A DNA stretch of 64,000 nucleotides from Candidatus Obscuribacterales bacterium (GCA_965228855.1 CBDDIJ010000002.1:672001-736000), one strand, 5' to 3'; positions 1-64,000 are shown, counted from the first letter of the stretch. Made by a program: numbers and translations. The notes: generated by a model not told the origin, from the letters alone.

Positions 1-51
1 GAGATTGCGACCGGAGAGGCTGTTTAAAGCCCCTCCAGCCGTTTTAAAAAC

Positions 52-1185
52 CTATTCGCTATTCCGCTTCTTGCGAGCGGTCTTCTCCTGCGTTTCGCGC
101 CGTTTCCAGCTGCGACCGAACGACTCGTTCGCGGTGCGGACCGGCGACGGAAGGATGGTGATCTTGCCGCCGCGGTGGGTCTCGTAGATGTGATCCGCGG
201 CGCTGTTTCCAGCCTTGAGGACCTTGTCGTACAGATTGCGCGCCGCCAGGAGGTATTTGTCGACGGGAACGCCGACCGCGCGAGGCAGCACCTCGGGAAT
301 GCACGACTCGATCACGAGCCGGTCTTCTTCGAGAATGCGCTCGCCGAGGTTCTTCAGCTTGGTGTCCGCGACATCGCTCTTGTCGAAGTTGCGGCAGCCG
401 TACATGCGGATGAGCACCTCGTTCTCGTCGAGCGGCGTGAACGTGAACAGCGTCACGTCCTTGTATTTGCCGATCGAGAAATCGTTGACCACCAGCGTCG
501 GCACGTGGTAACGGCAGAACACCTTCACGTCCGGGTTTTCGCCGAGTTCGGGGACCGGTGGGAAGAACCAGTTGTCCGGGTTGAGCTTGACGTAGACCGT
601 GCACGACACCTCGTGCTCGCCCTTCGTGACTTTGTAGTCGTCGCGGTAGGGATGCGCGCCGTTGCCGAAGGTGGCGGCGTGCAGGTACGAGAAGTGGGTG
701 AAGTCGACGAGGTTTTCCAGCATCGGACGAACCGAACCGCGCCAGACCAGGTCGTGATAGAGCCGGTGGAATTCGGGTTTGTCGAATTCGGGAACGTCGA
801 CAATCGGCGGTCGCTTGTCCTCCGGGGCATCGCCCAGGAAGATCCAGAGCAGACCGTACTTCTCGACGATCGGGTAGGAGTCGACCATCAAGGTCGGCGG
901 AATCTTGCCCGATTCGAGAATCGAAGGCACCTCGTGACACTTGCCGTCCGAACCGAAACCGAAGTTGTGGTAGGGGCACACGAGATTGCCGTTCTTCACG
1001 CAGCCGAGCGACAACGCCGCGCCCATGTGGGGGCAGACGTCATTGACCGCCGTGTACTTTCCAGCCGAGTCGATGAAGAGCGCCAGGTTTTGACCGAGCG
1101 CCTTCTTCTTCAACGGCTGGGTTTCCACAGTCAGCTCTTCGGCGCGAGCGATGCAGTACCAGGAGTTTTTGAGCCATTCTTTCAT
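52..1185 (-). CDS. Rieske non-heme iron oxygenase alpha subunit (VanA/PaO/CAO-like)
   Basis: Rieske motif CPH...CPYH, mononuclear Fe motif ENLVDFTHFSYLH and a C-terminal EED; start trimmed to MKEWLKNSWY, with GGAG upstream. Confidence 0.9.
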   Translation of the reverse strand: MKEWLKNSWYCIARAEELTVETQPLKKKALGQNLALFIDSAGKYTAVNDVCPHMGAALSLGCVKNGNLVCPYHNFGFGSDGKCHEVPSILESGKIPPTLMVDSYPIVEKYGLLWIFLGDAPEDKRPPIVDVPEFDKPEFHRLYHDLVWRGSVRPMLENLVDFTHFSYLHAATFGNGAHPYRDDYKVTKGEHEVSCTVYVKLNPDNWFFPPVPELGENPDVKVFCRYHVPTLVVNDFSIGKYKDVTLFTFTPLDENEVLIRMYGCRNFDKSDVADTKLKNLGERILEEDRLVIESCIPEVLPRAVGVPVDKYLLAARNLYDKVLKAGNSAADHIYETHRGGKITILPSPVRTANESFGRSWKRRETQEKTARKKRNSE

Positions 1186-1267
1186 GTGGTTGCTCCACGT
1201 TGGGCCGGTCAGCACCGCGGACGGTACCAACCGGCGAGAATAGTTTTCGTTGAACCGAAACCGCGTG

Positions 1268-2251
1268 CTACTCGAACAGCAGAATGGCAGCCATAAGCGC
1301 CACGCCGACGAGCGACACGAGGAAGTACTGGAAACCATTGCCTTCCTGCGACTCCTGGAGCACATGAGGCACCAGCACGCAAGCGGCGATGTAGAGAAGT
1401 GCACCGGCGGCAACAGCCGTGGCGAAGAAAACGAAGGAGCCGACCATCGAGCCGATCACGAACGCAACCACAATGCCGACCAGACTGAGCAAGCCGCTCA
1501 GGAAGTTGGTCAGCAGCGCCTTGCGCTTCGAGAAACCGGCGTGACGCATCACAGCGTAATCGCCCAGCTCGAGAGGAATCTCGTGAAGGAAGATGGTGAT
1601 GGTCGCCGCCACACCGGCAGGAACGCTGATGAGGAACGCAGTTCCGATGACGATGCCGTCGAGAATGTTCTCGATGCTATCACCAAAGGCTACGAGGTAA
1701 CCCTCCGTTCGCTCACCGTTAGCCTCGGTGCGTTTCCGCAGCAAAACATTCACGGCGTAGAAGCCGAGGAAGCCGAGCAGCATCAATGAGGCGGTGACCA
1801 GACCGATGTGCCCATGCCCGGTGTGCTCTTCGTGCGTGGGAGCCGGCGCCGGAACATTCGCGTCATGATCATGGTCATGTTCGACTGCGTCGTGGTCATG
1901 CTCATGCTCGACCGCGTCGTGGTCATGCTCATGCACGACCGCATCGTGATCATGCTCGTGCTCGCCCTTGACCGCATCGTGGTCGTGATGGGGATTGGCG
2001 GAAGCGGTTTCGTCGCCGTGCACATGAACATGCACCTGAACGCCACGCCCGGACATCCACTCCTGCTCGAGGGTGATAGCATGCGGCATAAGGTGCAGAA
2101 CGGCGTTGCCGAGCATCGCACCAGCAGCCAGCGCAAGCAAGATGTGAGACACCCGCTTGTGAAGGTCCTTGCCCTGGAAGAAAGTGAGCAAACCGACCAA
2201 AGAAACAGCGCTGACGAGAACACCCGCCAGCAGCGCATAAAGTAGGGTCAT
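1268..2251 (-). CDS. ZIP-family metal transporter with large His-rich loop
   Basis: Eight hydrophobic segments; LAAGAMLG, HLMPHA, DSIENILDG, HEIPLELGD, AGALLYIA; start MTLLYALL after AGGGG. Confidence 0.9.
   Translation of the reverse strand: MTLLYALLAGVLVSAVSLVGLLTFFQGKDLHKRVSHILLALAAGAMLGNAVLHLMPHAITLEQEWMSGRGVQVHVHVHGDETASANPHHDHDAVKGEHEHDHDAVVHEHDHDAVEHEHDHDAVEHDHDHDANVPAPAPTHEEHTGHGHIGLVTASLMLLGFLGFYAVNVLLRKRTEANGERTEGYLVAFGDSIENILDGIVIGTAFLISVPAGVAATITIFLHEIPLELGDYAVMRHAGFSKRKALLTNFLSGLLSLVGIVVAFVIGSMVGSFVFFATAVAAGALLYIAACVLVPHVLQESQEGNGFQYFLVSLVGVALMAAILLFE
1866..1992 (-). repeat. Coding tandem repeat encoding (H-E-H-D-H-D-A-V)n in the ZIP loop
   Basis: About four degenerate copies of gaccgcatcgtggtcatgctc-like units; boundaries approximate. 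Confidence 0.75.
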
Positions 2252-2605
2252 GATTTTTCCCCTGGTTAAAGTTCTAACCAGCCAACTCTCCGTATCCATG
2301 CCGGTTCCCACTGTGAAGCAGAAACGACCGGAACCCATGAGGCATTACCAGGCGCCACATGACGAACTTCTCCGCAGGTTGAGAAACCAGAAGAAGGACG
2401 CAAGAAGTTAGACTTAGTTGGATTGGGTGGAGAGAATTCCTTTTGGAACTCAAGAACGTATTTGGTGCTTTGAACGTAATGCGCGCAAAGTAAGATAAGC
2501 AAATAAGTTTGTTGTAAAGAGGCGCATCGTCAAGGTTTTGCGAACACCGACTGGCAGCGACCTGACACTAATTATGCCCAAAATATGACGTCTTACATTA
2601 GCGAA

Positions 2606-2632
2606 CGGAAATGAAAGTCGTTTTCATTTCCG
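2606..2632. promoter_or_regulatory. Inverted-repeat operator, Zur/Fur-like (TGAAAGT-C-GTTTTCA)
   Basis: CGGAAATGAAA-gtcgt-TTTCATTTCCG, a perfect 11-bp inverted repeat upstream of the ZIP gene. Confidence 0.6.
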
Positions 2633-2724
2633 CTTCGCACCGCTCGCGCGAGCATTTGTTTTAACAAGGTCTTGTCGCGAGGTTCGAAACAGTCCTCTGG
2701 TAGAATTCTGATTTTTCGCAGAGG

Positions 2725-3561
2725 GTGATTATGAGCGCAACGCTGTCAATCGATTACATTCAAGGCTGGCGGCGCTGGTCCGATCTGCACCATCCTGCAA
2801 ATTTCGAGATTACGATCGTCGAACAGTTTCTCGACCTAAAACGAAACGAGAACACTGATATCAAGCCGCTCGCAGCGATGAACATACTAGAAATTGGTTG
2901 CGGCGACGGACGCGTGATGCGCGAATTTGCGCCGGTCGCAAAGTCCGTAGTTGGCATCGACACAAACTCTCAAGTGATCGAGTTTCTACAATCCGAAATC
3001 GAACAAGCCTTTATGGCAATTATCAGTTCCAATCTGGACGCGGCAAACATCAACATCGCCGTCGAAAAAATGAGCGCCACCGACCTGCAGTTCGAAGACG
3101 AAAGCTTCGATCTCGTCCTCTTCCCCTGGTCGCTTCATCAGATTGAAGATAAACAGACCGCGCTCAAAGAGGCGAAGCGCGTTCTTGCTCCGAACGGACA
3201 CCTGGTCGTTTTCGGTCTCCTTCCTGGCGGAGAGTATGAAAACGCAGTCGCTGAACTCGGTTTAGATCCAGGGCCGCAAGTCGATCCCGTTGAAGCATAT
3301 GAAAAACCTTTGATGGATACTTTCGGCAAGATCGAAGATTCCCTGACCATCAGTGATAAAACGGGAGATTGCGAATTCGGTTTCCTATTTCCCGATGTCG
3401 AAACCGCGATATCCGATTGGAAGTGGGCGCTTCACAACTGGCATGAACAGTCCGTTCAACAGGAGCAGTTGAAGACCATGTCAGCGCGAATGGAGAGAAA
3501 CGTCCGCAAAGACGGCGTGTTCATGAACATCTCCGGTCGCGCGTATCTCTGCTCTAAGTAG
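2725..3561 (+). CDS. Class I SAM-dependent methyltransferase
   Basis: ILEIGCGDG motif I; FEDESFDLV and EAKRVLAPNG motifs. Confidence 0.88.
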   Translation: MIMSATLSIDYIQGWRRWSDLHHPANFEITIVEQFLDLKRNENTDIKPLAAMNILEIGCGDGRVMREFAPVAKSVVGIDTNSQVIEFLQSEIEQAFMAIISSNLDAANINIAVEKMSATDLQFEDESFDLVLFPWSLHQIEDKQTALKEAKRVLAPNGHLVVFGLLPGGEYENAVAELGLDPGPQVDPVEAYEKPLMDTFGKIEDSLTISDKTGDCEFGFLFPDVETAISDWKWALHNWHEQSVQQEQLKTMSARMERNVRKDGVFMNISGRAYLCSK

Positions 3562-3598
3562 CTAGTGTTTAAACCTGATGAAACCGGAACGAAATTGA

Positions 3599-4609
3599 AT
3601 GACCATACAAAAAATTGACGTCCACACGCATATTTTGCCAAAGAAACTTCCTGCTTGGAAAGAAAAGTTCGGCTACGGCGGCTTCATCACACTTGATCAT
3701 CACGCGCCTTGCAAAGCAAAAATGATGCGCGACGACGGAAAGTTTTTTCGCGAAATCGAACACAACTGCTGGGATTCCACACAGAGAGCCAAGGAATGCG
3801 ACGAGCAAAACGTTGGCATTCAAGTTCTCTCCACCGTTCCTGTCATGTTCAGCTACTGGACGAAACCGCAAGATGGGCTTGATATCGCGAAGTTTCTGAA
3901 CGACGACCTCGCGGAGAGCGTCGCTAAACACCCCGATCGTTTCATCGGCTTGGGAACATTGCCGCTGCAAGACCCTGATGCAGCGGTAAAAGAACTCGAG
4001 CGCTGCATGAAGGATTTAAACTTTCGTGGCATACAAATCGGCTCGCATGTCAACGATTGGAACTTGAATGAACCGGCTCTCTATGCGGTTTTCGAAGCGG
4101 CAGCGAAACTCGACGCGGCGATTTTTGTTCACCCATGGGAAATGATGGGCGAGGATAAAATGCAAAAATACTGGCTCCCCTGGCTGGTCGGAATGCCTGC
4201 GGAAACGACTCGCGCAATCGCATCGCTCATCTTTGGAGGAGTTTTGGAACGATTGCCGAATTTGCGATTCGCATTCGCCCATGGCGGAGGCTCATTTCCA
4301 GCTACGATCGGAAGACTTCAACACGGTTTTGAAGCACGCCCGGATCTGTGCGCAATAGACAACGAAAAGGGTCCGATGGAGTACCTCGGCAGGTTTTACG
4401 TCGATTCACTCACACACGACGCTGACATGCTGCGGCATATAATCAAGCTCTTCGGCGACGACAAAATAATGCTTGGAACCGATTATCCGTTTCCTCTAGG
4501 AGAGTTGGAACCGGGCAAGCTGATCGAATCGCTGGATAACGTTTCCAACGAATCGAAGCAAAAGATGCTTCGTCAGAACGCGCTTACCTGGCTCGGATTG
4601 GAACGCTAA
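3599..4609 (+). CDS. acmsd: 2-amino-3-carboxymuconate-6-semialdehyde decarboxylase (amidohydrolase_2)
   Basis: IDVHTHILP, FVHPWEM, WLPWLVGMPAET, AHGGGSFP and GTDYPFPLGE, all characteristic of ACMSD. Confidence 0.88.
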   Translation: MTIQKIDVHTHILPKKLPAWKEKFGYGGFITLDHHAPCKAKMMRDDGKFFREIEHNCWDSTQRAKECDEQNVGIQVLSTVPVMFSYWTKPQDGLDIAKFLNDDLAESVAKHPDRFIGLGTLPLQDPDAAVKELERCMKDLNFRGIQIGSHVNDWNLNEPALYAVFEAAAKLDAAIFVHPWEMMGEDKMQKYWLPWLVGMPAETTRAIASLIFGGVLERLPNLRFAFAHGGGSFPATIGRLQHGFEARPDLCAIDNEKGPMEYLGRFYVDSLTHDADMLRHIIKLFGDDKIMLGTDYPFPLGELEPGKLIESLDNVSNESKQKMLRQNALTWLGLER

Positions 4610-4647
4610 ACATATTTTGACGGAGAACTCACACCCTTAGTGAACGA

Positions 4648-5364
4648 TCACACGACCGCTCGCATCTTGACAGGCTGAGCGGCACACAAACCTAGCCGCG
4701 TGGCTTGAACAGCGGCTTCGGTACGAGTGGCCACATTTAGCTTCTCGAGGATGTGGCGAACGTGCGTTTTGATTGTGTCTCCGCTAACACCAAGCTCCGC
4801 TGCAATCTGTTTGTTTCTCCAACCAAGAACCAGAAATGTGAGAACCTGCTGCTCGCGAGGCGAAAGCAGATCAGATCTGTCAGCGTTTTTCAACTCCACG
4901 TCCTTCTTCGGTTGGGAAACCGCACCAGATTTAGTACCGCAGTGAAAACCTAGATTCAATTCTATCAACCGCCGCGCTATCAATGGATCCATCCAACTTG
5001 CACCAGCATGAACAGCACGGATTGCACAGGTTAGCATCTCGGCAGAACAACCCTTGAAGATATAGGCATGGGCACCGGCACCCATCACTCGCAACAATGA
5101 TGAATCATCAGAGTTTGCAGAAAACACAACCAGTTTGCTTTCAGGCAAGCGAACTTTGATGAGCTCAGCAAACTCCACTCCAGAATCACCGAGCAGTGGA
5201 AGATCGACGAGTATCAAACTTGGCTTGAGATCAAAAATCTCACCCAGAGCTGATTCAGGAGAATCTGCAAAACCACAGATGTTCAGATCCTCCTCATGTG
5301 ACAGTACCGTCACCAGACCAACCCTTGTGAGCTGGTGCGGATCCACTATAAATATTTCTACCAT
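4648..5364 (-). CDS. NarL/LuxR-family response regulator
   Basis: N-terminal REC domain (ILVDLPL) and C-terminal LuxR HTH (LSPREQQVL...NKQIAAEL...TIKTHVRHILEKL); start may lie at 5406. Confidence 0.9.
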   Translation of the reverse strand: MVEIFIVDPHQLTRVGLVTVLSHEEDLNICGFADSPESALGEIFDLKPSLILVDLPLLGDSGVEFAELIKVRLPESKLVVFSANSDDSSLLRVMGAGAHAYIFKGCSAEMLTCAIRAVHAGASWMDPLIARRLIELNLGFHCGTKSGAVSQPKKDVELKNADRSDLLSPREQQVLTFLVLGWRNKQIAAELGVSGDTIKTHVRHILEKLNVATRTEAAVQATRLGLCAAQPVKMRAVV

Positions 5365-5530
5365 TAACCCAACCCCGACTGTAAACGCGTAAACTCGGGT
5401 CGCCATCTACTAAATTACCGTATTCGCGACAGCGCTCGCTTCCCCACATCGAGGCATCTTTGCGCGTCATTCTTTCGAGTTACTCCAAACGGGCCGTATA
5501 AATCGCGAAGTTGAGCGTCACTCTTTAGTG

Positions 5531-8500
5531 TTACTCCTCCACTTCGTGAGCAAGTACGCCATGTTGATAGAGTAATCCTTCTTTCAAAGCCTTGACGGCG
5601 GCTTGGGTTCTGTCGGAAACAGCCAATTTCGCAAGCACATAACGCATGTGATTTTTCACGGTATCCACGGTGATGACAAGCTTCTCGGCAATCTGCTTGT
5701 TGCTCAGGCCCTGAACCACGAGATTGAGAATTTCGAATTCTCGTTTGGTGAGAGCAACCTTCGCTCCTTTAATGGAACTCTTAGACGTTTTGCTCTCCGC
5801 TTTTGCACAGACCGTCAGCGCTCTTTTGGCGATTAACGGATCCATCCAAACAACGCCTTCATGCACGGCTCGGATTGCCGCAGCAATTTGTTCGGCCGCT
5901 GTTTCTTTCAAACAGTACCCATCGGCACCCGCCGAAAATGCAGCAGTGACCTCAGTTTCATGGTCGCGACTGGTCAACATCAACACACGAACGTCTTTGT
6001 GTTCCGACTTGATTCTGCGGGTAGTCTCAATTCCGTCAATTCCCGGAAGACCAATATCCATCAGGATTACATCAGGGTTCAGATCGGGGAACTGGCGAAT
6101 CGCACTGTAGCCATCTTCAGCTTCGCCGACAATTATCACATCAGGAAACTCGCTGATAGTCACTTTTAATCCAAGTCTTGCGATGTCCTGATCGTCGACG
6201 ATAAGAACTTTGAGGGGCTGAATGCCCTCATCAGACCTGAGTACACGAGTTTGGTAGTCATTTTTATACTCGATTGACGGAGCGAAGTTGCGCACCTTCT
6301 CAAACTCGATCAACAAGTTCTGCAGCAATTCTTCCGCCTTATTCCAATCCAGATTTCTAACACTGGTTTCGATTTCACCGCATAGTCTTTGCATTTGAAC
6401 AGCGGAGATGCTACCGCAAACACCTTTTAAACCATGCGCCTGCGCAAGCACTTCGGTAGCATTGCGTTCTTCGAAACATTGACTGAGGGCCCGCAATTGT
6501 GCAGGACAGTCCATTAAGAACACCTGAAACAACATTGATGCATGCGCCTTATGACGGGCCACCAGGCCGCCTACGTCGACAGGAGATGGAGTACTCGGAA
6601 CTGCCATGCGTGCAGTAACCGGCACCGTCTGTGATGGCAGAGGGCTAACAGGCAGGTGCTGATCGAGCACTTTGCGTAGCTGGTCAGGATCAATCGGCTT
6701 GCTGATGTAGTCGTCCATTCCTGCATCCAAACACTTTTGCCGGTCTCCTTGCATCGCATGCGCAGTCATCGCGACAACCTTGAGGTGTTCGTCCGTGCCC
6801 TCTTCGCGCTTTCTCAGCTCCCTGGTGGCGCTCAGACCATCCAGTTCTGGCATCTGACAATCCATCAGAACCAAATCGAATTTACCAGTAGCTATCGCCT
6901 CGAGTGCCTCGACACCATTGGCGACCACATGAGACTGAAAGCCGAGTTCGTCCAGGTAGAGCTGTGCTACTTGTTGATTGACAGCGTGATCATCGCACAC
7001 GAGGATTCGAACATTCTCTACAATTCTGGTGCGAGAACGACCATCGATTGATAATCGAGAGAGAATCGCACTGCCACCACATACGATGCCCATAGTACTG
7101 TTCAACAACTGCGACTGAGTTACCGGCTGGGTCAGGTATGCCTTAAAACCCAGCTCCAGAGCCTGTGTCCCCAATCCAATCGTGTCCAGAGCAGTAAGCA
7201 TGACCAGATTCGTAGAAGAAATGGCCGGGTCTTGATGAATCTCGCGCGCGAGATCAAAACCGCTTCGATCAGGTAGATTCAGGCTAGTTATGACGATCTT
7301 TACTGGATCTCCATCGACGTATGCCTGACGCAAATATCTCAGCGCGTCGGAAGCGGTTACGGAGAAATCGGCACGCATTCCCCACGCCGACGCATACGCG
7401 CAGACCGTTTGATACGTGCTTGTATTCGGATCCACGACCAAGATCCGAACGTTCTTCAACTCTTCTTTTGGATTGATTACAGATGTTTCCGATCGAATTT
7501 GAAAAGGCACGGTTATCCAGAACGTAGACCCTTTGCCCTTTTCGCTGGTCAAGCCGATTGTTCCGTTCATCAGATCAACCAGCCTCTTCGATATGCTTAA
7601 ACCAAGCCCAGTACCGCCAAACCTGCGGCTAATTGACCCGTCGGCCTGCACGAATGGTTGAAATAACTGTTCCTGCTCTTCTTTAGACAAACCAATTCCA
7701 GAGTCGGTCACCGCCACCCGAATAACTGCAATGCCGTTACTGGACGACTCCAGGGTGGCGCGAATTAGCACCTCTCCTTTATCGGAGAACTTAATTGCGT
7801 TACTCGTCAAGTTTAAAATAACCTGACGCAAACGCTCCGGATCTCCACTCAGGCACTCGGGTATTGCCGGATCCACGAAAACATTGAGTGACAGCATTTT
7901 CGAGCGCGCTTGCATGACAAGTAACTCGATGGCGCTCTCAATCACACGAGCCGGCTCGAAGTCGACGTTTTCGATATGTAGCTTACCCGCTTCCATTTTG
8001 CTGAAATCGAGAATGTCGTTGATTACGGTAAGCAGCGCATGCCCTGCATCTTTGATGGCAGTCGAGTATCCGAGCTGTTCGTGCCCGAGATCAGTTTTCA
8101 AAAGAGCATTCGACATCCCGATAATCGCGTTCATAGGCGTCCGGATTTCGTGACTCATATTGGCTACGAATTCAGATTTCAGCCTGGAAGCCATTTGCGC
8201 TTGGTCTCTGGCAGCAACCAGCTCCTGGTTGATCAAAACCAATTCAGCTGTCCTCTCCGCCACTCTATGCTCCAGATCTTCATTCGCGCGAAGAAGCGCT
8301 TCCTCAGCCAATTTGCGTTGGGTGATATCGACGACGGATGCGAGCACGAAGCTCTCGCCGTTCGTCTCCAGCGGATTCAGCCCAATCTCAACCGGAATTT
8401 GAGTTCCATCTTTCTTCAGCCCAAATAGGTCCCTGCCCATGCCCATTGCGCGCACAGACGGCGAAGAGAAAAACTGCTTTCGATACTCGGGATGATTAGC

Positions 8501-8713
8501 GCGCGCGGATATTGGAACCAAAATCTCGATCGACTGACCTAGCAGTTCCTCGCGACTGTAGCCGAATAATAGTTCTACTTGCGAGTTAACCAGAACAATT
8601 GAGCCGTTCCGATCGACCATGATCATCCCGCTCGGAGCAGCCTCAATTACCAGGCGAAGACGTTCCTCGCCCAAAGAAATTTGTTCGGTATCTTTATCCG
8701 GTTTTTCGATCAT
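5531..8713 (-). CDS. Hybrid sensor kinase PAS-HisKA-HATPase-REC-REC-HPt-REC-LuxR HTH
   Basis: PAS domain; MSHEIRTPMN H-box; NAIKF, DSGIG, GGTGLGL; LMDCQMP; HPt AHGLKG; ILMDIGLP; LuxR HTH; start uncertain (ORF open to 8812). Confidence 0.92.
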   Translation of the reverse strand: MIEKPDKDTEQISLGEERLRLVIEAAPSGMIMVDRNGSIVLVNSQVELLFGYSREELLGQSIEILVPISARANHPEYRKQFFSSPSVRAMGMGRDLFGLKKDGTQIPVEIGLNPLETNGESFVLASVVDITQRKLAEEALLRANEDLEHRVAERTAELVLINQELVAARDQAQMASRLKSEFVANMSHEIRTPMNAIIGMSNALLKTDLGHEQLGYSTAIKDAGHALLTVINDILDFSKMEAGKLHIENVDFEPARVIESAIELLVMQARSKMLSLNVFVDPAIPECLSGDPERLRQVILNLTSNAIKFSDKGEVLIRATLESSSNGIAVIRVAVTDSGIGLSKEEQEQLFQPFVQADGSISRRFGGTGLGLSISKRLVDLMNGTIGLTSEKGKGSTFWITVPFQIRSETSVINPKEELKNVRILVVDPNTSTYQTVCAYASAWGMRADFSVTASDALRYLRQAYVDGDPVKIVITSLNLPDRSGFDLAREIHQDPAISSTNLVMLTALDTIGLGTQALELGFKAYLTQPVTQSQLLNSTMGIVCGGSAILSRLSIDGRSRTRIVENVRILVCDDHAVNQQVAQLYLDELGFQSHVVANGVEALEAIATGKFDLVLMDCQMPELDGLSATRELRKREEGTDEHLKVVAMTAHAMQGDRQKCLDAGMDDYISKPIDPDQLRKVLDQHLPVSPLPSQTVPVTARMAVPSTPSPVDVGGLVARHKAHASMLFQVFLMDCPAQLRALSQCFEERNATEVLAQAHGLKGVCGSISAVQMQRLCGEIETSVRNLDWNKAEELLQNLLIEFEKVRNFAPSIEYKNDYQTRVLRSDEGIQPLKVLIVDDQDIARLGLKVTISEFPDVIIVGEAEDGYSAIRQFPDLNPDVILMDIGLPGIDGIETTRRIKSEHKDVRVLMLTSRDHETEVTAAFSAGADGYCLKETAAEQIAAAIRAVHEGVVWMDPLIAKRALTVCAKAESKTSKSSIKGAKVALTKREFEILNLVVQGLSNKQIAEKLVITVDTVKNHMRYVLAKLAVSDRTQAAVKALKEGLLYQHGVLAHEVEE

Positions 8714-8813
8714 GACGCGTAAACAAACTGAACCAATAGCTAAAGTATCAGACCGGACACTAAAACTCATCAAACCTGAGTGTGATATCTCCAAAGTAAG
8801 TGACCAAAACACC

Positions 8814-9176
8814 CTACGATAGAATATCGTGGATAAAGATGGGACAAAAAACTAGCTGCCGCTGGATTTACAGACCTTCTCTACAAACCGCGCTTGCGTC
8901 TTGGCTATCACAGAGCGACGGATTTCGCGAAAAGCGGCAATCCAGGAGCGACAAATCGCACGCGAACCATCCACCGACGTCGACCGCAAGGGCTGTATCA
9001 GTTCGCCTGTGTAGCCTTTGGGACTCTACAAGATACTTGGTTCTATAGTAGTGGGTTTGGCGCAATCCAGGAGCGACAAAGTGCACGCGAACCATCCACC
9101 GACGTCGACCGCAAGGGCTGTATCAGTTCGCCTGTAAGGCATTCCGGCTTTAGCGAGATACTGTCGTTTTTAGTAG
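8814..9176. repeat. Dispersed 54-bp-core element, locus A (core 8901-8954; right module duplicated)
   Basis: CTACGATA at 8814; core TTGGCTA..GCGACAA; direct repeat 8937-9010 / 9062-9135; arms end TAGTAG at 9051 and 9176. Confidence 0.85.
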
Positions 9177-9235
9177 ACCAAATCGGAGGACGAACGGAAA
9201 GAGGGTGGCACTTCCCGTTCGTTTTGTTGGCGGTT

Positions 9236-9550
9236 TTAGTCCTTCTTCTTTTTCTTCTTCTGATTCTTGGCGAGCAGGCGCTCGATCGGCTCACCGCGCT
9301 CGGCGACGTTGCGCACGAGTTCCGCAGCGTCCTCGGGAGTGACACCGCCGTACTGAACGCCGCCGGGAGTGACGATCACGCTCGGTCCGGTGCTGCACAG
9401 CCCCATGCACTTCTCGCCTTCGAGCTTGATCTCGCCTTTGAGGTCCTGCGCTTTCAGCTCGCGCTTAATCGCCTTGTAGACCTCCTCGCCGCCACGCTTG
9501 CAACAGTGCTTGCCGCGTTCGCAGACATGAATCTTGGGTTTCTTTGCCAT
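9236..9550 (-). CDS. Thioredoxin-like [2Fe-2S] ferredoxin
   Basis: IHVCERGKHCC...KCMGLCSTGPSVIVTPGGVQYGGVT; start MAKKPK. Confidence 0.88.
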   Translation of the reverse strand: MAKKPKIHVCERGKHCCKRGGEEVYKAIKRELKAQDLKGEIKLEGEKCMGLCSTGPSVIVTPGGVQYGGVTPEDAAELVRNVAERGEPIERLLAKNQKKKKKKD

Positions 9551-9725
9551 CGGGCTATCCCCTTCAGGTTCGTTGCTCAATTTAATCCTCTTCCAAAAAA
9601 ACATATAGCTCAGGTCGAAAGACCTGACCGGAAAGGAGTGTGACGCAATGATTTGCGCCAACGGTGGGATGAAACCGTCGAGAAGAGAGCGCGAGCAATG
9701 CCCGCGCTCCCTTCAATGACGACTG

Positions 9726-11201
9726 TTACTTCGCGGCTTCCGAACTCTTGCCGGCCACGTCGCCTGGGGCGACCGGAGTGTTCTCGGCGGCAGGTGCGGC
9801 GGAAGTGTTTTCAACCGGTGCGGAACCGGAAACAGCATCGCTGGCCGAAGGCGCTGCGCCAGGAGCAACGACGCCTTCCGAAGCCTTCGGATCGGCGGCG
9901 GGAACCGCCTTGATCTCGAGCTCCGTGAGCATCGTGTCCACACCGCCCGTGGTGGCGGGGGTGCCACCGGCAGCCTTCGCCTCCTTCTTGGCGCGCGCCT
10001 TGGAGCACGCACCACCGCAGCCGCCGGCTTTCTGCGCCAGCGCGCAGCCACCGGTGACGGGCAGCGAGCCGGGAGCCGGACCGCCGGGGTTGCCGTGCAC
10101 CGACACTTCCTTCATCGCCCAGCGGCGCGCGAACATCGGGTTGGCACCACGCACAGGCGACGGGATCACCGAGACTTCCTTGCCGCGAGCGGTCGGGAAG
10201 ACGTGGCGATCGATGTCGTGCCCGTCACGCAGGAAGGCGTCGTACATGCGGCGACAGGCGACCAGGTAGCGGTCGACACCGATCATGGCCTGGCCGGGCA
10301 GCACCTCGGGAGTGCACGACTCCAGCACCACGCGGTCCTCCTCGAGGATGGTGTTGCCGAGGTTGCGCAGGCGGTCGTCGGCGGTTTCCGTCTTCTCGAA
10401 GTTGCGCACGCCCATCATGCCGAAAACGACGGTGTCGTCGTCGATCGGCGTGAAGTGGAAGAGCGTGACGTCCTTGTAGGGACCGACCGAGAACGAGTTG
10501 ACCACGACGGTCGGCATGTGGAACCGCAGATACGAGTCGATGTCCGGGTTCGGGCCGAGCTCGGGCGTCGGCGGGAAGACCGGGATGCTCTCGTTGAACT
10601 TGACCTTGACGCGGCACCAGACCTCGTACTTACTGCGCTCCACCTTGTAGTCGTCACGGAACGGGTGATCGGCGTTGCCGAACGAGTTGCCGTGCAAGTA
10701 CGAGAAGTGCGTGAAGTCGATCAGGTTCTCGAGCAGCGGTCGCAGCGAGCATTCCCACTCGTACTTGGTGTAGAGCGGGTGGAAGTTCGGGTCGTTGAAC
10801 TCCGGGATGTCGACGATCGGCGGACGCTTGTCCTCCGGTTCGTCACCCAGGTAGACCCAGAGCAGACCGTACTTCTCCACGACCGGATACGAGTCCACCA
10901 GCAGCGCCGGTGAGATCTTGCTCTGGTCGGTGAACGCCGGCACGACCGCGCAATCACCGTCGCCACCGTAGGCGAAGTGGTGATACGGGCAGACGAGATT
11001 GCCGTCGACGACCTTGCCCAGCGACAGCTTGGCGCCCATGTGTGCGCACATATCGTGAAGGGCGCGAACATTGCCATCCTTGTCCAGGAACAGCGCGATG
11101 TCCATGCCCAGAAGCTTCTTCCGGACGGGTTGCGTCTCCACGGTGACTTCCGAGGGCTCGCCGACCACGTACCAGAAACCTTTCAGCCATTCTCTCTTCA
11201 T
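9726..11201 (-). CDS. Rieske non-heme iron oxygenase alpha subunit with Cys/Ala-rich C-terminal extension
   Basis: CAH...CPYH and ENLIDFTHFSYLH; close paralog of 52..1185; start MKREWLKG after GGAG. Confidence 0.9.
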   Translation of the reverse strand: MKREWLKGFWYVVGEPSEVTVETQPVRKKLLGMDIALFLDKDGNVRALHDMCAHMGAKLSLGKVVDGNLVCPYHHFAYGGDGDCAVVPAFTDQSKISPALLVDSYPVVEKYGLLWVYLGDEPEDKRPPIVDIPEFNDPNFHPLYTKYEWECSLRPLLENLIDFTHFSYLHGNSFGNADHPFRDDYKVERSKYEVWCRVKVKFNESIPVFPPTPELGPNPDIDSYLRFHMPTVVVNSFSVGPYKDVTLFHFTPIDDDTVVFGMMGVRNFEKTETADDRLRNLGNTILEEDRVVLESCTPEVLPGQAMIGVDRYLVACRRMYDAFLRDGHDIDRHVFPTARGKEVSVIPSPVRGANPMFARRWAMKEVSVHGNPGGPAPGSLPVTGGCALAQKAGGCGGACSKARAKKEAKAAGGTPATTGGVDTMLTELEIKAVPAADPKASEGVVAPGAAPSASDAVSGSAPVENTSAAPAAENTPVAPGDVAGKSSEAAK

Positions 11202-11220
11202 TTGAATGTCTCCTTGTCCA

Positions 11221-12429
11221 TCAGGACTTGATACTGTCTGCCGCGCCATCATTGGCGGTGGCAGTCGCAGGCTCGGAAGCGTCCGCTTCCTGCTGCTGAG
11301 AAGATGTAGGAATGTTGGCTGCTAGAGCCGTTTCGACAGCGGGCGCTTCGCCCGTTGTCACAATAAGCGAGTCCAGCGCATCCGCTTGTGACGCGCAAGA
11401 CGTTTCGTTCTCACCGGCATCCGTGCCGGTGGTGGCGGCAGCTGGGGAAGACCCGGCAGCCGTGGGGGAAAGCACCGGAGCTTGACGAGCCGCAACAGCA
11501 GCTTCGTAGCTGAACTCCGGGTCCAGGTCCGCATCGAGTGCGATACCATGGAAGTCGTTGAACCAGTCACGACAGACCTTACCGTGCGCATCGCGCAGAC
11601 GGTTGAGGTAAGCCGGCCAGTCGCGCTTGCGCGAGCATAGTGCCTCGAGCACGGCTTGGAATGGCGCTTGCTGTTCCTTCCGGAACTCTTCCAGCGCCCC
11701 CTCCCTCCCCTGCTCAAACCGCTTCAAATGCCGCGAGAGTGGAACCGACCCGAGATAGCGCCCTTCGGCAACCGACTCCCTGATGAATTCCTCGTCCTCC
11801 TCGCCCTCGACCTTGTTGCCGACGACGTAGGTTTTTTCCGCAAGCTCCGGCGAGACGCCGATAAAATCACGGTAAACGCTGACCGACTTGGCCGTCGGCT
11901 CGACGACAAACACATTCATGTCGTAAGCGAACCACAGCGAAGTCGCCAGATTGTCGGTACCGGCGGTGGTATCAGCGACCACGAAGTCGGTTTCGCCGTC
12001 CAGCATGTGATGCAGGATAGCGGCGAGACCGAACAGCTTGGTGTGGTAGCACGAACCACCCATGTCGGCTTGTTTGTACTGACCGACGGTCAGCAGCGCG
12101 AGCGAACCGTCGACCAGCGCATAGCGCCGGAGCAACTCGTCCGCGGGACTGACGGCGATGAAGTTCGAATCGAGCGAGGGCGGAGTCGTAGCCAACATCG
12201 GGCGTTCCCCGAGGTCGGTGCGCTCGCCGCGCAGATATTCGATCACCTCATCGAAGTGACCTTCGAGATGCACCGGGTCTCCCGACAAGCCCAACGCGGT
12301 TTTGAAATGCGCGTTGACGTCGGCATCGAGTGCAAGAACAAACGGGAATCGATCGGCGAGGTACCGGGCAAAGCCAGCGGCAGTCGTCGTTTTACCCGAA
12401 CCACCTTTGCCAAGGAATGCGATTCTCAT
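11221..12429 (-). CDS. CooC-like MinD/ParA-family P-loop ATPase
   Basis: MRIAFLGKGGSGKTT, LDAD, GGSCYH, VVADTTAG, VVEPT, VVGNK. Confidence 0.82.
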   Translation of the reverse strand: MRIAFLGKGGSGKTTTAAGFARYLADRFPFVLALDADVNAHFKTALGLSGDPVHLEGHFDEVIEYLRGERTDLGERPMLATTPPSLDSNFIAVSPADELLRRYALVDGSLALLTVGQYKQADMGGSCYHTKLFGLAAILHHMLDGETDFVVADTTAGTDNLATSLWFAYDMNVFVVEPTAKSVSVYRDFIGVSPELAEKTYVVGNKVEGEEDEEFIRESVAEGRYLGSVPLSRHLKRFEQGREGALEEFRKEQQAPFQAVLEALCSRKRDWPAYLNRLRDAHGKVCRDWFNDFHGIALDADLDPEFSYEAAVAARQAPVLSPTAAGSSPAAATTGTDAGENETSCASQADALDSLIVTTGEAPAVETALAANIPTSSQQQEADASEPATATANDGAADSIKS

Positions 12430-12442
12430 TGGCAGTCCTCCA

Positions 12443-12760
12443 TTATGTTCTAGTGTTCATTCCGGAACGCGAGCCCGGAAAGGGAATGACTGTTGGAGCA
12501 TCGAGCTCCAATTCACGAGAGGATGAAACTCCTTGTCGCGACGCACTCGGAACCAGTCCAAGAGCGCGCTGCAGTTGTTTAACTTGTCGGGGTGACATGG
12601 TCACCGAGGACTGCGTGAACCAACCGATTCCCGAAGCCCAACTCTGTTGTTTCAAACAGACGCGACTGCCGGACGCATCATGGAGCAAAACCAGCTCGAT
12701 GCGTTCGGTCTGCGAGTCGTCTGACAGCTCTGCCAGTACGACCTCCTTCTGACCGTTCAA
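12443..12760 (-). CDS. Hypothetical protein, first gene of the Rieske operon
   Basis: TTG start after GGAG; KQQSWASGIGWFTQ segment; 13 bp gap to the ATPase. Confidence 0.65.
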   Translation of the reverse strand: MNGQKEVVLAELSDDSQTERIELVLLHDASGSRVCLKQQSWASGIGWFTQSSVTMSPRQVKQLQRALGLVPSASRQGVSSSRELELDAPTVIPFPGSRSGMNTRT

Positions 12761-12913
12761 AGCAATTCTCCGAATGGAAAAGAAGCGGAACGATTCTCAA
12801 AACCCGCCATCAGCTAAGCGCTAACGCGTTGTCTTCTTAATTAGTTATTTGTCTGTAAAAGAAGTTCTGTGTGGTTTAGCCAGGTTTGGGAAAAGAAACA
12901 TTAGACTCAAAGA

Positions 12914-12928
12914 CAATAATCATTCGCA
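12914..12928. promoter_or_regulatory. Fur-like box CAATAAT-C-ATTCGCA
   Basis: Imperfect 7-1-7 dyad upstream of the Rieske operon. Confidence 0.5.
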
Positions 12929-13062
12929 ATAGACTTATTCAAAGAAATGACTATGAATGTGAACCAAGGCGCCAAAATCGCTTGTCTACCCCGAAACGGC
13001 ATACATGTCTGGCTTTCGCCCATTTTTGGGGCAGCGAAACTCGTTGCGCTATCGCAAGTTTT

Positions 13063-13077
13063 TGCAAATCATTCTCA
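13063..13077. promoter_or_regulatory. Fur-like box TGCAAAT-C-ATTCTCA
   Basis: Identical 15-mer at 28082; fits the TGAGAAT-N-ATT(C/T)(T/G)CA pattern. Confidence 0.65.
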
Positions 13078-13118
13078 ACAAAACAGCTTCGCCAGGCTCG
13101 CGGGTTTGAAAAAGGTTT

Positions 13119-14528
13119 TCATTCCATCGCCCCAGCGTTGAACCGATTCACTAACGGAACAGCCATCGCGCAAACTAGCGAAACGCTGGCTGACAGACAC
13201 ATCAGCGGCGCAATGCTGTTCGCGAACACATGGGTGTAGAGAAATCCGCCCGTAAGTTGACCAAGCTGTCCGAATCCATTATAGGTGGCGATCAGGATAG
13301 AAAATGCGGTCGCCTCGATCTTGGACGGGCAAACCGTCGAAGCTGCTCCGTACAGCGCCAATATCGAAACAGTCGATGCGATTCCCCAGCAGAAGTGAAT
13401 AACCGACGCTCCAAACACGTTACCGTTCAACAACAGGTAGCCGAGACTGGCGGCAGAACTCACAAGAGCAGTTGTGACCAACTGCCTCTTAATGCTGAAA
13501 TGACGCTCAAACAACATCTTGAATAGCAGACCTCCGCAAAGCATGCCGAACGACGTGCATGCATTCAGTTGGCCGACGGTCAACTGATCGAACTTTAAAA
13601 CGTTTGATTCGTAGAAATATAGCGGCACTCCGCATATTGGGCTGAGGTTGAAAATACAGATATAGGCAAGGACAGCGAGGAAACGGGGGGACTTCAAACA
13701 AGCCAAGAACGCGCCTTTGATCGAAGCAAATTGAAAACCGACGTGATCGGCTCGCCTTTCCCGCACCACATATAACACCACATACAAAAACAGCAACGGC
13801 ATTAACCCGGCTAATACAGCGGCATAATTGATAGCATCGTGGTCACCGAACTTACTGCAGAGATAACCCCCCAGAGCCACGCACGCGATGTTCGCACTGT
13901 AATACGACAGGGATTGTGTACTCCACAGATTCCTGAGAGTTCCGTCGCGCAGACAGGCTTCCACCGTGAGAGCGTTTAGCACGACGTTTGCAAACGCCAT
14001 GCCGATACTACCCAGCACCAGAGCCGCCATCATCGCGTTAAGATGATCGAGGAGCGGAACGCAGAGCATAGCGAGCCCTGCCAGAGCACTGGCCAAGAGC
14101 AAATAGGAACGCCTGCGATAACCTGCAATTGGAAAAAAGTCCGTGAGAACTGCATATATCGGTTTGATAATCCATGGCACCATGAGCAGTGACATACATC
14201 CGGCTACGCTGGCGGCTGTAAGCCCCTCATGCTGCATCAGATAGTACTGAAGCGGCTGACTCAAAATGCCAAAATGTTGAGAAGCACCCTGAACGACATA
14301 TGCGGCGACGAAGAAGGCAATCGGCGTAAGCATCGCCTTCCGATCCTCGGATACGACCACCCCATCGGCGGCCAGGTTTGTCATGCCTGCAGCGGTCGAA
14401 TCGTCCTGCGAAGACGAGTAATCGGCGTTGTTCTCAACAGAATTCATAAACCCGGGTATCCACTCTGGTTCTTCACCAGATATGCTAACAAACCATTCAA
14501 ATTTAAACGGTTCCAGTCGCAATGACAT
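13119..14528 (-). CDS. MFS transporter, folate-biopterin (BT1)-like
   Basis: About 12 TM segments; PWIIKPIYAVLTDFFPIAGYRRRSY and CPSKIEATAFS motifs; true start may be internal. Confidence 0.85.
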   Translation of the reverse strand: MSLRLEPFKFEWFVSISGEEPEWIPGFMNSVENNADYSSSQDDSTAAGMTNLAADGVVVSEDRKAMLTPIAFFVAAYVVQGASQHFGILSQPLQYYLMQHEGLTAASVAGCMSLLMVPWIIKPIYAVLTDFFPIAGYRRRSYLLLASALAGLAMLCVPLLDHLNAMMAALVLGSIGMAFANVVLNALTVEACLRDGTLRNLWSTQSLSYYSANIACVALGGYLCSKFGDHDAINYAAVLAGLMPLLFLYVVLYVVRERRADHVGFQFASIKGAFLACLKSPRFLAVLAYICIFNLSPICGVPLYFYESNVLKFDQLTVGQLNACTSFGMLCGGLLFKMLFERHFSIKRQLVTTALVSSAASLGYLLLNGNVFGASVIHFCWGIASTVSILALYGAASTVCPSKIEATAFSILIATYNGFGQLGQLTGGFLYTHVFANSIAPLMCLSASVSLVCAMAVPLVNRFNAGAME

Positions 14529-14554
14529 GACACGCTAATAACGTCATTACAAAG

Positions 14555-14591
14555 CGAAAAGCGACCTGCTTCGATCGCGGGTCGCTTTTCG
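14555..14591 (-). terminator. Intrinsic terminator hairpin downstream of the His-rich gene
   Basis: CGAAAAGCGACC / GGTCGCTTTTCG stem. Confidence 0.6.
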
Positions 14592-14633
14592 TTTCGTACT
14601 TCAAAACTCAGGTCTACACGACCTTCACTGAGA

Positions 14634-14957
14634 CTACTTGCTCAGATTTACTTTACCGTGGTCATCGCAGTGACCATCATGGTGATGATGAAGGTGACCA
14701 TCAACGAGATAGCAGGTGTGATCGCCGTGCGGAACGGCTTCGTGTCCGCAGTCCTTACCGTGAACATGGCCTGCTTCGTGGCCTTTGCAGGAGTGGTCGC
14801 CGCAGCCGAGCTGGTGCTCGTCCACGTGATCGCCGTGCTGATGATGGAGATGACCATCGTGGAGATAGTCCGTGTGATCTCCGTGCTGAACAGCAGTATG
14901 CCCGCAGGTTGCCGAATGCTTATGCTCGTGATCGCCATGTGTCTTGCAGTTGCTCAT
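14634..14957 (-). CDS. Small His/Cys-rich putative metal-binding protein
   Basis: Two internal repeats CGHxAVxHGDHxxYLxDGHLHH; GGAG RBS. Confidence 0.85.
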   Translation of the reverse strand: MSNCKTHGDHEHKHSATCGHTAVQHGDHTDYLHDGHLHHQHGDHVDEHQLGCGDHSCKGHEAGHVHGKDCGHEAVPHGDHTCYLVDGHLHHHHDGHCDDHGKVNLSK

Positions 14958-14998
14958 TTCTTACTCCGTTTGCGAATTCTGAGATACTAATTTGATAA

Positions 14999-15013
14999 TC
15001 AAAACCGTTTTCG
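14999..15013. promoter_or_regulatory. Zur-like box TCAAAAC-C-GTTTTCG
   Basis: Dyad about 40 bp upstream of the His-rich gene; same class as the boxes at 2612 and 15200. Confidence 0.55.
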
Positions 15014-15199
15014 ATTTCAGGCTCGCCGCCTGCGTCGCGCCAAACGCGCAACAACTCCCTTTATAATGCACCAATTCGCAACGCGTCAATCGCGCGCCAC
15101 CACCCACGAGACTAAGGAAAAATGAAGATCATCCAAAGACCGGCTCGATATGCCCACTTCAGACGAACATAAAATTGCTCGTAAATTTATATTGGACAT

Positions 15200-15214
15200 C
15201 GAAAACCGTTTTCA
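15200..15214. promoter_or_regulatory. Zur-like box CGAAAAC-C-GTTTTCA
   Basis: Near-perfect 7-1-7 dyad; a further dyad AACGATAATCGTTGTCGTT lies at 15262-15280. Confidence 0.55.
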
Positions 15215-15330
15215 TTCCCTCAAAACCGGCTACCCATGCCACAAACGGTGCCGTTTTACAGAACGATAATCGTTGTCGTTTTCATCAAACTCACCGACTT
15301 CATCCGGTTGCTTTCAGGACCTGAAATAGA

Positions 15331-16035
15331 TCAAACGACCCGTCGAGCAAAGAAACTGACATCGACGCAAGACCATGTGACCAAACGACCGCCGTACTCA
15401 AGATCTTCTTTGTACGGAACGAGTGAAAGCCTGTCGACAAGCCAGCCCTCGTAGTGCTTTTGGAGCATTTCGGTAACCTGCTCTTTCGTCATCGGAGTTT
15501 CCACTCTAGTGTCAATCACTTCGCCGGTATCGCATGCGGTGACATGACGGTCGGTTGAAATCGTCAAGCGATTAGCGCCAAAGACTTTAGTACCACGCAC
15601 GATCTGTTCCAGGAGCCGGTTTACACCCTGCAAGGAACTGCTGTGCTCGAGAACAGAAACAGATAATATCGCATCATAACTATCTGGCTCTATCTCAATC
15701 GCATCCATGTCGATGCATCGACCGAAGATACTTCCCTGCACGTCAAACTGTTCCGCATAGCCGTGAAGAAGCTCAATAGCTGATTCTAGAACGTCATAAC
15801 AATCTACATGAACGCCATTCAGCTTCAATTCTCTCGCTATCGGGATCGCATTTCGACCGACACCACATCCGATATCAAGCACTTTCGAATTCGAGCGCCC
15901 GGAAAGAAACGAGACTAAGCGATTAACCTCTTCATCCGGCTTTTGGAGCCAACCTTCTTCAAACAGCTTATGAGAAGAATAGTAGCTCTCGTGATACCGA
16001 ATGGTTTCTTCTCGAGCCACTTGATTGAGTTCCAT
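15331..16035 (-). CDS. Class I SAM-dependent methyltransferase
   Basis: VLDIGCGVGRNA; SYDAILSVSVLEH. Confidence 0.88.
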   Translation of the reverse strand: MELNQVAREETIRYHESYYSSHKLFEEGWLQKPDEEVNRLVSFLSGRSNSKVLDIGCGVGRNAIPIARELKLNGVHVDCYDVLESAIELLHGYAEQFDVQGSIFGRCIDMDAIEIEPDSYDAILSVSVLEHSSSLQGVNRLLEQIVRGTKVFGANRLTISTDRHVTACDTGEVIDTRVETPMTKEQVTEMLQKHYEGWLVDRLSLVPYKEDLEYGGRLVTWSCVDVSFFARRVV

Positions 16036-17512
16036 GATTCTCCGTCCTTGTGAAGCGATCCTGTTTTACCACTTCGAACCAGGGCATAGGAACTGCATCG
16101 GTGAAGTGATACGAAGCGCGAGCAGGCAAGACGAGATCGCTGGATAGCGCAAGTTCCGAATACAACGATGGCGGAACCCGCATCAAAACGCCACTCTGGT
16201 CGTATGATCCTTTTTCAACCGTTCCCATCGCATATTCCGGCAACATGACGACTGGCAGCTTCCGAATCGCACGAGTGCGTCTCATCATCGGCTTCAACGT
16301 GTACGAAAGCTGATGACGAATATTGCTATCGGCAAGAAATGCTGCGAGCTGTTTCAAACTCTCATAGAGCGAAACTTGACCCAATGCTTCACGGTGACCG
16401 GAAACATAATCCCTTACGGCAAGCTGGAATTCGTCGTTATCGAGCGACCATTCCGTATGAATTGCGTGCTTCAAAATGTTCCAGATCCAACTGGACGTCA
16501 CTCGGTGATTTCCATCCGCAACGCTGTCAAATTCATTGACGACGACCGGAGCAAAGCCACGCGCCGGAAGGTTCAACAACTCTTGAATCAAGCGCTCGGG
16601 AACGCACAGTTCCGTTGCGCGAATTTGACTGAGCGGCATAAAACCGACATCTAGCCAGGTGTTCGAATACCAACCGGAAGCCACGGGCATGATGCGCGAA
16701 ACATAAGTCTCATATCCGGCAAATGATTCCAGCTCAAACAAAAACGGCAGCAAATTTCGCTCATTCAATCTCGGTCTAGCCTGCTCGATCAGCCGGCTGA
16801 CAACAGCGATCGCAAACTTCGAATAAACAGGCGCAGGAGTATCGGTCCAGACTGCGTGAATCAGTTTCAAACACGCGGGCGCAGAATCTTTGGCATTGAT
16901 TGCGTTGAAAGCGAGAGAATAGAGCTGTTTCAAATATTCCTGTTTCGCGACACTAAGCTCTCTATCGGTTCTACAATCGACGGCTCCGTGATCGTAATCC
17001 GCGGTGATGAACTGTAGCTTCGGTTTCTCAATGTTCGCCCAGGGCCAAAAGGGCGTCTCATCGACGGCGGTCTTCATCAATCCAATGCTTCCAAGACCAT
17101 CCGAAGGCGAGCCTTTCGAGTAGTCAAACAGTTGCAGAAACTGTTCGAAAGCAAGCGAACCGCGATAACGAAATTTTTCATCAGTAGCGCGCGAAAGGAC
17201 CGTATTCCCCGGGAAAAGCGACAGGATGCGGGGCAAACCACCATCACACTCGAGAGCTGCCGAGACGCGGCGCGAGTAGAAGTGGTCCCAGATGCGAACA
17301 AGATAGCGCGGCACATCAGACGCGCCGACCGACGCATCAAGCCAATTGTAACCGTCAAGGCTACTCAGATCGTCGTGAGTTTCACCGACTAACGGCAACG
17401 ATTTTTGCTTGCTGTAAGCTGACAAATCCGGATCGCGAAACACATTGGTCGTACCGCGACCAACAGCCTGAAAGCCGTATGTTCCGAGAAGTGATGCCGT
17501 TGATGTGACCAT
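15968..17512 (-). CDS. Hypothetical protein with ParB/Srx-like motif
   Basis: 514-aa ORF containing APVVVNEFDSVADGNHRV; overlaps the methyltransferase start. Confidence 0.7.
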   Translation of the reverse strand: MVTSTASLLGTYGFQAVGRGTTNVFRDPDLSAYSKQKSLPLVGETHDDLSSLDGYNWLDASVGASDVPRYLVRIWDHFYSRRVSAALECDGGLPRILSLFPGNTVLSRATDEKFRYRGSLAFEQFLQLFDYSKGSPSDGLGSIGLMKTAVDETPFWPWANIEKPKLQFITADYDHGAVDCRTDRELSVAKQEYLKQLYSLAFNAINAKDSAPACLKLIHAVWTDTPAPVYSKFAIAVVSRLIEQARPRLNERNLLPFLFELESFAGYETYVSRIMPVASGWYSNTWLDVGFMPLSQIRATELCVPERLIQELLNLPARGFAPVVVNEFDSVADGNHRVTSSWIWNILKHAIHTEWSLDNDEFQLAVRDYVSGHREALGQVSLYESLKQLAAFLADSNIRHQLSYTLKPMMRRTRAIRKLPVVMLPEYAMGTVEKGSYDQSGVLMRVPPSLYSELALSSDLVLPARASYHFTDAVPMPWFEVVKQDRFTRTENHGTQSSGSRRNHSVSRELLFFS

Positions 17513-17677
17513 TTGTTAGACCCACCGAGAAGTGAACCAGGTGAAGTTCCCAGACCGAGAAAAACATCAATTTCATTTTGGGTGAAACCTTGGAAATTGT
17601 ACAGAGAACTAGTTTTTAGGTTTGTTATAATGCTCGTTTGTGATACCAAATGTAAAACTACTCGGTCGAGATTTTTC

Positions 17678-18091
17678 ATGGAAACCGCACGAAAAACCCG
17701 AGCACAAAGAGCTGTTTTGACGGCACTGAAAGAGCTCCAAAACGCTACTCCTATGGAGCTTTTCGACCGTATCAATGCTCTGGGAAACTCCAGGCACATT
17801 GGTCTCACGAGCGTTTATCGCGCACTCAACTCGCTCGTAGAAAGTGGCGAATTAAGGCGAGAAAGACTTAATGATACAACCGCGAGATATGGCTTCAACG
17901 ACAGCGCAAAGACGCACAGCCACCACCTTGTATGCGTCAAGTGCAATGAAACCAAACCGCTCGATCAGTGTCCTTTTGACGAAAAAGCGATCACGCTGCA
18001 AGAAAAGTTCACACCCCTGTATCACAATTTCCAAATCTTCGGAATCTGCTTCAAATGCGACGAAAGTCCAGTCACCGCACCAGCCAATTAG
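17678..18091 (+). CDS. Fur-family transcriptional regulator
   Basis: TRAQRAVL, IGLTSVYRALNSL, HSHHLVCVKC, IFGICFKC; TATAAT near 17625. Confidence 0.92.
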   Translation: METARKTRAQRAVLTALKELQNATPMELFDRINALGNSRHIGLTSVYRALNSLVESGELRRERLNDTTARYGFNDSAKTHSHHLVCVKCNETKPLDQCPFDEKAITLQEKFTPLYHNFQIFGICFKCDESPVTAPAN

Positions 18092-18122
18092 GTGAAACGA
18101 TTACTGAACTGAAACGAGCGGC

Positions 18123-18159
18123 AAAAAGAAAACGACCTCCCGCCGGAGCGGAAGGTCGT
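18123..18159. terminator. Terminator between the convergent Fur and GNAT genes
   Basis: ACGACCTCCCGC / GCGGAAGGTCGT stem preceded by an A-tract. Confidence 0.6.
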
Positions 18160-18208
18160 GAATTGAACGTACGTTGAAAGCCTTTTGGCGCCAGCGCTTA
18201 CGCGCCGA

Positions 18209-19486
18209 CTAGCAAGAGCTGTTTAGCTCTGAGCGAATTAGAGAAACGATCTTCCCGGTCAAATTTGCCGGATATCCATAGACCTTTATGACGCTGTTCG
18301 TCTCGCCTGGGAGCGGATTCTTCGCCGCCGCTTCAGGACAGACCCATTGCAAAACCAGCAAATCGTGAAAGCGATGTGTTGCGCCGTCGCCTTCGTGTTC
18401 ATACTGATACAACGGCAGAATACTGTGGAAAACAAAGCCTTCCTTGCGCAAGAAGTTCGCGATTTCAATCGCCGATGGATGATTGGCTTTGATCGTCGCA
18501 CGGATAAAGCGCTTGCCGGGCGCATTTTTCACTTCGTTGATTTTCTCTTTCACGGTTTTCGCATTCGCATGAATATCGAACCCGGAGCCGAAGTCGATGT
18601 AAGTGTGGGCGTAATCAGGCTTGAAGTCCACCTCGAAGTGATCGCTGCGGTCCGCGTTTTCACTCTTCTCATTCACCCGATAATCGAGATGCTCGGCGTA
18701 CTGGGCAAGAATTTCTCTGCCCAACGACTCATACTCATCCGGTACATAAACAAATCGCGGCTTGACCAGCGCGGTCGCCAATTGTTGTTCCGACTCGCTC
18801 GCCTTACCGACAACCTGTCGCGACTCCCGAATCAAGGTTTCGGTCAACTGCGAGTCCGACAATTTGTCCAGGTTACCAATTCGCCCTCTGAGATTCGGCA
18901 ACTCTTTGGCGAAACGACCATGTAACTGGCCGGCCCAAACAACCGACTCCGGTCGATCTACAAAAAACACATTCGGATAATGACTGTAACCGAATCCGAG
19001 GAAACGGTTGTATCCATGCTTGATGTGAGCTGTTTGAGACGCGAGATTGTGAGTCACCATCTCCGTAATGTTCGAAAAGAAAAAGCAATCGTTGATCACT
19101 CGCTTGGCGCCTTCAACGAGAATGCTTCCAATTCCCAAACCGCGGTATGCGCGATCAACCGCCATGCAGTTAAACTCGCAAGCTAGCTCGTGCAGCGAAT
19201 CCGCGATTATGCCTCCAACAATTTCGCCATCAAGCTCAGCGATAAACAAACGGCGATAAGGACTCTCGACTGTCTCCAAAACGCCTGCAGCACTATAAAG
19301 CGACGGATCAGGATATGGCTCGTGACCTTCCGCAGCAATTCCGTTTTTCCCTAGCGCCGCTTCGAACATCGCGGCGACTTTGCGCGCCTTCGCTTCATCA
19401 ACCAGCTCCCCGGTCAGTTCATAAACCTTACAACGCTGTGCAGCATCGGCTTTTGTAAGTTTGGAAATAGTTTTAGTCGCGGTCAT
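18209..19486 (-). CDS. GNAT-family N-acetyltransferase (extended)
   Basis: MAVDRAYRGLGIGSILV acetyl-CoA motif A; ATGA overlap with the upstream gene. Confidence 0.82.
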   Translation of the reverse strand: MTATKTISKLTKADAAQRCKVYELTGELVDEAKARKVAAMFEAALGKNGIAAEGHEPYPDPSLYSAAGVLETVESPYRRLFIAELDGEIVGGIIADSLHELACEFNCMAVDRAYRGLGIGSILVEGAKRVINDCFFFSNITEMVTHNLASQTAHIKHGYNRFLGFGYSHYPNVFFVDRPESVVWAGQLHGRFAKELPNLRGRIGNLDKLSDSQLTETLIRESRQVVGKASESEQQLATALVKPRFVYVPDEYESLGREILAQYAEHLDYRVNEKSENADRSDHFEVDFKPDYAHTYIDFGSGFDIHANAKTVKEKINEVKNAPGKRFIRATIKANHPSAIEIANFLRKEGFVFHSILPLYQYEHEGDGATHRFHDLLVLQWVCPEAAAKNPLPGETNSVIKVYGYPANLTGKIVSLIRSELNSSC

Positions 19487-21015
19487 GCTCTCACTCCAAT
19501 CTTTTCTTTAACAACTTTGGCGCAGTTATATCCAGCTATTCCTGTGACGTTGCCACCGCCAAAAGTGCCAGCGCCACATAAAAACAGGTTTTCGACAGGG
19601 CTTGCATACGGCTCACAGCCAGCCAAATTCCGTTTTTCAAAAACATATTCGCCGGTCAACGGCAAATGCCAACACATCGCAGTCGACGCGCCATATCGCG
19701 TTTTCAAATCTTCAGGCGTCACTATGAAAGTGTCCGCTATCATCTCTTCGATGTTAGGCGCAAACGGTTTTAGCGCCGCAATAACCGCAACACGAATAAG
19801 CTCCTTCGATGATTCGTTCCACGCCTCGCCGTTGTTCGTCACCGGCATCGTATGGATGTCGATGTTCATGTGATGCTGTCCTGCAGGGGCGACCGTATCA
19901 TCTGTGACGGTTGGGAACGCCATCGTCATCATGAGATGTTCGGGCATCTGACCATTCGAGACCCGCTTGAAGTCTGATATCACACCATCCACCGGAGGGG
20001 CGACGACAATGATGCCCGCGTAATTATGATTCAATGAATCCAGTGTCGGGAAAGTCGGCAAGCCCTTCAGGAGAAAATGAACTTTGCATGCCGACACCTG
20101 CGTCATCGGTGAATTGATTTGCCTGTTCAGCTCGTCGGATAGCTGTACACCAGGAACCAGGTTCTTCAACGTTGAATAAGGGTCGACGTTGGAAACCACA
20201 ACATCAAATTCCTCGACCGATCCATCTTCGAGCAAAACGCCCCTGGCGCGCCCATCGACAACGTTGATTGAGGAAACTCTTACGCCCGTTTTAATATTGA
20301 CGCCGCTCGCCTGAGCACTGCTCGCGATCGATTCGCTGACCTTGCCCATACCGCCGCGAACCTGTCCCCAGGCGCCTTCGATGCCACAGGTCTCCGCGGT
20401 GCCGTGATGCATGCAACCAAAGACGCTGCCTTTGTTAGATGCAAAACCTGGTGTGCAGGTTGCGGCAGCTGCCTTGAGATCGGGATTTTTGCAGTAGTGA
20501 TCGAAGACGTCGAACAAACTGCCGTCGAAAAGATTGTCGGCGAGTACCTTGAGGTCGTTTTCACGCAATAGTTCAACTAATTGCTGACGGGTGGTTTTCG
20601 GCTTGTAATAGTAAGGACCGATCAGCGCAGCACCTTTTCCCATGTCGGTCCAAAACTGTATCCATCCCTTGCGGTCATCTTCGGTAAGCTCACCGGCAGC
20701 GATCTTCGATTCGGATCCATCGCGCGGAGTAAACACATAACCATTGTTTGGAAGCAAAACAATCTCAGCCGGATCGGTCAGGTACGGTTTAAGACCGTGA
20801 GCATCAAGCTTGAGGTCCTCGATTATCTGTCGACGAAACATACCGTAGTAACTGGCGACAGTCGAAATCTGATGCCCGGGAAAAATTTCCTCGGTTATGC
20901 ACAGCCCGCCGACGCGCTCACGCGCTTCGAAGACCGTGACATCGAATCCGTCCCTGGCAAGATATCCGGATAATACCAGACCATTGTGACCACCACCGAC
21001 GATACCGACTTTCAT
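19483..21015 (-). CDS. Phytoene-dehydrogenase-like FAD oxidoreductase
   Basis: IVGGGHNGLV, EARERVGG, RGGMG, LFLCGAGTFGGGNVTGIAGYN. Confidence 0.88.
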   Translation of the reverse strand: MKVGIVGGGHNGLVLSGYLARDGFDVTVFEARERVGGLCITEEIFPGHQISTVASYYGMFRRQIIEDLKLDAHGLKPYLTDPAEIVLLPNNGYVFTPRDGSESKIAAGELTEDDRKGWIQFWTDMGKGAALIGPYYYKPKTTRQQLVELLRENDLKVLADNLFDGSLFDVFDHYCKNPDLKAAAATCTPGFASNKGSVFGCMHHGTAETCGIEGAWGQVRGGMGKVSESIASSAQASGVNIKTGVRVSSINVVDGRARGVLLEDGSVEEFDVVVSNVDPYSTLKNLVPGVQLSDELNRQINSPMTQVSACKVHFLLKGLPTFPTLDSLNHNYAGIIVVAPPVDGVISDFKRVSNGQMPEHLMMTMAFPTVTDDTVAPAGQHHMNIDIHTMPVTNNGEAWNESSKELIRVAVIAALKPFAPNIEEMIADTFIVTPEDLKTRYGASTAMCWHLPLTGEYVFEKRNLAGCEPYASPVENLFLCGAGTFGGGNVTGIAGYNCAKVVKEKIGVRA

Positions 21016-21047
21016 TTTTTACTTCCTAACGGACCTTTCAGTCCCCA

Positions 21048-22328
21048 CTAACAGACACTGTCTTCGAGCACTTCGATAAATGCGTCAATTTCCTCTTTGG
21101 TGTTATACACCTGCAAGGAAACTCTTACATACTGGTCTTCTTCGCTTGCCTTGCTGACGCAGTGGTCGCCCGTGCGAACAAGAATGTTCTCACTGTCGAG
21201 CATGAAGCCGAGATCGGAAACCGACACTTCCTGGATGCGAAAAGCAAGAATGCCATATCCGCCAGGACAGCCGCAGCGTCCGGGACCGGGACCAAAATCA
21301 ACACCCGGGATTTCTTTAACCTTTTCGTAGAGATAACGCGTCAAATTTGAAAGACGCGCTGCGATGTTTTCGACCCCAATGTTTGAAACAAACTCAACGG
21401 CTGGAACGAGAGATAGTATCGATGGGATGTTCGGGGTGCCGGACTCGAGGAGATCTTGAAGCGTCGGCGCACTGAATTCGGTTTCACTTTCAGCGGAGAG
21501 CGTCGCGCCCATGCCACCTACGCGAACGGGGGTGAGCTCAGGCTGATACTTCTCGCTTACCCAGAGAACGCCCACACCGTTTCCAGCAAACATTTTGTGA
21601 CCAGAGAAGGAAACAAAATCGACGTCCAGTTCCTTCACATCTACTGGAATATGACTCACACTTTGGCTTGCATCGAGCGAGATGAGCACATCAGGTCCGA
21701 CGATTTCGCGAATGTCGGATACTTCCATGTCCATGCCGTAAACATGGTGAATATGAGACATGGCTATCAATCTGGTTTTCGAACTCACGCCTTCACGGAT
21801 GGTTCTCAAATCATAATCCCCGACGTCGTGAATCTCGAAGGGAACGATTTTGATGTTCTTACCAAACCCAGCCAGTATGCGCTTTACGTTAAACCAGGGC
21901 AGCACCGCAGACTTGTGGTCCTGCATGCAAAGCATGATTTCATCGCCGTCGTTTAAATTCGCAAGCCCCCAGGATAGAGCGACGGTGTTTAAACTGTCGG
22001 TCGCACCGCTTGTGAAAACGACGTCCTCGGGACGCGCGTTGATCAACCGCGCGACAGTGGCGCGGCTGTTTTGAATAGCTTGAAGAGTCTGGGAGGAGAG
22101 CCTGTAAGATGCGCGACCGGCATTGCTGCATGATTTCGAATAATATTCGTTGATTACTCGAATTACCTCGGACGGTTTTTGTGTCGTTGAGGCGTTATCG
22201 AAAAAACACACTCCCGGGCGTTCCTTCAGGATCGGGAACTGAGCACGGACGGCGGAGACATCGACGGTATCCTCGGCGATCGGTTTGATTTCGCAGGCGG
22301 TGCCTGCTGTCGCTAGAGTTGATGCCAT
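21048..22328 (-). CDS. SufS-like cysteine desulfurase / class V PLP enzyme
   Basis: FDNASTTQKP, DASQ, FSGHKM, ESGTPN and the RTGDHC catalytic-Cys motif. Confidence 0.88.
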   Translation of the reverse strand: MASTLATAGTACEIKPIAEDTVDVSAVRAQFPILKERPGVCFFDNASTTQKPSEVIRVINEYYSKSCSNAGRASYRLSSQTLQAIQNSRATVARLINARPEDVVFTSGATDSLNTVALSWGLANLNDGDEIMLCMQDHKSAVLPWFNVKRILAGFGKNIKIVPFEIHDVGDYDLRTIREGVSSKTRLIAMSHIHHVYGMDMEVSDIREIVGPDVLISLDASQSVSHIPVDVKELDVDFVSFSGHKMFAGNGVGVLWVSEKYQPELTPVRVGGMGATLSAESETEFSAPTLQDLLESGTPNIPSILSLVPAVEFVSNIGVENIAARLSNLTRYLYEKVKEIPGVDFGPGPGRCGCPGGYGILAFRIQEVSVSDLGFMLDSENILVRTGDHCVSKASEEDQYVRVSLQVYNTKEEIDAFIEVLEDSVC

Positions 22329-22381
22329 ACGATAAGTCTCCTACACTCCGGGTTCACTCAGTTGAGTAACTCAGTTTCCTG

Positions 22382-22418
22382 AAAAACGTTGCGAGCAGCG
22401 CGCTGCCGCCCGCAACGT
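22382..22418 (-). terminator. Intra-operon hairpin or terminator
   Basis: ACGTTGCGAGC...GCCCGCAACGT stem, followed by a T-tract on the minus strand. Confidence 0.45.
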
Positions 22419-22429
22419 CTGTTTAGAAC

Positions 22430-23782
22430 TTAGCTGACAGCGCCGGCCAGTTCGCGGTTTTTCTTTTTGATCGATTTCTCGGTCGGCATCGACGCATCAC
22501 GCCAGCCGACGAAGCCACCACTCAAGCTCGCACATTCGACGCCTTTGTCGGCATAGAAAGCGGCAAAGCGCTTGGACTGATCGCCTTGAGGGCAGACGAA
22601 GAGAACCTTCTGACCGTTTGAGAACGGAACTCCGGCGTCGGTGATCTCATCGAGTGCATCCGTGGGGATGTTGATGGAACCAGGGATTCTCGAGGCTTTG
22701 AACGCAAGGGCTCCACGCATATCAACAATGATGAGCGGCTCTTTCGAGTCGATCCACTTTTGCGCTTCTTGCGGAGTTACTTGCGGAGCAGCTTCTTGCT
22801 TTTCCGCCGAAACCTTTCTGATCGAATCTTCTTTCTCAGCCAGCGCAAACAAGGACGGACGCGCTTTCTGCAAGTACGAGAGGTACCATTCGACACGGTC
22901 GCATACGATGAACGCGGCTTTCTTGCGCTCGGTCAATGTCCCATCGATCTTCTTGAGATACTTGAGCGCTGCCGCCAAGCTCCCACCACCTGTGGGACCA
23001 GCAAGGATGCCGCATTTGCGAATCATCGTGAGCATGGCGTCTAGTGATTCGTCAGTGTCAACTACTACGATCTCGTCGTAGAAATCTTTGCGGAACAAAC
23101 CGACTTCATACATCTCGTCCTGGTTACGAATACCGGGGAGGAGGTGTCCTTTTGCTGCGATAACACCGACGTTCTTCATGTTCGGATTCTTCTCTTTCAA
23201 GAAGGTACCGGCACCGCGGGTAGAACCAGTCGTTCCCAGACCGCCGATGAAGTAGTCGATGGAACCTGCATCGTTATAGATTTCCGTCCCAGTCGTACCG
23301 TAGTGAGCGGTGATGTTTTTCTCGTTCGTATACTGTGAGGTGTGGAAATATTTGCCCGGCTCTTTTGCCATTTGTTGTTCGATAAATGTAATCGGATCGT
23401 TGGGGTCAGTCGGGTCCGGACATTCGCTCAAACCCGGCAGTTCATCGAGTTGCGCGCCGAGCAATTGCAGAATCTGTTTTACTTCTCTGACCTTGATTCT
23501 GTTCGTAACGATCTTGAATTCGACGTTATTGATCGAGCAAATCAATTGCATAGCCTTCGCCATGTTGCCGCTCGAGGATTCAATTACAGTCTTGCCTTCG
23601 CGCGCGATTTGTTCAATATCGTCTTTCAAAACATTCCAGCCGCTCTTGTCTTTGACAGAGCCGAATGGGTTCAGCAACTCGAGTTTGGCATACAAATCGA
23701 TGTTCTTCAGTCCGTGGATTTCAGGGCTGATTTCGAAAAGCGGTGTTTCGCCAATTAGCTCGGTAACATGTTTGACTAACAT
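22430..23782 (-). CDS. PLP-dependent cysteine synthase family protein fused to a rhodanese domain
   Basis: LNPFGSVKD, ESSSGN, GLGTTGS; C-terminal DMR...RIPGSINIP...CPQGDQS...GGFVGW. Confidence 0.9.
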   Translation of the reverse strand: MLVKHVTELIGETPLFEISPEIHGLKNIDLYAKLELLNPFGSVKDKSGWNVLKDDIEQIAREGKTVIESSSGNMAKAMQLICSINNVEFKIVTNRIKVREVKQILQLLGAQLDELPGLSECPDPTDPNDPITFIEQQMAKEPGKYFHTSQYTNEKNITAHYGTTGTEIYNDAGSIDYFIGGLGTTGSTRGAGTFLKEKNPNMKNVGVIAAKGHLLPGIRNQDEMYEVGLFRKDFYDEIVVVDTDESLDAMLTMIRKCGILAGPTGGGSLAAALKYLKKIDGTLTERKKAAFIVCDRVEWYLSYLQKARPSLFALAEKEDSIRKVSAEKQEAAPQVTPQEAQKWIDSKEPLIIVDMRGALAFKASRIPGSINIPTDALDEITDAGVPFSNGQKVLFVCPQGDQSKRFAAFYADKGVECASLSGGFVGWRDASMPTEKSIKKKNRELAGAVS

Positions 23783-23846
23783 TTTGGTATCTCCGGGGTC
23801 GTTCTTGGTGTGGGGTTTACGGTGAGTGGGAAAACTTTTCGGGGGG

Positions 23847-25361
23847 CTAGATGATCGAATACTGCTCGTCGAGCATCCATTCGAATTTACCGTTTCGCTG
23901 ACGTACCGCGACTTTACGCGCGATGGGTTCCATCATTGAATTGGTGGCACTGAAGTCCATGAAGTAACCGGATGTGTTTGGGAACACGACCAGGTCGCCC
24001 GGTTCAGGCAATTGGGTCAAGAATGTTTTATGGCGATAAACCAAGTCGCTCTCCAGGCAAAGGTTACCCGCGAAGAAAACGCCGTGTTTACCGGGCTTTT
24101 CGCAAGGCGTCTGATTGAGAACGATTGGATCGACGAAAATTTCCTGATCGAGGAAAGTCACGTCCTGACGCTTCATGTTCAAGTTTACGAGCTGATCGCC
24201 TGTGCTTGACGGTCTCAGATTGTTGACCGAAGCGACGGTGATTCCGGTTTGAGTGACGAGCGAACGGCCCGGCTCAATCCAGAGTTCGATCATGTTGTCG
24301 CGGAGAAGCGCTCCAGCTGTTTTATCCGAGAGGTTGGGGAATTGGTGCGAGAGAATTTCGTCGAGGAAGTCCGGTCCGGATTTGTCGTCGTAATAGTTGT
24401 AGCTGTTGAAGTTGCCGCGCAGCTTGCCCTTTTCGGCGTACATGCCAAAGGCGTTACCTTGCCAGGTCATCGAAGGACCGGTGCCGAGGACGGCTTCTTT
24501 CAAAGCGCTCGTATACTCATTCCACTCTTGTTCGCTTTCGAGATAGTTGACTTTGAAGCCGCCGCCAATGCAGAGCACGCGAGGCTCGAATCCGCGTCCG
24601 AGAGCATCTTCGTAGAGCTCGATGCAGTTCTCAATCGCGACTGCACGTTCCGTAATGCTGACTGTATCGAGGTGGAAGGAGAAGCCCATGAAGTCGAGCG
24701 CGTCTTCGTTTTCTTCGATAATATCGAATGCTTCTTCCAGCTCGTTGATGGTGATGCCGAACCGGCTGCCTTTGTTTAAAAACCGCGAGTGATCGGCGTG
24801 GAAACCGGACAGGCGAATGAGTACTTTCGTTGGTTTTTGTAGTTTGAGAAACTGTCTGAGTTCGAGAACCTGATTCAGTTCCCAAATGCTGTCAATGCTG
24901 ATCGTGATTCCTTGCTGAAGCGCCAGTGCGAGAAATTCGCGATTCTTTGGACCGGTAGCTTCGATGCGATCGCCGGTGAAACCGGAGGATAAGCCGTGGC
25001 GCAATTCGTTGAGAGAGGAAACGTCGAGGCAGGCGTTCTCATGCGCGAGCTGGCGAACCAGGCTGTCGGACGAATTGGTTTTATGAGCGAAGAAAACCTT
25101 GCCGCGCAAACCGTGCTTTTTGAAAAGGGCATTGAACGATTCGACGTTGTCGTGAACCAGCTCGGGGAACATGACGTTAAGCGGACTTCCAAGAGCCTTC
25201 ACAAGCTCCTGGAGCTTCGTTTGATCGGCGAGGAAGTCTTTGATGACCGGATGAATTTTCGGGGTCAATGTGAGGGCTGCATAGCTGGCGATCGGTGGCG
25301 CGTTCGCCGCGGTGGCTTCCTGGTTTGCGTTTTCGGTTTCTGTTTTCAACGTCGCTACCAT
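23847..25361 (-). CDS. Type III PLP enzyme, Orn/DAP/Arg decarboxylase family (Y4yA-like)
   Basis: FFAHKTN, ATGPK, SRFG, FHLD, IGGGF, IEPGRSL, GNLCLESD, NTSGYFMDF. Confidence 0.88.
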   Translation of the reverse strand: MVATLKTETENANQEATAANAPPIASYAALTLTPKIHPVIKDFLADQTKLQELVKALGSPLNVMFPELVHDNVESFNALFKKHGLRGKVFFAHKTNSSDSLVRQLAHENACLDVSSLNELRHGLSSGFTGDRIEATGPKNREFLALALQQGITISIDSIWELNQVLELRQFLKLQKPTKVLIRLSGFHADHSRFLNKGSRFGITINELEEAFDIIEENEDALDFMGFSFHLDTVSITERAVAIENCIELYEDALGRGFEPRVLCIGGGFKVNYLESEQEWNEYTSALKEAVLGTGPSMTWQGNAFGMYAEKGKLRGNFNSYNYYDDKSGPDFLDEILSHQFPNLSDKTAGALLRDNMIELWIEPGRSLVTQTGITVASVNNLRPSSTGDQLVNLNMKRQDVTFLDQEIFVDPIVLNQTPCEKPGKHGVFFAGNLCLESDLVYRHKTFLTQLPEPGDLVVFPNTSGYFMDFSATNSMMEPIARKVAVRQRNGKFEWMLDEQYSII

Positions 25362-25476
25362 GTTCGGTTCGTCCCTTTTGCGTGACTTGGAGGCTTGATG
25401 CGCGGTCGGCTTTCGACAGACTGTCTCACCTCTGGAGGTATCGGATGTATATCCAACCGGAAAGGTAACACGGAAA

Positions 25477-25491
25477 TGATTACTATTCGCA
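25477..25491. promoter_or_regulatory. Fur-like box TGATTAC-T-ATTCGCA
   Basis: Imperfect dyad about 115 bp upstream of the Y4yA-like operon. Confidence 0.45.
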
Positions 25492-25575
25492 AGAAGGAAA
25501 CAGTCTATTTCATAAACATTGTCACATCATTGCCGGAAGCTCTTGAAGCCCACACACACAGGCTTCTTTGGGATA

Positions 25576-25947
25576 TCAAGCGGAGGTTAATTGTTTCACA
25601 ACCTTGTTACAGCTGTCCTGTTCAAGGTGCGAATAATCTCCCCGCTCAAGTTTCCCGGTGACCCAGTCAATGGCGATGTGCAGACCGGTGAGGATGGCCT
25701 TGATCCGCTCAACCGTGTGTTCGTTGTGGCAGCGCTCCGCCTGCATTCGAGCCACCAGGAGCTTGATTATCAGGTTATTGACGGCGCGAATGCGGCAGTC
25801 GTACACGCCGAAACCGAGCGAGATAATCACGTGCCTGGCGTCCTGCGCCGAGTTGTTGATTGTTTTCAAGCGATTGATGGTCGGCTCGGGAAAGCCATCA
25901 AGCCAGCGGAAAAATCGATCGGCGACAAATGCTCTATCTGGAACCAT
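25576..25947 (-). CDS. Hypothetical protein
   Basis: Helical-looking 123-aa ORF with a Fur-like box just upstream; no recognised motif. Confidence 0.4.
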   Translation of the reverse strand: MVPDRAFVADRFFRWLDGFPEPTINRLKTINNSAQDARHVIISLGFGVYDCRIRAVNNLIIKLLVARMQAERCHNEHTVERIKAILTGLHIAIDWVTGKLERGDYSHLEQDSCNKVVKQLTSA

Positions 25948-25993
25948 AACAATGCAGCAGCTACGCCCACAGGCGGCGCCACCAATTCCTTTT

Positions 25994-26008
25994 TGCAAGT
26001 GATTCTCA
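25994..26008. promoter_or_regulatory. Fur-like box TGCAAGT-G-ATTCTCA
   Basis: Two mismatches to the 13063/28082 box and the same ACAA flank. Confidence 0.55.
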
Positions 26009-26065
26009 ACAAATCTATCCTACTAAATGAAACCGACTTGCGCAAGCCAGGTTTCTCCATCATCC

Positions 26066-26435
26066 CTACTATAAAAGACAGGACGAGCGAAGACGCAAAA
26101 CCATTACCAGCCATGGCTTTGCACAATCTACAGAATTTCCACACAGCCATTTGGCTACGAGAGAGCGACGGATTTCGCGAATTCCGTCATTGCAGGATAG
26201 ACAAGATTCTCTACTATAGAAGACAGGATAAGCAAAAGGCGCGAAACCATTTACAGCCATGGCTTTGCACAATCTACAGAATTTCCACACAGCCATTTGG
26301 CTACGAGAGAGCGACGGATTTCGCGAATTCCGTCATTGCAGGATAGCCAAACAGACGTTCGCCCGAGCAGGTGCTCCTACAATCCCTTACGGCACAAAGG
26401 TTTAGCGCCTCACTACATACGCTTATATATAGTAG
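26066..26435. repeat. Dispersed 54-bp-core element, locus B (cores 26151-26204 and 26297-26350)
   Basis: [CTACTATA left arm + core] x2, then a right arm ending TATAGTAG at 26435. Confidence 0.9.
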
Positions 26436-26451
26436 GACGGTTTGCGGGAGT

Positions 26452-27057
26452 TTAGATTTCTTCTTCGAGGGCGTCGAGGGCGCGTTCACATTCGTCGACT
26501 GACTGTTGAAGGAGTTTCCGGGCGCGCTCGATGCTGGCGGCCACACTGCGGTCTTTGTCGCTCATGAGCGAACGAACGCCGGCGTCGACCACCCGTTTCC
26601 CTTCATCCAACAAGGTTGAGACGTTATCCAGCGACTGCAGAACTTGCGAAACCGTGTTCGAGTCAAGGTTCGCCTTACAATCCTTGCAAAAACCGAAGAT
26701 GTCGAAGCGGCTCTCTTGATAGATGTAGCCTTTTCGCTCTGCAACTGTTTGACCGAAACCGCTGAGCAGATCATCGTGAAACTCAATGGTCAAGCCGCAT
26801 TTAGTACAAATCAAATGGTCGTGGTGCTCTTCGCCACTCACGGCTTCCCAGAGCTGGCCTCGCGCGCTCATAATGCTGCGAATTTCGCCCTGCTCGGAAA
26901 GCCGCTCGAGAGCTCGATAAATGGTTGATAAACTGACCTCGCCGCCCTGACCAATTATCCGGTCACGCAGTTCTTGCGCGCTAATATGCTGCCCCTGTGG
27001 CAGAGAAGCGAAGATGTCGAGCAATAGCTCTTTGGGTCGGGTTCTGCTTTTAACCAT
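26452..27057 (-). CDS. Fur-family regulator with C-terminal helical extension
   Basis: HISAQEL, VSLSTIYRAL, HHDHLICTKC, FGFCKDC, then about 70 aa of amphipathic helices. Confidence 0.9.
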   Translation of the reverse strand: MVKSRTRPKELLLDIFASLPQGQHISAQELRDRIIGQGGEVSLSTIYRALERLSEQGEIRSIMSARGQLWEAVSGEEHHDHLICTKCGLTIEFHDDLLSGFGQTVAERKGYIYQESRFDIFGFCKDCKANLDSNTVSQVLQSLDNVSTLLDEGKRVVDAGVRSLMSDKDRSVAASIERARKLLQQSVDECERALDALEEEI

Positions 27058-27148
27058 TTGTTGAGAACAGCGAAAGCGTCGCGGCAGACAAATCACCACG
27101 TCGTTCTATATATGTTATCTCAACAAATCCCGATCTGTTGCGTTTTTA

Positions 27149-28015
27149 CTAGTGCGCGATAACGGGATAAACATCCTGAGCTCTCGTCCGCCAGTATTCA
27201 AGGCGCTCTTCGTAGAAACTGACGTCGCCATAAAGCTCGTACAGCAGCTGGTACGTGGTGTCATCGCCGAGGTCGTAATAGCAGAACTGTCGAAGAACCA
27301 GATCTTCCGCCTGTTCCTGACGACGCCCCCTCAGGAGCTGACGCCCCTCATCGAGAATTCGGGCGCGAATCGATTGAGTCAGCACCGGAAGCTTTTTGAC
27401 GCTATTAGGTGGAAGACTTTCTTCATCTATCAGATCTTGAAGGTTTTCATTCAGATAACAGTCCAACATCAGATGAATTCGAGGTTCGGGACCGAAGTTA
27501 CAAGCGCTGTGAATCGCGGAATTCGGATTCAACTTCCAGAGATAACCGCGGTTCAAGTGAATAGCGGCACCCGGCATGACGATATGCGCGTTCGGATTGG
27601 TGACAATCGGCACGTGAAGACGAAACCGCGGAACCTGTTCGAGATAAACATAATCACGGTGCTCGTGCAAATAGCACCCAGGCTGCAACTTCAACAGGCG
27701 CGAAGCCATTATATTGAAGCCAAATCCCTCGAGAAGCTGTTTGAGAACCGGTAGGCGTTTGAGCAGTGCTGTCTGTTTCGGCTCTCTGCAATCCTTCCAG
27801 GAGAAGTTATTCTCCTCGCCGTCCGGGCTCATCAGCACCGCCACCTGCAGACCTGGAGACGCATATTCGGCGTAAGGTTCGTGCCACTCGATGTCCGGAC
27901 ACATAACTTCGCGCTCAATAGCGTCGAGGACGAATCCATCAACCGACGCCAGACGCGACACGAACGTCAGATACTCGTCCAGTGAAGCGGTACTCTTCGC
28001 CAATGCGCCTTGCAT
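27149..28015 (-). CDS. Aspartyl/asparaginyl beta-hydroxylase-like Fe(II)/2OG dioxygenase
   Basis: SRLLKLQPG, HEHRD, RLHVPIVTNP, HSACN, PRIHLMLD. Confidence 0.82.
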   Translation of the reverse strand: MQGALAKSTASLDEYLTFVSRLASVDGFVLDAIEREVMCPDIEWHEPYAEYASPGLQVAVLMSPDGEENNFSWKDCREPKQTALLKRLPVLKQLLEGFGFNIMASRLLKLQPGCYLHEHRDYVYLEQVPRFRLHVPIVTNPNAHIVMPGAAIHLNRGYLWKLNPNSAIHSACNFGPEPRIHLMLDCYLNENLQDLIDEESLPPNSVKKLPVLTQSIRARILDEGRQLLRGRRQEQAEDLVLRQFCYYDLGDDTTYQLLYELYGDVSFYEERLEYWRTRAQDVYPVIAH

Positions 28016-28081
28016 GACAGGACCTCTAAATCGGGAACTACTTTTCGATTATGGATCGATGTGCGTCGGTTTCAAATTATA

Positions 28082-28096
28082 TGCAAATCATTCTCA
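28082..28096. promoter_or_regulatory. Fur-like box TGCAAAT-C-ATTCTCA
   Basis: Identical to the box at 13063; about 66 bp upstream of the hydroxylase. Confidence 0.65.
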
Positions 28097-28202
28097 ACAA
28101 TTCTTACAGCTCAGAGCGACAGATTTTCGCAACCAGGTATGTCCAATTTCCAAGAGGTGTGGATATACACAGCCAACACCCAAACGTTACTAAAGGCAAC
28201 CG

Positions 28203-29456
28203 ATGAATTACTCTTCCTTATCCTGGGCAGGAATTGAAAACGGAATTCCGCATCCGACTTTAGACACGCAAAACATCAAACACACTCTGCGCGACTTCTT
28301 TGTTGATAACGCGCAAGCCGGTTTGGACATCATCAAGGATCAGGTCAAAAAGACTGTATATAACGATAAGAACTTAGACCTTCCCGAACTCTCGTTCTTC
28401 AAGTCGCCGGAGACAAACAGTTCAGCCAATTCGCCGACCGCACGCCACAGCCAGCTTGATGGTTTTTCAAAGGTTTCGAACAGCGGCGCACGTGACGGCG
28501 GATTTGTTCACGCCGACAATGTTGGCGATAGAACAACCGCGCCGTTAAAGGTCGAAAAAGGATTCGACAAGAAATTCGAAATAACCTCTGACGGCAGAGA
28601 GCGCGAATACACGCTTCACGTGCCGCCCGGCTACGACGGCAAAACGCCCATGCCACTAGTGGTGGTGCTGCACGGACTCTCTCAAGACGCTGATTCGATT
28701 GCAAAACTTTCCGCGATGTCAGAAAAGGCCGACAAAGAAGGTTTCATCGTAGCCTACCCGAATGCCACCAAGTGGCTCGGCGTGAGTTCTCTCCGCGCCT
28801 GGGACGTGGATAACGGAGTACAAATCCCCGGCACTGATTCAAACGACGTCGGCTTCGTGCGTAACATGGTAAACGCGATCAAAGACAACATGGCAGTCGA
28901 TGATAAGCGGGTTTTCGCAGCCGGCTTTTCAAACGGTGGAATGTTGACCTACAAATTAGCTAGCGAAATGTCGGACACATTTTCTGCCGTAGCTGTTGTC
29001 GCAGGCGGATCTGATGGGAAGGAAACAAAACCCAGCAATGACGTTTCGGTAATGGCGATTCACGGAAGCCGCGATCACGTCGTCCCGAAAGACGGCTCGT
29101 GGTTTGGTTCTCGGCTAGTCGATCTAGGAGTTCCAGATTTCCAATCCTTCAAAGATTCATTCAAACACTGGAAAGAATTCATCGGCGTTGAAGAGAAACC
29201 GGACTTCTACAAAGACCAGGATGTCTTCTCGGCTCGCGCGGTAAATCAGAAAACCGGCGCCGAAGTGGTTTCGTACGTTGTTGAAGGCGGCAAACACGAG
29301 TGGCCGGGAAGCGCGAGAGCAATCAAGACGAATCCAAACAGCGCCGAAGCGCGTTTCAATGCGACCGACAAAATCTGGGACTTCTTCAAGGCTCATCCTA
29401 GAAAACAAGACACGAAGCCGCAAGCGCCTCGGTCAGCAGATCCGCTGGTTGCATAG
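28203..29456 (+). CDS. Alpha/beta-hydrolase esterase (PHB depolymerase/LpqC-like)
   Basis: PLVVVLHG, GFIVAYP, GFSNGG nucleophile, IHGSRD, GGKHEWPG. Confidence 0.88.
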   Translation: MNYSSLSWAGIENGIPHPTLDTQNIKHTLRDFFVDNAQAGLDIIKDQVKKTVYNDKNLDLPELSFFKSPETNSSANSPTARHSQLDGFSKVSNSGARDGGFVHADNVGDRTTAPLKVEKGFDKKFEITSDGREREYTLHVPPGYDGKTPMPLVVVLHGLSQDADSIAKLSAMSEKADKEGFIVAYPNATKWLGVSSLRAWDVDNGVQIPGTDSNDVGFVRNMVNAIKDNMAVDDKRVFAAGFSNGGMLTYKLASEMSDTFSAVAVVAGGSDGKETKPSNDVSVMAIHGSRDHVVPKDGSWFGSRLVDLGVPDFQSFKDSFKHWKEFIGVEEKPDFYKDQDVFSARAVNQKTGAEVVSYVVEGGKHEWPGSARAIKTNPNSAEARFNATDKIWDFFKAHPRKQDTKPQAPRSADPLVA

Positions 29457-30067
29457 TTTCACGGCACTCTCTCAAAACAGATATACAAGGCGCACACAGC
29501 TTTGTGATTCATTTTTCGCAGAATAAGTAGTCGCGAAATGTTTTACCACTCACCTCCCGAAACGTTCGCTTCGTAAAGCTTTCGGAAATTACACTACAAC
29601 GGATGAAACAGAATATTCATTACCAGCCACCTCAAAAACACAAACCGCCCGATCCCGAAATGCCGATAAATAAAGGGATTGTTAAAGCTAGCGCGACAGT
29701 CTAGCGCTACCCGCGTCATCGCCTGTCCGGGTGATTTCTGATTGTAATCCGCATGGTTAGCCAAGTTACGAATGCTTTATGAAGCATCGCAATCAATAGC
29801 CCTGGCACGGCTTTCCGCCTGTCCGAACCGACACTCATTTACTTCAAAATTCGTAACCGCAAGGTGGGTAATGGTTGTGACTAGGTGATAGGAACGTGGA
29901 GTCATCATCTCGCAGACACTCATCAGGAAGAAAACGACTCAGCAGCCAGCGGCAAACCAAGAAGAATTCCCGACGTAGCCAAACGTGCTGCGCAGAGTGG
30001 CTTGCTGTTTACACTTCCGTGATTGTCGCGTGATGACATCCATCAACAATTGAAAGAGAGAACACAT

Positions 30068-31384
30068 ATGAAACGAGCAATAACCATGCTCGGAGCCGTC
30101 GCGGCGCTCGCGGTTGGTTTCCTTTTCGCTGCGCCGGCCAATGCGACCCCACCAGTCTGTAACCCATACGTTGTGTCAACTCGACCTACGCAATGGCCCG
30201 CTATCAATGCGACGAGCAGTTATTTCTACAACTGTCAGAGCAATACGGCGAAACGTGATGTCGTTGAAGCTCAGCTTCACGATTTGCCAGCTCACATAAA
30301 ATCCATCTTGCAGACTAGAGGGGCGAAGTTTTATCTGTATGATACGCCCGCAAACGCAAACCAAGATCCTTTGTTTCTGGGAGCGTTTGATGATGGGCAG
30401 TCCGGTTCTACACTCTCGACCGGAACAAACCCCAGGTCCGCGATTGTCACAGAGGTCTCGCACGGTGCAAACCCGTCCGAAGTACTTTCTGACTCAATGC
30501 TGCGAGTTACGACCGCTCATGAAGCTGGCCATCACCTGGATTATATCTGGAGAACAGTCCCGACGCCCAGCGCAGAAGAGCTCACCTTGTCGAAACGATT
30601 CGTCGATTTGTATGCACATGATCTGTTTTTGCTCAACTACACATGGAATGGAGTCACAACTCCCACACCTCGCCCTCCCTGTGGTTTGAGTGGTGTCTTC
30701 TACATGGTCAGAGACCCTCTGGTTAACGGTTTCATCTGCTCGGGCACTAATGGAACAGGAGCAACTGTACAACCAGTATTCCTTGGCCTCACAAACGCCG
30801 AAATTCTCCAAGATGTTTTTCCAGGTAAATTCAGCAGAAAAGATGCGACTGCTTATGTTGAAGGTCTAGTGTCCCCAACTGATTCGTACCAAATTACGTT
30901 CACCAATGCTGATCTGCCTGGGGGATCAGTGCAGGTCTCGTATACGGCCGCACCCGGTGACGATGAAACGGATGTTAGAGACGCACTAATTGCCGAGATT
31001 AATAATCATGTGGACTTGCAAGTCCAAAACATCCATGCTGTCGCTACGTCAGTAAGCTCGTTTAGCGTGATAGCTGACACGGTCAAACTGACATACTTCA
31101 CTCAGAGTTCCAGTTCTACCTCAAGTTTTATCACTCTGAAATCGGGAGAAATTGCCGAATTCTTTTCAGAAAAGGTTGCCATTCGGTGGGCGACACCGCT
31201 AACGCCATATAACACTGGAGATGGACCTTTCACCCGTGAAACTGCCGCTCTGGATAAGTTCCTCCAGTCAACGTTCTCGTGCACAGGAACGTATCTGTCC
31301 AGCTTGATCGCTAATTCGACCGAACCTTCAGTCTACAGTGCATTCTGCATAAACGCTTTGCCAGCGGGATATTCTTTCCCCTAA
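30068..31384 (+). CDS. Secreted putative zinc metallopeptidase (HExxH)
   Basis: Signal peptide MKRAITM...APANA; AHEAGHHLD; distal EFFSE. Confidence 0.7.
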   Translation: MKRAITMLGAVAALAVGFLFAAPANATPPVCNPYVVSTRPTQWPAINATSSYFYNCQSNTAKRDVVEAQLHDLPAHIKSILQTRGAKFYLYDTPANANQDPLFLGAFDDGQSGSTLSTGTNPRSAIVTEVSHGANPSEVLSDSMLRVTTAHEAGHHLDYIWRTVPTPSAEELTLSKRFVDLYAHDLFLLNYTWNGVTTPTPRPPCGLSGVFYMVRDPLVNGFICSGTNGTGATVQPVFLGLTNAEILQDVFPGKFSRKDATAYVEGLVSPTDSYQITFTNADLPGGSVQVSYTAAPGDDETDVRDALIAEINNHVDLQVQNIHAVATSVSSFSVIADTVKLTYFTQSSSSTSSFITLKSGEIAEFFSEKVAIRWATPLTPYNTGDGPFTRETAALDKFLQSTFSCTGTYLSSLIANSTEPSVYSAFCINALPAGYSFP

Positions 31385-32145
31385 TTGGCTGTATTGCCTC
31401 CGGGAGGGATTTCGCCCTCCCGGAGTCTGTACTTTGTCTTGATAATCTTGGCTTGATTCACTATTTGGTCATGTGAAAAAGAGTTAGGAGCACTCAGAAA
31501 TGGAGCCCAGTCCTCATATATCTTTCCTAGCTTCATCAACACAACTTCTTTTTCAGTCCCGAGAGATGCAAGATTACTTACAGATCGCAGCTCTTTCGTT
31601 TTGAAAATTCCCGCGAATGAAAGTGGAACCAAGTGTACAAGCGCATCTCCCCTTAGCTCCGGATTAATTCGACGGAATTCTAACAACGAGTTATCTGAAG
31701 ATATGAATCTGTTTCCTTCAAAAAGGTGAAGAAAAACGTCGTTGGAGGATAGTGGTTTACGCATGCCTGCTTGATACAGAGCCTCCAGGCAGGCAACTTC
31801 GGTCTGTAGATCACCAGACCAACGGTCAATTTTGGGGTTTTTGATAAGACCATTTTGGTCTCTCTCAAATTTAATCCCTAACTCACCGCCTGACTCTGGC
31901 AATTTTTCCAAAGCCAGCAGCATATATACATCCCTCCTGAGAGCAGCATGCTGAGCGCTTTCTCCCCGAGGCTTATGATTTATAAAAGCTTCGTTTTTCG
32001 GAGAAATTTTGGCAGCTTCTGATTGCGCATCAGTTGCCGTTGAATGGGTCGACAAGACAATCACACATATGATTAAAAGTGATAAGTTCTTTGGCATTCT
32101 GTCATCATACTGCGTGTGCTGTAGATTCGGCAGATTATCGATCAT
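31381..32145 (-). CDS. Exported hypothetical protein with TonB-C-like segment
   Basis: Signal-like N-terminus (likely start MPKN); IKFERDQNGLIKNPKIDRWSGDLQTEVACLEAL. Confidence 0.6.
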   Translation of the reverse strand: MIDNLPNLQHTQYDDRMPKNLSLLIICVIVLSTHSTATDAQSEAAKISPKNEAFINHKPRGESAQHAALRRDVYMLLALEKLPESGGELGIKFERDQNGLIKNPKIDRWSGDLQTEVACLEALYQAGMRKPLSSNDVFLHLFEGNRFISSDNSLLEFRRINPELRGDALVHLVPLSFAGIFKTKELRSVSNLASLGTEKEVVLMKLGKIYEDWAPFLSAPNSFSHDQIVNQAKIIKTKYRLREGEIPPGGNTAN

Positions 32146-32422
32146 TCGCCACTATATTTTGGCGCCATTTATACTAGATCTGACAGTAAGTCCCGGAAAT
32201 TGTCTTCTACGTCTATGCCTGTAATTGACGGATGAAAAGCCAAGCGGCTGGAAGTCCCAATACTGCTGCGCTGGCTTCCCATGGGTCTAGAGGAATTCCA
32301 AAGTAGATTTTTACTCCAATGGAAACCACTGTAAATAGCTCACCGACAGAAACCTTTGAAAGCGCCAAAATCACTGGGATTTGGCCTACCCCAAAATATA
32401 AATCAGCGAGCTGTCGCCGAAA

Positions 32423-32489
32423 ACACCTTGAGGCGAAACTCTCGAAAGGGTCGCTTGGTAGCACTTTCGAGAGTTTTACCTCAAAGTGT
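32423..32489. repeat. 26-bp imperfect inverted repeat with 15-nt spacer
   Basis: ACACCTTGAGGCGAAACTCTCGAAAG / CTTTCGAGAGTTTTACCTCAAAGTGT, 3 mismatches. Confidence 0.7.
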
Positions 32490-33284
32490 GAAACATAATT
32501 TTTATTATGCGACGCGCTGAAAAGCCAATGGTTGCCTAATTTTCGTCAAGACTTAAGGCCTCCGGAAACAATATCTTCAGTTCATTCGAACATCAGGGTG
32601 CGACTCTGTAGATGTCGAAGTTCCTGGCACCTGCGGAGGCTTCAATTAGCTGTCAGTGCCGGGCTCTGAGAAGTCCGCGCCGATCTTCCCACTCCTTGTT
32701 CGCGTCAGCGGCTTGATTGACGAAGGCGTCCAAGTTCGCTTTTCGTTTCAAATAGAGCGCGCGCGTTTGACCGTAACCGTAGCTGTCTCTTATCACTATT
32801 TCAACGTCCTCAAATCCTGCCTGCCAACCCCGGGATTGTATCGAAAAGATATCCGAAGAGCATGCGCCTGTCAGCAAAAACGATTTCTTAATCAGATCTA
32901 GCGCGAGCTCTGAAAATTTGTCGTTGTCAATCGCCGCAAGCCTCGAAACGGTCAGAATTCCGAGTTCTAACCCAAATTCTGAAGAAATTGTCTAGGCGGT
33001 TCAATTTCGGCTTGAAAACGCCGTGTGGGCGCCGAAATTGAGAGCGGTTTCAGTTACATAAAGGCGGATTGGTTTGAAACGGCATGGGGCGACTGAATAG
33101 GTTGACGCTGCTTCTTTCATTCAATTGCTATTCAAGGACCAATACCTCTCGGACATTCGTATCACGTAAGCGTTTCCACTCCCAACCTTCCCGGCATTGT
33201 GCACGGAAGACGAGTAACGCTTGCGCCGAGAGTACCTTGATAGCTGGTTCTCCCCCTGTTGTCACCACCGGCAAGGACATATCT

Positions 33285-33890
33285 ATGGCGAACACACGCA
33301 AGAAAAAGAATCCTAACCAAGCGGGTATCAACCTGCTCTTCGCCCTGGGCTCCAGTCTCGCCCTGGCTCTGATTTTGGGACCACTGCTGTTCTCTGACAA
33401 GAGCACCGTGGGCACCCCTGTCATGTCCACCAACGGTTCGATGATTTCCGACACCATCGGTCGCCTCTCTTCGGCGGACTCGTCCAGCCAGAGGATCAGC
33501 GCCGCGCGCTGGCTCTCGACCCAGGCGTCCGCCAATCCGGAAAGCGTAATTCGGTCGCTCGGCGACTCACTTACGAATGATCCGGACCCGGTCGTCAGAG
33601 CGCAAGCAGCTTCGTCGCTCGGCACTCTCGCGCGGACCGCCCGCGAGAAGCCCACTTCGAATGCATCGCAGGAAAAGCTGATCGCTGAAGTCCTTCAGCG
33701 TCAGTACAGCAAGGAAGCGAGCGACTCCGTTCGCCGCTGTATCATCGGCGCCGCCGCCGAGCTCGATATCGACGACGCCAACGGTCTCGTCGAAAAGGGC
33801 ATCTCGGACAATGATCCCTCTGTGAAGGAAGAAGCACTGCGCGCCCGCGTCGAACGGGAGCAGCGAGCTCAGCTGAAGAAGCTGGGTTAA
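33285..33890 (+). CDS. Membrane-anchored HEAT-repeat protein
   Basis: One TM helix, then DPDPVVRAQAASSLG and DPSVKEEAL; AAGGA RBS. Confidence 0.8.
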   Translation: MANTRKKKNPNQAGINLLFALGSSLALALILGPLLFSDKSTVGTPVMSTNGSMISDTIGRLSSADSSSQRISAARWLSTQASANPESVIRSLGDSLTNDPDPVVRAQAASSLGTLARTAREKPTSNASQEKLIAEVLQRQYSKEASDSVRRCIIGAAAELDIDDANGLVEKGISDNDPSVKEEALRARVEREQRAQLKKLG

Positions 33891-33978
33891 CGGACCACAA
33901 GCTTCTTGCGGAGACCGCAGCAATTTAGGCTGCGGAAGACTTACTCGCAGTGAACTCAGAAATCTAAGAGGTACGAAG

Positions 33979-34194
33979 ATGACCTGTAACTTTTGCCAGA
34001 AGATGCCCCTTCCGGCCAGCGCCCGTGCGGGCAATTGCTCCAGCTGCTCTGCCAAGACGCCGACGACCGCTCACACTCTCTGCACGACCTGCGCCAAGGC
34101 GCAGTCGCGCTGCAACCGTTGCGGTCGCAGCATGACTGCCAACCCCATGCTGCAGAACGCGTGCGACACCGACAGCTGCGCCTGCATCTTCTAA
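33979..34194 (+). CDS. Small Cys-rich zinc-binding protein (CRIPT-like spacing)
   Basis: Four CxxC pairs plus three further Cys in 71 aa; AGAGG RBS. Confidence 0.8.
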   Translation: MTCNFCQKMPLPASARAGNCSSCSAKTPTTAHTLCTTCAKAQSRCNRCGRSMTANPMLQNACDTDSCACIF

Positions 34195-34324
34195 GCTGAG
34201 CCGGTACTGCCGAGATAGGTAGTCTGGCACCAACAGTCCATCTTCATGCAGAATATCCAGGCCGCGTGGCGGATGACGGGGCACCGACCCCTCATCCAGC
34301 CACGCGCCTCTTTCCCCGGATCGC

Positions 34325-34749
34325 CTACTATATCCCGGCGTATTAGCAAAATCGAGCAAACCCTGATGCGGTGTTGACTAAGAGCGATAATGCCTACGTT
34401 AGTCTTCACAAAACGCGGGCTTTTGGCTACGCTGCATTGCCGAAATTTGGAGAATCCGTCTATGCACCATAGCCAAGCGGCAGGAAAATTACGAGGTATA
34501 GCCCCAAAGGTCCCATCATTGCTACGTTTCAAGGATAAGGCTTATACTGTCTTTTCTAGTAGCAAAATCAGCGACAGGAAAATTACGAGGTTTAACCCAA
34601 GACACCCATCATTGCTAAGCTTCAGGGACGAAGCTTGTACTGTCTTTTCTAGTAGCAAAATCAGCGGCAGGAAAATTACGAGGTTTAACCCCAAGACACC
34701 CATCATTGCTAAGCTTCAGGGACGAAGCTTGTACTGTCTTTCCTAGTAG
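34325..34749. repeat. Dispersed 54-bp-core element, locus C (core 34423-34476; right arm x3)
   Basis: CTACTATA at 34325; three right arms ending TAGTAG at 34562, 34655 and 34749. Confidence 0.9.
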
Positions 34750-34767
34750 CAGATCGAGAAAGAACGA

Positions 34768-34794
34768 ACCTGGCGGGAGAGTCTCCCGCCAGGT
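34768..34794 (-). terminator. Terminator hairpin after the sigma factor gene
   Basis: Perfect stem ACCTGGCGGGAG / CTCCCGCCAGGT. Confidence 0.7.
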
Positions 34795-34805
34795 CAGAGA
34801 AATCA

Positions 34806-35639
34806 TCAGCGAACCGCCTGAACACCGGCGACGCGGCCGAGCTTCTGCAGCGCCTTCGCCTCGATCTGGCGGATGCGTTCGCGCGTGAGCTTGAACTGCT
34901 GAGCCAGGTCTTCGAGCGTCTGCGGGTCACCGTCGAGACCGAAGCGGCCGGAGACGATGATGCGCTCGCGCTCGTTCAGCACATCGAGAGACGCCCGAAT
35001 CGCCTTGGCGGTGTCGTCGGACTCGAGACGCTCATGGAAACGCTCGAACGAGCCGTCTTCCATGAGATCCCCAAGTTCCGTCTCACCACTCTCGCCGACG
35101 CGAGTGTTGAGCGACACCTCAATGAGCGCATACTCGGAAAGCTCCCGGATGTCCTTGACGCTCACCTTCATGAGCGCGGCCAGACGTTCCTCCGTCGGCG
35201 CTTCCTGGCTGTCGGCAAGCACCCGGAGCGCCTTCTTCAGACCCGCCAGCAGCTTGCGCTTCGTCGCAGGAATGCGAACGGTCGAGCTGTTGTCGCACGC
35301 ATAGTCCTTGATCGCAGCGCGGACCCAGAACCAGGCGTAGGTCGAGAAGCGAGTGCCGGCGGACAGGTCGAACTTCTCCGCGGCGCGAAGCAGTCCGAGA
35401 TTGCCCTCCTGAATCAGGTCGTCGAGCGGCACGCCGTAGCCCAGAAACTTGCGCGCAACCGGCACCACCATCTTCAGGTGAGCGGTGACGAGCTTGTCGC
35501 GTGCACGAGCGCCGGCGGCACCGCCAGACTGCATACGCGTGACCAACTCCTGCTCCTCTTCGCGGGCAAGAAGCGGGGCGGCGTATGCGCTCCGGAGATA
35601 GCCGTCGAGGTACGACGAAAACGGGTCATTCATAGCCAC
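34806..35639 (-). CDS. RNA polymerase sigma-70 factor (RpoD/RpoS-like, no region 1.1)
   Basis: LDDLIQEGNLGLLRAAEKFD, RFSTYAWFW, TRERIRQIEAKALQKL. Confidence 0.92.
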   Translation of the reverse strand: MAMNDPFSSYLDGYLRSAYAAPLLAREEEQELVTRMQSGGAAGARARDKLVTAHLKMVVPVARKFLGYGVPLDDLIQEGNLGLLRAAEKFDLSAGTRFSTYAWFWVRAAIKDYACDNSSTVRIPATKRKLLAGLKKALRVLADSQEAPTEERLAALMKVSVKDIRELSEYALIEVSLNTRVGESGETELGDLMEDGSFERFHERLESDDTAKAIRASLDVLNERERIIVSGRFGLDGDPQTLEDLAQQFKLTRERIRQIEAKALQKLGRVAGVQAVR

Positions 35640-36140
35640 AATTCCTTTCGCAGCAGCGCACCGACCTGAATGAGTCGATACGGAGTTGAAGATTTCGGAA
35701 CCGATGCCTCAAACCGTTCGCCACCACATTCGGTGCCGAACTTTTCCGGAGACAGAGCGCATCATCGAAACCTGACCAACGGACCCAACTGTTTCGCAAT
35801 TCGCAAAAGAAAAACGCGCGATTTAGTTGCAGAACAGAGAATTTAGGTCAGTTGATACCAGGCAACGAGGAATGAAATCGATATCTCCTAAATAACACTT
35901 GAGATCTATATAAAGCACGCTTAACAACTGGATTTACACTTGATTACGTTTCGTACGGCAATCCAAACACTTGCGAGACTCAGCCATTCACGACTTTTCA
36001 AGGCGCAGAAGCAGCACTCACGCAACCTGCGCCAACCCAAGCGGAATCGAGCGTTCGCGCAGTTCGCACAACACAAACATCACTCGCAAATGTTCAGGCT
36101 CTAAACGCCTGTGAGTCAAAATTTCGCCAGAACAGTCCAC

Positions 36141-37337
36141 TTATTGAAGCATTGCCAGCGCAGAAGCGGCGAGCATCGCCGCACCGATTGGGAGCGCGTC
36201 TTCGTTCACATCAAATGTTGCGGTGTGCAAGAAGCGCTCAGAGCCGGGGATTTGCACACCCAGGCAAATAAAGCACGACGGATATTTGTCCGAAAGGAAG
36301 CTGAAGTCCTCGGCACCCATTTTCATCGTAGCCTCGATTATCGCCTCACGGCCGATCATTTCAGTCGCGACTTTCTCGACTATCTCGACGGCTTCCGGAT
36401 GATTTACGACCGCCGGATTCTCGGTAATGTAGTGCAACTCATACGAGCCGCCCATCACCTCCGCGATACGACACGCGTTCTCGAGTTCAGCGCGGACAAC
36501 TTTGTGCGTATCCGCGTGAAAGTAACGCACCGTTCCAGTGAGTTCCACCGAATCGGCGACGATGTTGTTTTTAAACGTATTGCTTCTGATACCACCAATG
36601 GTGACCACTGCCGGGTCCAGGGCCGAAATTCTGCGGGACACGATTGTCTGAATCGCCTGCACAACTTGGCTGGCAACGACAATCGCGTCGACTCCAAGCT
36701 CAGGCCAGGCGGCATGGCAGCCGCGCCCCTGCAACTTTATATTGAAACTGTCACAAGCGGCCAGCAACGGACCAGACTTCAATGCGATCTTGCCGGTTTC
36801 CAATTCAGGAAAAACGTGAAGCGCCACAACTCGCTTGGCGCCTTCGAAGGCGCCGTCGTTGATCATCAAACTAGCACCGCTGAGACCGTCCTTGTTGGTC
36901 GACTCCTCTGCCGGCTGAAATGCGATCCGGATTCGCCCGTTTTTCGGCGGGTCCATGGCAAGCATCTGAGCTGCACCGAGCCCGCATGCGGTATGAACAT
37001 CATGTCCGCAAGCATGCATTACACCTTTGTTCTTCGAACAATACGATTTCTCGTTTGTCTCTTCGATTGGCAGAGCATCCATGTCCGCGCGAATGACGAC
37101 CATGTCGCCCGAGCCTTCGCCGATGTCCACAATAACTCCGGTGCCACCGACGCCTGATTTCGGTTTCAAACCAAACTTTTTCAAAGTCTCGACGACAAAT
37201 TCGGCGGTTTTGTTTTCCTCGAAACTCAGCTCGGGATTGGCGTGAATGTGGCGCCTGTAGCTGAGAAGGTCGTCTTGAATGGCTTTGGCTCGTTCAAGGA
37301 TCGCAGCACTGGAAATCTGTCTGGTCAAACTGGTCAT
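36141..37337 (-). CDS. M20D amidohydrolase
   Basis: HANPELSFEE, RADMDALP, MHACGHDVH, FQPAEE, AEDFS. Confidence 0.92.
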   Translation of the reverse strand: MTSLTRQISSAAILERAKAIQDDLLSYRRHIHANPELSFEENKTAEFVVETLKKFGLKPKSGVGGTGVIVDIGEGSGDMVVIRADMDALPIEETNEKSYCSKNKGVMHACGHDVHTACGLGAAQMLAMDPPKNGRIRIAFQPAEESTNKDGLSGASLMINDGAFEGAKRVVALHVFPELETGKIALKSGPLLAACDSFNIKLQGRGCHAAWPELGVDAIVVASQVVQAIQTIVSRRISALDPAVVTIGGIRSNTFKNNIVADSVELTGTVRYFHADTHKVVRAELENACRIAEVMGGSYELHYITENPAVVNHPEAVEIVEKVATEMIGREAIIEATMKMGAEDFSFLSDKYPSCFICLGVQIPGSERFLHTATFDVNEDALPIGAAMLAASALAMLQ

Positions 37338-37545
37338 GTGTTTTCACCCGCGGAACGGCACGATGCAGTGCCGCTTCATGGCGCTGCAAGTCGCCCATTT
37401 TAAACTTTTGCGCATCACTTGTCACCTCATGCGCTCTAAGGTTCCAAACCGGAGAAAAACGAAGCGCCGCTCCAGCACTCAACCTTGGTCACCCAGGTTG
37501 AATTGAAACGACGCTTCGCTCTCTTCTTCTTTTTAAACTGGCAAT

Positions 37546-37737
37546 CTAACTGGCAACAGGGAGCTCTGCCATCTTGTACGAGGAGGATTTAACGGATTCC
37601 TGCCTCGTCCAGATTCCGGCTGAACTGCTAGCGGGCTCGGCTTTTCGCCGCTCGTATTCCAATCGAACATGAAGGGGGTGTTGTTTCACGTAGTCGGAAA
37701 TTCTAGTAAATGAATCGAACTCAACTTTTGCAATCAT
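37546..37737 (-). CDS. Possible small hypothetical protein
   Basis: 63-aa ORF with GGAG upstream; no motif. Confidence 0.3.
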   Translation of the reverse strand: MIAKVEFDSFTRISDYVKQHPLHVRLEYERRKAEPASSSAGIWTRQESVKSSSYKMAELPVAS

Positions 37738-37876
37738 CTTTGCTCATCTCCGTGGGGTGTTCGAAGCTTGGGCTGTGATGCGATAGTACGATTTCACCGC
37801 CTCTCCGGATATGGAACAAACCGCACAGCATTCTGCGCAAACCCGCAAGGACATGTCTAAAATAGCAAGGACATGT

Positions 37877-38326
37877 CTACTATATTCAAGCGTATTCGCA
37901 AATCCCGGCAAACGCTGACGAAACATGGCTTTTGGACCTACTCACCCGGTCGCCTCGTTCCAAAATCAGCGCTTCGTAACTACTACTATATCCCATCGTA
38001 TTCGCAAATCCCAGCAGATCTAGGCTACATATGACTTTTGGACCTGCACACCCCGTAGCCTCGTTCCAAAATCAGCGATTTGGCTACGCTGGAATGACGG
38101 ATCTGGCGAAAAGTGGCAATCGTACGTAGCCAAATCCAGATCAGGTCAGAGTACCAGATACCCAAAACCCCTGCAGGAAGCCTGCCTTGAGCATAAGGAT
38201 CTCACGACACCTTATAATAGCAAGGATACAGCGTAGCCAAATCCAGATCGAGCCGAGCGCCAGATACCTTAAACCCCTGCGGTGAGCCTGTCTTGAGCAT
38301 AGAGGTATCACGATATTTTATAGTAA
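37877..38326. repeat. Dispersed 54-bp-core element, locus D (core 38080-38133; left arm x2, right arm x2)
   Basis: CTACTATA at 37877 and 37983; right arms end TATAATAG at 38220 and TATAGTAA at 38326. Confidence 0.9.
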
Positions 38327-38340
38327 CAAACTTGGGGAGA

Positions 38341-38368
38341 CAGAGGGTTGGACGGTGCCAACCCTCTG
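38341..38368 (-). terminator. Hairpin downstream of the DUF5134-like/thioredoxin gene
   Basis: CAGAGGGTTGG / CCAACCCTCTG stem. Confidence 0.6.
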
Positions 38369-38380
38369 AGCAAGCAGGTT

Positions 38381-39358
38381 CTAGTTGCCGCCGAGATTCT
38401 TCTGGAGGAAGTTCTGCATCGCAGCCTCGTCGGCGAAGCCGTCAAGTTTGTCGATGACCTTTCCGTCCTTCACGACCGCGATGGCGGGACACTCCTTCGA
38501 GCCCAGCCAGGCGCAGGCGTTGGGCGCCTTGTCCTTCTGGAGGCGAACGAAGCGTGCCTTGTTCGAAAACGTCCCCGCCAGCTTTTCGTAAACCGGAATT
38601 TCCGTGGCACAGTTGACGCATCCACCGGAAACCAGCACAACGACGGTTCCACACTGGCTGCCGACGGTGAGCGGGAAGTCCGAGTCATCGACGACGGTGA
38701 CACCATCGGCAGTGCTCGCCACCTGATGCCGCGTGTCCGTGCTCACCGACTGAACCTCACTGGACGTCATCGCCATGTGATGATGACTGTGTCCGGCGAA
38801 CGCCGCAGGCCACACTGTCATGATCAGCATGACCAGCGACATCATGAAGTGCGCGCCGTCCTGTCCAAAAGAAAGCCACGAGGGCTTCTTGAAGTCGAGA
38901 CTGAGCCGGTAGACGTAGTACGAACCGAACCAGGTCCAGTAGGCGGCGAAGGCGAGCGTCACCAGCCAGTGCTGGATCGGCTGCGCGAACATCCAGTACA
39001 TGCCGAACAGCATGGCGGCGTGCGCGAAGTCGTACCACTGCTTGTTGTACGCGAGCTTGCGACCATAGGTGAAAGCGCGCACCAGATACCAGAGCGTGCC
39101 GATTGTGAACAGCGAGGTCCACACGAACACCGGCACCGGCAGCCACGCAGGCGTGAGGCACGCGGACATGCCGAGCAGACAGGCACCGTGCCAGAATTCG
39201 TTTTCGCCGTCGTAGTAGCCGTTGGCCGTCCGCAGATAGCCGGGGCTCACGAGACGAAACAGATAGAAGAGAGTGCCGCCGAAGAACAACAGCGACAAAG
39301 CGACAGAGACCCAGTCGAAACTCATCGATTGAGTCATCATGTGGTGGTCATGATGCAT
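38381..39358 (-). CDS. Membrane protein (DUF5134-like, His/Met helices) fused to a thioredoxin domain
   Basis: MHHDHHMM N-terminus; HGACLLGM, HAAMLFGM and HFMMSLVM helices; C-terminal GCVNC...CP thioredoxin fold. Confidence 0.75.
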   Translation of the reverse strand: MHHDHHMMTQSMSFDWVSVALSLLFFGGTLFYLFRLVSPGYLRTANGYYDGENEFWHGACLLGMSACLTPAWLPVPVFVWTSLFTIGTLWYLVRAFTYGRKLAYNKQWYDFAHAAMLFGMYWMFAQPIQHWLVTLAFAAYWTWFGSYYVYRLSLDFKKPSWLSFGQDGAHFMMSLVMLIMTVWPAAFAGHSHHHMAMTSSEVQSVSTDTRHQVASTADGVTVVDDSDFPLTVGSQCGTVVVLVSGGCVNCATEIPVYEKLAGTFSNKARFVRLQKDKAPNACAWLGSKECPAIAVVKDGKVIDKLDGFADEAAMQNFLQKNLGGN

Positions 39359-39685
39359 AGCAAATCTCCATGCGTTTATTGTGAAACCGAGAGAAGCTCC
39401 GCTCCGAATCGACACTCGCGAACTCAGCACGCAAGCAACACCACCGACGAACAACACTCGCTCGCACAAAGTCACGAGAGAGAGTTATCAGAGTCAGCAG
39501 GAGAACGTGCGGTAAGTCGAATGTGTTTCCAGAACGAGAAGTTTGAAAGTCACATTAGCCTACAAATATGAGCCGGCAGAATTGAACTTGAGAACCTCAA
39601 TATCGGCACAAAACCACGGCAATCGCCCCAAAATCCACCAACCTCGCCTAGCGCAGCCAATAATCCCCTTCCCGGGGATACGCTA

Positions 39686-39720
39686 AGGCCCTCTTCACAG
39701 GGATGAGATGAAGAGGGCCT
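39686..39720 (-). terminator. Hairpin downstream of the TPR gene
   Basis: AGGCCCTCTTCA / TGAAGAGGGCCT stem. Confidence 0.55.
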
Positions 39721-39758
39721 CAGCAGTGAGCAGCAATGTCGAAGAACCGCCTGCGCGG

Positions 39759-40385
39759 TTACTTCCGAAGTCTTCTCATTCGCGCCAGGTCATTACGCGC
39801 GATTATGATTTGCGAATCGTCTTCCGAATAGGTGTTCTGATACGTGGTTACAGAGCGCAAGTACATCGCCTCTGCCGTCTCGTAATCGCCAAGCATCTCG
39901 TGAACTCGTCCAAGTTTATGCACCACGAAAGCGGCTTGTTCGCTAATTTTGCCGTACGCTTTTTCTTGAATAGCCAAAGCTGGCTCCAGATGCGCTTTTG
40001 CCTCTGTAAACTGATCCAGTTTGTAATTCACAAAAGCCAGTTCGATGAGAACAGGCGCAACTGCTGGATGCTTTTCACCGTAAGATTTCTGGGCAAACAC
40101 AAGAGCCTTTTCCAGTGTTTCAGCCGCTTTCACAACATTATCGTTTCGCAAATAATGGCGAACAAGTTTGTTGTAAACCTCGATTACCGACTCCTTGCTG
40201 GACTTGTCGTTTTGCAATTCGCTCAGACGGCTAATGATGCCTGCTTCAACTTCCGCATCAGCAACAGCTCCGACCGGGATCGTCGTCGTCATCGTGATGC
40301 CGATTTCTCCCGGAGAGAAATCCTCCATCTCGCTTGCGATCGTAGAACTAAAAGTGTTCGTCACGGTGTATCGAGTTTCGGTCAT
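39759..40385 (-). CDS. Tetratricopeptide repeat protein
   Basis: YGEKHPAVA...LA, AKAHLEPALAIQEKAYG, AEAMYLRS repeats. Confidence 0.85.
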   Translation of the reverse strand: MTETRYTVTNTFSSTIASEMEDFSPGEIGITMTTTIPVGAVADAEVEAGIISRLSELQNDKSSKESVIEVYNKLVRHYLRNDNVVKAAETLEKALVFAQKSYGEKHPAVAPVLIELAFVNYKLDQFTEAKAHLEPALAIQEKAYGKISEQAAFVVHKLGRVHEMLGDYETAEAMYLRSVTTYQNTYSEDDSQIIIARNDLARMRRLRK

Positions 40386-40769
40386 CTTTGTTTCCCACCA
40401 TAAGCTAGTTGTGGAGCCGCTTTCCCAGTGGACTCGCGCCGCGCAATCGATGTTCCGACTGCTAACCGCTCGCGTTCTCCGTCGCAAGTGATATTCGGAG
40501 ATGCAAGGACGACTATCTTGAGATATCCAGCACGAGGATCCTGTGAACCACTTTAAGTTATCTAAAAGTGCTGTCAAGGGACGAGTCTTTTAACCTTCAA
40601 GGGTCAAACAGCAGGCGCTTCGGAAACAAGCACCAACACTGACTTTCCAAAGCTCGCTTTGCAACACCCGCCGGCAATATCAGAGGAATTTAAACTTGCG
40701 CGTTTCGGTTGCCACGGTTGAACAGTTTCTACTCGAACGACTGACCGCAATATCAGTCAAAGACCACAT

Positions 40770-41897
40770 CTACATCTGGCTGGCCGCAAAGTAAGGCGCA
40801 AGGTTCGAAAACGTCTCCACGTCTTTGATAATAGCTTGCGGAATCAGGCTTGGGGACTCTTGTTTGATGCTCGGCATCTTTTTGATGGCAGTGCCAATAG
40901 CGAGCAATTCGATAACGCCGCCGCCTAGATCGTAAACGTAAGTTTTCACACCAACAACGTCCTCAGCACCACAACCAGCCGCGTCTTCCTCAATCATTGA
41001 CAGGGCCTTGATTCTAGCCTGATAGATCAGGTACGTAAGTTCTTTCACCTCGCCTCGAACAAAGCTCTTCAGCATCGCTTTGACACCACCGGCGAAACCA
41101 ACAGAAAAAACCGATACGCCCAAAACCAGCTTCACAGGAACATAGCCGGCGTGAATCACGTTCCACATCTCTTCGTTCGTAAGGTCGCTTGTAATAGGCG
41201 CCTCCGTATACTCGGCGGGCAGACCGGGATGGTGCGAAGCGGTTCCAATCATCAGCATTTCTTGAATGCCTATTAAAGATGAAATCGTAGTTTGAATACC
41301 AAGCACCGCATTCGCTCCAGCTTCACGAGCTTCAGCGGTAATTCTCTCAAGAGCAAGGTGGCGTGTCTTGTTTAGCATATTCGAGTACTCGATTACTTCA
41401 CCACTTTTCAAACTGCGCAGCGCGCCCATGACACCACCGCCGACACCAATTGAGTAGGCGACGTTTCCGAACACAAACTGAACCGGATTGAACCCACAAT
41501 CCAGCTGGCAATACAATTCCTGGCCATTCGCCGACGTGGAGAAGACGTGGTCGTCCGCGTGCGGTTTGTATCCTTTATGATGGATGGTCGAGCCGATAGA
41601 AAGATATTCGATATTCGTGTCATGAAAAATCAGTTGGCTGGTTACGCCAGTGACACCCTCTCCGCCGTGCCGGCGAGCCTCTTCCACCATCCGCATATAA
41701 GACAGTTGCCGGCCCTCGCGAATGATGTGCGTCATCTCGTGCACCTCGCCGCCACCGATCGTCTTCAGACTCGACGCCACACTGCCGACGACACCAAGCG
41801 CAAAAACGCTGTTCCCGACAACAAGATTCCCAGGCTCGAAGCCCTTTTCCCGAAGACAATAAAGTTCGTTTCCTGACAATCCAGTGATAATCGGCAT
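40770..41897 (-). CDS. YbjQ/UPF0145 heavy-metal-binding domain protein (three domains)
   Basis: Three repeats of the GEV.E...R..A...M...A...GA..V.GV...IGTA pattern. Confidence 0.85.
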   Translation of the reverse strand: MPIITGLSGNELYCLREKGFEPGNLVVGNSVFALGVVGSVASSLKTIGGGEVHEMTHIIREGRQLSYMRMVEEARRHGGEGVTGVTSQLIFHDTNIEYLSIGSTIHHKGYKPHADDHVFSTSANGQELYCQLDCGFNPVQFVFGNVAYSIGVGGGVMGALRSLKSGEVIEYSNMLNKTRHLALERITAEAREAGANAVLGIQTTISSLIGIQEMLMIGTASHHPGLPAEYTEAPITSDLTNEEMWNVIHAGYVPVKLVLGVSVFSVGFAGGVKAMLKSFVRGEVKELTYLIYQARIKALSMIEEDAAGCGAEDVVGVKTYVYDLGGGVIELLAIGTAIKKMPSIKQESPSLIPQAIIKDVETFSNLAPYFAASQM

Positions 41898-41941
41898 AGT
41901 TAACCTCCTGACGGTTCGGTCAGAAGATCCTACGCCCTTGA

Positions 41942-43693
41942 CTAATCGTTGGCGAGCGTGACGCCGGAACCGCTCGTCGACGCTTGCGACTTGGCGCGCT
42001 CCGCTTCACCGAGCAGGCTGCCCAGATCCGGGGCATCATCAGGGTGACTGGCAACCCCAATGGCGGCAAAGACAGGCGAGCCACCGGCGGACTCAAGTCC
42101 GGACTCGGACAGCTGTTTCACGAGCCGCTCTGCGATTCGTGCCGCCTTTTCGGCGCGGACTCCAAGCAAAATGACAGCGAAATCGGTTTCCTCATAATGG
42201 GCAAATATGTTGCGCGAACTCGTCAGCTTGTCGACCTTATACGCGAGCTCCTGCACCTGTTCTACGGTCAATTGCGGTTTAGCCCTGGAAGGTCCGGCCT
42301 TCATTTCGATCAGCAAAACCGACAGCGGCATCGTCGAACACTTTATCTGAACACCAAGGAGAAACAGAAAAGCGGCGTAAGAGAAGATTCCCGTCTTTTC
42401 CGCAATCATTCCCTGCCGCACAGACTCGATGAGCCCGGAGTTGATGTCCTTGGGCTGCAAGAACGCATTGATGTGTTCCGCCGGCTCGCACAGTTCAATT
42501 ACCTTCAACCGCAACAGGTTTGAAACAATCGGCACCCACTGGCTACGCGGCAAATCCAGCTCGTTGACGATATCTTCAAGCACCTCGCGACCGTCGACTT
42601 CAACATAGAAATCCTTGAGTTTAGCCATGTCGAGCGGATCGCCCTTAGCCATGATCGCTTCAAATTCTGCCTCGGTCAAATCTTCATTCGTCTGCTCGAA
42701 AACCGACGACATGCGAACGCCCTGCTTCATGAGCGAATTGGTGTGATCGAGCAACAAACAGCCTTCGAGTATCAGTGACTCAAGACTTCTATTAATGGTT
42801 TTCTCGTCGGTCTTGAGCTTGGGCTCAAACATAAAATCGCCCTCGCTCCAGCAAACAACCTGGAGGAAGCAATCATCGCCGACGCCCTTCGTTCCCTCGG
42901 CGTGAACAGGCGTGCCGTTTAAGAAAAAGATGTCCGCGTAGACGCTGGCATGGCGCTGAATTTTCAACCTGCCTGACATGGCGCCCATGCCGATTGACTG
43001 CAAAAGATTCGTGATATGAACCAGCTTCAGATTCCCTTTGAGCATCTCCTCTTTGGGAAGGAGAGCAAGCGTATCATCGATGGGCAGGTTCGTAAAAGTC
43101 TGATGAGAAGCGGGTTCCTGACTCTTCACTTTGGTGTAGCTCTTCTTGCTCAGAGCACCGGCCGATTGTTTGACTGGTATTGCTGCACCAGCGGGTGGAG
43201 AAGGCGCCGAATTATACGAAGGAGTTGCTGGGGTCAATGTTGAAGAACTGATACCCGCTTGACCCGAGTGTGGAACCGGCTTGGGCTTTGGTGCCATCTT
43301 GGATGAGGAGCCTGAAAACGGCACGGGTGGTGGCGGCGTGCTCGGTCTATTTCCGCCGAACGCTGGCATGCTGCTCGACGCTCCACCATGATTTTTCGCC
43401 GACGCTTCGCGAATCAATTCTCGAATAATTACAGGATCATCTGTAGCCAAATACCAGAGTTCTACAGCTTCTTTGCCGTCACCGGAAAACATCCTCCACT
43501 CGCATCCCTCGTCGATAGAACCACCGCGTTCAATCGAGAGCGCAAAATTCCGGTCGTCAGGCAGGGTCCACCCAAGATAGAACTTTACGCCCGGCTCGCG
43601 GGACGCGTCGTCCATAATCCCTTCAAGGTCTTCCGGAGCCGGCTCTTTGGGAAGAATTTTAAATCGTTGCGAATCCGTGGACTGTTCAAGCAT
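41942..43693 (-). CDS. DUF4388 plus degenerate GGDEF domain protein
   Basis: LKGNLKLVHITNLLQSI...SGRL...W.EGDF.F; GGDEF position reads YEETDF. Confidence 0.8.
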   Translation of the reverse strand: MLEQSTDSQRFKILPKEPAPEDLEGIMDDASREPGVKFYLGWTLPDDRNFALSIERGGSIDEGCEWRMFSGDGKEAVELWYLATDDPVIIRELIREASAKNHGGASSSMPAFGGNRPSTPPPPVPFSGSSSKMAPKPKPVPHSGQAGISSSTLTPATPSYNSAPSPPAGAAIPVKQSAGALSKKSYTKVKSQEPASHQTFTNLPIDDTLALLPKEEMLKGNLKLVHITNLLQSIGMGAMSGRLKIQRHASVYADIFFLNGTPVHAEGTKGVGDDCFLQVVCWSEGDFMFEPKLKTDEKTINRSLESLILEGCLLLDHTNSLMKQGVRMSSVFEQTNEDLTEAEFEAIMAKGDPLDMAKLKDFYVEVDGREVLEDIVNELDLPRSQWVPIVSNLLRLKVIELCEPAEHINAFLQPKDINSGLIESVRQGMIAEKTGIFSYAAFLFLLGVQIKCSTMPLSVLLIEMKAGPSRAKPQLTVEQVQELAYKVDKLTSSRNIFAHYEETDFAVILLGVRAEKAARIAERLVKQLSESGLESAGGSPVFAAIGVASHPDDAPDLGSLLGEAERAKSQASTSGSGVTLAND

Positions 43694-43913
43694 TTAGTTG
43701 CTGATAATTGTTATGTGTCTCTGCCGAAATTTACTCTTAAAACATTGTACCCAGCCAAACTTCGATCATCTTTCCGATCACAAATAGCCCGAAAGTTCTC
43801 GATGGTGAATTTTTACCGGCAAGGCTGCCTACACCGCTCTGACAGCCTTATACAGATGTTTGCCGTCGCCAGTCGGCCACATGGAATTTCTTTGGAAACC
43901 GTTTCAGATTGTC

Positions 43914-44579
43914 TCAATAATCCAAATCGACGAGTTCTTGCTCGGTGAATAGATAGACATCCGGATCCGAAAACGCATAGCCAGCCGATGACTCGTGCAC
44001 TTTGGAATCCGTCACTCCGGCATCAACGTAGAGGGAGGAAACTGGGACAGTCACGGTCCCTCGAGACAACGACTGAAGCTCAAAAGATTCCCCGGATCGA
44101 AACAAAGCTGTTGACCAGCACCCACTCTCATTCTTCCTGTGAACCTCTACAATCATCTCTCGCTGGTGAACAATAAGATACTCTTTCAGGCTCTCGAGAT
44201 AGCGGTAATTCGTCAGCTTCTCACGTCTATCGATGGCGGCCGTCGATGGCGATAAAACTTCGGCGATAAGAACCGGAGCCTCAATTACATCGCCTTCGGC
44301 GCCAAGGTCTTCGCAAGCGACCATGACGTCCGGGTAGTAAAACGCCTTTACTTGCTTGATGAACACCTTCACCGCTTCCACATACGGTCTACAGGGTCTG
44401 TTCCGAAGCGACTCGTGCAGAAGTGCAAAAAAGTTTCCTACGATGATGTTATGTCGGCGGGTTGCTCCTGCCATCGCAAACATCTGCCCATCCACGTACT
44501 CATGCCGCGATGGAGATGACGCTTCCAGTTTCAAATAATCATCGATAAGTATGTATGACGCCTTTTTCTCAAGTGACAT
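43914..44579 (-). CDS. Uma2-family endonuclease
   Basis: RHEYVDGQMFAMAG, YYPDVMV, EVLSPSTAAIDRREK, EYLIV. Confidence 0.92.
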   Translation of the reverse strand: MSLEKKASYILIDDYLKLEASSPSRHEYVDGQMFAMAGATRRHNIIVGNFFALLHESLRNRPCRPYVEAVKVFIKQVKAFYYPDVMVACEDLGAEGDVIEAPVLIAEVLSPSTAAIDRREKLTNYRYLESLKEYLIVHQREMIVEVHRKNESGCWSTALFRSGESFELQSLSRGTVTVPVSSLYVDAGVTDSKVHESSAGYAFSDPDVYLFTEQELVDLDY

Positions 44580-44789
44580 CGCCCTTTCTCCAGCAACGAA
44601 TTCGATTCTACTACGCCAAAAGCTAGCCGGGAAGCTGTTTTAAACACCCTGAATCGCGTAGATCTTCGAAACTCGGATACGTTCGTCAAGGGTTTACTCA
44701 TGCATCTAGTAAAACAAGGCAACCGACGAATCGGCAGTATCCATAAGGGATACCACCGACTCGCCTGGTTGGGTGAAAACCAATTTCCG

Positions 44790-46004
44790 CTACGGGTAGT
44801 CGTATACCAGCGGCGGGCCGTAGAGACGGAATTTCGGCTGTTCAGCCGTCGGAAGCGGTTTTTCCAGAGCCTCCGCAGGGATTATCTCCAGCTGCGGCTG
44901 CGATGGTGTCTCAGAACGCACTATCCGTCCGCCTTTCGCGTAGTCGATTCGGACAACAGCACCGCCGTCGTCCAGAATCTTGTTTATGCTTTCTTCTCCC
45001 GGATACAGGATAGATTCAGGACGAGAGCCGTCCTTATTCATCTGGATGACACGAATCAACTCTCCGCCTGTGCCGCTACCAAAAGCGCGCTCTTCCACCT
45101 TGCGCAAAACCCCGTCGTTGTCGCGACGAAATTGCGTATAGGTTCGCTTCTCGTCTTTCGCCAGAAATGCGATGACGAGCCGATTGAAGTGCATATCGAC
45201 TTTCTGCAGCAGACGTCCATTCGCATCCGAATAGCCGGCAACGCGGCTGTACGGATCGAATGCGTATTCGAGAACAGTTGTCATTCCATCGTCGGCGAAG
45301 ACGTATCCTCTCTCGCCGATTTTGGTGCGAAACATCGTCGCCTGTTTCTTGCCATCCGGCGCATAGAGCGTGATTCCGAGTTCGAGCTCGTCCATCGTCA
45401 CGCTAATGCCGGCAAGCTGAGTTCCATCCCGCCGGTAGATTTTTTCGGAAACAAACTCTTTGAGACGTCCAAAGTTGCGCAAACGTTCGATAGTTTGCCC
45501 ATCTTCGAAGTAATAAGTTTGAGTGTAACGACCGTCGCGTTCGCCGCGACCGGAGCGTTCGAGCGTTCCGTCGCCTCGGTAAACATCATGCGTCACGAAT
45601 GTGATGCCGTCCTTGGCATAGGTGGCATGCGACTGCACCATACCGATGTCACCATTGATGGTGGCAAAGGTTCTGGTGCGCTCTGAAACGGTTCCATCAG
45701 GGCGGAACTTAATTTCCTCCTTTTGGCCGTCACGAAACTCGAGGTGGCGGGCGACTCTAACATCGTCGACCCAGCAATCATAACCTGCACGAATATTCGT
45801 GCTCTGTTCCGGCAGCAGAGCCGTTCTCGACAAACGACCAGGATAGGGATTCCCGTCGATGCCTGAGCATGGCTCGCGATTCGTCACCGGCGGATTCGAA
45901 GTTTTCCAGTCACGCTCAATCGAATCTTCCTTTGCGAAAAGAAAACCAATCGAGCCGGCTGAAACAATCAATAGTGCTAATAGTGTTATCACGTGCTTGC
46001 GCAT
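44790..46004 (-). CDS. Exported protein with MORN/YwqK-like beta-hairpin repeats
   Basis: N-terminal signal/TM; repeated (Y/F)RxDGT; paralog of 60833..62053. Confidence 0.75.
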   Translation of the reverse strand: MRKHVITLLALLIVSAGSIGFLFAKEDSIERDWKTSNPPVTNREPCSGIDGNPYPGRLSRTALLPEQSTNIRAGYDCWVDDVRVARHLEFRDGQKEEIKFRPDGTVSERTRTFATINGDIGMVQSHATYAKDGITFVTHDVYRGDGTLERSGRGERDGRYTQTYYFEDGQTIERLRNFGRLKEFVSEKIYRRDGTQLAGISVTMDELELGITLYAPDGKKQATMFRTKIGERGYVFADDGMTTVLEYAFDPYSRVAGYSDANGRLLQKVDMHFNRLVIAFLAKDEKRTYTQFRRDNDGVLRKVEERAFGSGTGGELIRVIQMNKDGSRPESILYPGEESINKILDDGGAVVRIDYAKGGRIVRSETPSQPQLEIIPAEALEKPLPTAEQPKFRLYGPPLVYDYP

Positions 46005-46066
46005 GGATAAGCTCCATCAGATACAACCCGCCTGCCTGGCGGATCTAGGCTTCTAGTTGCGGCACA

Positions 46067-46453
46067 TCACTGGGTGACTTTGATGTGCAGTGTGGCGTCG
46101 ATTTGCTCGTTAACGCCGTTGACTTTCTTGTTGGCGAGAACATGAATGTCAGCCTCACCGTATTTCACCGTGTAAAAACAAGCGACGGTCTTGATCGAAC
46201 CGCGCTCGTCCTTTTCGCTCGTCCAAAGCAGTGGTCCAGGGTCGATAGGATCAACGCTCAAACCGACAAAGGGACCGACGTTATCGGGCCGCGTCAGACA
46301 GAGCATTTCGCTAGCGCCGAGAGTCATCTCAGCAGGGAGTTCTGCAACGCTAACGAAATGCACCGGGATCGGGCGAATCATCGCGGACGCGACAGCGGAG
46401 AGACCAGTGACGAACAGGGCTCCGAGCGCAACAGCAGTCGACAGTTTATTCAT
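46067..46453 (-). CDS. Secreted hypothetical protein
   Basis: Signal peptide ending ASA; GGAG RBS. Confidence 0.7.
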   Translation of the reverse strand: MNKLSTAVALGALFVTGLSAVASAMIRPIPVHFVSVAELPAEMTLGASEMLCLTRPDNVGPFVGLSVDPIDPGPLLWTSEKDERGSIKTVACFYTVKYGEADIHVLANKKVNGVNEQIDATLHIKVTQ

Positions 46454-47212
46454 TTCATTCTCCAGCTTTGCTGTTCAGTTCCAAACCCGCAAGTTGTGGT
46501 TAAACTCAATCGCTCCAATCGATTTCGTTTTCACCAAACAGCTGCAGCCGTTCGCTACAACTCGCGGTCACATTCCAGCCATTCAACTGAACGGTGGAAC
46601 GCTTTCGAGAACAGCCGGGAAAGGCTGTTTTCGAAATGAGTTTGGTAACCGTTGCAACTAAAACTCGAGCGCGGTCCGATACAGCTGTAATTGAAACAGT
46701 GAAGTGAACTGACATTAGCGCATGAATACTGAGGTTGGCGATTTAGGATCTCAAAGCTCTTCAAAAAGACAAGAATTAAACACTAAACAGATTTGGCTTT
46801 TTCTCAAAATCAGACTGGTTGGAACGGGCTTCGCGGTAAAACCCTGGAATACGTTACACACCAACGCCTTGCGGGGATCCAGCCGTAAACTCAACTCGAC
46901 AATTGGCTAGCACTAGTAGATTAATTTCACACCATTTCTATATAACCAACCTCGCGCGGCTATCTCAAGGTTGGCAACTACAATCCAATGCCATTCCCCC
47001 AAAACACCCTTACCAATCAATCAGAGAAACGAGACCACGAACTAGAACGTATTCTTCCAACATTGACAGCAGTTTAGTAGCGAAACTACACTCGGATCAG
47101 GTAACCGCCAAAAACGCTTAGTTGGAATCCGCAGAGATTGGCACCGCATTGCGCAGCTAGCGCATGCATCGCTGTGTTTAGAAACCCCTTTTTCCCAGCA
47201 GGTTAAACCCTG

Positions 47213-48223
47213 ATGTTGCAGTTTTTTGGCTTCAAAAAAGACCGAGAGAAGAAACCCGTCACTCCAAGAAATGCCACCGCGGCACTGCCAGTTGCTGCCG
47301 ACAATCAAACAGGCAATGCCAACGCTATAAAGCTACCAACCACCTCGCTGCTTCCGCTATTCATAGGAAGTCCGTCGTCTTGCGATATCGACGTACCCGA
47401 GGAGAAGGAGCGGTTGCTCAAAATTATCGCGAAGTCTAAGTTTGCCGACCTGCCTGCAACGGTTTTCGACGAGAATTGGCTGGCTCAAATTCCCGCCGAT
47501 TGGATTATCCCGCCTCTGGAGCCGTTCTTCGATTATCTTCCCATAGAGGCACATCAAATAGAGATGCTGAGGGAACTTCGATGGCTGCTAGCAGTTAAGT
47601 GCACGGAACGCTACGATCGCCCTCTTTCCGCCTACCAATTCCTTCAGTTTCTCGCGGGTGAAATCATTCTGCACCATGACGCCATCTGCCTGGACGCTAG
47701 CTCCGGACGCACCTATACACGTTCCGAGGTGGACCGTATGCTTCAACGCGACGGCTCTTCTGCCCGAACTTTTACTGAATCCGAAACTCCGTCGTTGCGA
47801 CCTTTTCTAAGTGTGACTGCGACGCGCTACGGAGATAGAGTGTGGATGACCGGTCATGGTCTGGTGCGGTTTAGCTTGCCGGAATTCGAGATTAACTGCG
47901 TTGAACCGGATCTGGCAGACTCAACTGTTTATCTTTTGAACGGTTTAGCCCAGGCGTTAATCGAACGGACGATAGACGCACGTGAAAGAAACGTATCGGA
48001 AATTTCTTTGAACGAGCCATTGCTTATAAGCACCGAAGAGATAGTCAACGGAAACAGGGGCGACATGCCTTTTACCGCGTGCCTGCCTCGAACGGAATCG
48101 CTTAGATGGAAACTGGTCACGCGCGAAAGCGGACGGCGACTGAATCCGGACTATGAGAATCCGAAGGAGACAAACGCTGTTCTTCGTCGAATTCTAGGGA
48201 ATCTGAGCCTTCTAAAAATCTAG
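47213..48223 (+). CDS. Hypothetical protein
   Basis: 336-aa ORF; WMTGHGLVRFSLPEFEI segment. Confidence 0.7.
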   Translation: MLQFFGFKKDREKKPVTPRNATAALPVAADNQTGNANAIKLPTTSLLPLFIGSPSSCDIDVPEEKERLLKIIAKSKFADLPATVFDENWLAQIPADWIIPPLEPFFDYLPIEAHQIEMLRELRWLLAVKCTERYDRPLSAYQFLQFLAGEIILHHDAICLDASSGRTYTRSEVDRMLQRDGSSARTFTESETPSLRPFLSVTATRYGDRVWMTGHGLVRFSLPEFEINCVEPDLADSTVYLLNGLAQALIERTIDARERNVSEISLNEPLLISTEEIVNGNRGDMPFTACLPRTESLRWKLVTRESGRRLNPDYENPKETNAVLRRILGNLSLLKI

Positions 48224-49683
48224 TTTTGGGCAAGGACCTTGGCCAACTTTCGAATGCCTTTGCGAATCTCATCCTCATTCAGACTGCCGATTCCCATGAT
48301 GAACTCTGTTTTTCGATTTTTCGTCAGGTAGAAACCTCGGCTGCTGGTCAATCCAATCCCCGCACGAGAAGCGCGATTCAGGATCTCTGACTCGCTCAGA
48401 TTCACGCGGAACTCAACGAGAACGAAAACACCATTCTTATTCGGACCGATAGTGACCTTATTGCCAAAGTGCCTTTTAAGCTCTTCCACCAAAACAGTTC
48501 GACGGCTTTTGTAGAGATTGCGGAGGCGCTTCACGTGGCGCTCCAGGTGACCTTCGTTTATAAAATCAACCACAGCTGCTTGCACAGGCGGCGACAATTG
48601 TTCGCTCATCAATGCACGCGCCTGTTTGTAGGCAGACACCAATTGCGGTGGCACAATCAAATAGCCCAGCGCAAGTGATGGAAACATGAGTTGGTTTAAA
48701 GTGCCTAGATACACAACGCGCTGGTCCTTGTCGAGCGTCATCAGTGCTGGAATCGGGCGGCTTGTTCCATGATATTCGCTGTCGTAATCGTCTTCGAGAA
48801 TCAGAGTGTTGTTGGTTTTCGCCCACTCCAATAACTCCAATCGCCTGGAAAGTGGGAGCGCACCGCCGGTTGGAAACTGCCGCGTGGGCGTGACATAAGC
48901 CATATCGACTCCGTCGTTTGACGACGGCAGCAAGTCCGTTCTCAAACCGAACTCATCGACAGCAACTGGCGTAATCCTGGCGCCAAGGGCCCTCATTATG
49001 GTTGGTGGAAAACCAGGATCTTCGACGACGACATTGCTTCCCTCACCAAGATGCATTCGCGCGACGAGATCGAGCCCCTGGTTCAAACCGAACACGGGAA
49101 TAATTTGCGACGGATCACAATCAACGCCTCGAAATCGCTTAACCAGTCCAGCGAGGGCCTGTCTCAATTCAAGCGATCCCTGCGAATCGGAATTGGTATC
49201 AAGCATGGTGACACTCGCGCCTCTAGCATGCCGCCCGATCGCTCGTGCCCATTCGGTAAGTGGAAACTGATCCAGCGCCGGTCTCCAGCAATAGAACGAA
49301 ATCTCCGGCTCCTTAGTTGAGGTCTCCAATGCAGGCATTTGAGAAACAAACCGTCCGTATTCAGACAGCGAGTAGTTTGCGCCCTTGCGCGTTTTAGCCG
49401 GCGAAATCTTCAAACTTGCCAGCGGAGCATCGCCCAGCTGCGGCGATATGTACGTACCCGAACTTCGACGCGTCTCGACATAACCCTCCTGGGCCAGCTG
49501 AAACAGACAGGTCTCAATCGTCGGTCGCGAAACACCGAGCAGACTAGCGAAGTCTCTTGCGGGCGGCAATTTATCGCCAGCCTTTAGCGATCCGTTGATA
49601 ATCATTTTTGTAAGCGCATCGTACAACTGCCGATGCATCGGCGTCTCCGATTCGCGCCGCAAAACTATATTCTCAACTTTCAT
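48220..49683 (-). CDS. MocR/GabR-family GntR-HTH plus PLP aminotransferase-domain regulator
   Basis: GDKLPPARDFASLLGVSR; YVTPTRQFPTG; ILEDDYDSEY. Confidence 0.92.
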   Translation of the reverse strand: MKVENIVLRRESETPMHRQLYDALTKMIINGSLKAGDKLPPARDFASLLGVSRPTIETCLFQLAQEGYVETRRSSGTYISPQLGDAPLASLKISPAKTRKGANYSLSEYGRFVSQMPALETSTKEPEISFYCWRPALDQFPLTEWARAIGRHARGASVTMLDTNSDSQGSLELRQALAGLVKRFRGVDCDPSQIIPVFGLNQGLDLVARMHLGEGSNVVVEDPGFPPTIMRALGARITPVAVDEFGLRTDLLPSSNDGVDMAYVTPTRQFPTGGALPLSRRLELLEWAKTNNTLILEDDYDSEYHGTSRPIPALMTLDKDQRVVYLGTLNQLMFPSLALGYLIVPPQLVSAYKQARALMSEQLSPPVQAAVVDFINEGHLERHVKRLRNLYKSRRTVLVEELKRHFGNKVTIGPNKNGVFVLVEFRVNLSESEILNRASRAGIGLTSSRGFYLTKNRKTEFIMGIGSLNEDEIRKGIRKLAKVLAQN

Positions 49684-49709
49684 CCCGCTATCATACACCA
49701 AAAGACCCT

Positions 49710-50198
49710 CTACTATCTCTTGTCACACCCTTGTGGTTTCGAAACGGTCTGCCAGCAAGACTCTCCCCACCTACCCCACCGCATCGAAGACTTTTGTCTA
49801 CGAGCCATTGCCGGAATTTCAAAAATGCGTCATACCCACAGCGACAAGCATGGACTAAACCGCTTTCGACTACCTCGAAGACCTCTACTATCTCTTGTCG
49901 CGCCCTTGTGGTTTCGAAACGGTCTGCCAGCAAGACTCTCGTCACCTTGCCCCATTGCTTCGAAACTTTTGTCTACGAGCCGTTGCCGGATTTCGGCAAA
50001 TGCGTCATACCCACAGCGACAAGGCAAAAAGATCCTCTACTATCTCTTGTCGCGCCCTTATGGTTTCGAAACGGTCTGCCAGCAAGACTCTCCCCACCTA
50101 CCCCACCGCATCGAAGACTTTTGTCTACGAGCCATTGCCGGAATTCGACAAATGCGTCATACCCACAGCGACAAGCATGGACTAAACCGCTTTCGACC
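49710..50198. repeat. Dispersed 54-bp-core element, locus E (cores 49794-49847, 49969-50022, 50121-50174)
   Basis: [CTACTAT 84-bp left arm + core] x3. Confidence 0.9.
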
Positions 50199-50391
50199 AA
50201 TTCAACACTTCCGAAACGCGCACTGGCAGAGACTTCCAGTCACACCTACTACATCATGTCATTCGGGAAAAGGTTTTTAAAAAAAAGGAAAAGGCGGGAA
50301 GATGGGCTCGGTTAGAAGTCCATATCCCGCCTCGGTCCTCGGTTTAGTCGAGGAAATAATCACGGTGCAGCGGTTGAGTCGGGTCGACCGC

Positions 50392-51165
50392 CTACTTCGC
50401 GAAATCGGTGACGCCGGACTTCTTCAGAACTTCCGAGTCGATGAAGAAATTGCCGTTCGTGTCCTTCGCCGGCTGGGTCAGGATCCAGTAGGCCGCGTCG
50501 GCAACGATTGCCGGCAAGCGGCATCCCTTCACGGTGTCGTCACCGCCCAGCAAATTGCGAACCGCAGCGGTCGCGATGGCTGTTTCGGGCCAAAGAGAGT
50601 TGACTCCAACACCCTTGTCGGCAAACTCTTCGGCCATGCCCAGCGTGCACATGCTCATGCCGTACTTCGCCATGGTGTACGCGACGTGGTTCTTGAACCA
50701 CTTCTTGTCCATGTTGAGCGGCGGCGACATGTTGAGGATGTGCGGATTAGTCGCCTTCAGCAAATGCGGCAACGCCAGGCGAGACATAAGGAATGTCCCG
50801 CCGACGTTGATTTCATGCATCAGCCGATAACGCTTCAGGTCGGTTGCGAGCGTGCCCGTCAAGCTGATCGCCGAGGCGTTGTTGACGAGAACATCGATGC
50901 CACCAAAGTCGGTGACAACTTTCGTGATCGCAGCTGCGACCTGGTCTTCGAAACGGATGTCGCACTGAATCGCCAGAGCTTGGCCACCAGCCTTTTTCAC
51001 ATCATCTGCCGCGGTGTGAATCGTACCGGGCAGCTTCGGATTGGCATCGGCAGTCTTGGCGAGTATGGCGACTTTGGCACCGTCTTGAGCGGCGCGAACA
51101 GCGATGGCGTGACCGATTCCGCGGGACGCTCCCGTGATAACGATCACTTTGTCTTTCAGAGACAT
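50392..51165 (-). CDS. Short-chain dehydrogenase (HSDL2-like), apparently truncated by an in-frame TAG
   Basis: TGASRGIG, NNAS, YTMAK; the frame continues AVDPTQPLHRDYFLD to TAA at 50344. Confidence 0.9.
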   Translation of the reverse strand: MSLKDKVIVITGASRGIGHAIAVRAAQDGAKVAILAKTADANPKLPGTIHTAADDVKKAGGQALAIQCDIRFEDQVAAAITKVVTDFGGIDVLVNNASAISLTGTLATDLKRYRLMHEINVGGTFLMSRLALPHLLKATNPHILNMSPPLNMDKKWFKNHVAYTMAKYGMSMCTLGMAEEFADKGVGVNSLWPETAIATAAVRNLLGGDDTVKGCRLPAIVADAAYWILTQPAKDTNGNFFIDSEVLKKSGVTDFAK

Positions 51166-51315
51166 ACTTGAACCTCGAGTCAGTCATCTGCAATAAACAG
51201 TCGGCTCGGTTGCAGCACACGCCACAAAAGAGCCTCGCCCGCCGGCAGCACGACGCCGCCGGCGGACACAGGCAGTCAAATCGACGGGTACTTGCGCACC
51301 CGAATAAGCGCGAGC

Positions 51316-51747
51316 TTACTTGTAGTAAAGCTCGCCGTGAACGATCTCGCGACCGTTCAGGTCTTCGTCACCTTCGAGAACGCGTTCGGCGCGTGCCACC
51401 AGATCCAGTGCCATCGTGGTGAGGGCGTTCTGGCTGGCGATGCGGGCCGTCGCCATCGCTTCGAAGTTGGTGAACACGAGCCCGGCGGAGCGAGCGAGGA
51501 ACTCCTCGACCGTCGCCTGCAGCCCTTCGGACCCCGCGTCCTTCAGCTCCACACCGACCTGCTTGGTGGCGCGTTCGGCAAGCTCGCGAGCCTGCGCGGC
51601 GAGAATGGCGCAGAAGATGCGCGTCGAGTGGTTGAGCGAGGAGTACGGCCACTTGTCCGACTGCGCGTTGGCGATGACGACAGCGGCGCGTTCGGTCACT
51701 TGAACGGCCAGCTTGATGCGACCGTTGATTTGGGTGATTTCGTTCAT
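51316..51747 (-). CDS. Hypothetical helical protein
   Basis: GGAG RBS, GC-rich third positions, co-oriented with its neighbours. Confidence 0.65.
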   Translation of the reverse strand: MNEITQINGRIKLAVQVTERAAVVIANAQSDKWPYSSLNHSTRIFCAILAAQARELAERATKQVGVELKDAGSEGLQATVEEFLARSAGLVFTNFEAMATARIASQNALTTMALDLVARAERVLEGDEDLNGREIVHGELYYK

Positions 51748-51803
51748 GAGAACTCCAGTCAATTACGTTGTCTGTGCTTGCGAATTTGCAGTAATGAAAC
51801 AGA

Positions 51804-52934
51804 TTACGCCGCGCCCTTGTAACCCAGCTTTTCGCGAACCGCCACCACATCCAGTGACGGGTCTTCGTTGAGCATTTGCGCGACTTGCGCTGCCACCTCG
51901 GGCAAGCGAAAACTAATAGGACCAGCGCCATCGATCAAAACCTCCGGCTTGGCACCGGGATCGTTTTGATTCTCTGCATACTCGCCCGATTTCAACCCGA
52001 CCGCGATGACATGCGGGAAGATCGCCGGCTCGGCGATCGACATCATGTCTTTGTGGTCGAGAAAAACAGCATCAGCCTCACTTTGCACCACCCAGCCGTC
52101 GAAGCGATAATTCGAGTGAACTCCACCGAAATCGCTCCCGTCTTTGAAGAAACGGCTGACTCGGAAGAGAACTTGACCAGCTCCGGGAACATTGATGCTG
52201 ACCTGTTTCCGGTTGTTCCACAGATTGGGCGCCAGGTGATCGCTCATCTCCCGACTGATGAGGTGTCCGTTGAGGAAAACCTCCATCGCCCAGTCGCTCG
52301 ATTCCTGAGCGGCGGCATCAGCGGCGCACCACAGGTTGTACGTCGTGGTACCGCCTTGAACCGCGCGCAGCTCGGTCGTCTCACCCGGATGCGTGGACCA
52401 GGATGCGTGAATCGCGGCGCCACTACCGGCGGAGGCACCAGCCAGAACGATGTGACCAGGCTTGCCTGCGCCGGTTTCCTGCGCAAGACTGTGCGACTCC
52501 CAACCGGTTCCGTCCATGGCGTGAGTGTAGCCGCCAAACGAAAGATTGGCTACCGAAGCCAATCCTCGTTCACGACAGATTGCCACCGCCGTGCGGTACG
52601 CCTCGGTCCAACCGGGCTTAACCTGCGCGCCATGCGCGAACTCCGTTCTGACGAGCCGGACTTGATCATTGTATGCACGCACTAGAACAACCGGAAGGTC
52701 CGGGTTCACGCCGAGCAGACTTTGCAAAACCAGCGAGCCATGATTGAGGTCATCGCGAGCAACAATGCCAAGTTCATTGGCATTGCGCTCCATGGTCAGA
52801 TATGGCGAATCGTCAGTCCCGGTCGCGACGTGGCACGTGTCCACGTCCAACGCAGCGATGATCTTCCCCGCCGCCTGCAGGGAAGACCGTGAGAAGCCTG
52901 TATCGATGATGATTACGGCAGTTTTGTCTCTCAC
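51804..52934 (-). CDS. Divergent subtilisin-like (S8) protein
   Basis: IIIDTG, NHGSLV, VANLSFG, GPISFRLPEVA (compare GTSMATPHVA). Confidence 0.6.
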   Translation of the reverse strand: MRDKTAVIIIDTGFSRSSLQAAGKIIAALDVDTCHVATGTDDSPYLTMERNANELGIVARDDLNHGSLVLQSLLGVNPDLPVVLVRAYNDQVRLVRTEFAHGAQVKPGWTEAYRTAVAICRERGLASVANLSFGGYTHAMDGTGWESHSLAQETGAGKPGHIVLAGASAGSGAAIHASWSTHPGETTELRAVQGGTTTYNLWCAADAAAQESSDWAMEVFLNGHLISREMSDHLAPNLWNNRKQVSINVPGAGQVLFRVSRFFKDGSDFGGVHSNYRFDGWVVQSEADAVFLDHKDMMSIAEPAIFPHVIAVGLKSGEYAENQNDPGAKPEVLIDGAGPISFRLPEVAAQVAQMLNEDPSLDVVAVREKLGYKGAA

Positions 52935-52985
52935 AAGACCTCCTACTCCTGTTTACAGGAAAGTTAGAGAGACCGGCAGCCCGCC

Positions 52986-54758
52986 TCACTTCGTGATGAC
53001 GAACTTGTCGATCTCTTTACCGCTCATGTCGATTTGCCTGAGCGTTGCTGTACCCCCATCGATGTCGCAAACCGTGAAGGAATGCCGATCGCCGATGAGT
53101 TTGTGGGTAAACGGTTTCCACTCTTCCGTCCGCCAGTGGATGCCGGAAGGATCGAGCTTGGCGCCGCCAGCGCCCGTGGTGACGTAGATGACGCCATTGG
53201 GCTTGGTGACGGTTTCGCCATCGTAGGTTTTGTCGAGAGCGAATTCGCCGCCAACATAACCGTCCTTGTCGATCACCGAACCGTCAGGCTGCACGTCCAC
53301 CTTGAACTTCAGCGGGAAGCTGCGCTCGTAGTAGTGGCAGTGACCGTTGAAAACAACGTCCACACCGTACTGCTGAAACATCTCGGCGAGGAGTCGCATA
53401 CGCTTCTCCTGACCGTGTTTCGGGTTAGACGAAAAACCGGGTTGATGGAAGTTGACGAACTTCCACTTGTACGACTGCGCACCGGCAAGCTCCTGCTCAA
53501 CCCAGTCGCGAAGCGCCTTGAGCGTCCAGTCCATGTAAGCGTTCGCATCCAGCACCAGCCAGAAAACGTCGCCGTTCGGGAACGAGTAGTTGCCCATGCG
53601 CGGAAACCGCTCACCTGCCACTGCGAGAAACCGCTTGATGCGGTCCTCGGTACCGCGAAGCTCGGGAATGTTCTTCGAAGCGCGCGGGTCGACGAGCGGA
53701 CCATTGAGCGGCAGCGACCAGTACATGAAGTGCGCGTGCAGGTCGGGGTAGACGTCGATGAGCGGCGTCAGGAACCACTCCGTCTTGCCGACGCAATGAT
53801 TGCCCAAGGAGGTGAACGTGAGGACCTCCGAGAGGAGCGGCGCGCCGACTCCCGGTTCAACCACACGTGAGTTGTAGACAGGCAGAAAGCGCCTCAAATA
53901 CTCCGAAGCGCGACCGTGCATGTAGACGACGTCACCGGTAATGCAGAGCAGGTCCGGCTTGAAGTCGGTGTAAATCCGGTGCGCAATTCGAGTCGATTCG
54001 ACCGAACCGTTACCGGTGTCACCGACAATCACAATTCGATGAGGCGTGTCCTTCGGCAGGCGAGCTCGCGCCTCGGCTTCGAAAAGGACCTTGCCGCCCT
54101 GTGTCACCCAGTACTTGAACTTCTCGCCAGGCTTGAGGCCACTCACGGTGTAGGCGAGCCGGCGATGCGGTGGAACACCCTCCAGACAGACCGCCGACGC
54201 AACCGGCTCCGAGACGGCGAGTTGCCGGTCGGAGAAGGCGCCGACAGTGAAGCCATGCTGGTCGGGGTGCGGGAAAAACAGGATCTCGACGCAGTCGAGC
54301 CGCGTCTCATCCTTGCCGATCTGCACCATCGGCGGGACCATGAAGGGACCCTCCGGTCGCGTCCAGACCGGGGCAGGAACCGGCGGTTCGGTATCGGCCT
54401 CGTTTTTCTCCGGCTTGTCGGGCGAATCGTGATACACGACATCACCACCGGCAGTGCTCGACTTGGCGGAACGCGAGACACCGTCACCGGAACGCCTCGG
54501 GCGCGGACGACCATCGGGGAAGTGCGTAGCGGTGCCGGACGGCTCACGCCACGTCGAAAAATCAGGACAGCCGCAGGTTTCATGGCCGGAGCCATCCGAC
54601 CTGCGAGAATTATCTGTGGAAGGATCGCGGGTGCTGCCGCCTCCGTCGGAACCAGTCTTGGAACCGGTTCCGGATTTCCGAGTCTTTCTCCAGACCCAGA
54701 ACAGGAAAGCAGCGTTGCCCACGAGAAGCAAGATGTAGAGGGCGATGCTTTTGCCCAT
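52986..54758 (-). CDS. Membrane-anchored purple-acid-phosphatase-like metallophosphoesterase
   Basis: VGDTG, TGDVVY, LGNH, FHQP, NGHCHYYER; N-terminal TM helix. Confidence 0.88.
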   Translation of the reverse strand: MGKSIALYILLLVGNAAFLFWVWRKTRKSGTGSKTGSDGGGSTRDPSTDNSRRSDGSGHETCGCPDFSTWREPSGTATHFPDGRPRPRRSGDGVSRSAKSSTAGGDVVYHDSPDKPEKNEADTEPPVPAPVWTRPEGPFMVPPMVQIGKDETRLDCVEILFFPHPDQHGFTVGAFSDRQLAVSEPVASAVCLEGVPPHRRLAYTVSGLKPGEKFKYWVTQGGKVLFEAEARARLPKDTPHRIVIVGDTGNGSVESTRIAHRIYTDFKPDLLCITGDVVYMHGRASEYLRRFLPVYNSRVVEPGVGAPLLSEVLTFTSLGNHCVGKTEWFLTPLIDVYPDLHAHFMYWSLPLNGPLVDPRASKNIPELRGTEDRIKRFLAVAGERFPRMGNYSFPNGDVFWLVLDANAYMDWTLKALRDWVEQELAGAQSYKWKFVNFHQPGFSSNPKHGQEKRMRLLAEMFQQYGVDVVFNGHCHYYERSFPLKFKVDVQPDGSVIDKDGYVGGEFALDKTYDGETVTKPNGVIYVTTGAGGAKLDPSGIHWRTEEWKPFTHKLIGDRHSFTVCDIDGGTATLRQIDMSGKEIDKFVITK

Positions 54759-54876
54759 AGCGTATTTCTCCTCGTCAGCAAAGCGGCACGACATGAGTCG
54801 TTGCCGTCTCATGCATGCGGTTAGTGAGAGTGAGGCGCCGATTCGGGGAGCCACCACCAGCGGTGACAACTCCAAG

Positions 54877-56241
54877 CTACGAGATGGATGCCTGCACTTT
54901 GACTTCGAGCGAAGTAATCGTCTGGCCTTCCTTGTCGAGAACCGTCAAGGTATAGCCGGACAGCGAGATTGAGTCGCCGATTTTGGGCGTGCGCCCGAAC
55001 TTCTCGACGAACGTGCCGGCGAGCGTGATGTTGTAGCCGTCGAATTCGAGCACTCTGGTCGAAACCTTGCTGAACTCGAACAGCGTCACACCACCGGCGA
55101 CTTTCCAGGTGTTCTCCCCGGTTTTGACAATGTCGCGCTGCGGCTTGTCGTACTCGTCCCAGATGTCGCCGACCAGCTGTTCCAGCAGGTCTTCGAGGCA
55201 GACTATGCCGATAGTATTGCCGAACTCGTCGGCAACCATCACCATCGAAAGCCGCTTGGCGCGCATGTCTTCCAGAAGAGTACTGGTCTTCATCGTGTCT
55301 GGCACGAAGTGGGCCTGACGAAGCAGATGAGACAGATTGAACGACTCCTGCAGCGCGGTCGGGACCGCTTTGGCACCACCTCCGGAGGCAGCGTACCGGC
55401 TGAACCAGACATCGAAGAGGTCCTTCGTGCCCAGGATACCGACGACTTTGTTATCGAGCGAATCGAAGACCGGCAACTTGCCGTGCTTCGTCTCCACGAC
55501 AACACGCATCACCTGAGCGAGCGTGAAGTCGTTTCGGAGGTATTGGACCTGTGTCTTCGGACGCATCACGTCGCGCACGGTAAGCGCACGAAGTTCGAGC
55601 GCGCTGACCAGTAGGTCCGATTCCTGCTTGCCGAGAGTCCCTGCCTTAGCGCTTTCCTCCACCATGATTTGGAATTCACGCGCGGAAGGATGACGCTGTT
55701 CTTCCTTCTCGTTCTCGAATCCCATGATGCGAATCGCAAGATTCGACAAGAAGTTCATGACCGAGAGGAAAGGGCTGGTCAGTTTGCAGAACAAGCGGAA
55801 CGGCAATCCGAGCCGCAGCAACGTCTTCTCCGGAAAACGAATCCCGATGAACTTCGGGACCTGCTCTCCGATGATGATATGCGCACCGCTCAGCAAGGCG
55901 AACGTGACCACCAAACCGACCAGATGCGGCACATGCGCGTGCTCGAAACCTGGTATCGCATTCAGTGCCATCTCCAGCGCCGCCGAGACAGCCTTCTCAC
56001 CCATCGCGCCTACGACGAGGCTGGCGAGCGTGATGCCCAGCTGGGCGCCGGCGATACTGTTTTCGATGTCCTTCTGCAGCGCAGCCAACATGGGCGCACC
56101 GTAGGCACCGGACTTGACCATTTCTTGAACGCGACTCTTGCGAAGCCGAATAACAGCGAACTCGGCAGCCACGAACAGACCGTTGGCGATGATGAACAGC
56201 GCCACAATGCCAAGCCACATGAAAATAGAGCCCGTGCTCAT
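54877..56241 (-). CDS. Hemolysin-family CNNM/CBS/CorC transporter
   Basis: NGLFVAAEFA, QLGITLASL, GEQVPK, CBS pair, DEFG, EDLLEQLVGDIWDE. Confidence 0.92.
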   Translation of the reverse strand: MSTGSIFMWLGIVALFIIANGLFVAAEFAVIRLRKSRVQEMVKSGAYGAPMLAALQKDIENSIAGAQLGITLASLVVGAMGEKAVSAALEMALNAIPGFEHAHVPHLVGLVVTFALLSGAHIIIGEQVPKFIGIRFPEKTLLRLGLPFRLFCKLTSPFLSVMNFLSNLAIRIMGFENEKEEQRHPSAREFQIMVEESAKAGTLGKQESDLLVSALELRALTVRDVMRPKTQVQYLRNDFTLAQVMRVVVETKHGKLPVFDSLDNKVVGILGTKDLFDVWFSRYAASGGGAKAVPTALQESFNLSHLLRQAHFVPDTMKTSTLLEDMRAKRLSMVMVADEFGNTIGIVCLEDLLEQLVGDIWDEYDKPQRDIVKTGENTWKVAGGVTLFEFSKVSTRVLEFDGYNITLAGTFVEKFGRTPKIGDSISLSGYTLTVLDKEGQTITSLEVKVQASIS

Positions 56242-56618
56242 GTAGTCTCCAAGGTGTTACTCGGGCGTGGCAGGCGGTTTTACATCAACCGGACATCCAC
56301 TCCCGTCAACATGAAGAACGCTCGATCGCCGTCACTGCTCGCTGGAAGCATAAGAGATTGAGGTATTCGTAAAAGTAATCAGTTCTCTGAGTAGAGATTC
56401 AGTCCAGTGTTTGGAAAAAAATAGGCCAGGTAAATCTAATAGCTCTCTAGCGGCTATATCAACAGCTACGTAGAATCTGATCATAAGTGCTTTATAAGAA
56501 AACGCCGAGACGTAACAACCTCACGCAGTTAGTACTAACTTTTTCTGTGTTAATGCTAATCTGACTACTCTTCTCGGCAAGCAGATCGGCTGAGAGGAAG
56601 TCATTTATCAGGAGACCT

Positions 56619-57578
56619 ATGTCGAGCTCAATCGCACAGCCACTGGGAAGAATCAGACTCGTCCATGCACCGGAGTACAACACCGACTTAGCCTTATTTG
56701 GTGTAGATAAACCGTTTGCGCTGGATCGCGGCGAATTGGTTTTGAAACAGCTGGCAAATGATTTCGATCAGAAGATACCGGTGTTGCGACCCGAGCCGAT
56801 TTCCGACGATCACATTCTTCTTGTCCACACGAAGGAATACCTGGATCAGCTTGCTGAAACCCAAACTTGGCTGAATATATTCGAATTTAAGAATGAAGAA
56901 TACAAGGCAGACACTGCCAAGAAACCGCTCCCGGAGCTCCTCGACGATATTCGCCTCAAGTGCGGCGGGACACGGCTGGCCTGCGAACTCGCATTGGAAA
57001 CCGGTATGGCAGCCAATCTAGGAGGCGGCTACCATCACGCTTATCCGGATCACGGCAGCGGCTTTTGCGTACTTCACGACATAGCAATTGCTATTAGAGA
57101 CCTGCAACGCAAACTTCTTGTGGAGCGCGTTCTCGTCATCGATCTTGACTTTCATCAAGGCGACGGAACCGCTGTAATTTTTCAAAATGATCCGACAGTT
57201 TTCACCCTCTCTGTCCACTCAAAAGAGGGATGGCCAGACGAAAAACAGGTATCGTCCTTAGATGTGGAAATTGCCGAGCACGAAACGCACGAGTATTTGA
57301 AACGCACGAAGGAAGCCGTTCTTCAATCGTTGAACGATTTCTCGCCAGACCTCGTTATCTTTGTAGCTGGTTCGGATCCTTACGAAAAGGACGTCCTGCC
57401 TGGAACTCGGTTCATAAAACTATCGCTGGAAACTTTACTGGAGCGCGATAAATTTGTCATTAATACAATGGCTGACCGCCAAATCCCGCTTGCCATGGTC
57501 TTCTCCGGCGGCTACGGACCTGATGTTTGGGAAGTACATTACGGCGCAGTTAAACACCTGCTAATCAGAAGCATGTAA
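56619..57578 (+). CDS. Histone deacetylase family protein
   Basis: GGGYHHA, GFC, IDLDFHQGDGT, AGSDP, SGGY. Confidence 0.92.
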   Translation: MSSSIAQPLGRIRLVHAPEYNTDLALFGVDKPFALDRGELVLKQLANDFDQKIPVLRPEPISDDHILLVHTKEYLDQLAETQTWLNIFEFKNEEYKADTAKKPLPELLDDIRLKCGGTRLACELALETGMAANLGGGYHHAYPDHGSGFCVLHDIAIAIRDLQRKLLVERVLVIDLDFHQGDGTAVIFQNDPTVFTLSVHSKEGWPDEKQVSSLDVEIAEHETHEYLKRTKEAVLQSLNDFSPDLVIFVAGSDPYEKDVLPGTRFIKLSLETLLERDKFVINTMADRQIPLAMVFSGGYGPDVWEVHYGAVKHLLIRSM

Positions 57579-58194
57579 GCGCAGCTTGCTGAGCCACTTT
57601 ACACACGCACTGCAATTAACAGCAGTTTATTTAAGAAGACAACGAGAAGAGATTTATTGTCAAGCAGACATAAAACCTCACCCATAAAACCAAAGCACTG
57701 GTTGTAAGGAGACGCTCTGTTTTGATAGCTTCTCTATATACGTTTTTGTAACACAACTCAAAGGTCATCGGACGGGATAAGTAATTAGATAGCGAAATTC
57801 GAGAAGACATCGCGAAGGTTTTCGTGAATCGACTCAAACCGCTCTCCACCCCGTTCATCCCCGAAGAGCACTTGAAGCGAGATCGCACCGCCTCATCGGT
57901 GAATACTCGTGCGTGTGTTTTATTCAGCGTTCGCAAGCAAATCAGCCGATGTCGGTTGCACTCTCGAACGTCTTGAAACGCACCGGACGGCACTCGCTCC
58001 GAATGCCGCTTTCCAAGCCTCTTCACAGCAAGATAGTCGTACGGAGTTGGAAAACTCTTTGCGATGTGACGTACAGAATCGAAACGTTCTCGTTGATCCG
58101 CGTTCGCAAAGATCAGCGCTCTCTTGCTTTCCTCTCGATAGAAAAGCTGGCACCAGGACTTAGTTTTGAGGCAGCCAGCGAGGAAAGGTTCTCT

Positions 58195-59757
58195 ATGTCT
58201 GGAGAAAATAAAAGGCGACTGACGACCCCGAAGTCGCGAGTAAAAGTTCACTTACTTGGGTCCGCCGGCGATGTCACCGGCTCGCTTATCTTGTTCGAGG
58301 TCTCCTCAGAGCAAGCTGTCATCAGGTTCTTGCTCGAAGTGGGCTTGCACCAGGATGACGACAACATCAACCGCTGCCATCGGTTGCCGAAAGGTTTGAA
58401 AGCGAAGGACATCAACTTCGCAATCATCTCGCACGCCCACATCGATCACTCGGGATACCTGCCGAAGCTCATCAAAGACGGCTTCACAGGCCCCGTGTAC
58501 ACGCATGCGGCGACGAAGGATCTTCTGCGCTTCCTGCTGCCGGACTCCGGAAATCTGCAAGAGCGTGCGGCGGAACGCGAGAATGAGCGAAACGGTTTCA
58601 AAACCGAATCAGGCAATGCACGCGCCACCAAAGGCGGTGCCGGGAATAGACGCAGCGCCAGAAGCACCACGTCCGGTGGCGCCACCAACGTCCGCGTCTA
58701 CCCCCTGTACACCGCTGCTCAAGCTCGTCGCAGCCTGGACTCCATCAAGACGCTTCAGTACGATCGCCTCTACAAACTGGCCGAAGGCGTCTCGTGCAAA
58801 TTCACCGAGGCGTCGCACATCCTCGGAGCGGCAGTCGTCACGCTGGTTCTCGGCAGCGGCAAATCGAAGAAGACGGTTTGCTTCACCGGCAACGTCGGAC
58901 GCAACGGCATGCCGTTCCTCAAGGACCTGACGCCGGTTCTGGAGGCGGACTACATCATCACCGAGTCTACCTACGGCAACAAGCTGCACGCTCAGCGTGA
59001 CCGCTTGGCTGTCCTGGCCGGCATCGTCAACGACGCCTACAAGCGCGCCAAGCGACGCGACCCGAAAGAAGGTTGCGGCGTAATCGTGCTGCCGGCGTTC
59101 GCGGTCGGTCGCGTGCAAACCGTAGTCTATGACCTGGCGCGCGCGATGGAGAAAGGCATGATTCCGAACATCCCGGTCTTCCTCGACAGCCCGATGGCAG
59201 TCGAGGCGACCAAGGTGCACCGGAAGCACACCAATCTCTACAACGACGAAGCGAAGAAGCTCGTCGCGCGCGGCATCGATCCATTCAGGACGCCGCAGTA
59301 CGTGGAGTGCAAAGGCTGGGCCCAGTCGCGCGCTCTGGACAAGCCGGCAAGCGAACCGATCATCCTGATCGGCTCGAGCGGCATGGCTGCGGGTGGTCGC
59401 ATCCTCGGTCACATCGAGAAACGTCTCGATCGCGCCGAGAACACCATCGTCTTCGTCGGCTACCAGGGAACTGGTGCGCTCGGTTACACCCTCGTCAACG
59501 AGAAGCCGAGCGAGGTCACGATTCACGACAAGGTCGTGAAGGTGCGCGCCAAGATCGAGTACATGTCCGATTATTCCGGACACGCGGACTACGCTGAAAT
59601 CATCGACTGGCTGAAGAAATTCCGCCGCAAACCCAAGAAGGTTTTCCTCGTGCACGGTGACTCCGAAGCGCTGACCGCGTTCAAAGGACACATCGGCGAG
59701 GCACTGCCCGACTGGAATGTCGTGATTCCGCAACCGCGAAACTGCTTCGAACTGTAA
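58195..59757 (+). CDS. MBL-fold beta-CASP ribonuclease
   Basis: HAHIDHSG, SHILG, ESTYG, PAFAVGR, SSGMAAGGR, YSGHAD, LVHG; start after AGGAAAGG. Confidence 0.92.
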   Translation: MSGENKRRLTTPKSRVKVHLLGSAGDVTGSLILFEVSSEQAVIRFLLEVGLHQDDDNINRCHRLPKGLKAKDINFAIISHAHIDHSGYLPKLIKDGFTGPVYTHAATKDLLRFLLPDSGNLQERAAERENERNGFKTESGNARATKGGAGNRRSARSTTSGGATNVRVYPLYTAAQARRSLDSIKTLQYDRLYKLAEGVSCKFTEASHILGAAVVTLVLGSGKSKKTVCFTGNVGRNGMPFLKDLTPVLEADYIITESTYGNKLHAQRDRLAVLAGIVNDAYKRAKRRDPKEGCGVIVLPAFAVGRVQTVVYDLARAMEKGMIPNIPVFLDSPMAVEATKVHRKHTNLYNDEAKKLVARGIDPFRTPQYVECKGWAQSRALDKPASEPIILIGSSGMAAGGRILGHIEKRLDRAENTIVFVGYQGTGALGYTLVNEKPSEVTIHDKVVKVRAKIEYMSDYSGHADYAEIIDWLKKFRRKPKKVFLVHGDSEALTAFKGHIGEALPDWNVVIPQPRNCFEL

Positions 59758-59764
59758 CAAGGAA

Positions 59765-59799
59765 GGGGAGTTGGCCTGGCAAGCCAACCCCCCTTTTTT
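59765..59799 (+). terminator. Intrinsic terminator of the beta-CASP gene
   Basis: GGGGAGTTGGC / GCCAACCCCCC stem plus T6. Confidence 0.8.
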
Positions 59800-59817
59800 C
59801 CTCTTTCCTCCAGCTTC

Positions 59818-59968
59818 CTACTATACTAGCCAGTATCGATTCCTGCCCGCAAATCCATCACCGGCGGAGGCTTCGAGGATCTCCCTCCGCTGCAAGTACT
59901 CCCAAAAACCCGTTTTGTCGCTCTACCGTAGACGGAATTTTGGAAATGCGTCATAGCCAGATAGACAC
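59818..59968. repeat. Dispersed 54-bp-core element, locus F (core 59915-59968)
   Basis: CTACTATA, 97-bp left arm, core TTGTCGC..TAGACAC; possible degenerate right arm to about 60069. Confidence 0.8.
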
Positions 59969-60213
59969 GAAGCTATCTTTGACTGGCAACACCACACGGC
60001 GGACTAAATGAACGGAAAACATCGGACGCTCCTGACGGAACGGTTCGAGCCATGATATCGCATATGGTGCCAGACCGAATTGCGAAGTCCGACGCAAAAT
60101 GCGACAAGCAGATAGCGCGCCTGGATGTTTTGATATTGAAACTGCAACTCAAAAAACTCTTGACGCGTGTTCGACGAAGCGCCTTCGTTTATATAGATAC
60201 GTCCGAAGCAACC

Positions 60214-60357
60214 TCAGGCGCGACCCTTCTTAAACACCGCGCCGCCAATCGCCATCACGATCCAACCGAGAAGTGGAACGGTCGGCATAAACCCAAAAAC
60301 GTTGCCGCACCAAATAACGGCACCGGCCACGAATATGATTGCGCCCAGAATCTGCAT
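60214..60357 (-). CDS. 47-aa two-TM membrane microprotein (not in the ORF track)
   Basis: MQILGAIIFVAGAVIWCGNVFGFMPTVPLLGWIVMAIGGAVFKKGRA; GAGG RBS. Confidence 0.7.
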   Translation of the reverse strand: MQILGAIIFVAGAVIWCGNVFGFMPTVPLLGWIVMAIGGAVFKKGRA

Positions 60358-60502
60358 AACTCAACCTCGGAAGTTTGGGGCGGTCTCCACTGGTCATAAC
60401 TTACCCGAAGGGCGACCACGCGAACCGCTAATCCGTCAACGAGTTTCGACACCAAATTAGGTAGAAACATTCAGGGTAACACTATGGGATAGAAACAATT
60501 GT

Positions 60503-60774
60503 TTGGCTATCCTGCAATGCCGAATTTTGCAGATTCCGGCAATGCACCGTAGACAACCGACACGGACAAAAGTGCACAAAAGCTCCTAACGACTGCCTGG
60601 ACGTGGTTTCGAGCGAAGATATTTATCATATCGCATAGTAGGAAGAATCGTGCCGAATTTTGCAGATTCCGGCAATGTACCGTAGACAACCGACAAAGTC
60701 AAATGTGCTCAAAGGCTCCTAACGACCACCCGGACGTGGTTTCGAGCGAAGAAACTTATCATATCATATAGTAG
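60503..60774. repeat. Dispersed 54-bp-core element, locus G (core 60503-60556, partial core 60651-60689; right arm x2)
   Basis: 85-bp right arms ending TAGTAG at 60641 and 60774. Confidence 0.9.
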
Positions 60775-60781
60775 CGCACAT

Positions 60782-60821
60782 AAAAAAAGGGGAGCAGGAA
60801 TCGGTTAGGATTCCTGCCCCT
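60782..60821 (-). terminator. Intrinsic terminator of 60833..62053
   Basis: GGGGAGCAGGAATC / GATTCCTGCCCC stem with A7 on the plus strand. Confidence 0.75.
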
Positions 60822-60832
60822 CTGATGAAAAG

Positions 60833-62053
60833 CTAGTCGACGTCACCTTCCTCGACTTCCGGCTGAGCCTTGATCTTGGACTCAGGCGGGTCGAGGCACT
60901 CGAACGTCGGCTTCACGAACATGGCAGGCGGCATCGCGATTCGCTCCGCGCCAGGCGCGAAGGTCTTCGTCGAATCAACCTGATTGCTCGAGTTGTAGTG
61001 CTTGATAGACATGACGCTTCCGTCCGGGTGAAGTTCAGCGTCATCGCGCTCGTACGACCAGGCGTTGTTGACGAATGAGATCACCCGATTCGGCGTCTTG
61101 CCATCAGGAGCGATACCAATCAATCGCTTCACTTCATAGATGTACGAGCCGGAGGCGCCTTTGAACTCCTCGATTTTGACGAGACGGAAAGTCGCGTCGC
61201 AAAGAGTCTTACCGCCGGTTATCGCGAAGTACTGCTTGAAGGCAGGCTTCTTGTCGGCGCCGAACTGGATGACGGTCATGCCATCGGTGCCATATTCGAC
61301 GTCGTACTTTGCGGTACCGTCCTTCTCGAAGTAATTCACCTCGATGGAGTAGGAATTCACCTTGAACTCCATGCGGGACGTGACGCCATCCTCGTAGAAG
61401 AACTTGCCGGAACGCGAACCATCGGTCTCATCGACGATCTCGGACAGCACCGTGCCATCCGCCGCATAGCGAGTGGTTTTCAGCGCATATTCGGAAACCT
61501 TTTCAGTCTTCTCGATCAGCTTGCCGTCATCGTTGAAGCTATCCTCACGCTCCAGCTTGCTGTTGTCGTCGAAGACGAGCGTGCGCTGAATGCTGCCATC
61601 CTTCGCGTTGAAGTACAGGGTCTGGTAGCCTCCGTTGGAAAGCCGACCGCCGTTGCGCTCCAGCGAACCATCCTCGCGAAAGACCTGATGGCTCTTGTAG
61701 GACGTGCCGTTGTCCGCGTAAGTCACCAGGCTGCGAAGCTGACGCTTCGACTCCCCAGCGCCAAGCGGATAGAAGGCGCGTGTTTCGATCTTCGCACCAT
61801 CCGGACGATAGGTCGTGAACGACGTGACGCCCGACCGATACTCGATCTGCATCATCTTCCTCGTGACCTTATCGTCCGCGAAATAAACATACCGAATCTC
61901 TTCACCCGCTTGCGGCGGAAGTTCGACCCGGTTCCCCGATGGAGCGGGGAAGTCCCTGGCAATATCGCCGCTGTTGTTCCCACCGCTCAAGGCGAAGAGA
62001 ACAAGCGCGATTGCGACCACCGCCAGCAAAACAAATCCGAGTTTCCTTTTCAT
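60833..62053 (-). CDS. Membrane-anchored protein with MORN/YwqK-like repeats
   Basis: N-terminal TM helix; repeated YRPDG, FREDG, YAADG units. Confidence 0.78.
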   Translation of the reverse strand: MKRKLGFVLLAVVAIALVLFALSGGNNSGDIARDFPAPSGNRVELPPQAGEEIRYVYFADDKVTRKMMQIEYRSGVTSFTTYRPDGAKIETRAFYPLGAGESKRQLRSLVTYADNGTSYKSHQVFREDGSLERNGGRLSNGGYQTLYFNAKDGSIQRTLVFDDNSKLEREDSFNDDGKLIEKTEKVSEYALKTTRYAADGTVLSEIVDETDGSRSGKFFYEDGVTSRMEFKVNSYSIEVNYFEKDGTAKYDVEYGTDGMTVIQFGADKKPAFKQYFAITGGKTLCDATFRLVKIEEFKGASGSYIYEVKRLIGIAPDGKTPNRVISFVNNAWSYERDDAELHPDGSVMSIKHYNSSNQVDSTKTFAPGAERIAMPPAMFVKPTFECLDPPESKIKAQPEVEEGDVD

Positions 62054-62190
62054 AGTTGAATCCTTGCGTAATTCGCAAACGGAAAATCCTCGACGAGCGA
62101 CCTTGCGAAAAGCCGCTCGCCGAGCTGGCGTTCAGTCAGTCCGGCCGTTTACATACCGGACCAACTCAACGCCACTGGGACAGAGTCCCG

Positions 62191-63720
62191 TTAAAAGTCG
62201 TAGCCCCCGTACCAGTTGTACGAAGGCTGCACCGGCGGCCCGACGACGTTTCGCACATCATCAAAACCGAGCGGCCTGGTCAGGTTAGTCGGAACGGTCT
62301 CCCGCTCGACACCGGTCACCTTCGTGTTCGTCGTCTCGCTCATGGCGTTGGGCGGGTAAACGTAGGTGTCATAGTTGTCGGTCGTGCCGTCCTCGCGAAC
62401 GTTCACAACCTTCAAGAACCGCCCGACGTCGTCGAGATAATCGACTCGTTCGAGCTTACCGGTCTTGTCGTTGAAGCGGAGACGACGGGAAACATAACCC
62501 GCGGCGTCGACTTCCTCGAGCTGCGTGAGCAAGTACTTGTCCTTGCCGTTCGCGTCCTTACCAACCACCTTCCAGGTCTGCCGATAGGCTACCTGAGGGG
62601 TTTTACCGTCGACGGCTTCGGGTTTCTTGACGCCGGCACCGTCGCGATAGACGGTCACTTCCATGCTGTTGTCGTAAGGCTGGAAGACGCGATAGTGGTC
62701 GATCGAGCCATTGTCCTTGAAGTATAGAACCTCGATTCGATACGACCGGTAGACGATGTACTTGAGCGAGCGACCATCAGCCTTGTAGAACTCGATGTCC
62801 TCGTAGCCGGTCTGGTGCTTGAAAGTGCGCCTGGAGCGGATGCCGTCGGAGCCGAAAGTGACAGTGACCTCGTCCCCGTTTTCGGACTTGCGCGTGAGGC
62901 TGTCGGACGGAACACCGCTGACGACACGCATGTAGACGACGTCGCCATCATTGTTGAATTGCTGGACGCGAGCGAGCGAACGCCCGTCCTTCAAATACTC
63001 CAACAGCTCGAACTCGCTCTTCGAACGCTGCCTGCCGAATGCTGCCATCGTGCCGTCTTCTCGGAAGAAGCTCGACCTGACAATGGTTTTGCCGTCGGCG
63101 GCGTATTCGATGGAACGCTTGACCTTGCCGAACTTCGTGGGCGGGTCGTAGATCTTTGCAGTGTAACCGGTCGAGAGGGCCTCCTCCGGCGTCTGCGCAG
63201 ACGGCAGCGGTGCGACACCACCAGTGGTATCGGAACCATTTGCCGGAGCAGCCGTTCCTGAGCTTGAAACAGCAGGCGCGGCTCCCGCGGCAGGCACATT
63301 GGATATTGCGTTCGAGCCAGAAGAAGACGGCGGAGCCGGCGATGCGTTCGGGTCGGCGCTGGTCACCGCGGTCGGCGCAGGAACAGTCGGCAACACCTCG
63401 TGCGGCGGAGCCACAGTCAAGCTCGGATCCGGATACCACTCGGTCAAAACCTTGATGGTTCCGTCTTCGCGATAGAGCGAAATCTGTTTACCACCGGCGG
63501 AATAGAAGATGGTGACACGCTTGAGAAGCTGTGTGCCCTTCCAATATTCGACCTCGCGGCGGTTTTCCTTCTGACCGTCGGCGCGCAGATACAGCTCGCT
63601 GTCGAGCTTCTGCGCAAAGTCGGCGCGGCTTTCCAGATTATCCTTCGAGCCACCGCAAGCGGTGACGAGCAGGAGAGCGAGCGCTACAAAACCTGTCTTG
63701 GTGAAAGTTTTTCGTGACAT
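62191..63720 (-). CDS. Lipoprotein with MORN/YwqK-like repeats and Pro/Ser/Ala linker
   Basis: Lipobox LVTAC; repeated YREDGT, FREDGT, YKADG units. Confidence 0.8.
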   Translation of the reverse strand: MSRKTFTKTGFVALALLLVTACGGSKDNLESRADFAQKLDSELYLRADGQKENRREVEYWKGTQLLKRVTIFYSAGGKQISLYREDGTIKVLTEWYPDPSLTVAPPHEVLPTVPAPTAVTSADPNASPAPPSSSGSNAISNVPAAGAAPAVSSSGTAAPANGSDTTGGVAPLPSAQTPEEALSTGYTAKIYDPPTKFGKVKRSIEYAADGKTIVRSSFFREDGTMAAFGRQRSKSEFELLEYLKDGRSLARVQQFNNDGDVVYMRVVSGVPSDSLTRKSENGDEVTVTFGSDGIRSRRTFKHQTGYEDIEFYKADGRSLKYIVYRSYRIEVLYFKDNGSIDHYRVFQPYDNSMEVTVYRDGAGVKKPEAVDGKTPQVAYRQTWKVVGKDANGKDKYLLTQLEEVDAAGYVSRRLRFNDKTGKLERVDYLDDVGRFLKVVNVREDGTTDNYDTYVYPPNAMSETTNTKVTGVERETVPTNLTRPLGFDDVRNVVGPPVQPSYNWYGGYDF

Positions 63721-64000
63721 AAGACTTTTCCTCGCGATGCATTCCTTGCATCGAAGTCAAGGTGGTTTAGTAAAAAAAACTGGCTCAGGGCGTGCACCTT
63801 GGAAGTACACGTCGTGAAACAGCTTTCTTCACTTGAAAGAGAATGCCTGATGTTTCCACCAGGCAAGCCTGTCTGAATGACGGATGAGGTCGCAATTGAC
63901 TTCGCCCGTTAGCGGAAAAAGGCAGCGGCGCCACTCCAATCCAAAACGGGAGTGACGCCGCGCCTGAAACTACAGTCCAAACCGCGTCCGACCGGTCAAG

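Follow-up and report, generated by a model that had tools for sequence, protein, structure and literature searches.

A mirror-symmetric intergenic element with a 54-bp core and helically spaced arms in a Candidatus Obscuribacterales genome: a possible REP/BIME-like DNA-wrapping site

Introduction

REP, BIME and Correia repeats are usually regarded as hairpins or as decaying mobile DNA. Correia elements (CREE) resemble one another from end to end and show a TA duplication, and no transposase is known for them in their Neisseria host. A different kind of dispersed site is matS, a 13-bp palindrome found some two dozen times in the Ter macrodomain of Escherichia coli, where it is bound by MatP. 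The CREE/NEMIS elements of Neisseria are described as short intergenic sequences with terminal inverted repeats, a central IHF-binding part and hundreds of copies (PMC2649163). BIME-2 binds gyrase and is enriched for gyrase cleavage, and the E. coli gyrase motif is described in the same report as symmetric, with arms varying in GC content with a 10.75-bp period (PMC6379681).

Here we analyze an element found in a 64,000-nucleotide stretch (the window) from a Candidatus Obscuribacterales bacterium (GCA_965228855.1, CBDDIJ010000002.1:672001-736000), an uncultured relative of cyanobacteria whose genome is labelled Obscuribacterales. The whole element spans about 235 bp and is mirror-symmetric. 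Like the REP/BIME sequences of enterobacteria and pseudomonads, it is extragenic (by crude ORF calls), dyad-based, present in more than 100 copies per genome, situated at gene 3' ends, arranged as mosaics whose units alternate in orientation and are joined by linkers of defined length, and targeted by the IS110 family (PMC1525189, PMC12288879, PMC2817692). It differs from them in lacking a RAYT/Y1 transposase, in having a 54-bp core that is not a reliable stem-loop, in its free-sequence arms of quantised length (74-108 bp) with an 8-bp inverted end motif, and in the concentration of copies around the origin. With CREE/NEMIS it shares terminal inverted repeats, a conserved central part (here a putative protein site) and -10-like ends (PMC2649163), but conservation extends to only about 45 of its 235 positions, no duplication was detected, and its sequence bears no similarity to theirs. 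Strong gyrase sites resemble it in symmetry, in helically periodic arms (10.75 bp there, about 10 to 10.5 bp here) and in enrichment downstream of genes, whereas their motif is degenerate, read indirectly and 130 bp long; the element, at about 235 bp, is nearly twice that size and has eight strictly invariant bases (PMC6379681). As with matS, palindromic sites are gathered in one large replication-defined domain (here 83% in about 1.1 Mb), but the present sites are some 150 composite 235-bp elements around the origin with a putative binder only, and the domain does not include 31 of the 179 cores.

The reading that we tentatively prefer, with slightly less than even confidence, is that of a REP/BIME-like element of mobile origin that may now act as a double-stranded, protein-binding and DNA-wrapping site. 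It falls within the range proposed in an initial annotation of the window, which had named a non-autonomous mobile element, a resolvase-type site and a nucleoid-organising site as candidates.

Genome-wide census of the element family

All ten cores placed in the window by the initial annotation were recovered at their starts (8901, 26151, 26297, 34423, 38080, 49794, 49969, 50121, 59915 and 60503), and every one is 54 bp long; 100 shuffles gave 0.66 on average, and none reached ten. The pattern proposed for them, TTGKCKM-N40-KMGMCAA, is matched exactly by nine, the core at 59915 carrying one mismatch. Further copies occur genome-wide. A profile search with nhmmer retrieved 181 full and 21 partial cores, for a family total of about 200, and core length is near-constant, with 179 full cores at exactly 54 bp and, when strands are counted separately, two matches at 51 bp and two at 55 bp. 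The extrapolation from seven loci in 64 kb to hundreds of copies per genome fails: even density would give roughly 900 copies, whereas the actual number is about 200 and clustered, because the family is unevenly spread. The core had also been called invariant, which is accurate for its length and for eight bases but not for its full sequence (mean column identity 73% over 50 cores).

Core architecture

The bases G3, C5, G17, C19, G36, C38, G50 and C52 are the same in every one of the 179 cores, in a census that may miss decayed copies and would then overstate invariance among paralogues, a bias to which the orthologue comparison given below is less exposed. They form four G-N-C triplets (positions 3-5, 17-19, 36-38 and 50-52) spaced by 14, 19 and 14 bp. 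Each half of the core can be read as an imperfect 17-bp inverted repeat, GKC-WW-YS-N3-SR-WW-GMC, and the centres of the two repeats lie 33 bp apart, about three helical turns.

Such a dyad raises the question of a hairpin acting as RNA or as single-stranded DNA, be it a RAYT-recognised REP, an attC-like site, a terminator or an mRNA stabiliser. The consensus is indeed a dyad, its extragenic 3'-end position would suit this role, and targeting by the IS110 family is a trait of REPs (PMC1525189, PMC12288879). The capacity to pair is nevertheless what column composition predicts: mirror positions form Watson-Crick cells in 73.0% of cases compared with 72.8% in shuffles (50 cores; 206 of 500 shuffles as high), and no covariation was found in these cores (score 0.149 against 0.144 in shuffles, 146 of 500 as high). 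Among 48 distinct core sequences, pair 4/51 is unpaired in 26 and pair 18/37, the second pair of the inner stem, in 32. Mutual information is high only for adjacent positions. The two ends of the core had been said to vary independently, and pair 4/51 is Watson-Crick in 59% of cases with 55% expected; the N8 spacers, described as generally unpaired, pair in 36-61% with 26-51% expected, a slight excess only. Folded as single-stranded DNA, three of the seven window cores reach z<=-2 (-2.1, -2.6 and -2.9) and the other four stay at shuffle level, so that, on folding and covariation, the stable stem-loop of a short imperfect palindrome that typifies REP/BIME is not seen here. A RAYT gene is likewise absent from the genome, the core hairpin is preceded by T and followed by A rather than by a T run, and a search of the whole window against Rfam gave no match at the gathering score and none at E<=1. 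A hairpin role is extremely improbable. Covariation, folding, Rfam, helical arm lengths and A/T patches all agree with the earlier preference for a double-stranded, multi-site substrate over an RNA hairpin.

Arms and terminal motifs

The CTACTA(T) and (A)TAGTAG ends reported for the element are genuine. Within 160 bp, CTACTA precedes 132 of 179 cores and TAGTAG follows 95 of 179, with counts of only 11 and 25 in the wrong-orientation controls; both ends are present at 59 cores and neither at 11, and the element thus bears terminal inverted repeats of the MITE type. The arms had been described as fixed in length. They are in fact quantised rather than single-valued, a feature overlooked at first: the ends CTACTATA and TATAGTAG are separated from the core by about 74, 85, 97 or 108 bp, successive classes differing by one helical turn. 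Spacings between CTACTA and the core (n=132) fall at 73-75 (7), 83-89 (63), 93-99 (55) and 106-110 bp (5), with 2 others, and those from the core to TAGTAG (n=95) at 74-75 (4), 83-87 (42), 95-99 (42) and 107-109 bp (6), with 1 other. The same classes recur around 55 cores from metagenome contigs (4, 24, 32 and 4). The additional turn sits between a T-rich motif and the core.

The A/T content of the arms is also anchored on the core, in patches with a peak period of 10 to 10.5 bp. Its amplitude is 0.043 against 0.005 in a rotation null, which tests position-specific composition rather than periodicity as such, and none of 1000 permutations reaches 0.043; the spectral peak itself is just about 1.4 times the next one, at 9 bp. 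The phasing persists in 191 non-redundant arms and within every length class.

Inverted ends around a central dyad could also mark a site-specific recombination substrate, with crossover at the ends and an accessory or enhancer role for the core, as in an invertasome or a res-like complex. The geometry is suggestive, since the outer sites of the dyad are 47 bp apart, arm length follows helical phase, and 85-97 bp separate the ends from the core, a spacing similar to that of the Fis enhancer in the Hin/Gin systems. However, all 48 arms compared between the genome under study (G000) and its relative G007 have the same orientation, with no inversion; an inversion would leave a mirror-symmetric element nearly as it was; no known invertase regulon comes near the family's roughly 130 loci; and no recombinase gene is associated with the family (serine and tyrosine recombinase families were outside the search). 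We consider such a substrate very unlikely.

A role in transcription is improbable too, if less so. CTACTATA would then be an inward -10-type promoter for a short RNA or leader with its end or its point of regulation at the core, or TATAGT would face outward and be activated from the core, some 85 or 97 bp upstream. Both TACTAT and TATAGT fit the TAnnnT rule for -10 promoter elements, and the helical phasing fits activator-promoter geometry, in which such phasing is classical. An (A/C)GTA is conserved at +14 to +17, and the motif often follows a terminator: a terminator-like site points at the element in 23 of 224 outer flanks and away from it in 8, compared with 44 of 1000 random intergenic windows. 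Window examples are the hairpin and T run of an upstream gene at 59770-59797 (+ strand) and the terminator-like hairpin of a convergent gene at 60791-60820 (- strand), each just outside an element end. The octamer also occurs in the relative G002, after terminators and ahead of genes, with no core present, and at two loci a same-strand start codon follows it after about 135 and 200 nt. Against this, there is no -35-like conservation in either orientation, and a sigma-70 scan of 48-62 kb gave 8 sites with 6.0 expected, none at an element end. Single half units in -- regions have no consistent orientation to neighboring genes, the core hairpin lacks a trailing T run, and RNA folding of 70 arms sampled from the 224 gave no excess structure (mean z of -0.13 on one strand and -0.14 on the other). 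A T7-type RNA polymerase gene was not found, in a search run without a positive control.

Conservation between related genomes

Orthologous elements were compared between G000 and G007, which are 95% identical, using 38 core pairs from 44 G000 cores in the stretch compared. At ten invariant or near-invariant core positions, 0 of 380 bases had changed, whereas about 38 changes would be expected at the fourfold-site rate. Divergence is 4.3% for the whole core and about 8.7% for the arms, compared with 9.9% at fourfold sites (2024/20380) and 5.7% in element-free intergenic DNA. Arm sequence is thus drifting at the neutral rate (8.7% versus 9.9%), and yet arm length is the same in 39 of 48 arms; element-free intergenic DNA has 4.41 gap openings per kb. 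These comparisons show that purifying selection acts in place on the invariant bases and on arm length. The conserved scaffold comprises the eight fixed bases, the octamer at each end and a small number of A/T patches, together with arm lengths set in helical turns. A scaffold kept copy by copy, with neutral drift in between, is the pattern expected of a protein-wrapped DNA architecture.

For 40 of 42 G000 clusters, a G007 core cluster occupies the mapped place, and the remaining two have near-identical G007 cores. Up to six clusters are specific to G007, mostly a variant 73-bp array. In the relative G006, one locus retains the element between flanking genes that are just 75-86% identical, and another G006 locus is missing from G000. 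Copy numbers at shared loci differ between G000 and G007, for example 1 vs 2, 2 vs 3 and 3 vs 5. The run examined for insertion polymorphism (X8) contains one weak contig joint.

Mobility and association with the IS110 family

Whole elements have been copied between distant loci. Between C2:1120498 and C5:1318272, for instance, both arms match in inverted orientation at 87-88% identity, and either core is the exact reverse complement of the other. Similarity between distant whole elements starts at CTACTA, and eight dispersed arm pairs share at least 50 nt at 80% identity or more. A selfish, mobile component is therefore real. Whether the element is nothing else, a non-autonomous MITE- or REP-like sequence without host function, is a further matter, and we regard this as unlikely. 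The ends and the four G-N-C sites would then bind a transposase or recombinase, and the helical steps would help the two ends to synapse over a short loop. The 8-bp terminal inverted motifs, the copy-number differences between G000 and G007, the confinement of the family to one genus, and its scarcity in divergent promoter regions, a pattern of tolerated selfish repeats, are all in keeping with this explanation. So are the half units repeated in tandem with constant junctions, the next CTACTATA starting 6-7 bp past the preceding core in seven arrays.

Other features of mobile DNA are missing, however. No target-site duplication, for which the initial annotation had suggested looking, was detected with boundaries taken at the end octamer (k=2, 2 of 57 compared with 3.1 expected; k=3, 0). 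Searches found no transposase for the family, and Y1/RAYT (PF01797) gave no match in the element's own genome, which is 95% complete, while the control was positive in 6 of 14 genomes. A search for a longer element with the same ends and no core inside found none, all 10 end pairs at separations of 0.4-5 kb having cores between them. Copies are not alike along their length and no parent IS with the same ends was found, in which they depart from MITEs; only 20 dispersed pairs at E<=1e-3 occur among 224 arms, and most arms have no detectable similarity. The G007 partners at mapped places and the 0 of 380 changes at constrained bases also weigh against it, as copy-by-copy selection is not expected of a selfish element.

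The initial annotation was correct that the window holds no cognate enzyme, but the family is not wholly alone, being a target of IS110-family elements elsewhere in the genome. These insertion sequences enter the core at its invariant G-A|C sites: seven copies, each about 1.3 kb long and bearing DEDD_Tnp_IS110 and Transposase_20 domains, interrupt cores at G-A|C, and G007 has an IS110-filled core beside an empty core copy. The family shares this IS110 targeting with REP/BIME, without the RAYT association. In it, two RNA-guided IS110-type recombinases have a natural set of targets in many copies.

Chromosomal distribution and possible function

The cores are mostly confined to one replication-defined domain: 148 of the 179 54-bp cores (83%) lie within C2:77-1,120 kb, about 1.1 Mb or 13.8% of the genome. 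This stretch includes dnaA (C2:793 kb) and the switch in sign of the GC skew (750-800 kb). Its GC content is 54-57%, compared with 50-51% elsewhere, and as GC also differs, the repeat load might reflect the history of the stretch rather than a function. Sorted by intergenic type, from crude greedy ORFs of at least 100 aa, the 127 core clusters comprise 40 ++, 37 --, 36 +- and 14 -+, against 194, 153, 143 and 162 background regions, respectively. Cores are thus mostly at gene 3' ends and depleted in divergent promoter regions.

By analogy with matS/MatP, the cores could be sites of a putative nucleoid protein that defines the 1.1-Mb domain, an origin counterpart with about 150 composite sites. 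Each would consist of two operators three helical turns apart plus phased arms, with arm length adjustable by one to two turns. We judge this specific assignment unlikely. The preferred REP/BIME-like reading is broader. The 54-bp core would be bound as double-stranded DNA by a putative protein, probably as two dimers or a tetramer, and we predict from sequence alone that the arms wrap or loop about the complex. The phased arms may bend around it much as in strong gyrase sites, BIME-2 or Lrp-type wraps, and the element would serve chromosome topology or the organisation of the origin-proximal domain. It may have begun as a mobile MITE- or REP-like sequence, with whole units occasionally copied to new loci and half units duplicated in tandem. 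If a binding protein exists, the elements would offer a direct handle on origin-proximal domain organisation in a little-studied, uncultured sister group of cyanobacteria.

Loci within the window

Seven loci, to which no strand is assigned, occupy the window. Besides the full cores, they contain two partial cores that had been overlooked (9060-9079 and 60651-60689), as had local tandem duplications of arm or arm-plus-core units at six of the seven. Locus 1 (8814-9176) has a variant left end, CTACGATA (8814-8821), a core at 8901-8954 and a right end TATAGTAG at 9044-9051, followed by a tandem copy of the partial core at 9060-9079 and right arm (period 125, 8937-9162). Locus 2 (26066-26435) consists of two tandem units of CTACTATA (26066-26073 and 26211-26218), arm and core (26151-26204 and 26297-26350; 54 bp each) with a 146-bp period, closed by a single right arm ending in TATAGTAG at 26428-26435. 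In locus 3 (34325-34782), CTACTATA at 34325-34332 and the core at 34423-34476 precede three tandem right-arm repeats of 93-94 bp, each closed by CTAGTAG. Locus 4 (37877-38329) starts with two tandem 106-bp left arms (CTACTATA starting at 37877 and 37983), and its core (38080-38133) is followed by a 106-bp tandem to the right, in which no TAGTAG right end was recognised.

Locus 5 (49700-50197) comprises three tandem units with periods of 175 and 152 bp, each with an end reading CTACTATC (49710, 49885 and 50037), an 84-bp arm and a 54-bp core (49794-49847, 49969-50022 and 50121-50174). Locus 6 (59818-59968) is a half element of the 97-bp class, with CTACTATA at 59818-59825, its core at 59915-59968 and no recognisable right end; it begins about 20 nt past the terminator (59770-59797) of an upstream beta-CASP/RMMBL (RNase J-like) gene. 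Locus 7 (60503-60774) opens with its core (60503-60556), and its right arm closes with ATAGTAG at 60635-60641. A tandem copy with a 133-bp period, containing the partial core at 60651-60689, then ends in TATAGTAG at 60767-60774, shortly before the convergent terminator-like hairpin at 60791-60820.

Census and anatomy of the core

The dyad cores of the window belong to a genome-wide family, which we tentatively interpret, from its sequence pattern, as an element that acts as double-stranded DNA, had a mobile origin and is now retained as a putative protein-binding, wrapping site. All ten cores reported by the initial annotation were recovered at their positions: the pattern TTGKCKM-N40-KMGMCAA, with at most one mismatch permitted, gave 10 matches in the window, where 0.66 were expected; none of the shuffles attained ten. 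The window corresponds to C2:672001-736000 of a genome of 8.2 Mb in six contigs, across which the exact pattern occurred 87 times, with 84 occurrences judged real. A profile built from these matches identified 202 loci, comprising 181 full cores and 21 partial ones, a census that may miss decayed copies. The fixed core length claimed from the window held genome-wide, as 179 of the 181 full cores measured exactly 54 bp. In all 179, the bases G3, C5, G17, C19, G36, C38, G50 and C52 were identical, forming four G-N-C triplets at 14-, 19- and 14-bp spacing. Each half of the core appears to constitute an imperfect 17-bp inverted repeat, GKC-WW-YS-N3-SR-WW-GMC, and the centres of the two repeats would lie 33 bp apart.

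Ends and arm geometry

CTACTA, the start of the left-end octamer CTACTATA, was found upstream of 132 cores, compared with 11 in the wrong-orientation control, and TAGTAG downstream of 95, compared with 25. When half units were anchored on CTACTA, further conserved positions emerged: A at -7, T at -3, (A/C)GTA at +14 to +17, CC at +29/30, AAA at +32 to +34, GGG at +49 to +51 and TTT at +53 to +55. Distances from end to core are quantised, successive classes being separated by about 11 bp. Left-hand distances measured 73-75 bp (n=7), 83-89 bp (63), 93-99 bp (55) and 106-110 bp (5), with two others; right-hand ones, 74-75 bp (4), 83-87 bp (42), 95-99 bp (42) and 107-109 bp (6), with one other. 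The additional helical turn of the longer arms lies in the interval from the TTT motif to the core, and complete elements span 216-268 bp (n=57). The same distance classes recurred (4, 24, 32 and 4 cases) in metagenome contigs whose source populations are more distant, at 65-95% identity to the genome under study.

When arms are aligned from the core outward, their A/T content oscillates and its spectrum peaks at 10 to 10.5 bp, a phasing also present in 191 non-redundant arms and inside each length class. Its amplitude was 0.043 versus 0.005 under a rotation null, and none of 1000 permutations reached 0.043; this null shows position-specific composition, and it is from the spectrum, in which the next peak is about 0.03 at 9 bp, that periodicity is read.

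Pairing potential of the core

The preference of the initial annotation for a double-stranded site over an RNA hairpin was borne out. A covariation check used 50 cores, taken from relatives as well as the window; the score was 0.149 versus 0.144 for shuffled cores, with 146 of 500 shuffles as high, indicating no covariation; in the same set, 73.0% of mirror cells paired versus 72.8% when shuffled (206 of 500 as high). Mirror pair 4/51 was Watson-Crick at a frequency of 0.59 versus 0.55 by composition, pair 18/37 at 0.45 versus 0.53, and strong mutual information was restricted to neighbouring core positions. Rfam, named in the annotation as a place where the novelty might be lost, returned no match at the gathering score or at E<=1. 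Of seven window cores folded as single-stranded DNA, three reached z<=-2 and the remaining four ranged from -0.57 to +0.68. Excess arm folding was absent among the 70 of 224 arms sampled (mean z -0.13 and -0.14 by strand). Given composition-level pairing, no covariation and no Rfam match, we regard a hairpin element as highly improbable.

Conservation between orthologues

A relative approximately 95% identical to the genome under study (G007) is collinear with C2:566-992 kb. Among 44 cores in this collinear stretch, 40 could be paired with a G007 core, and the comparison drew on the 38 pairs sharing 44 or more of the 54 bases. Core divergence was 4.3%, and the ten invariant or near-invariant core positions displayed 0 changes in 380 comparisons. 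Arm divergence amounted to about 8.7% (448/5166, summed over bins), fourfold-site divergence to 9.9% (2024/20380, from the 90 of 201 genes that aligned gap-free), and divergence of element-free intergenic DNA to 5.7%, gap openings there numbering 4.41 per kb. Arm length was unchanged in 39 of 48 arms, shifted by 1-3 bp in eight and by 22 bp in one. Together, the divergence figures and the kept arm lengths indicate that arm sequence evolves near neutrality, with arm length and core scaffold held. The element at C2:953.8-954.3 kb is also present in a further relative (G006), between flanking genes 75-86% identical; this copy retains all eight invariant bases, and its arms are mostly unalignable.

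Genomic distribution and gene context

The family is concentrated around the likely replication origin. Of 179 full 54-bp cores, 148 lie between C2:77,394 and C2:1,120,498, which represents 13.8% of the genome. This core-rich stretch has a GC content of 54-57% versus 50-51% elsewhere, and it surrounds the likely origin, since it contains both dnaA (C2:793,284-793,766) and a change in GC-skew sign between 750 and 800 kb of C2. On the G007 contig C3 (1.25 Mb), the pattern matches listed reach about 527 kb, plus one at about 800 kb, an unevenness that speaks against the core-rich stretch being the product of an assembly join. Local GC is 0.509 around the 32 cores that fall outside the domain (31 of which measure 54 bp), versus 0.506 in controls, and this ordinary composition rules them out as translocated pieces of the GC-rich stretch. 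As a separate observation, C2:1-1,130,000 (about 1.1 Mb, containing the window) has a GC content of 54-57%, which falls sharply near 1.1-1.2 Mb; the GC difference of this origin-proximal stretch could reflect history, not function.

Core clusters lie mostly in gene 3'-end contexts. By intergenic type, based on crude ORF calls, the 127 clusters were distributed as ++ 40, -- 37, +- 36 and -+ 14, versus ++ 194, -- 153, +- 143 and -+ 162 for background intergenic regions, indicating that clusters avoid promoter-only regions. In the window, terminator-like sites stand beside element ends at 59770-59797 and 60791-60820. Under strict criteria, a terminator pointed at the octamer in 23 of 224 flanks versus 4.4% of random intergenic windows; the octamer thus tends to follow the terminator of the upstream gene, a trend rather than a rule. 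Promoter or small-RNA units, a reading that we consider improbable, are addressed by a sigma-70 promoter scan of 48-62 kb, in which 8 sites were found versus 6.0 expected, none of them at an element end. T7-type RNA polymerase (PF00940) had no match in the genome, a negative that carries no weight since its control matched nowhere either. Among the data sets listed for a 10-kb query, none was of RNA.

Copy-number change and mobility

At six of the seven window loci, units consisting of an arm, or of an arm plus core, are repeated in tandem. Array copy number differs between the genome under study and G007, as well as in contigs of other strains, which include joints altering copy number within the 49.7-50.2 kb array. 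In seven arrays the next CTACTATA starts 6-7 bp past the core, and many partial duplications begin exactly at the octamer. A variant form was noted in G007: locus L008 (G007:C3:39550-39987) consists of six tandem 73-bp units with a variant core, in which GTCAAT...ATTGAC ends replace TTGKC...GMCAA. It is absent at the orthologous site C2:632.5-632.9 kb, and further 73-bp arrays of this kind are found at G007:C3:48.5, 59.8 and 65.5 kb.

A purely selfish, MITE-like element, which we judge unlikely, must be weighed against both signs of dispersal and the searches for a mobile parent. Eight pairs of dispersed loci have arms in common (at least 50 nt at >=80% identity). The loci C2:1120498 and C5:1318272 resemble each other in both arms, in opposite orientation; each core is the exact reverse complement of the other, and the resemblance begins at CTACTA. 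No target-site duplication was found directly outside the octamers. Self-megablast for repeats of at least 600 bp returned IS110-type elements and gene duplicates only, and a complete element had no blastn match in collections of plasmids and phages. A comparison of orthologous sites was proposed in the annotation: for 40 of 42 clusters, a core cluster occupies the mapped position in G007, and near-identical G007 cores exist for the two others. One contig of run X8 (labelled RNA-Seq and rated probably DNA; its contigs cannot show transcript ends) joins 59794 to 60219, skipping 59795-60218 and thereby omitting the half element of locus 6 (core 59915-59968) and about 250 bp past it; with 30 nt at 85% likeness on its shorter side, this joint is too weak to represent an empty site.

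IS110-family insertions inside cores

Seven IS110-family insertions of about 1.3 kb lie inside cores. The genome contains no RAYT/Y1 transposase (PF01797), and no longer or autonomous parent with the same ends was found. All seven are outside the window, at C2:197176-198507, 774642-775956, 858503-859817, 987606-988936 and 1120732-1122026, and at C5:860914-862245 and 1461394-1462713. They represent two related types, encoding proteins of 320-321 residues with DEDD_Tnp_IS110 and Transposase_20 domains, and the transposase gene is followed by about 280 bp of non-coding sequence. Both types are inserted between A and C of an invariant G-A-C: three copies of one type occupy the outer site GTAGA|CAA, and four of the other type the inner site CTATGA|CG. 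A filled core adjoins an intact tandem copy in G007, revealing insertion without duplication. REPs are described as known targets of IS110-type elements (PMC1525189, PMC12288879).

Interpretation and comparison with known repeats

For the putative protein-binding, wrapping site, we propose that dimers would occupy the two operators of the core, that the arms may bend around the protein complex, and that the element might serve topology or domain organisation. An Lrp-like or some other nucleoid protein is a candidate binder. Gyrase is another candidate, by analogy (PMC6379681). A recombination site is in our assessment very unlikely.

The family works most like REP/BIME extragenic mosaic repeats, yet it lacks a RAYT as well as a stable stem-loop, two features that define them; Correia elements are resembled in outline only. 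Among the papers listed on Obscuribacter repeats, none concerns a repeat family to judge by titles and abstract openings. A scaffold with neutral filler, helical-turn arm lengths and origin-region confinement were not described in the papers compared here.

Phyletic range

Exact-pattern counts were 84 in the genome under study, 66 in G007, 2 in G006 and 0 in the other 38 relatives searched, and a looser pattern gave no match in 40 further genomes of the family. Five genomes of the same genus (G001-G005) are without cores. Searching one genome per species (185,579 species) placed all 37 loci in two Obscuribacterales records, and JGI metagenomes contributed 49 loci. In G002, a same-genus relative devoid of cores, the octamer and arm start follow terminators at a few loci, indicating that the octamer occurs without the core. 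At locus L027 (G002:C77), the orthologue of window 59.7-59.9 kb (locus 6), CTACTATA follows the terminator of an RNase J-like gene, and at G002:C77:5040 and 181072 it follows the terminators of two other genes.

Other repeats in the window

A 26-nt TTTTTGCAAATCATTCTCAACAA-like motif occurs in three copies, 81-88% identical, at 13056-13081, 25987-26012 and 28075-28100; it could be an operator. One copy adjoins the start of the gene at 25576-25998, near a Fur-family gene (26452-27099). Positions 284-1035 and 10297-11048, 10,013 bp apart, are 72-79% identical and probably represent a paralogous gene pair, as one stretch lies within a Rieske/VanA_C oxygenase gene (9726-11252). Finally, a CATGCTCATG-rich 27-nt tandem repeat of about 3.9 copies spans 1859-1984, within the ORF at 1783-2238.
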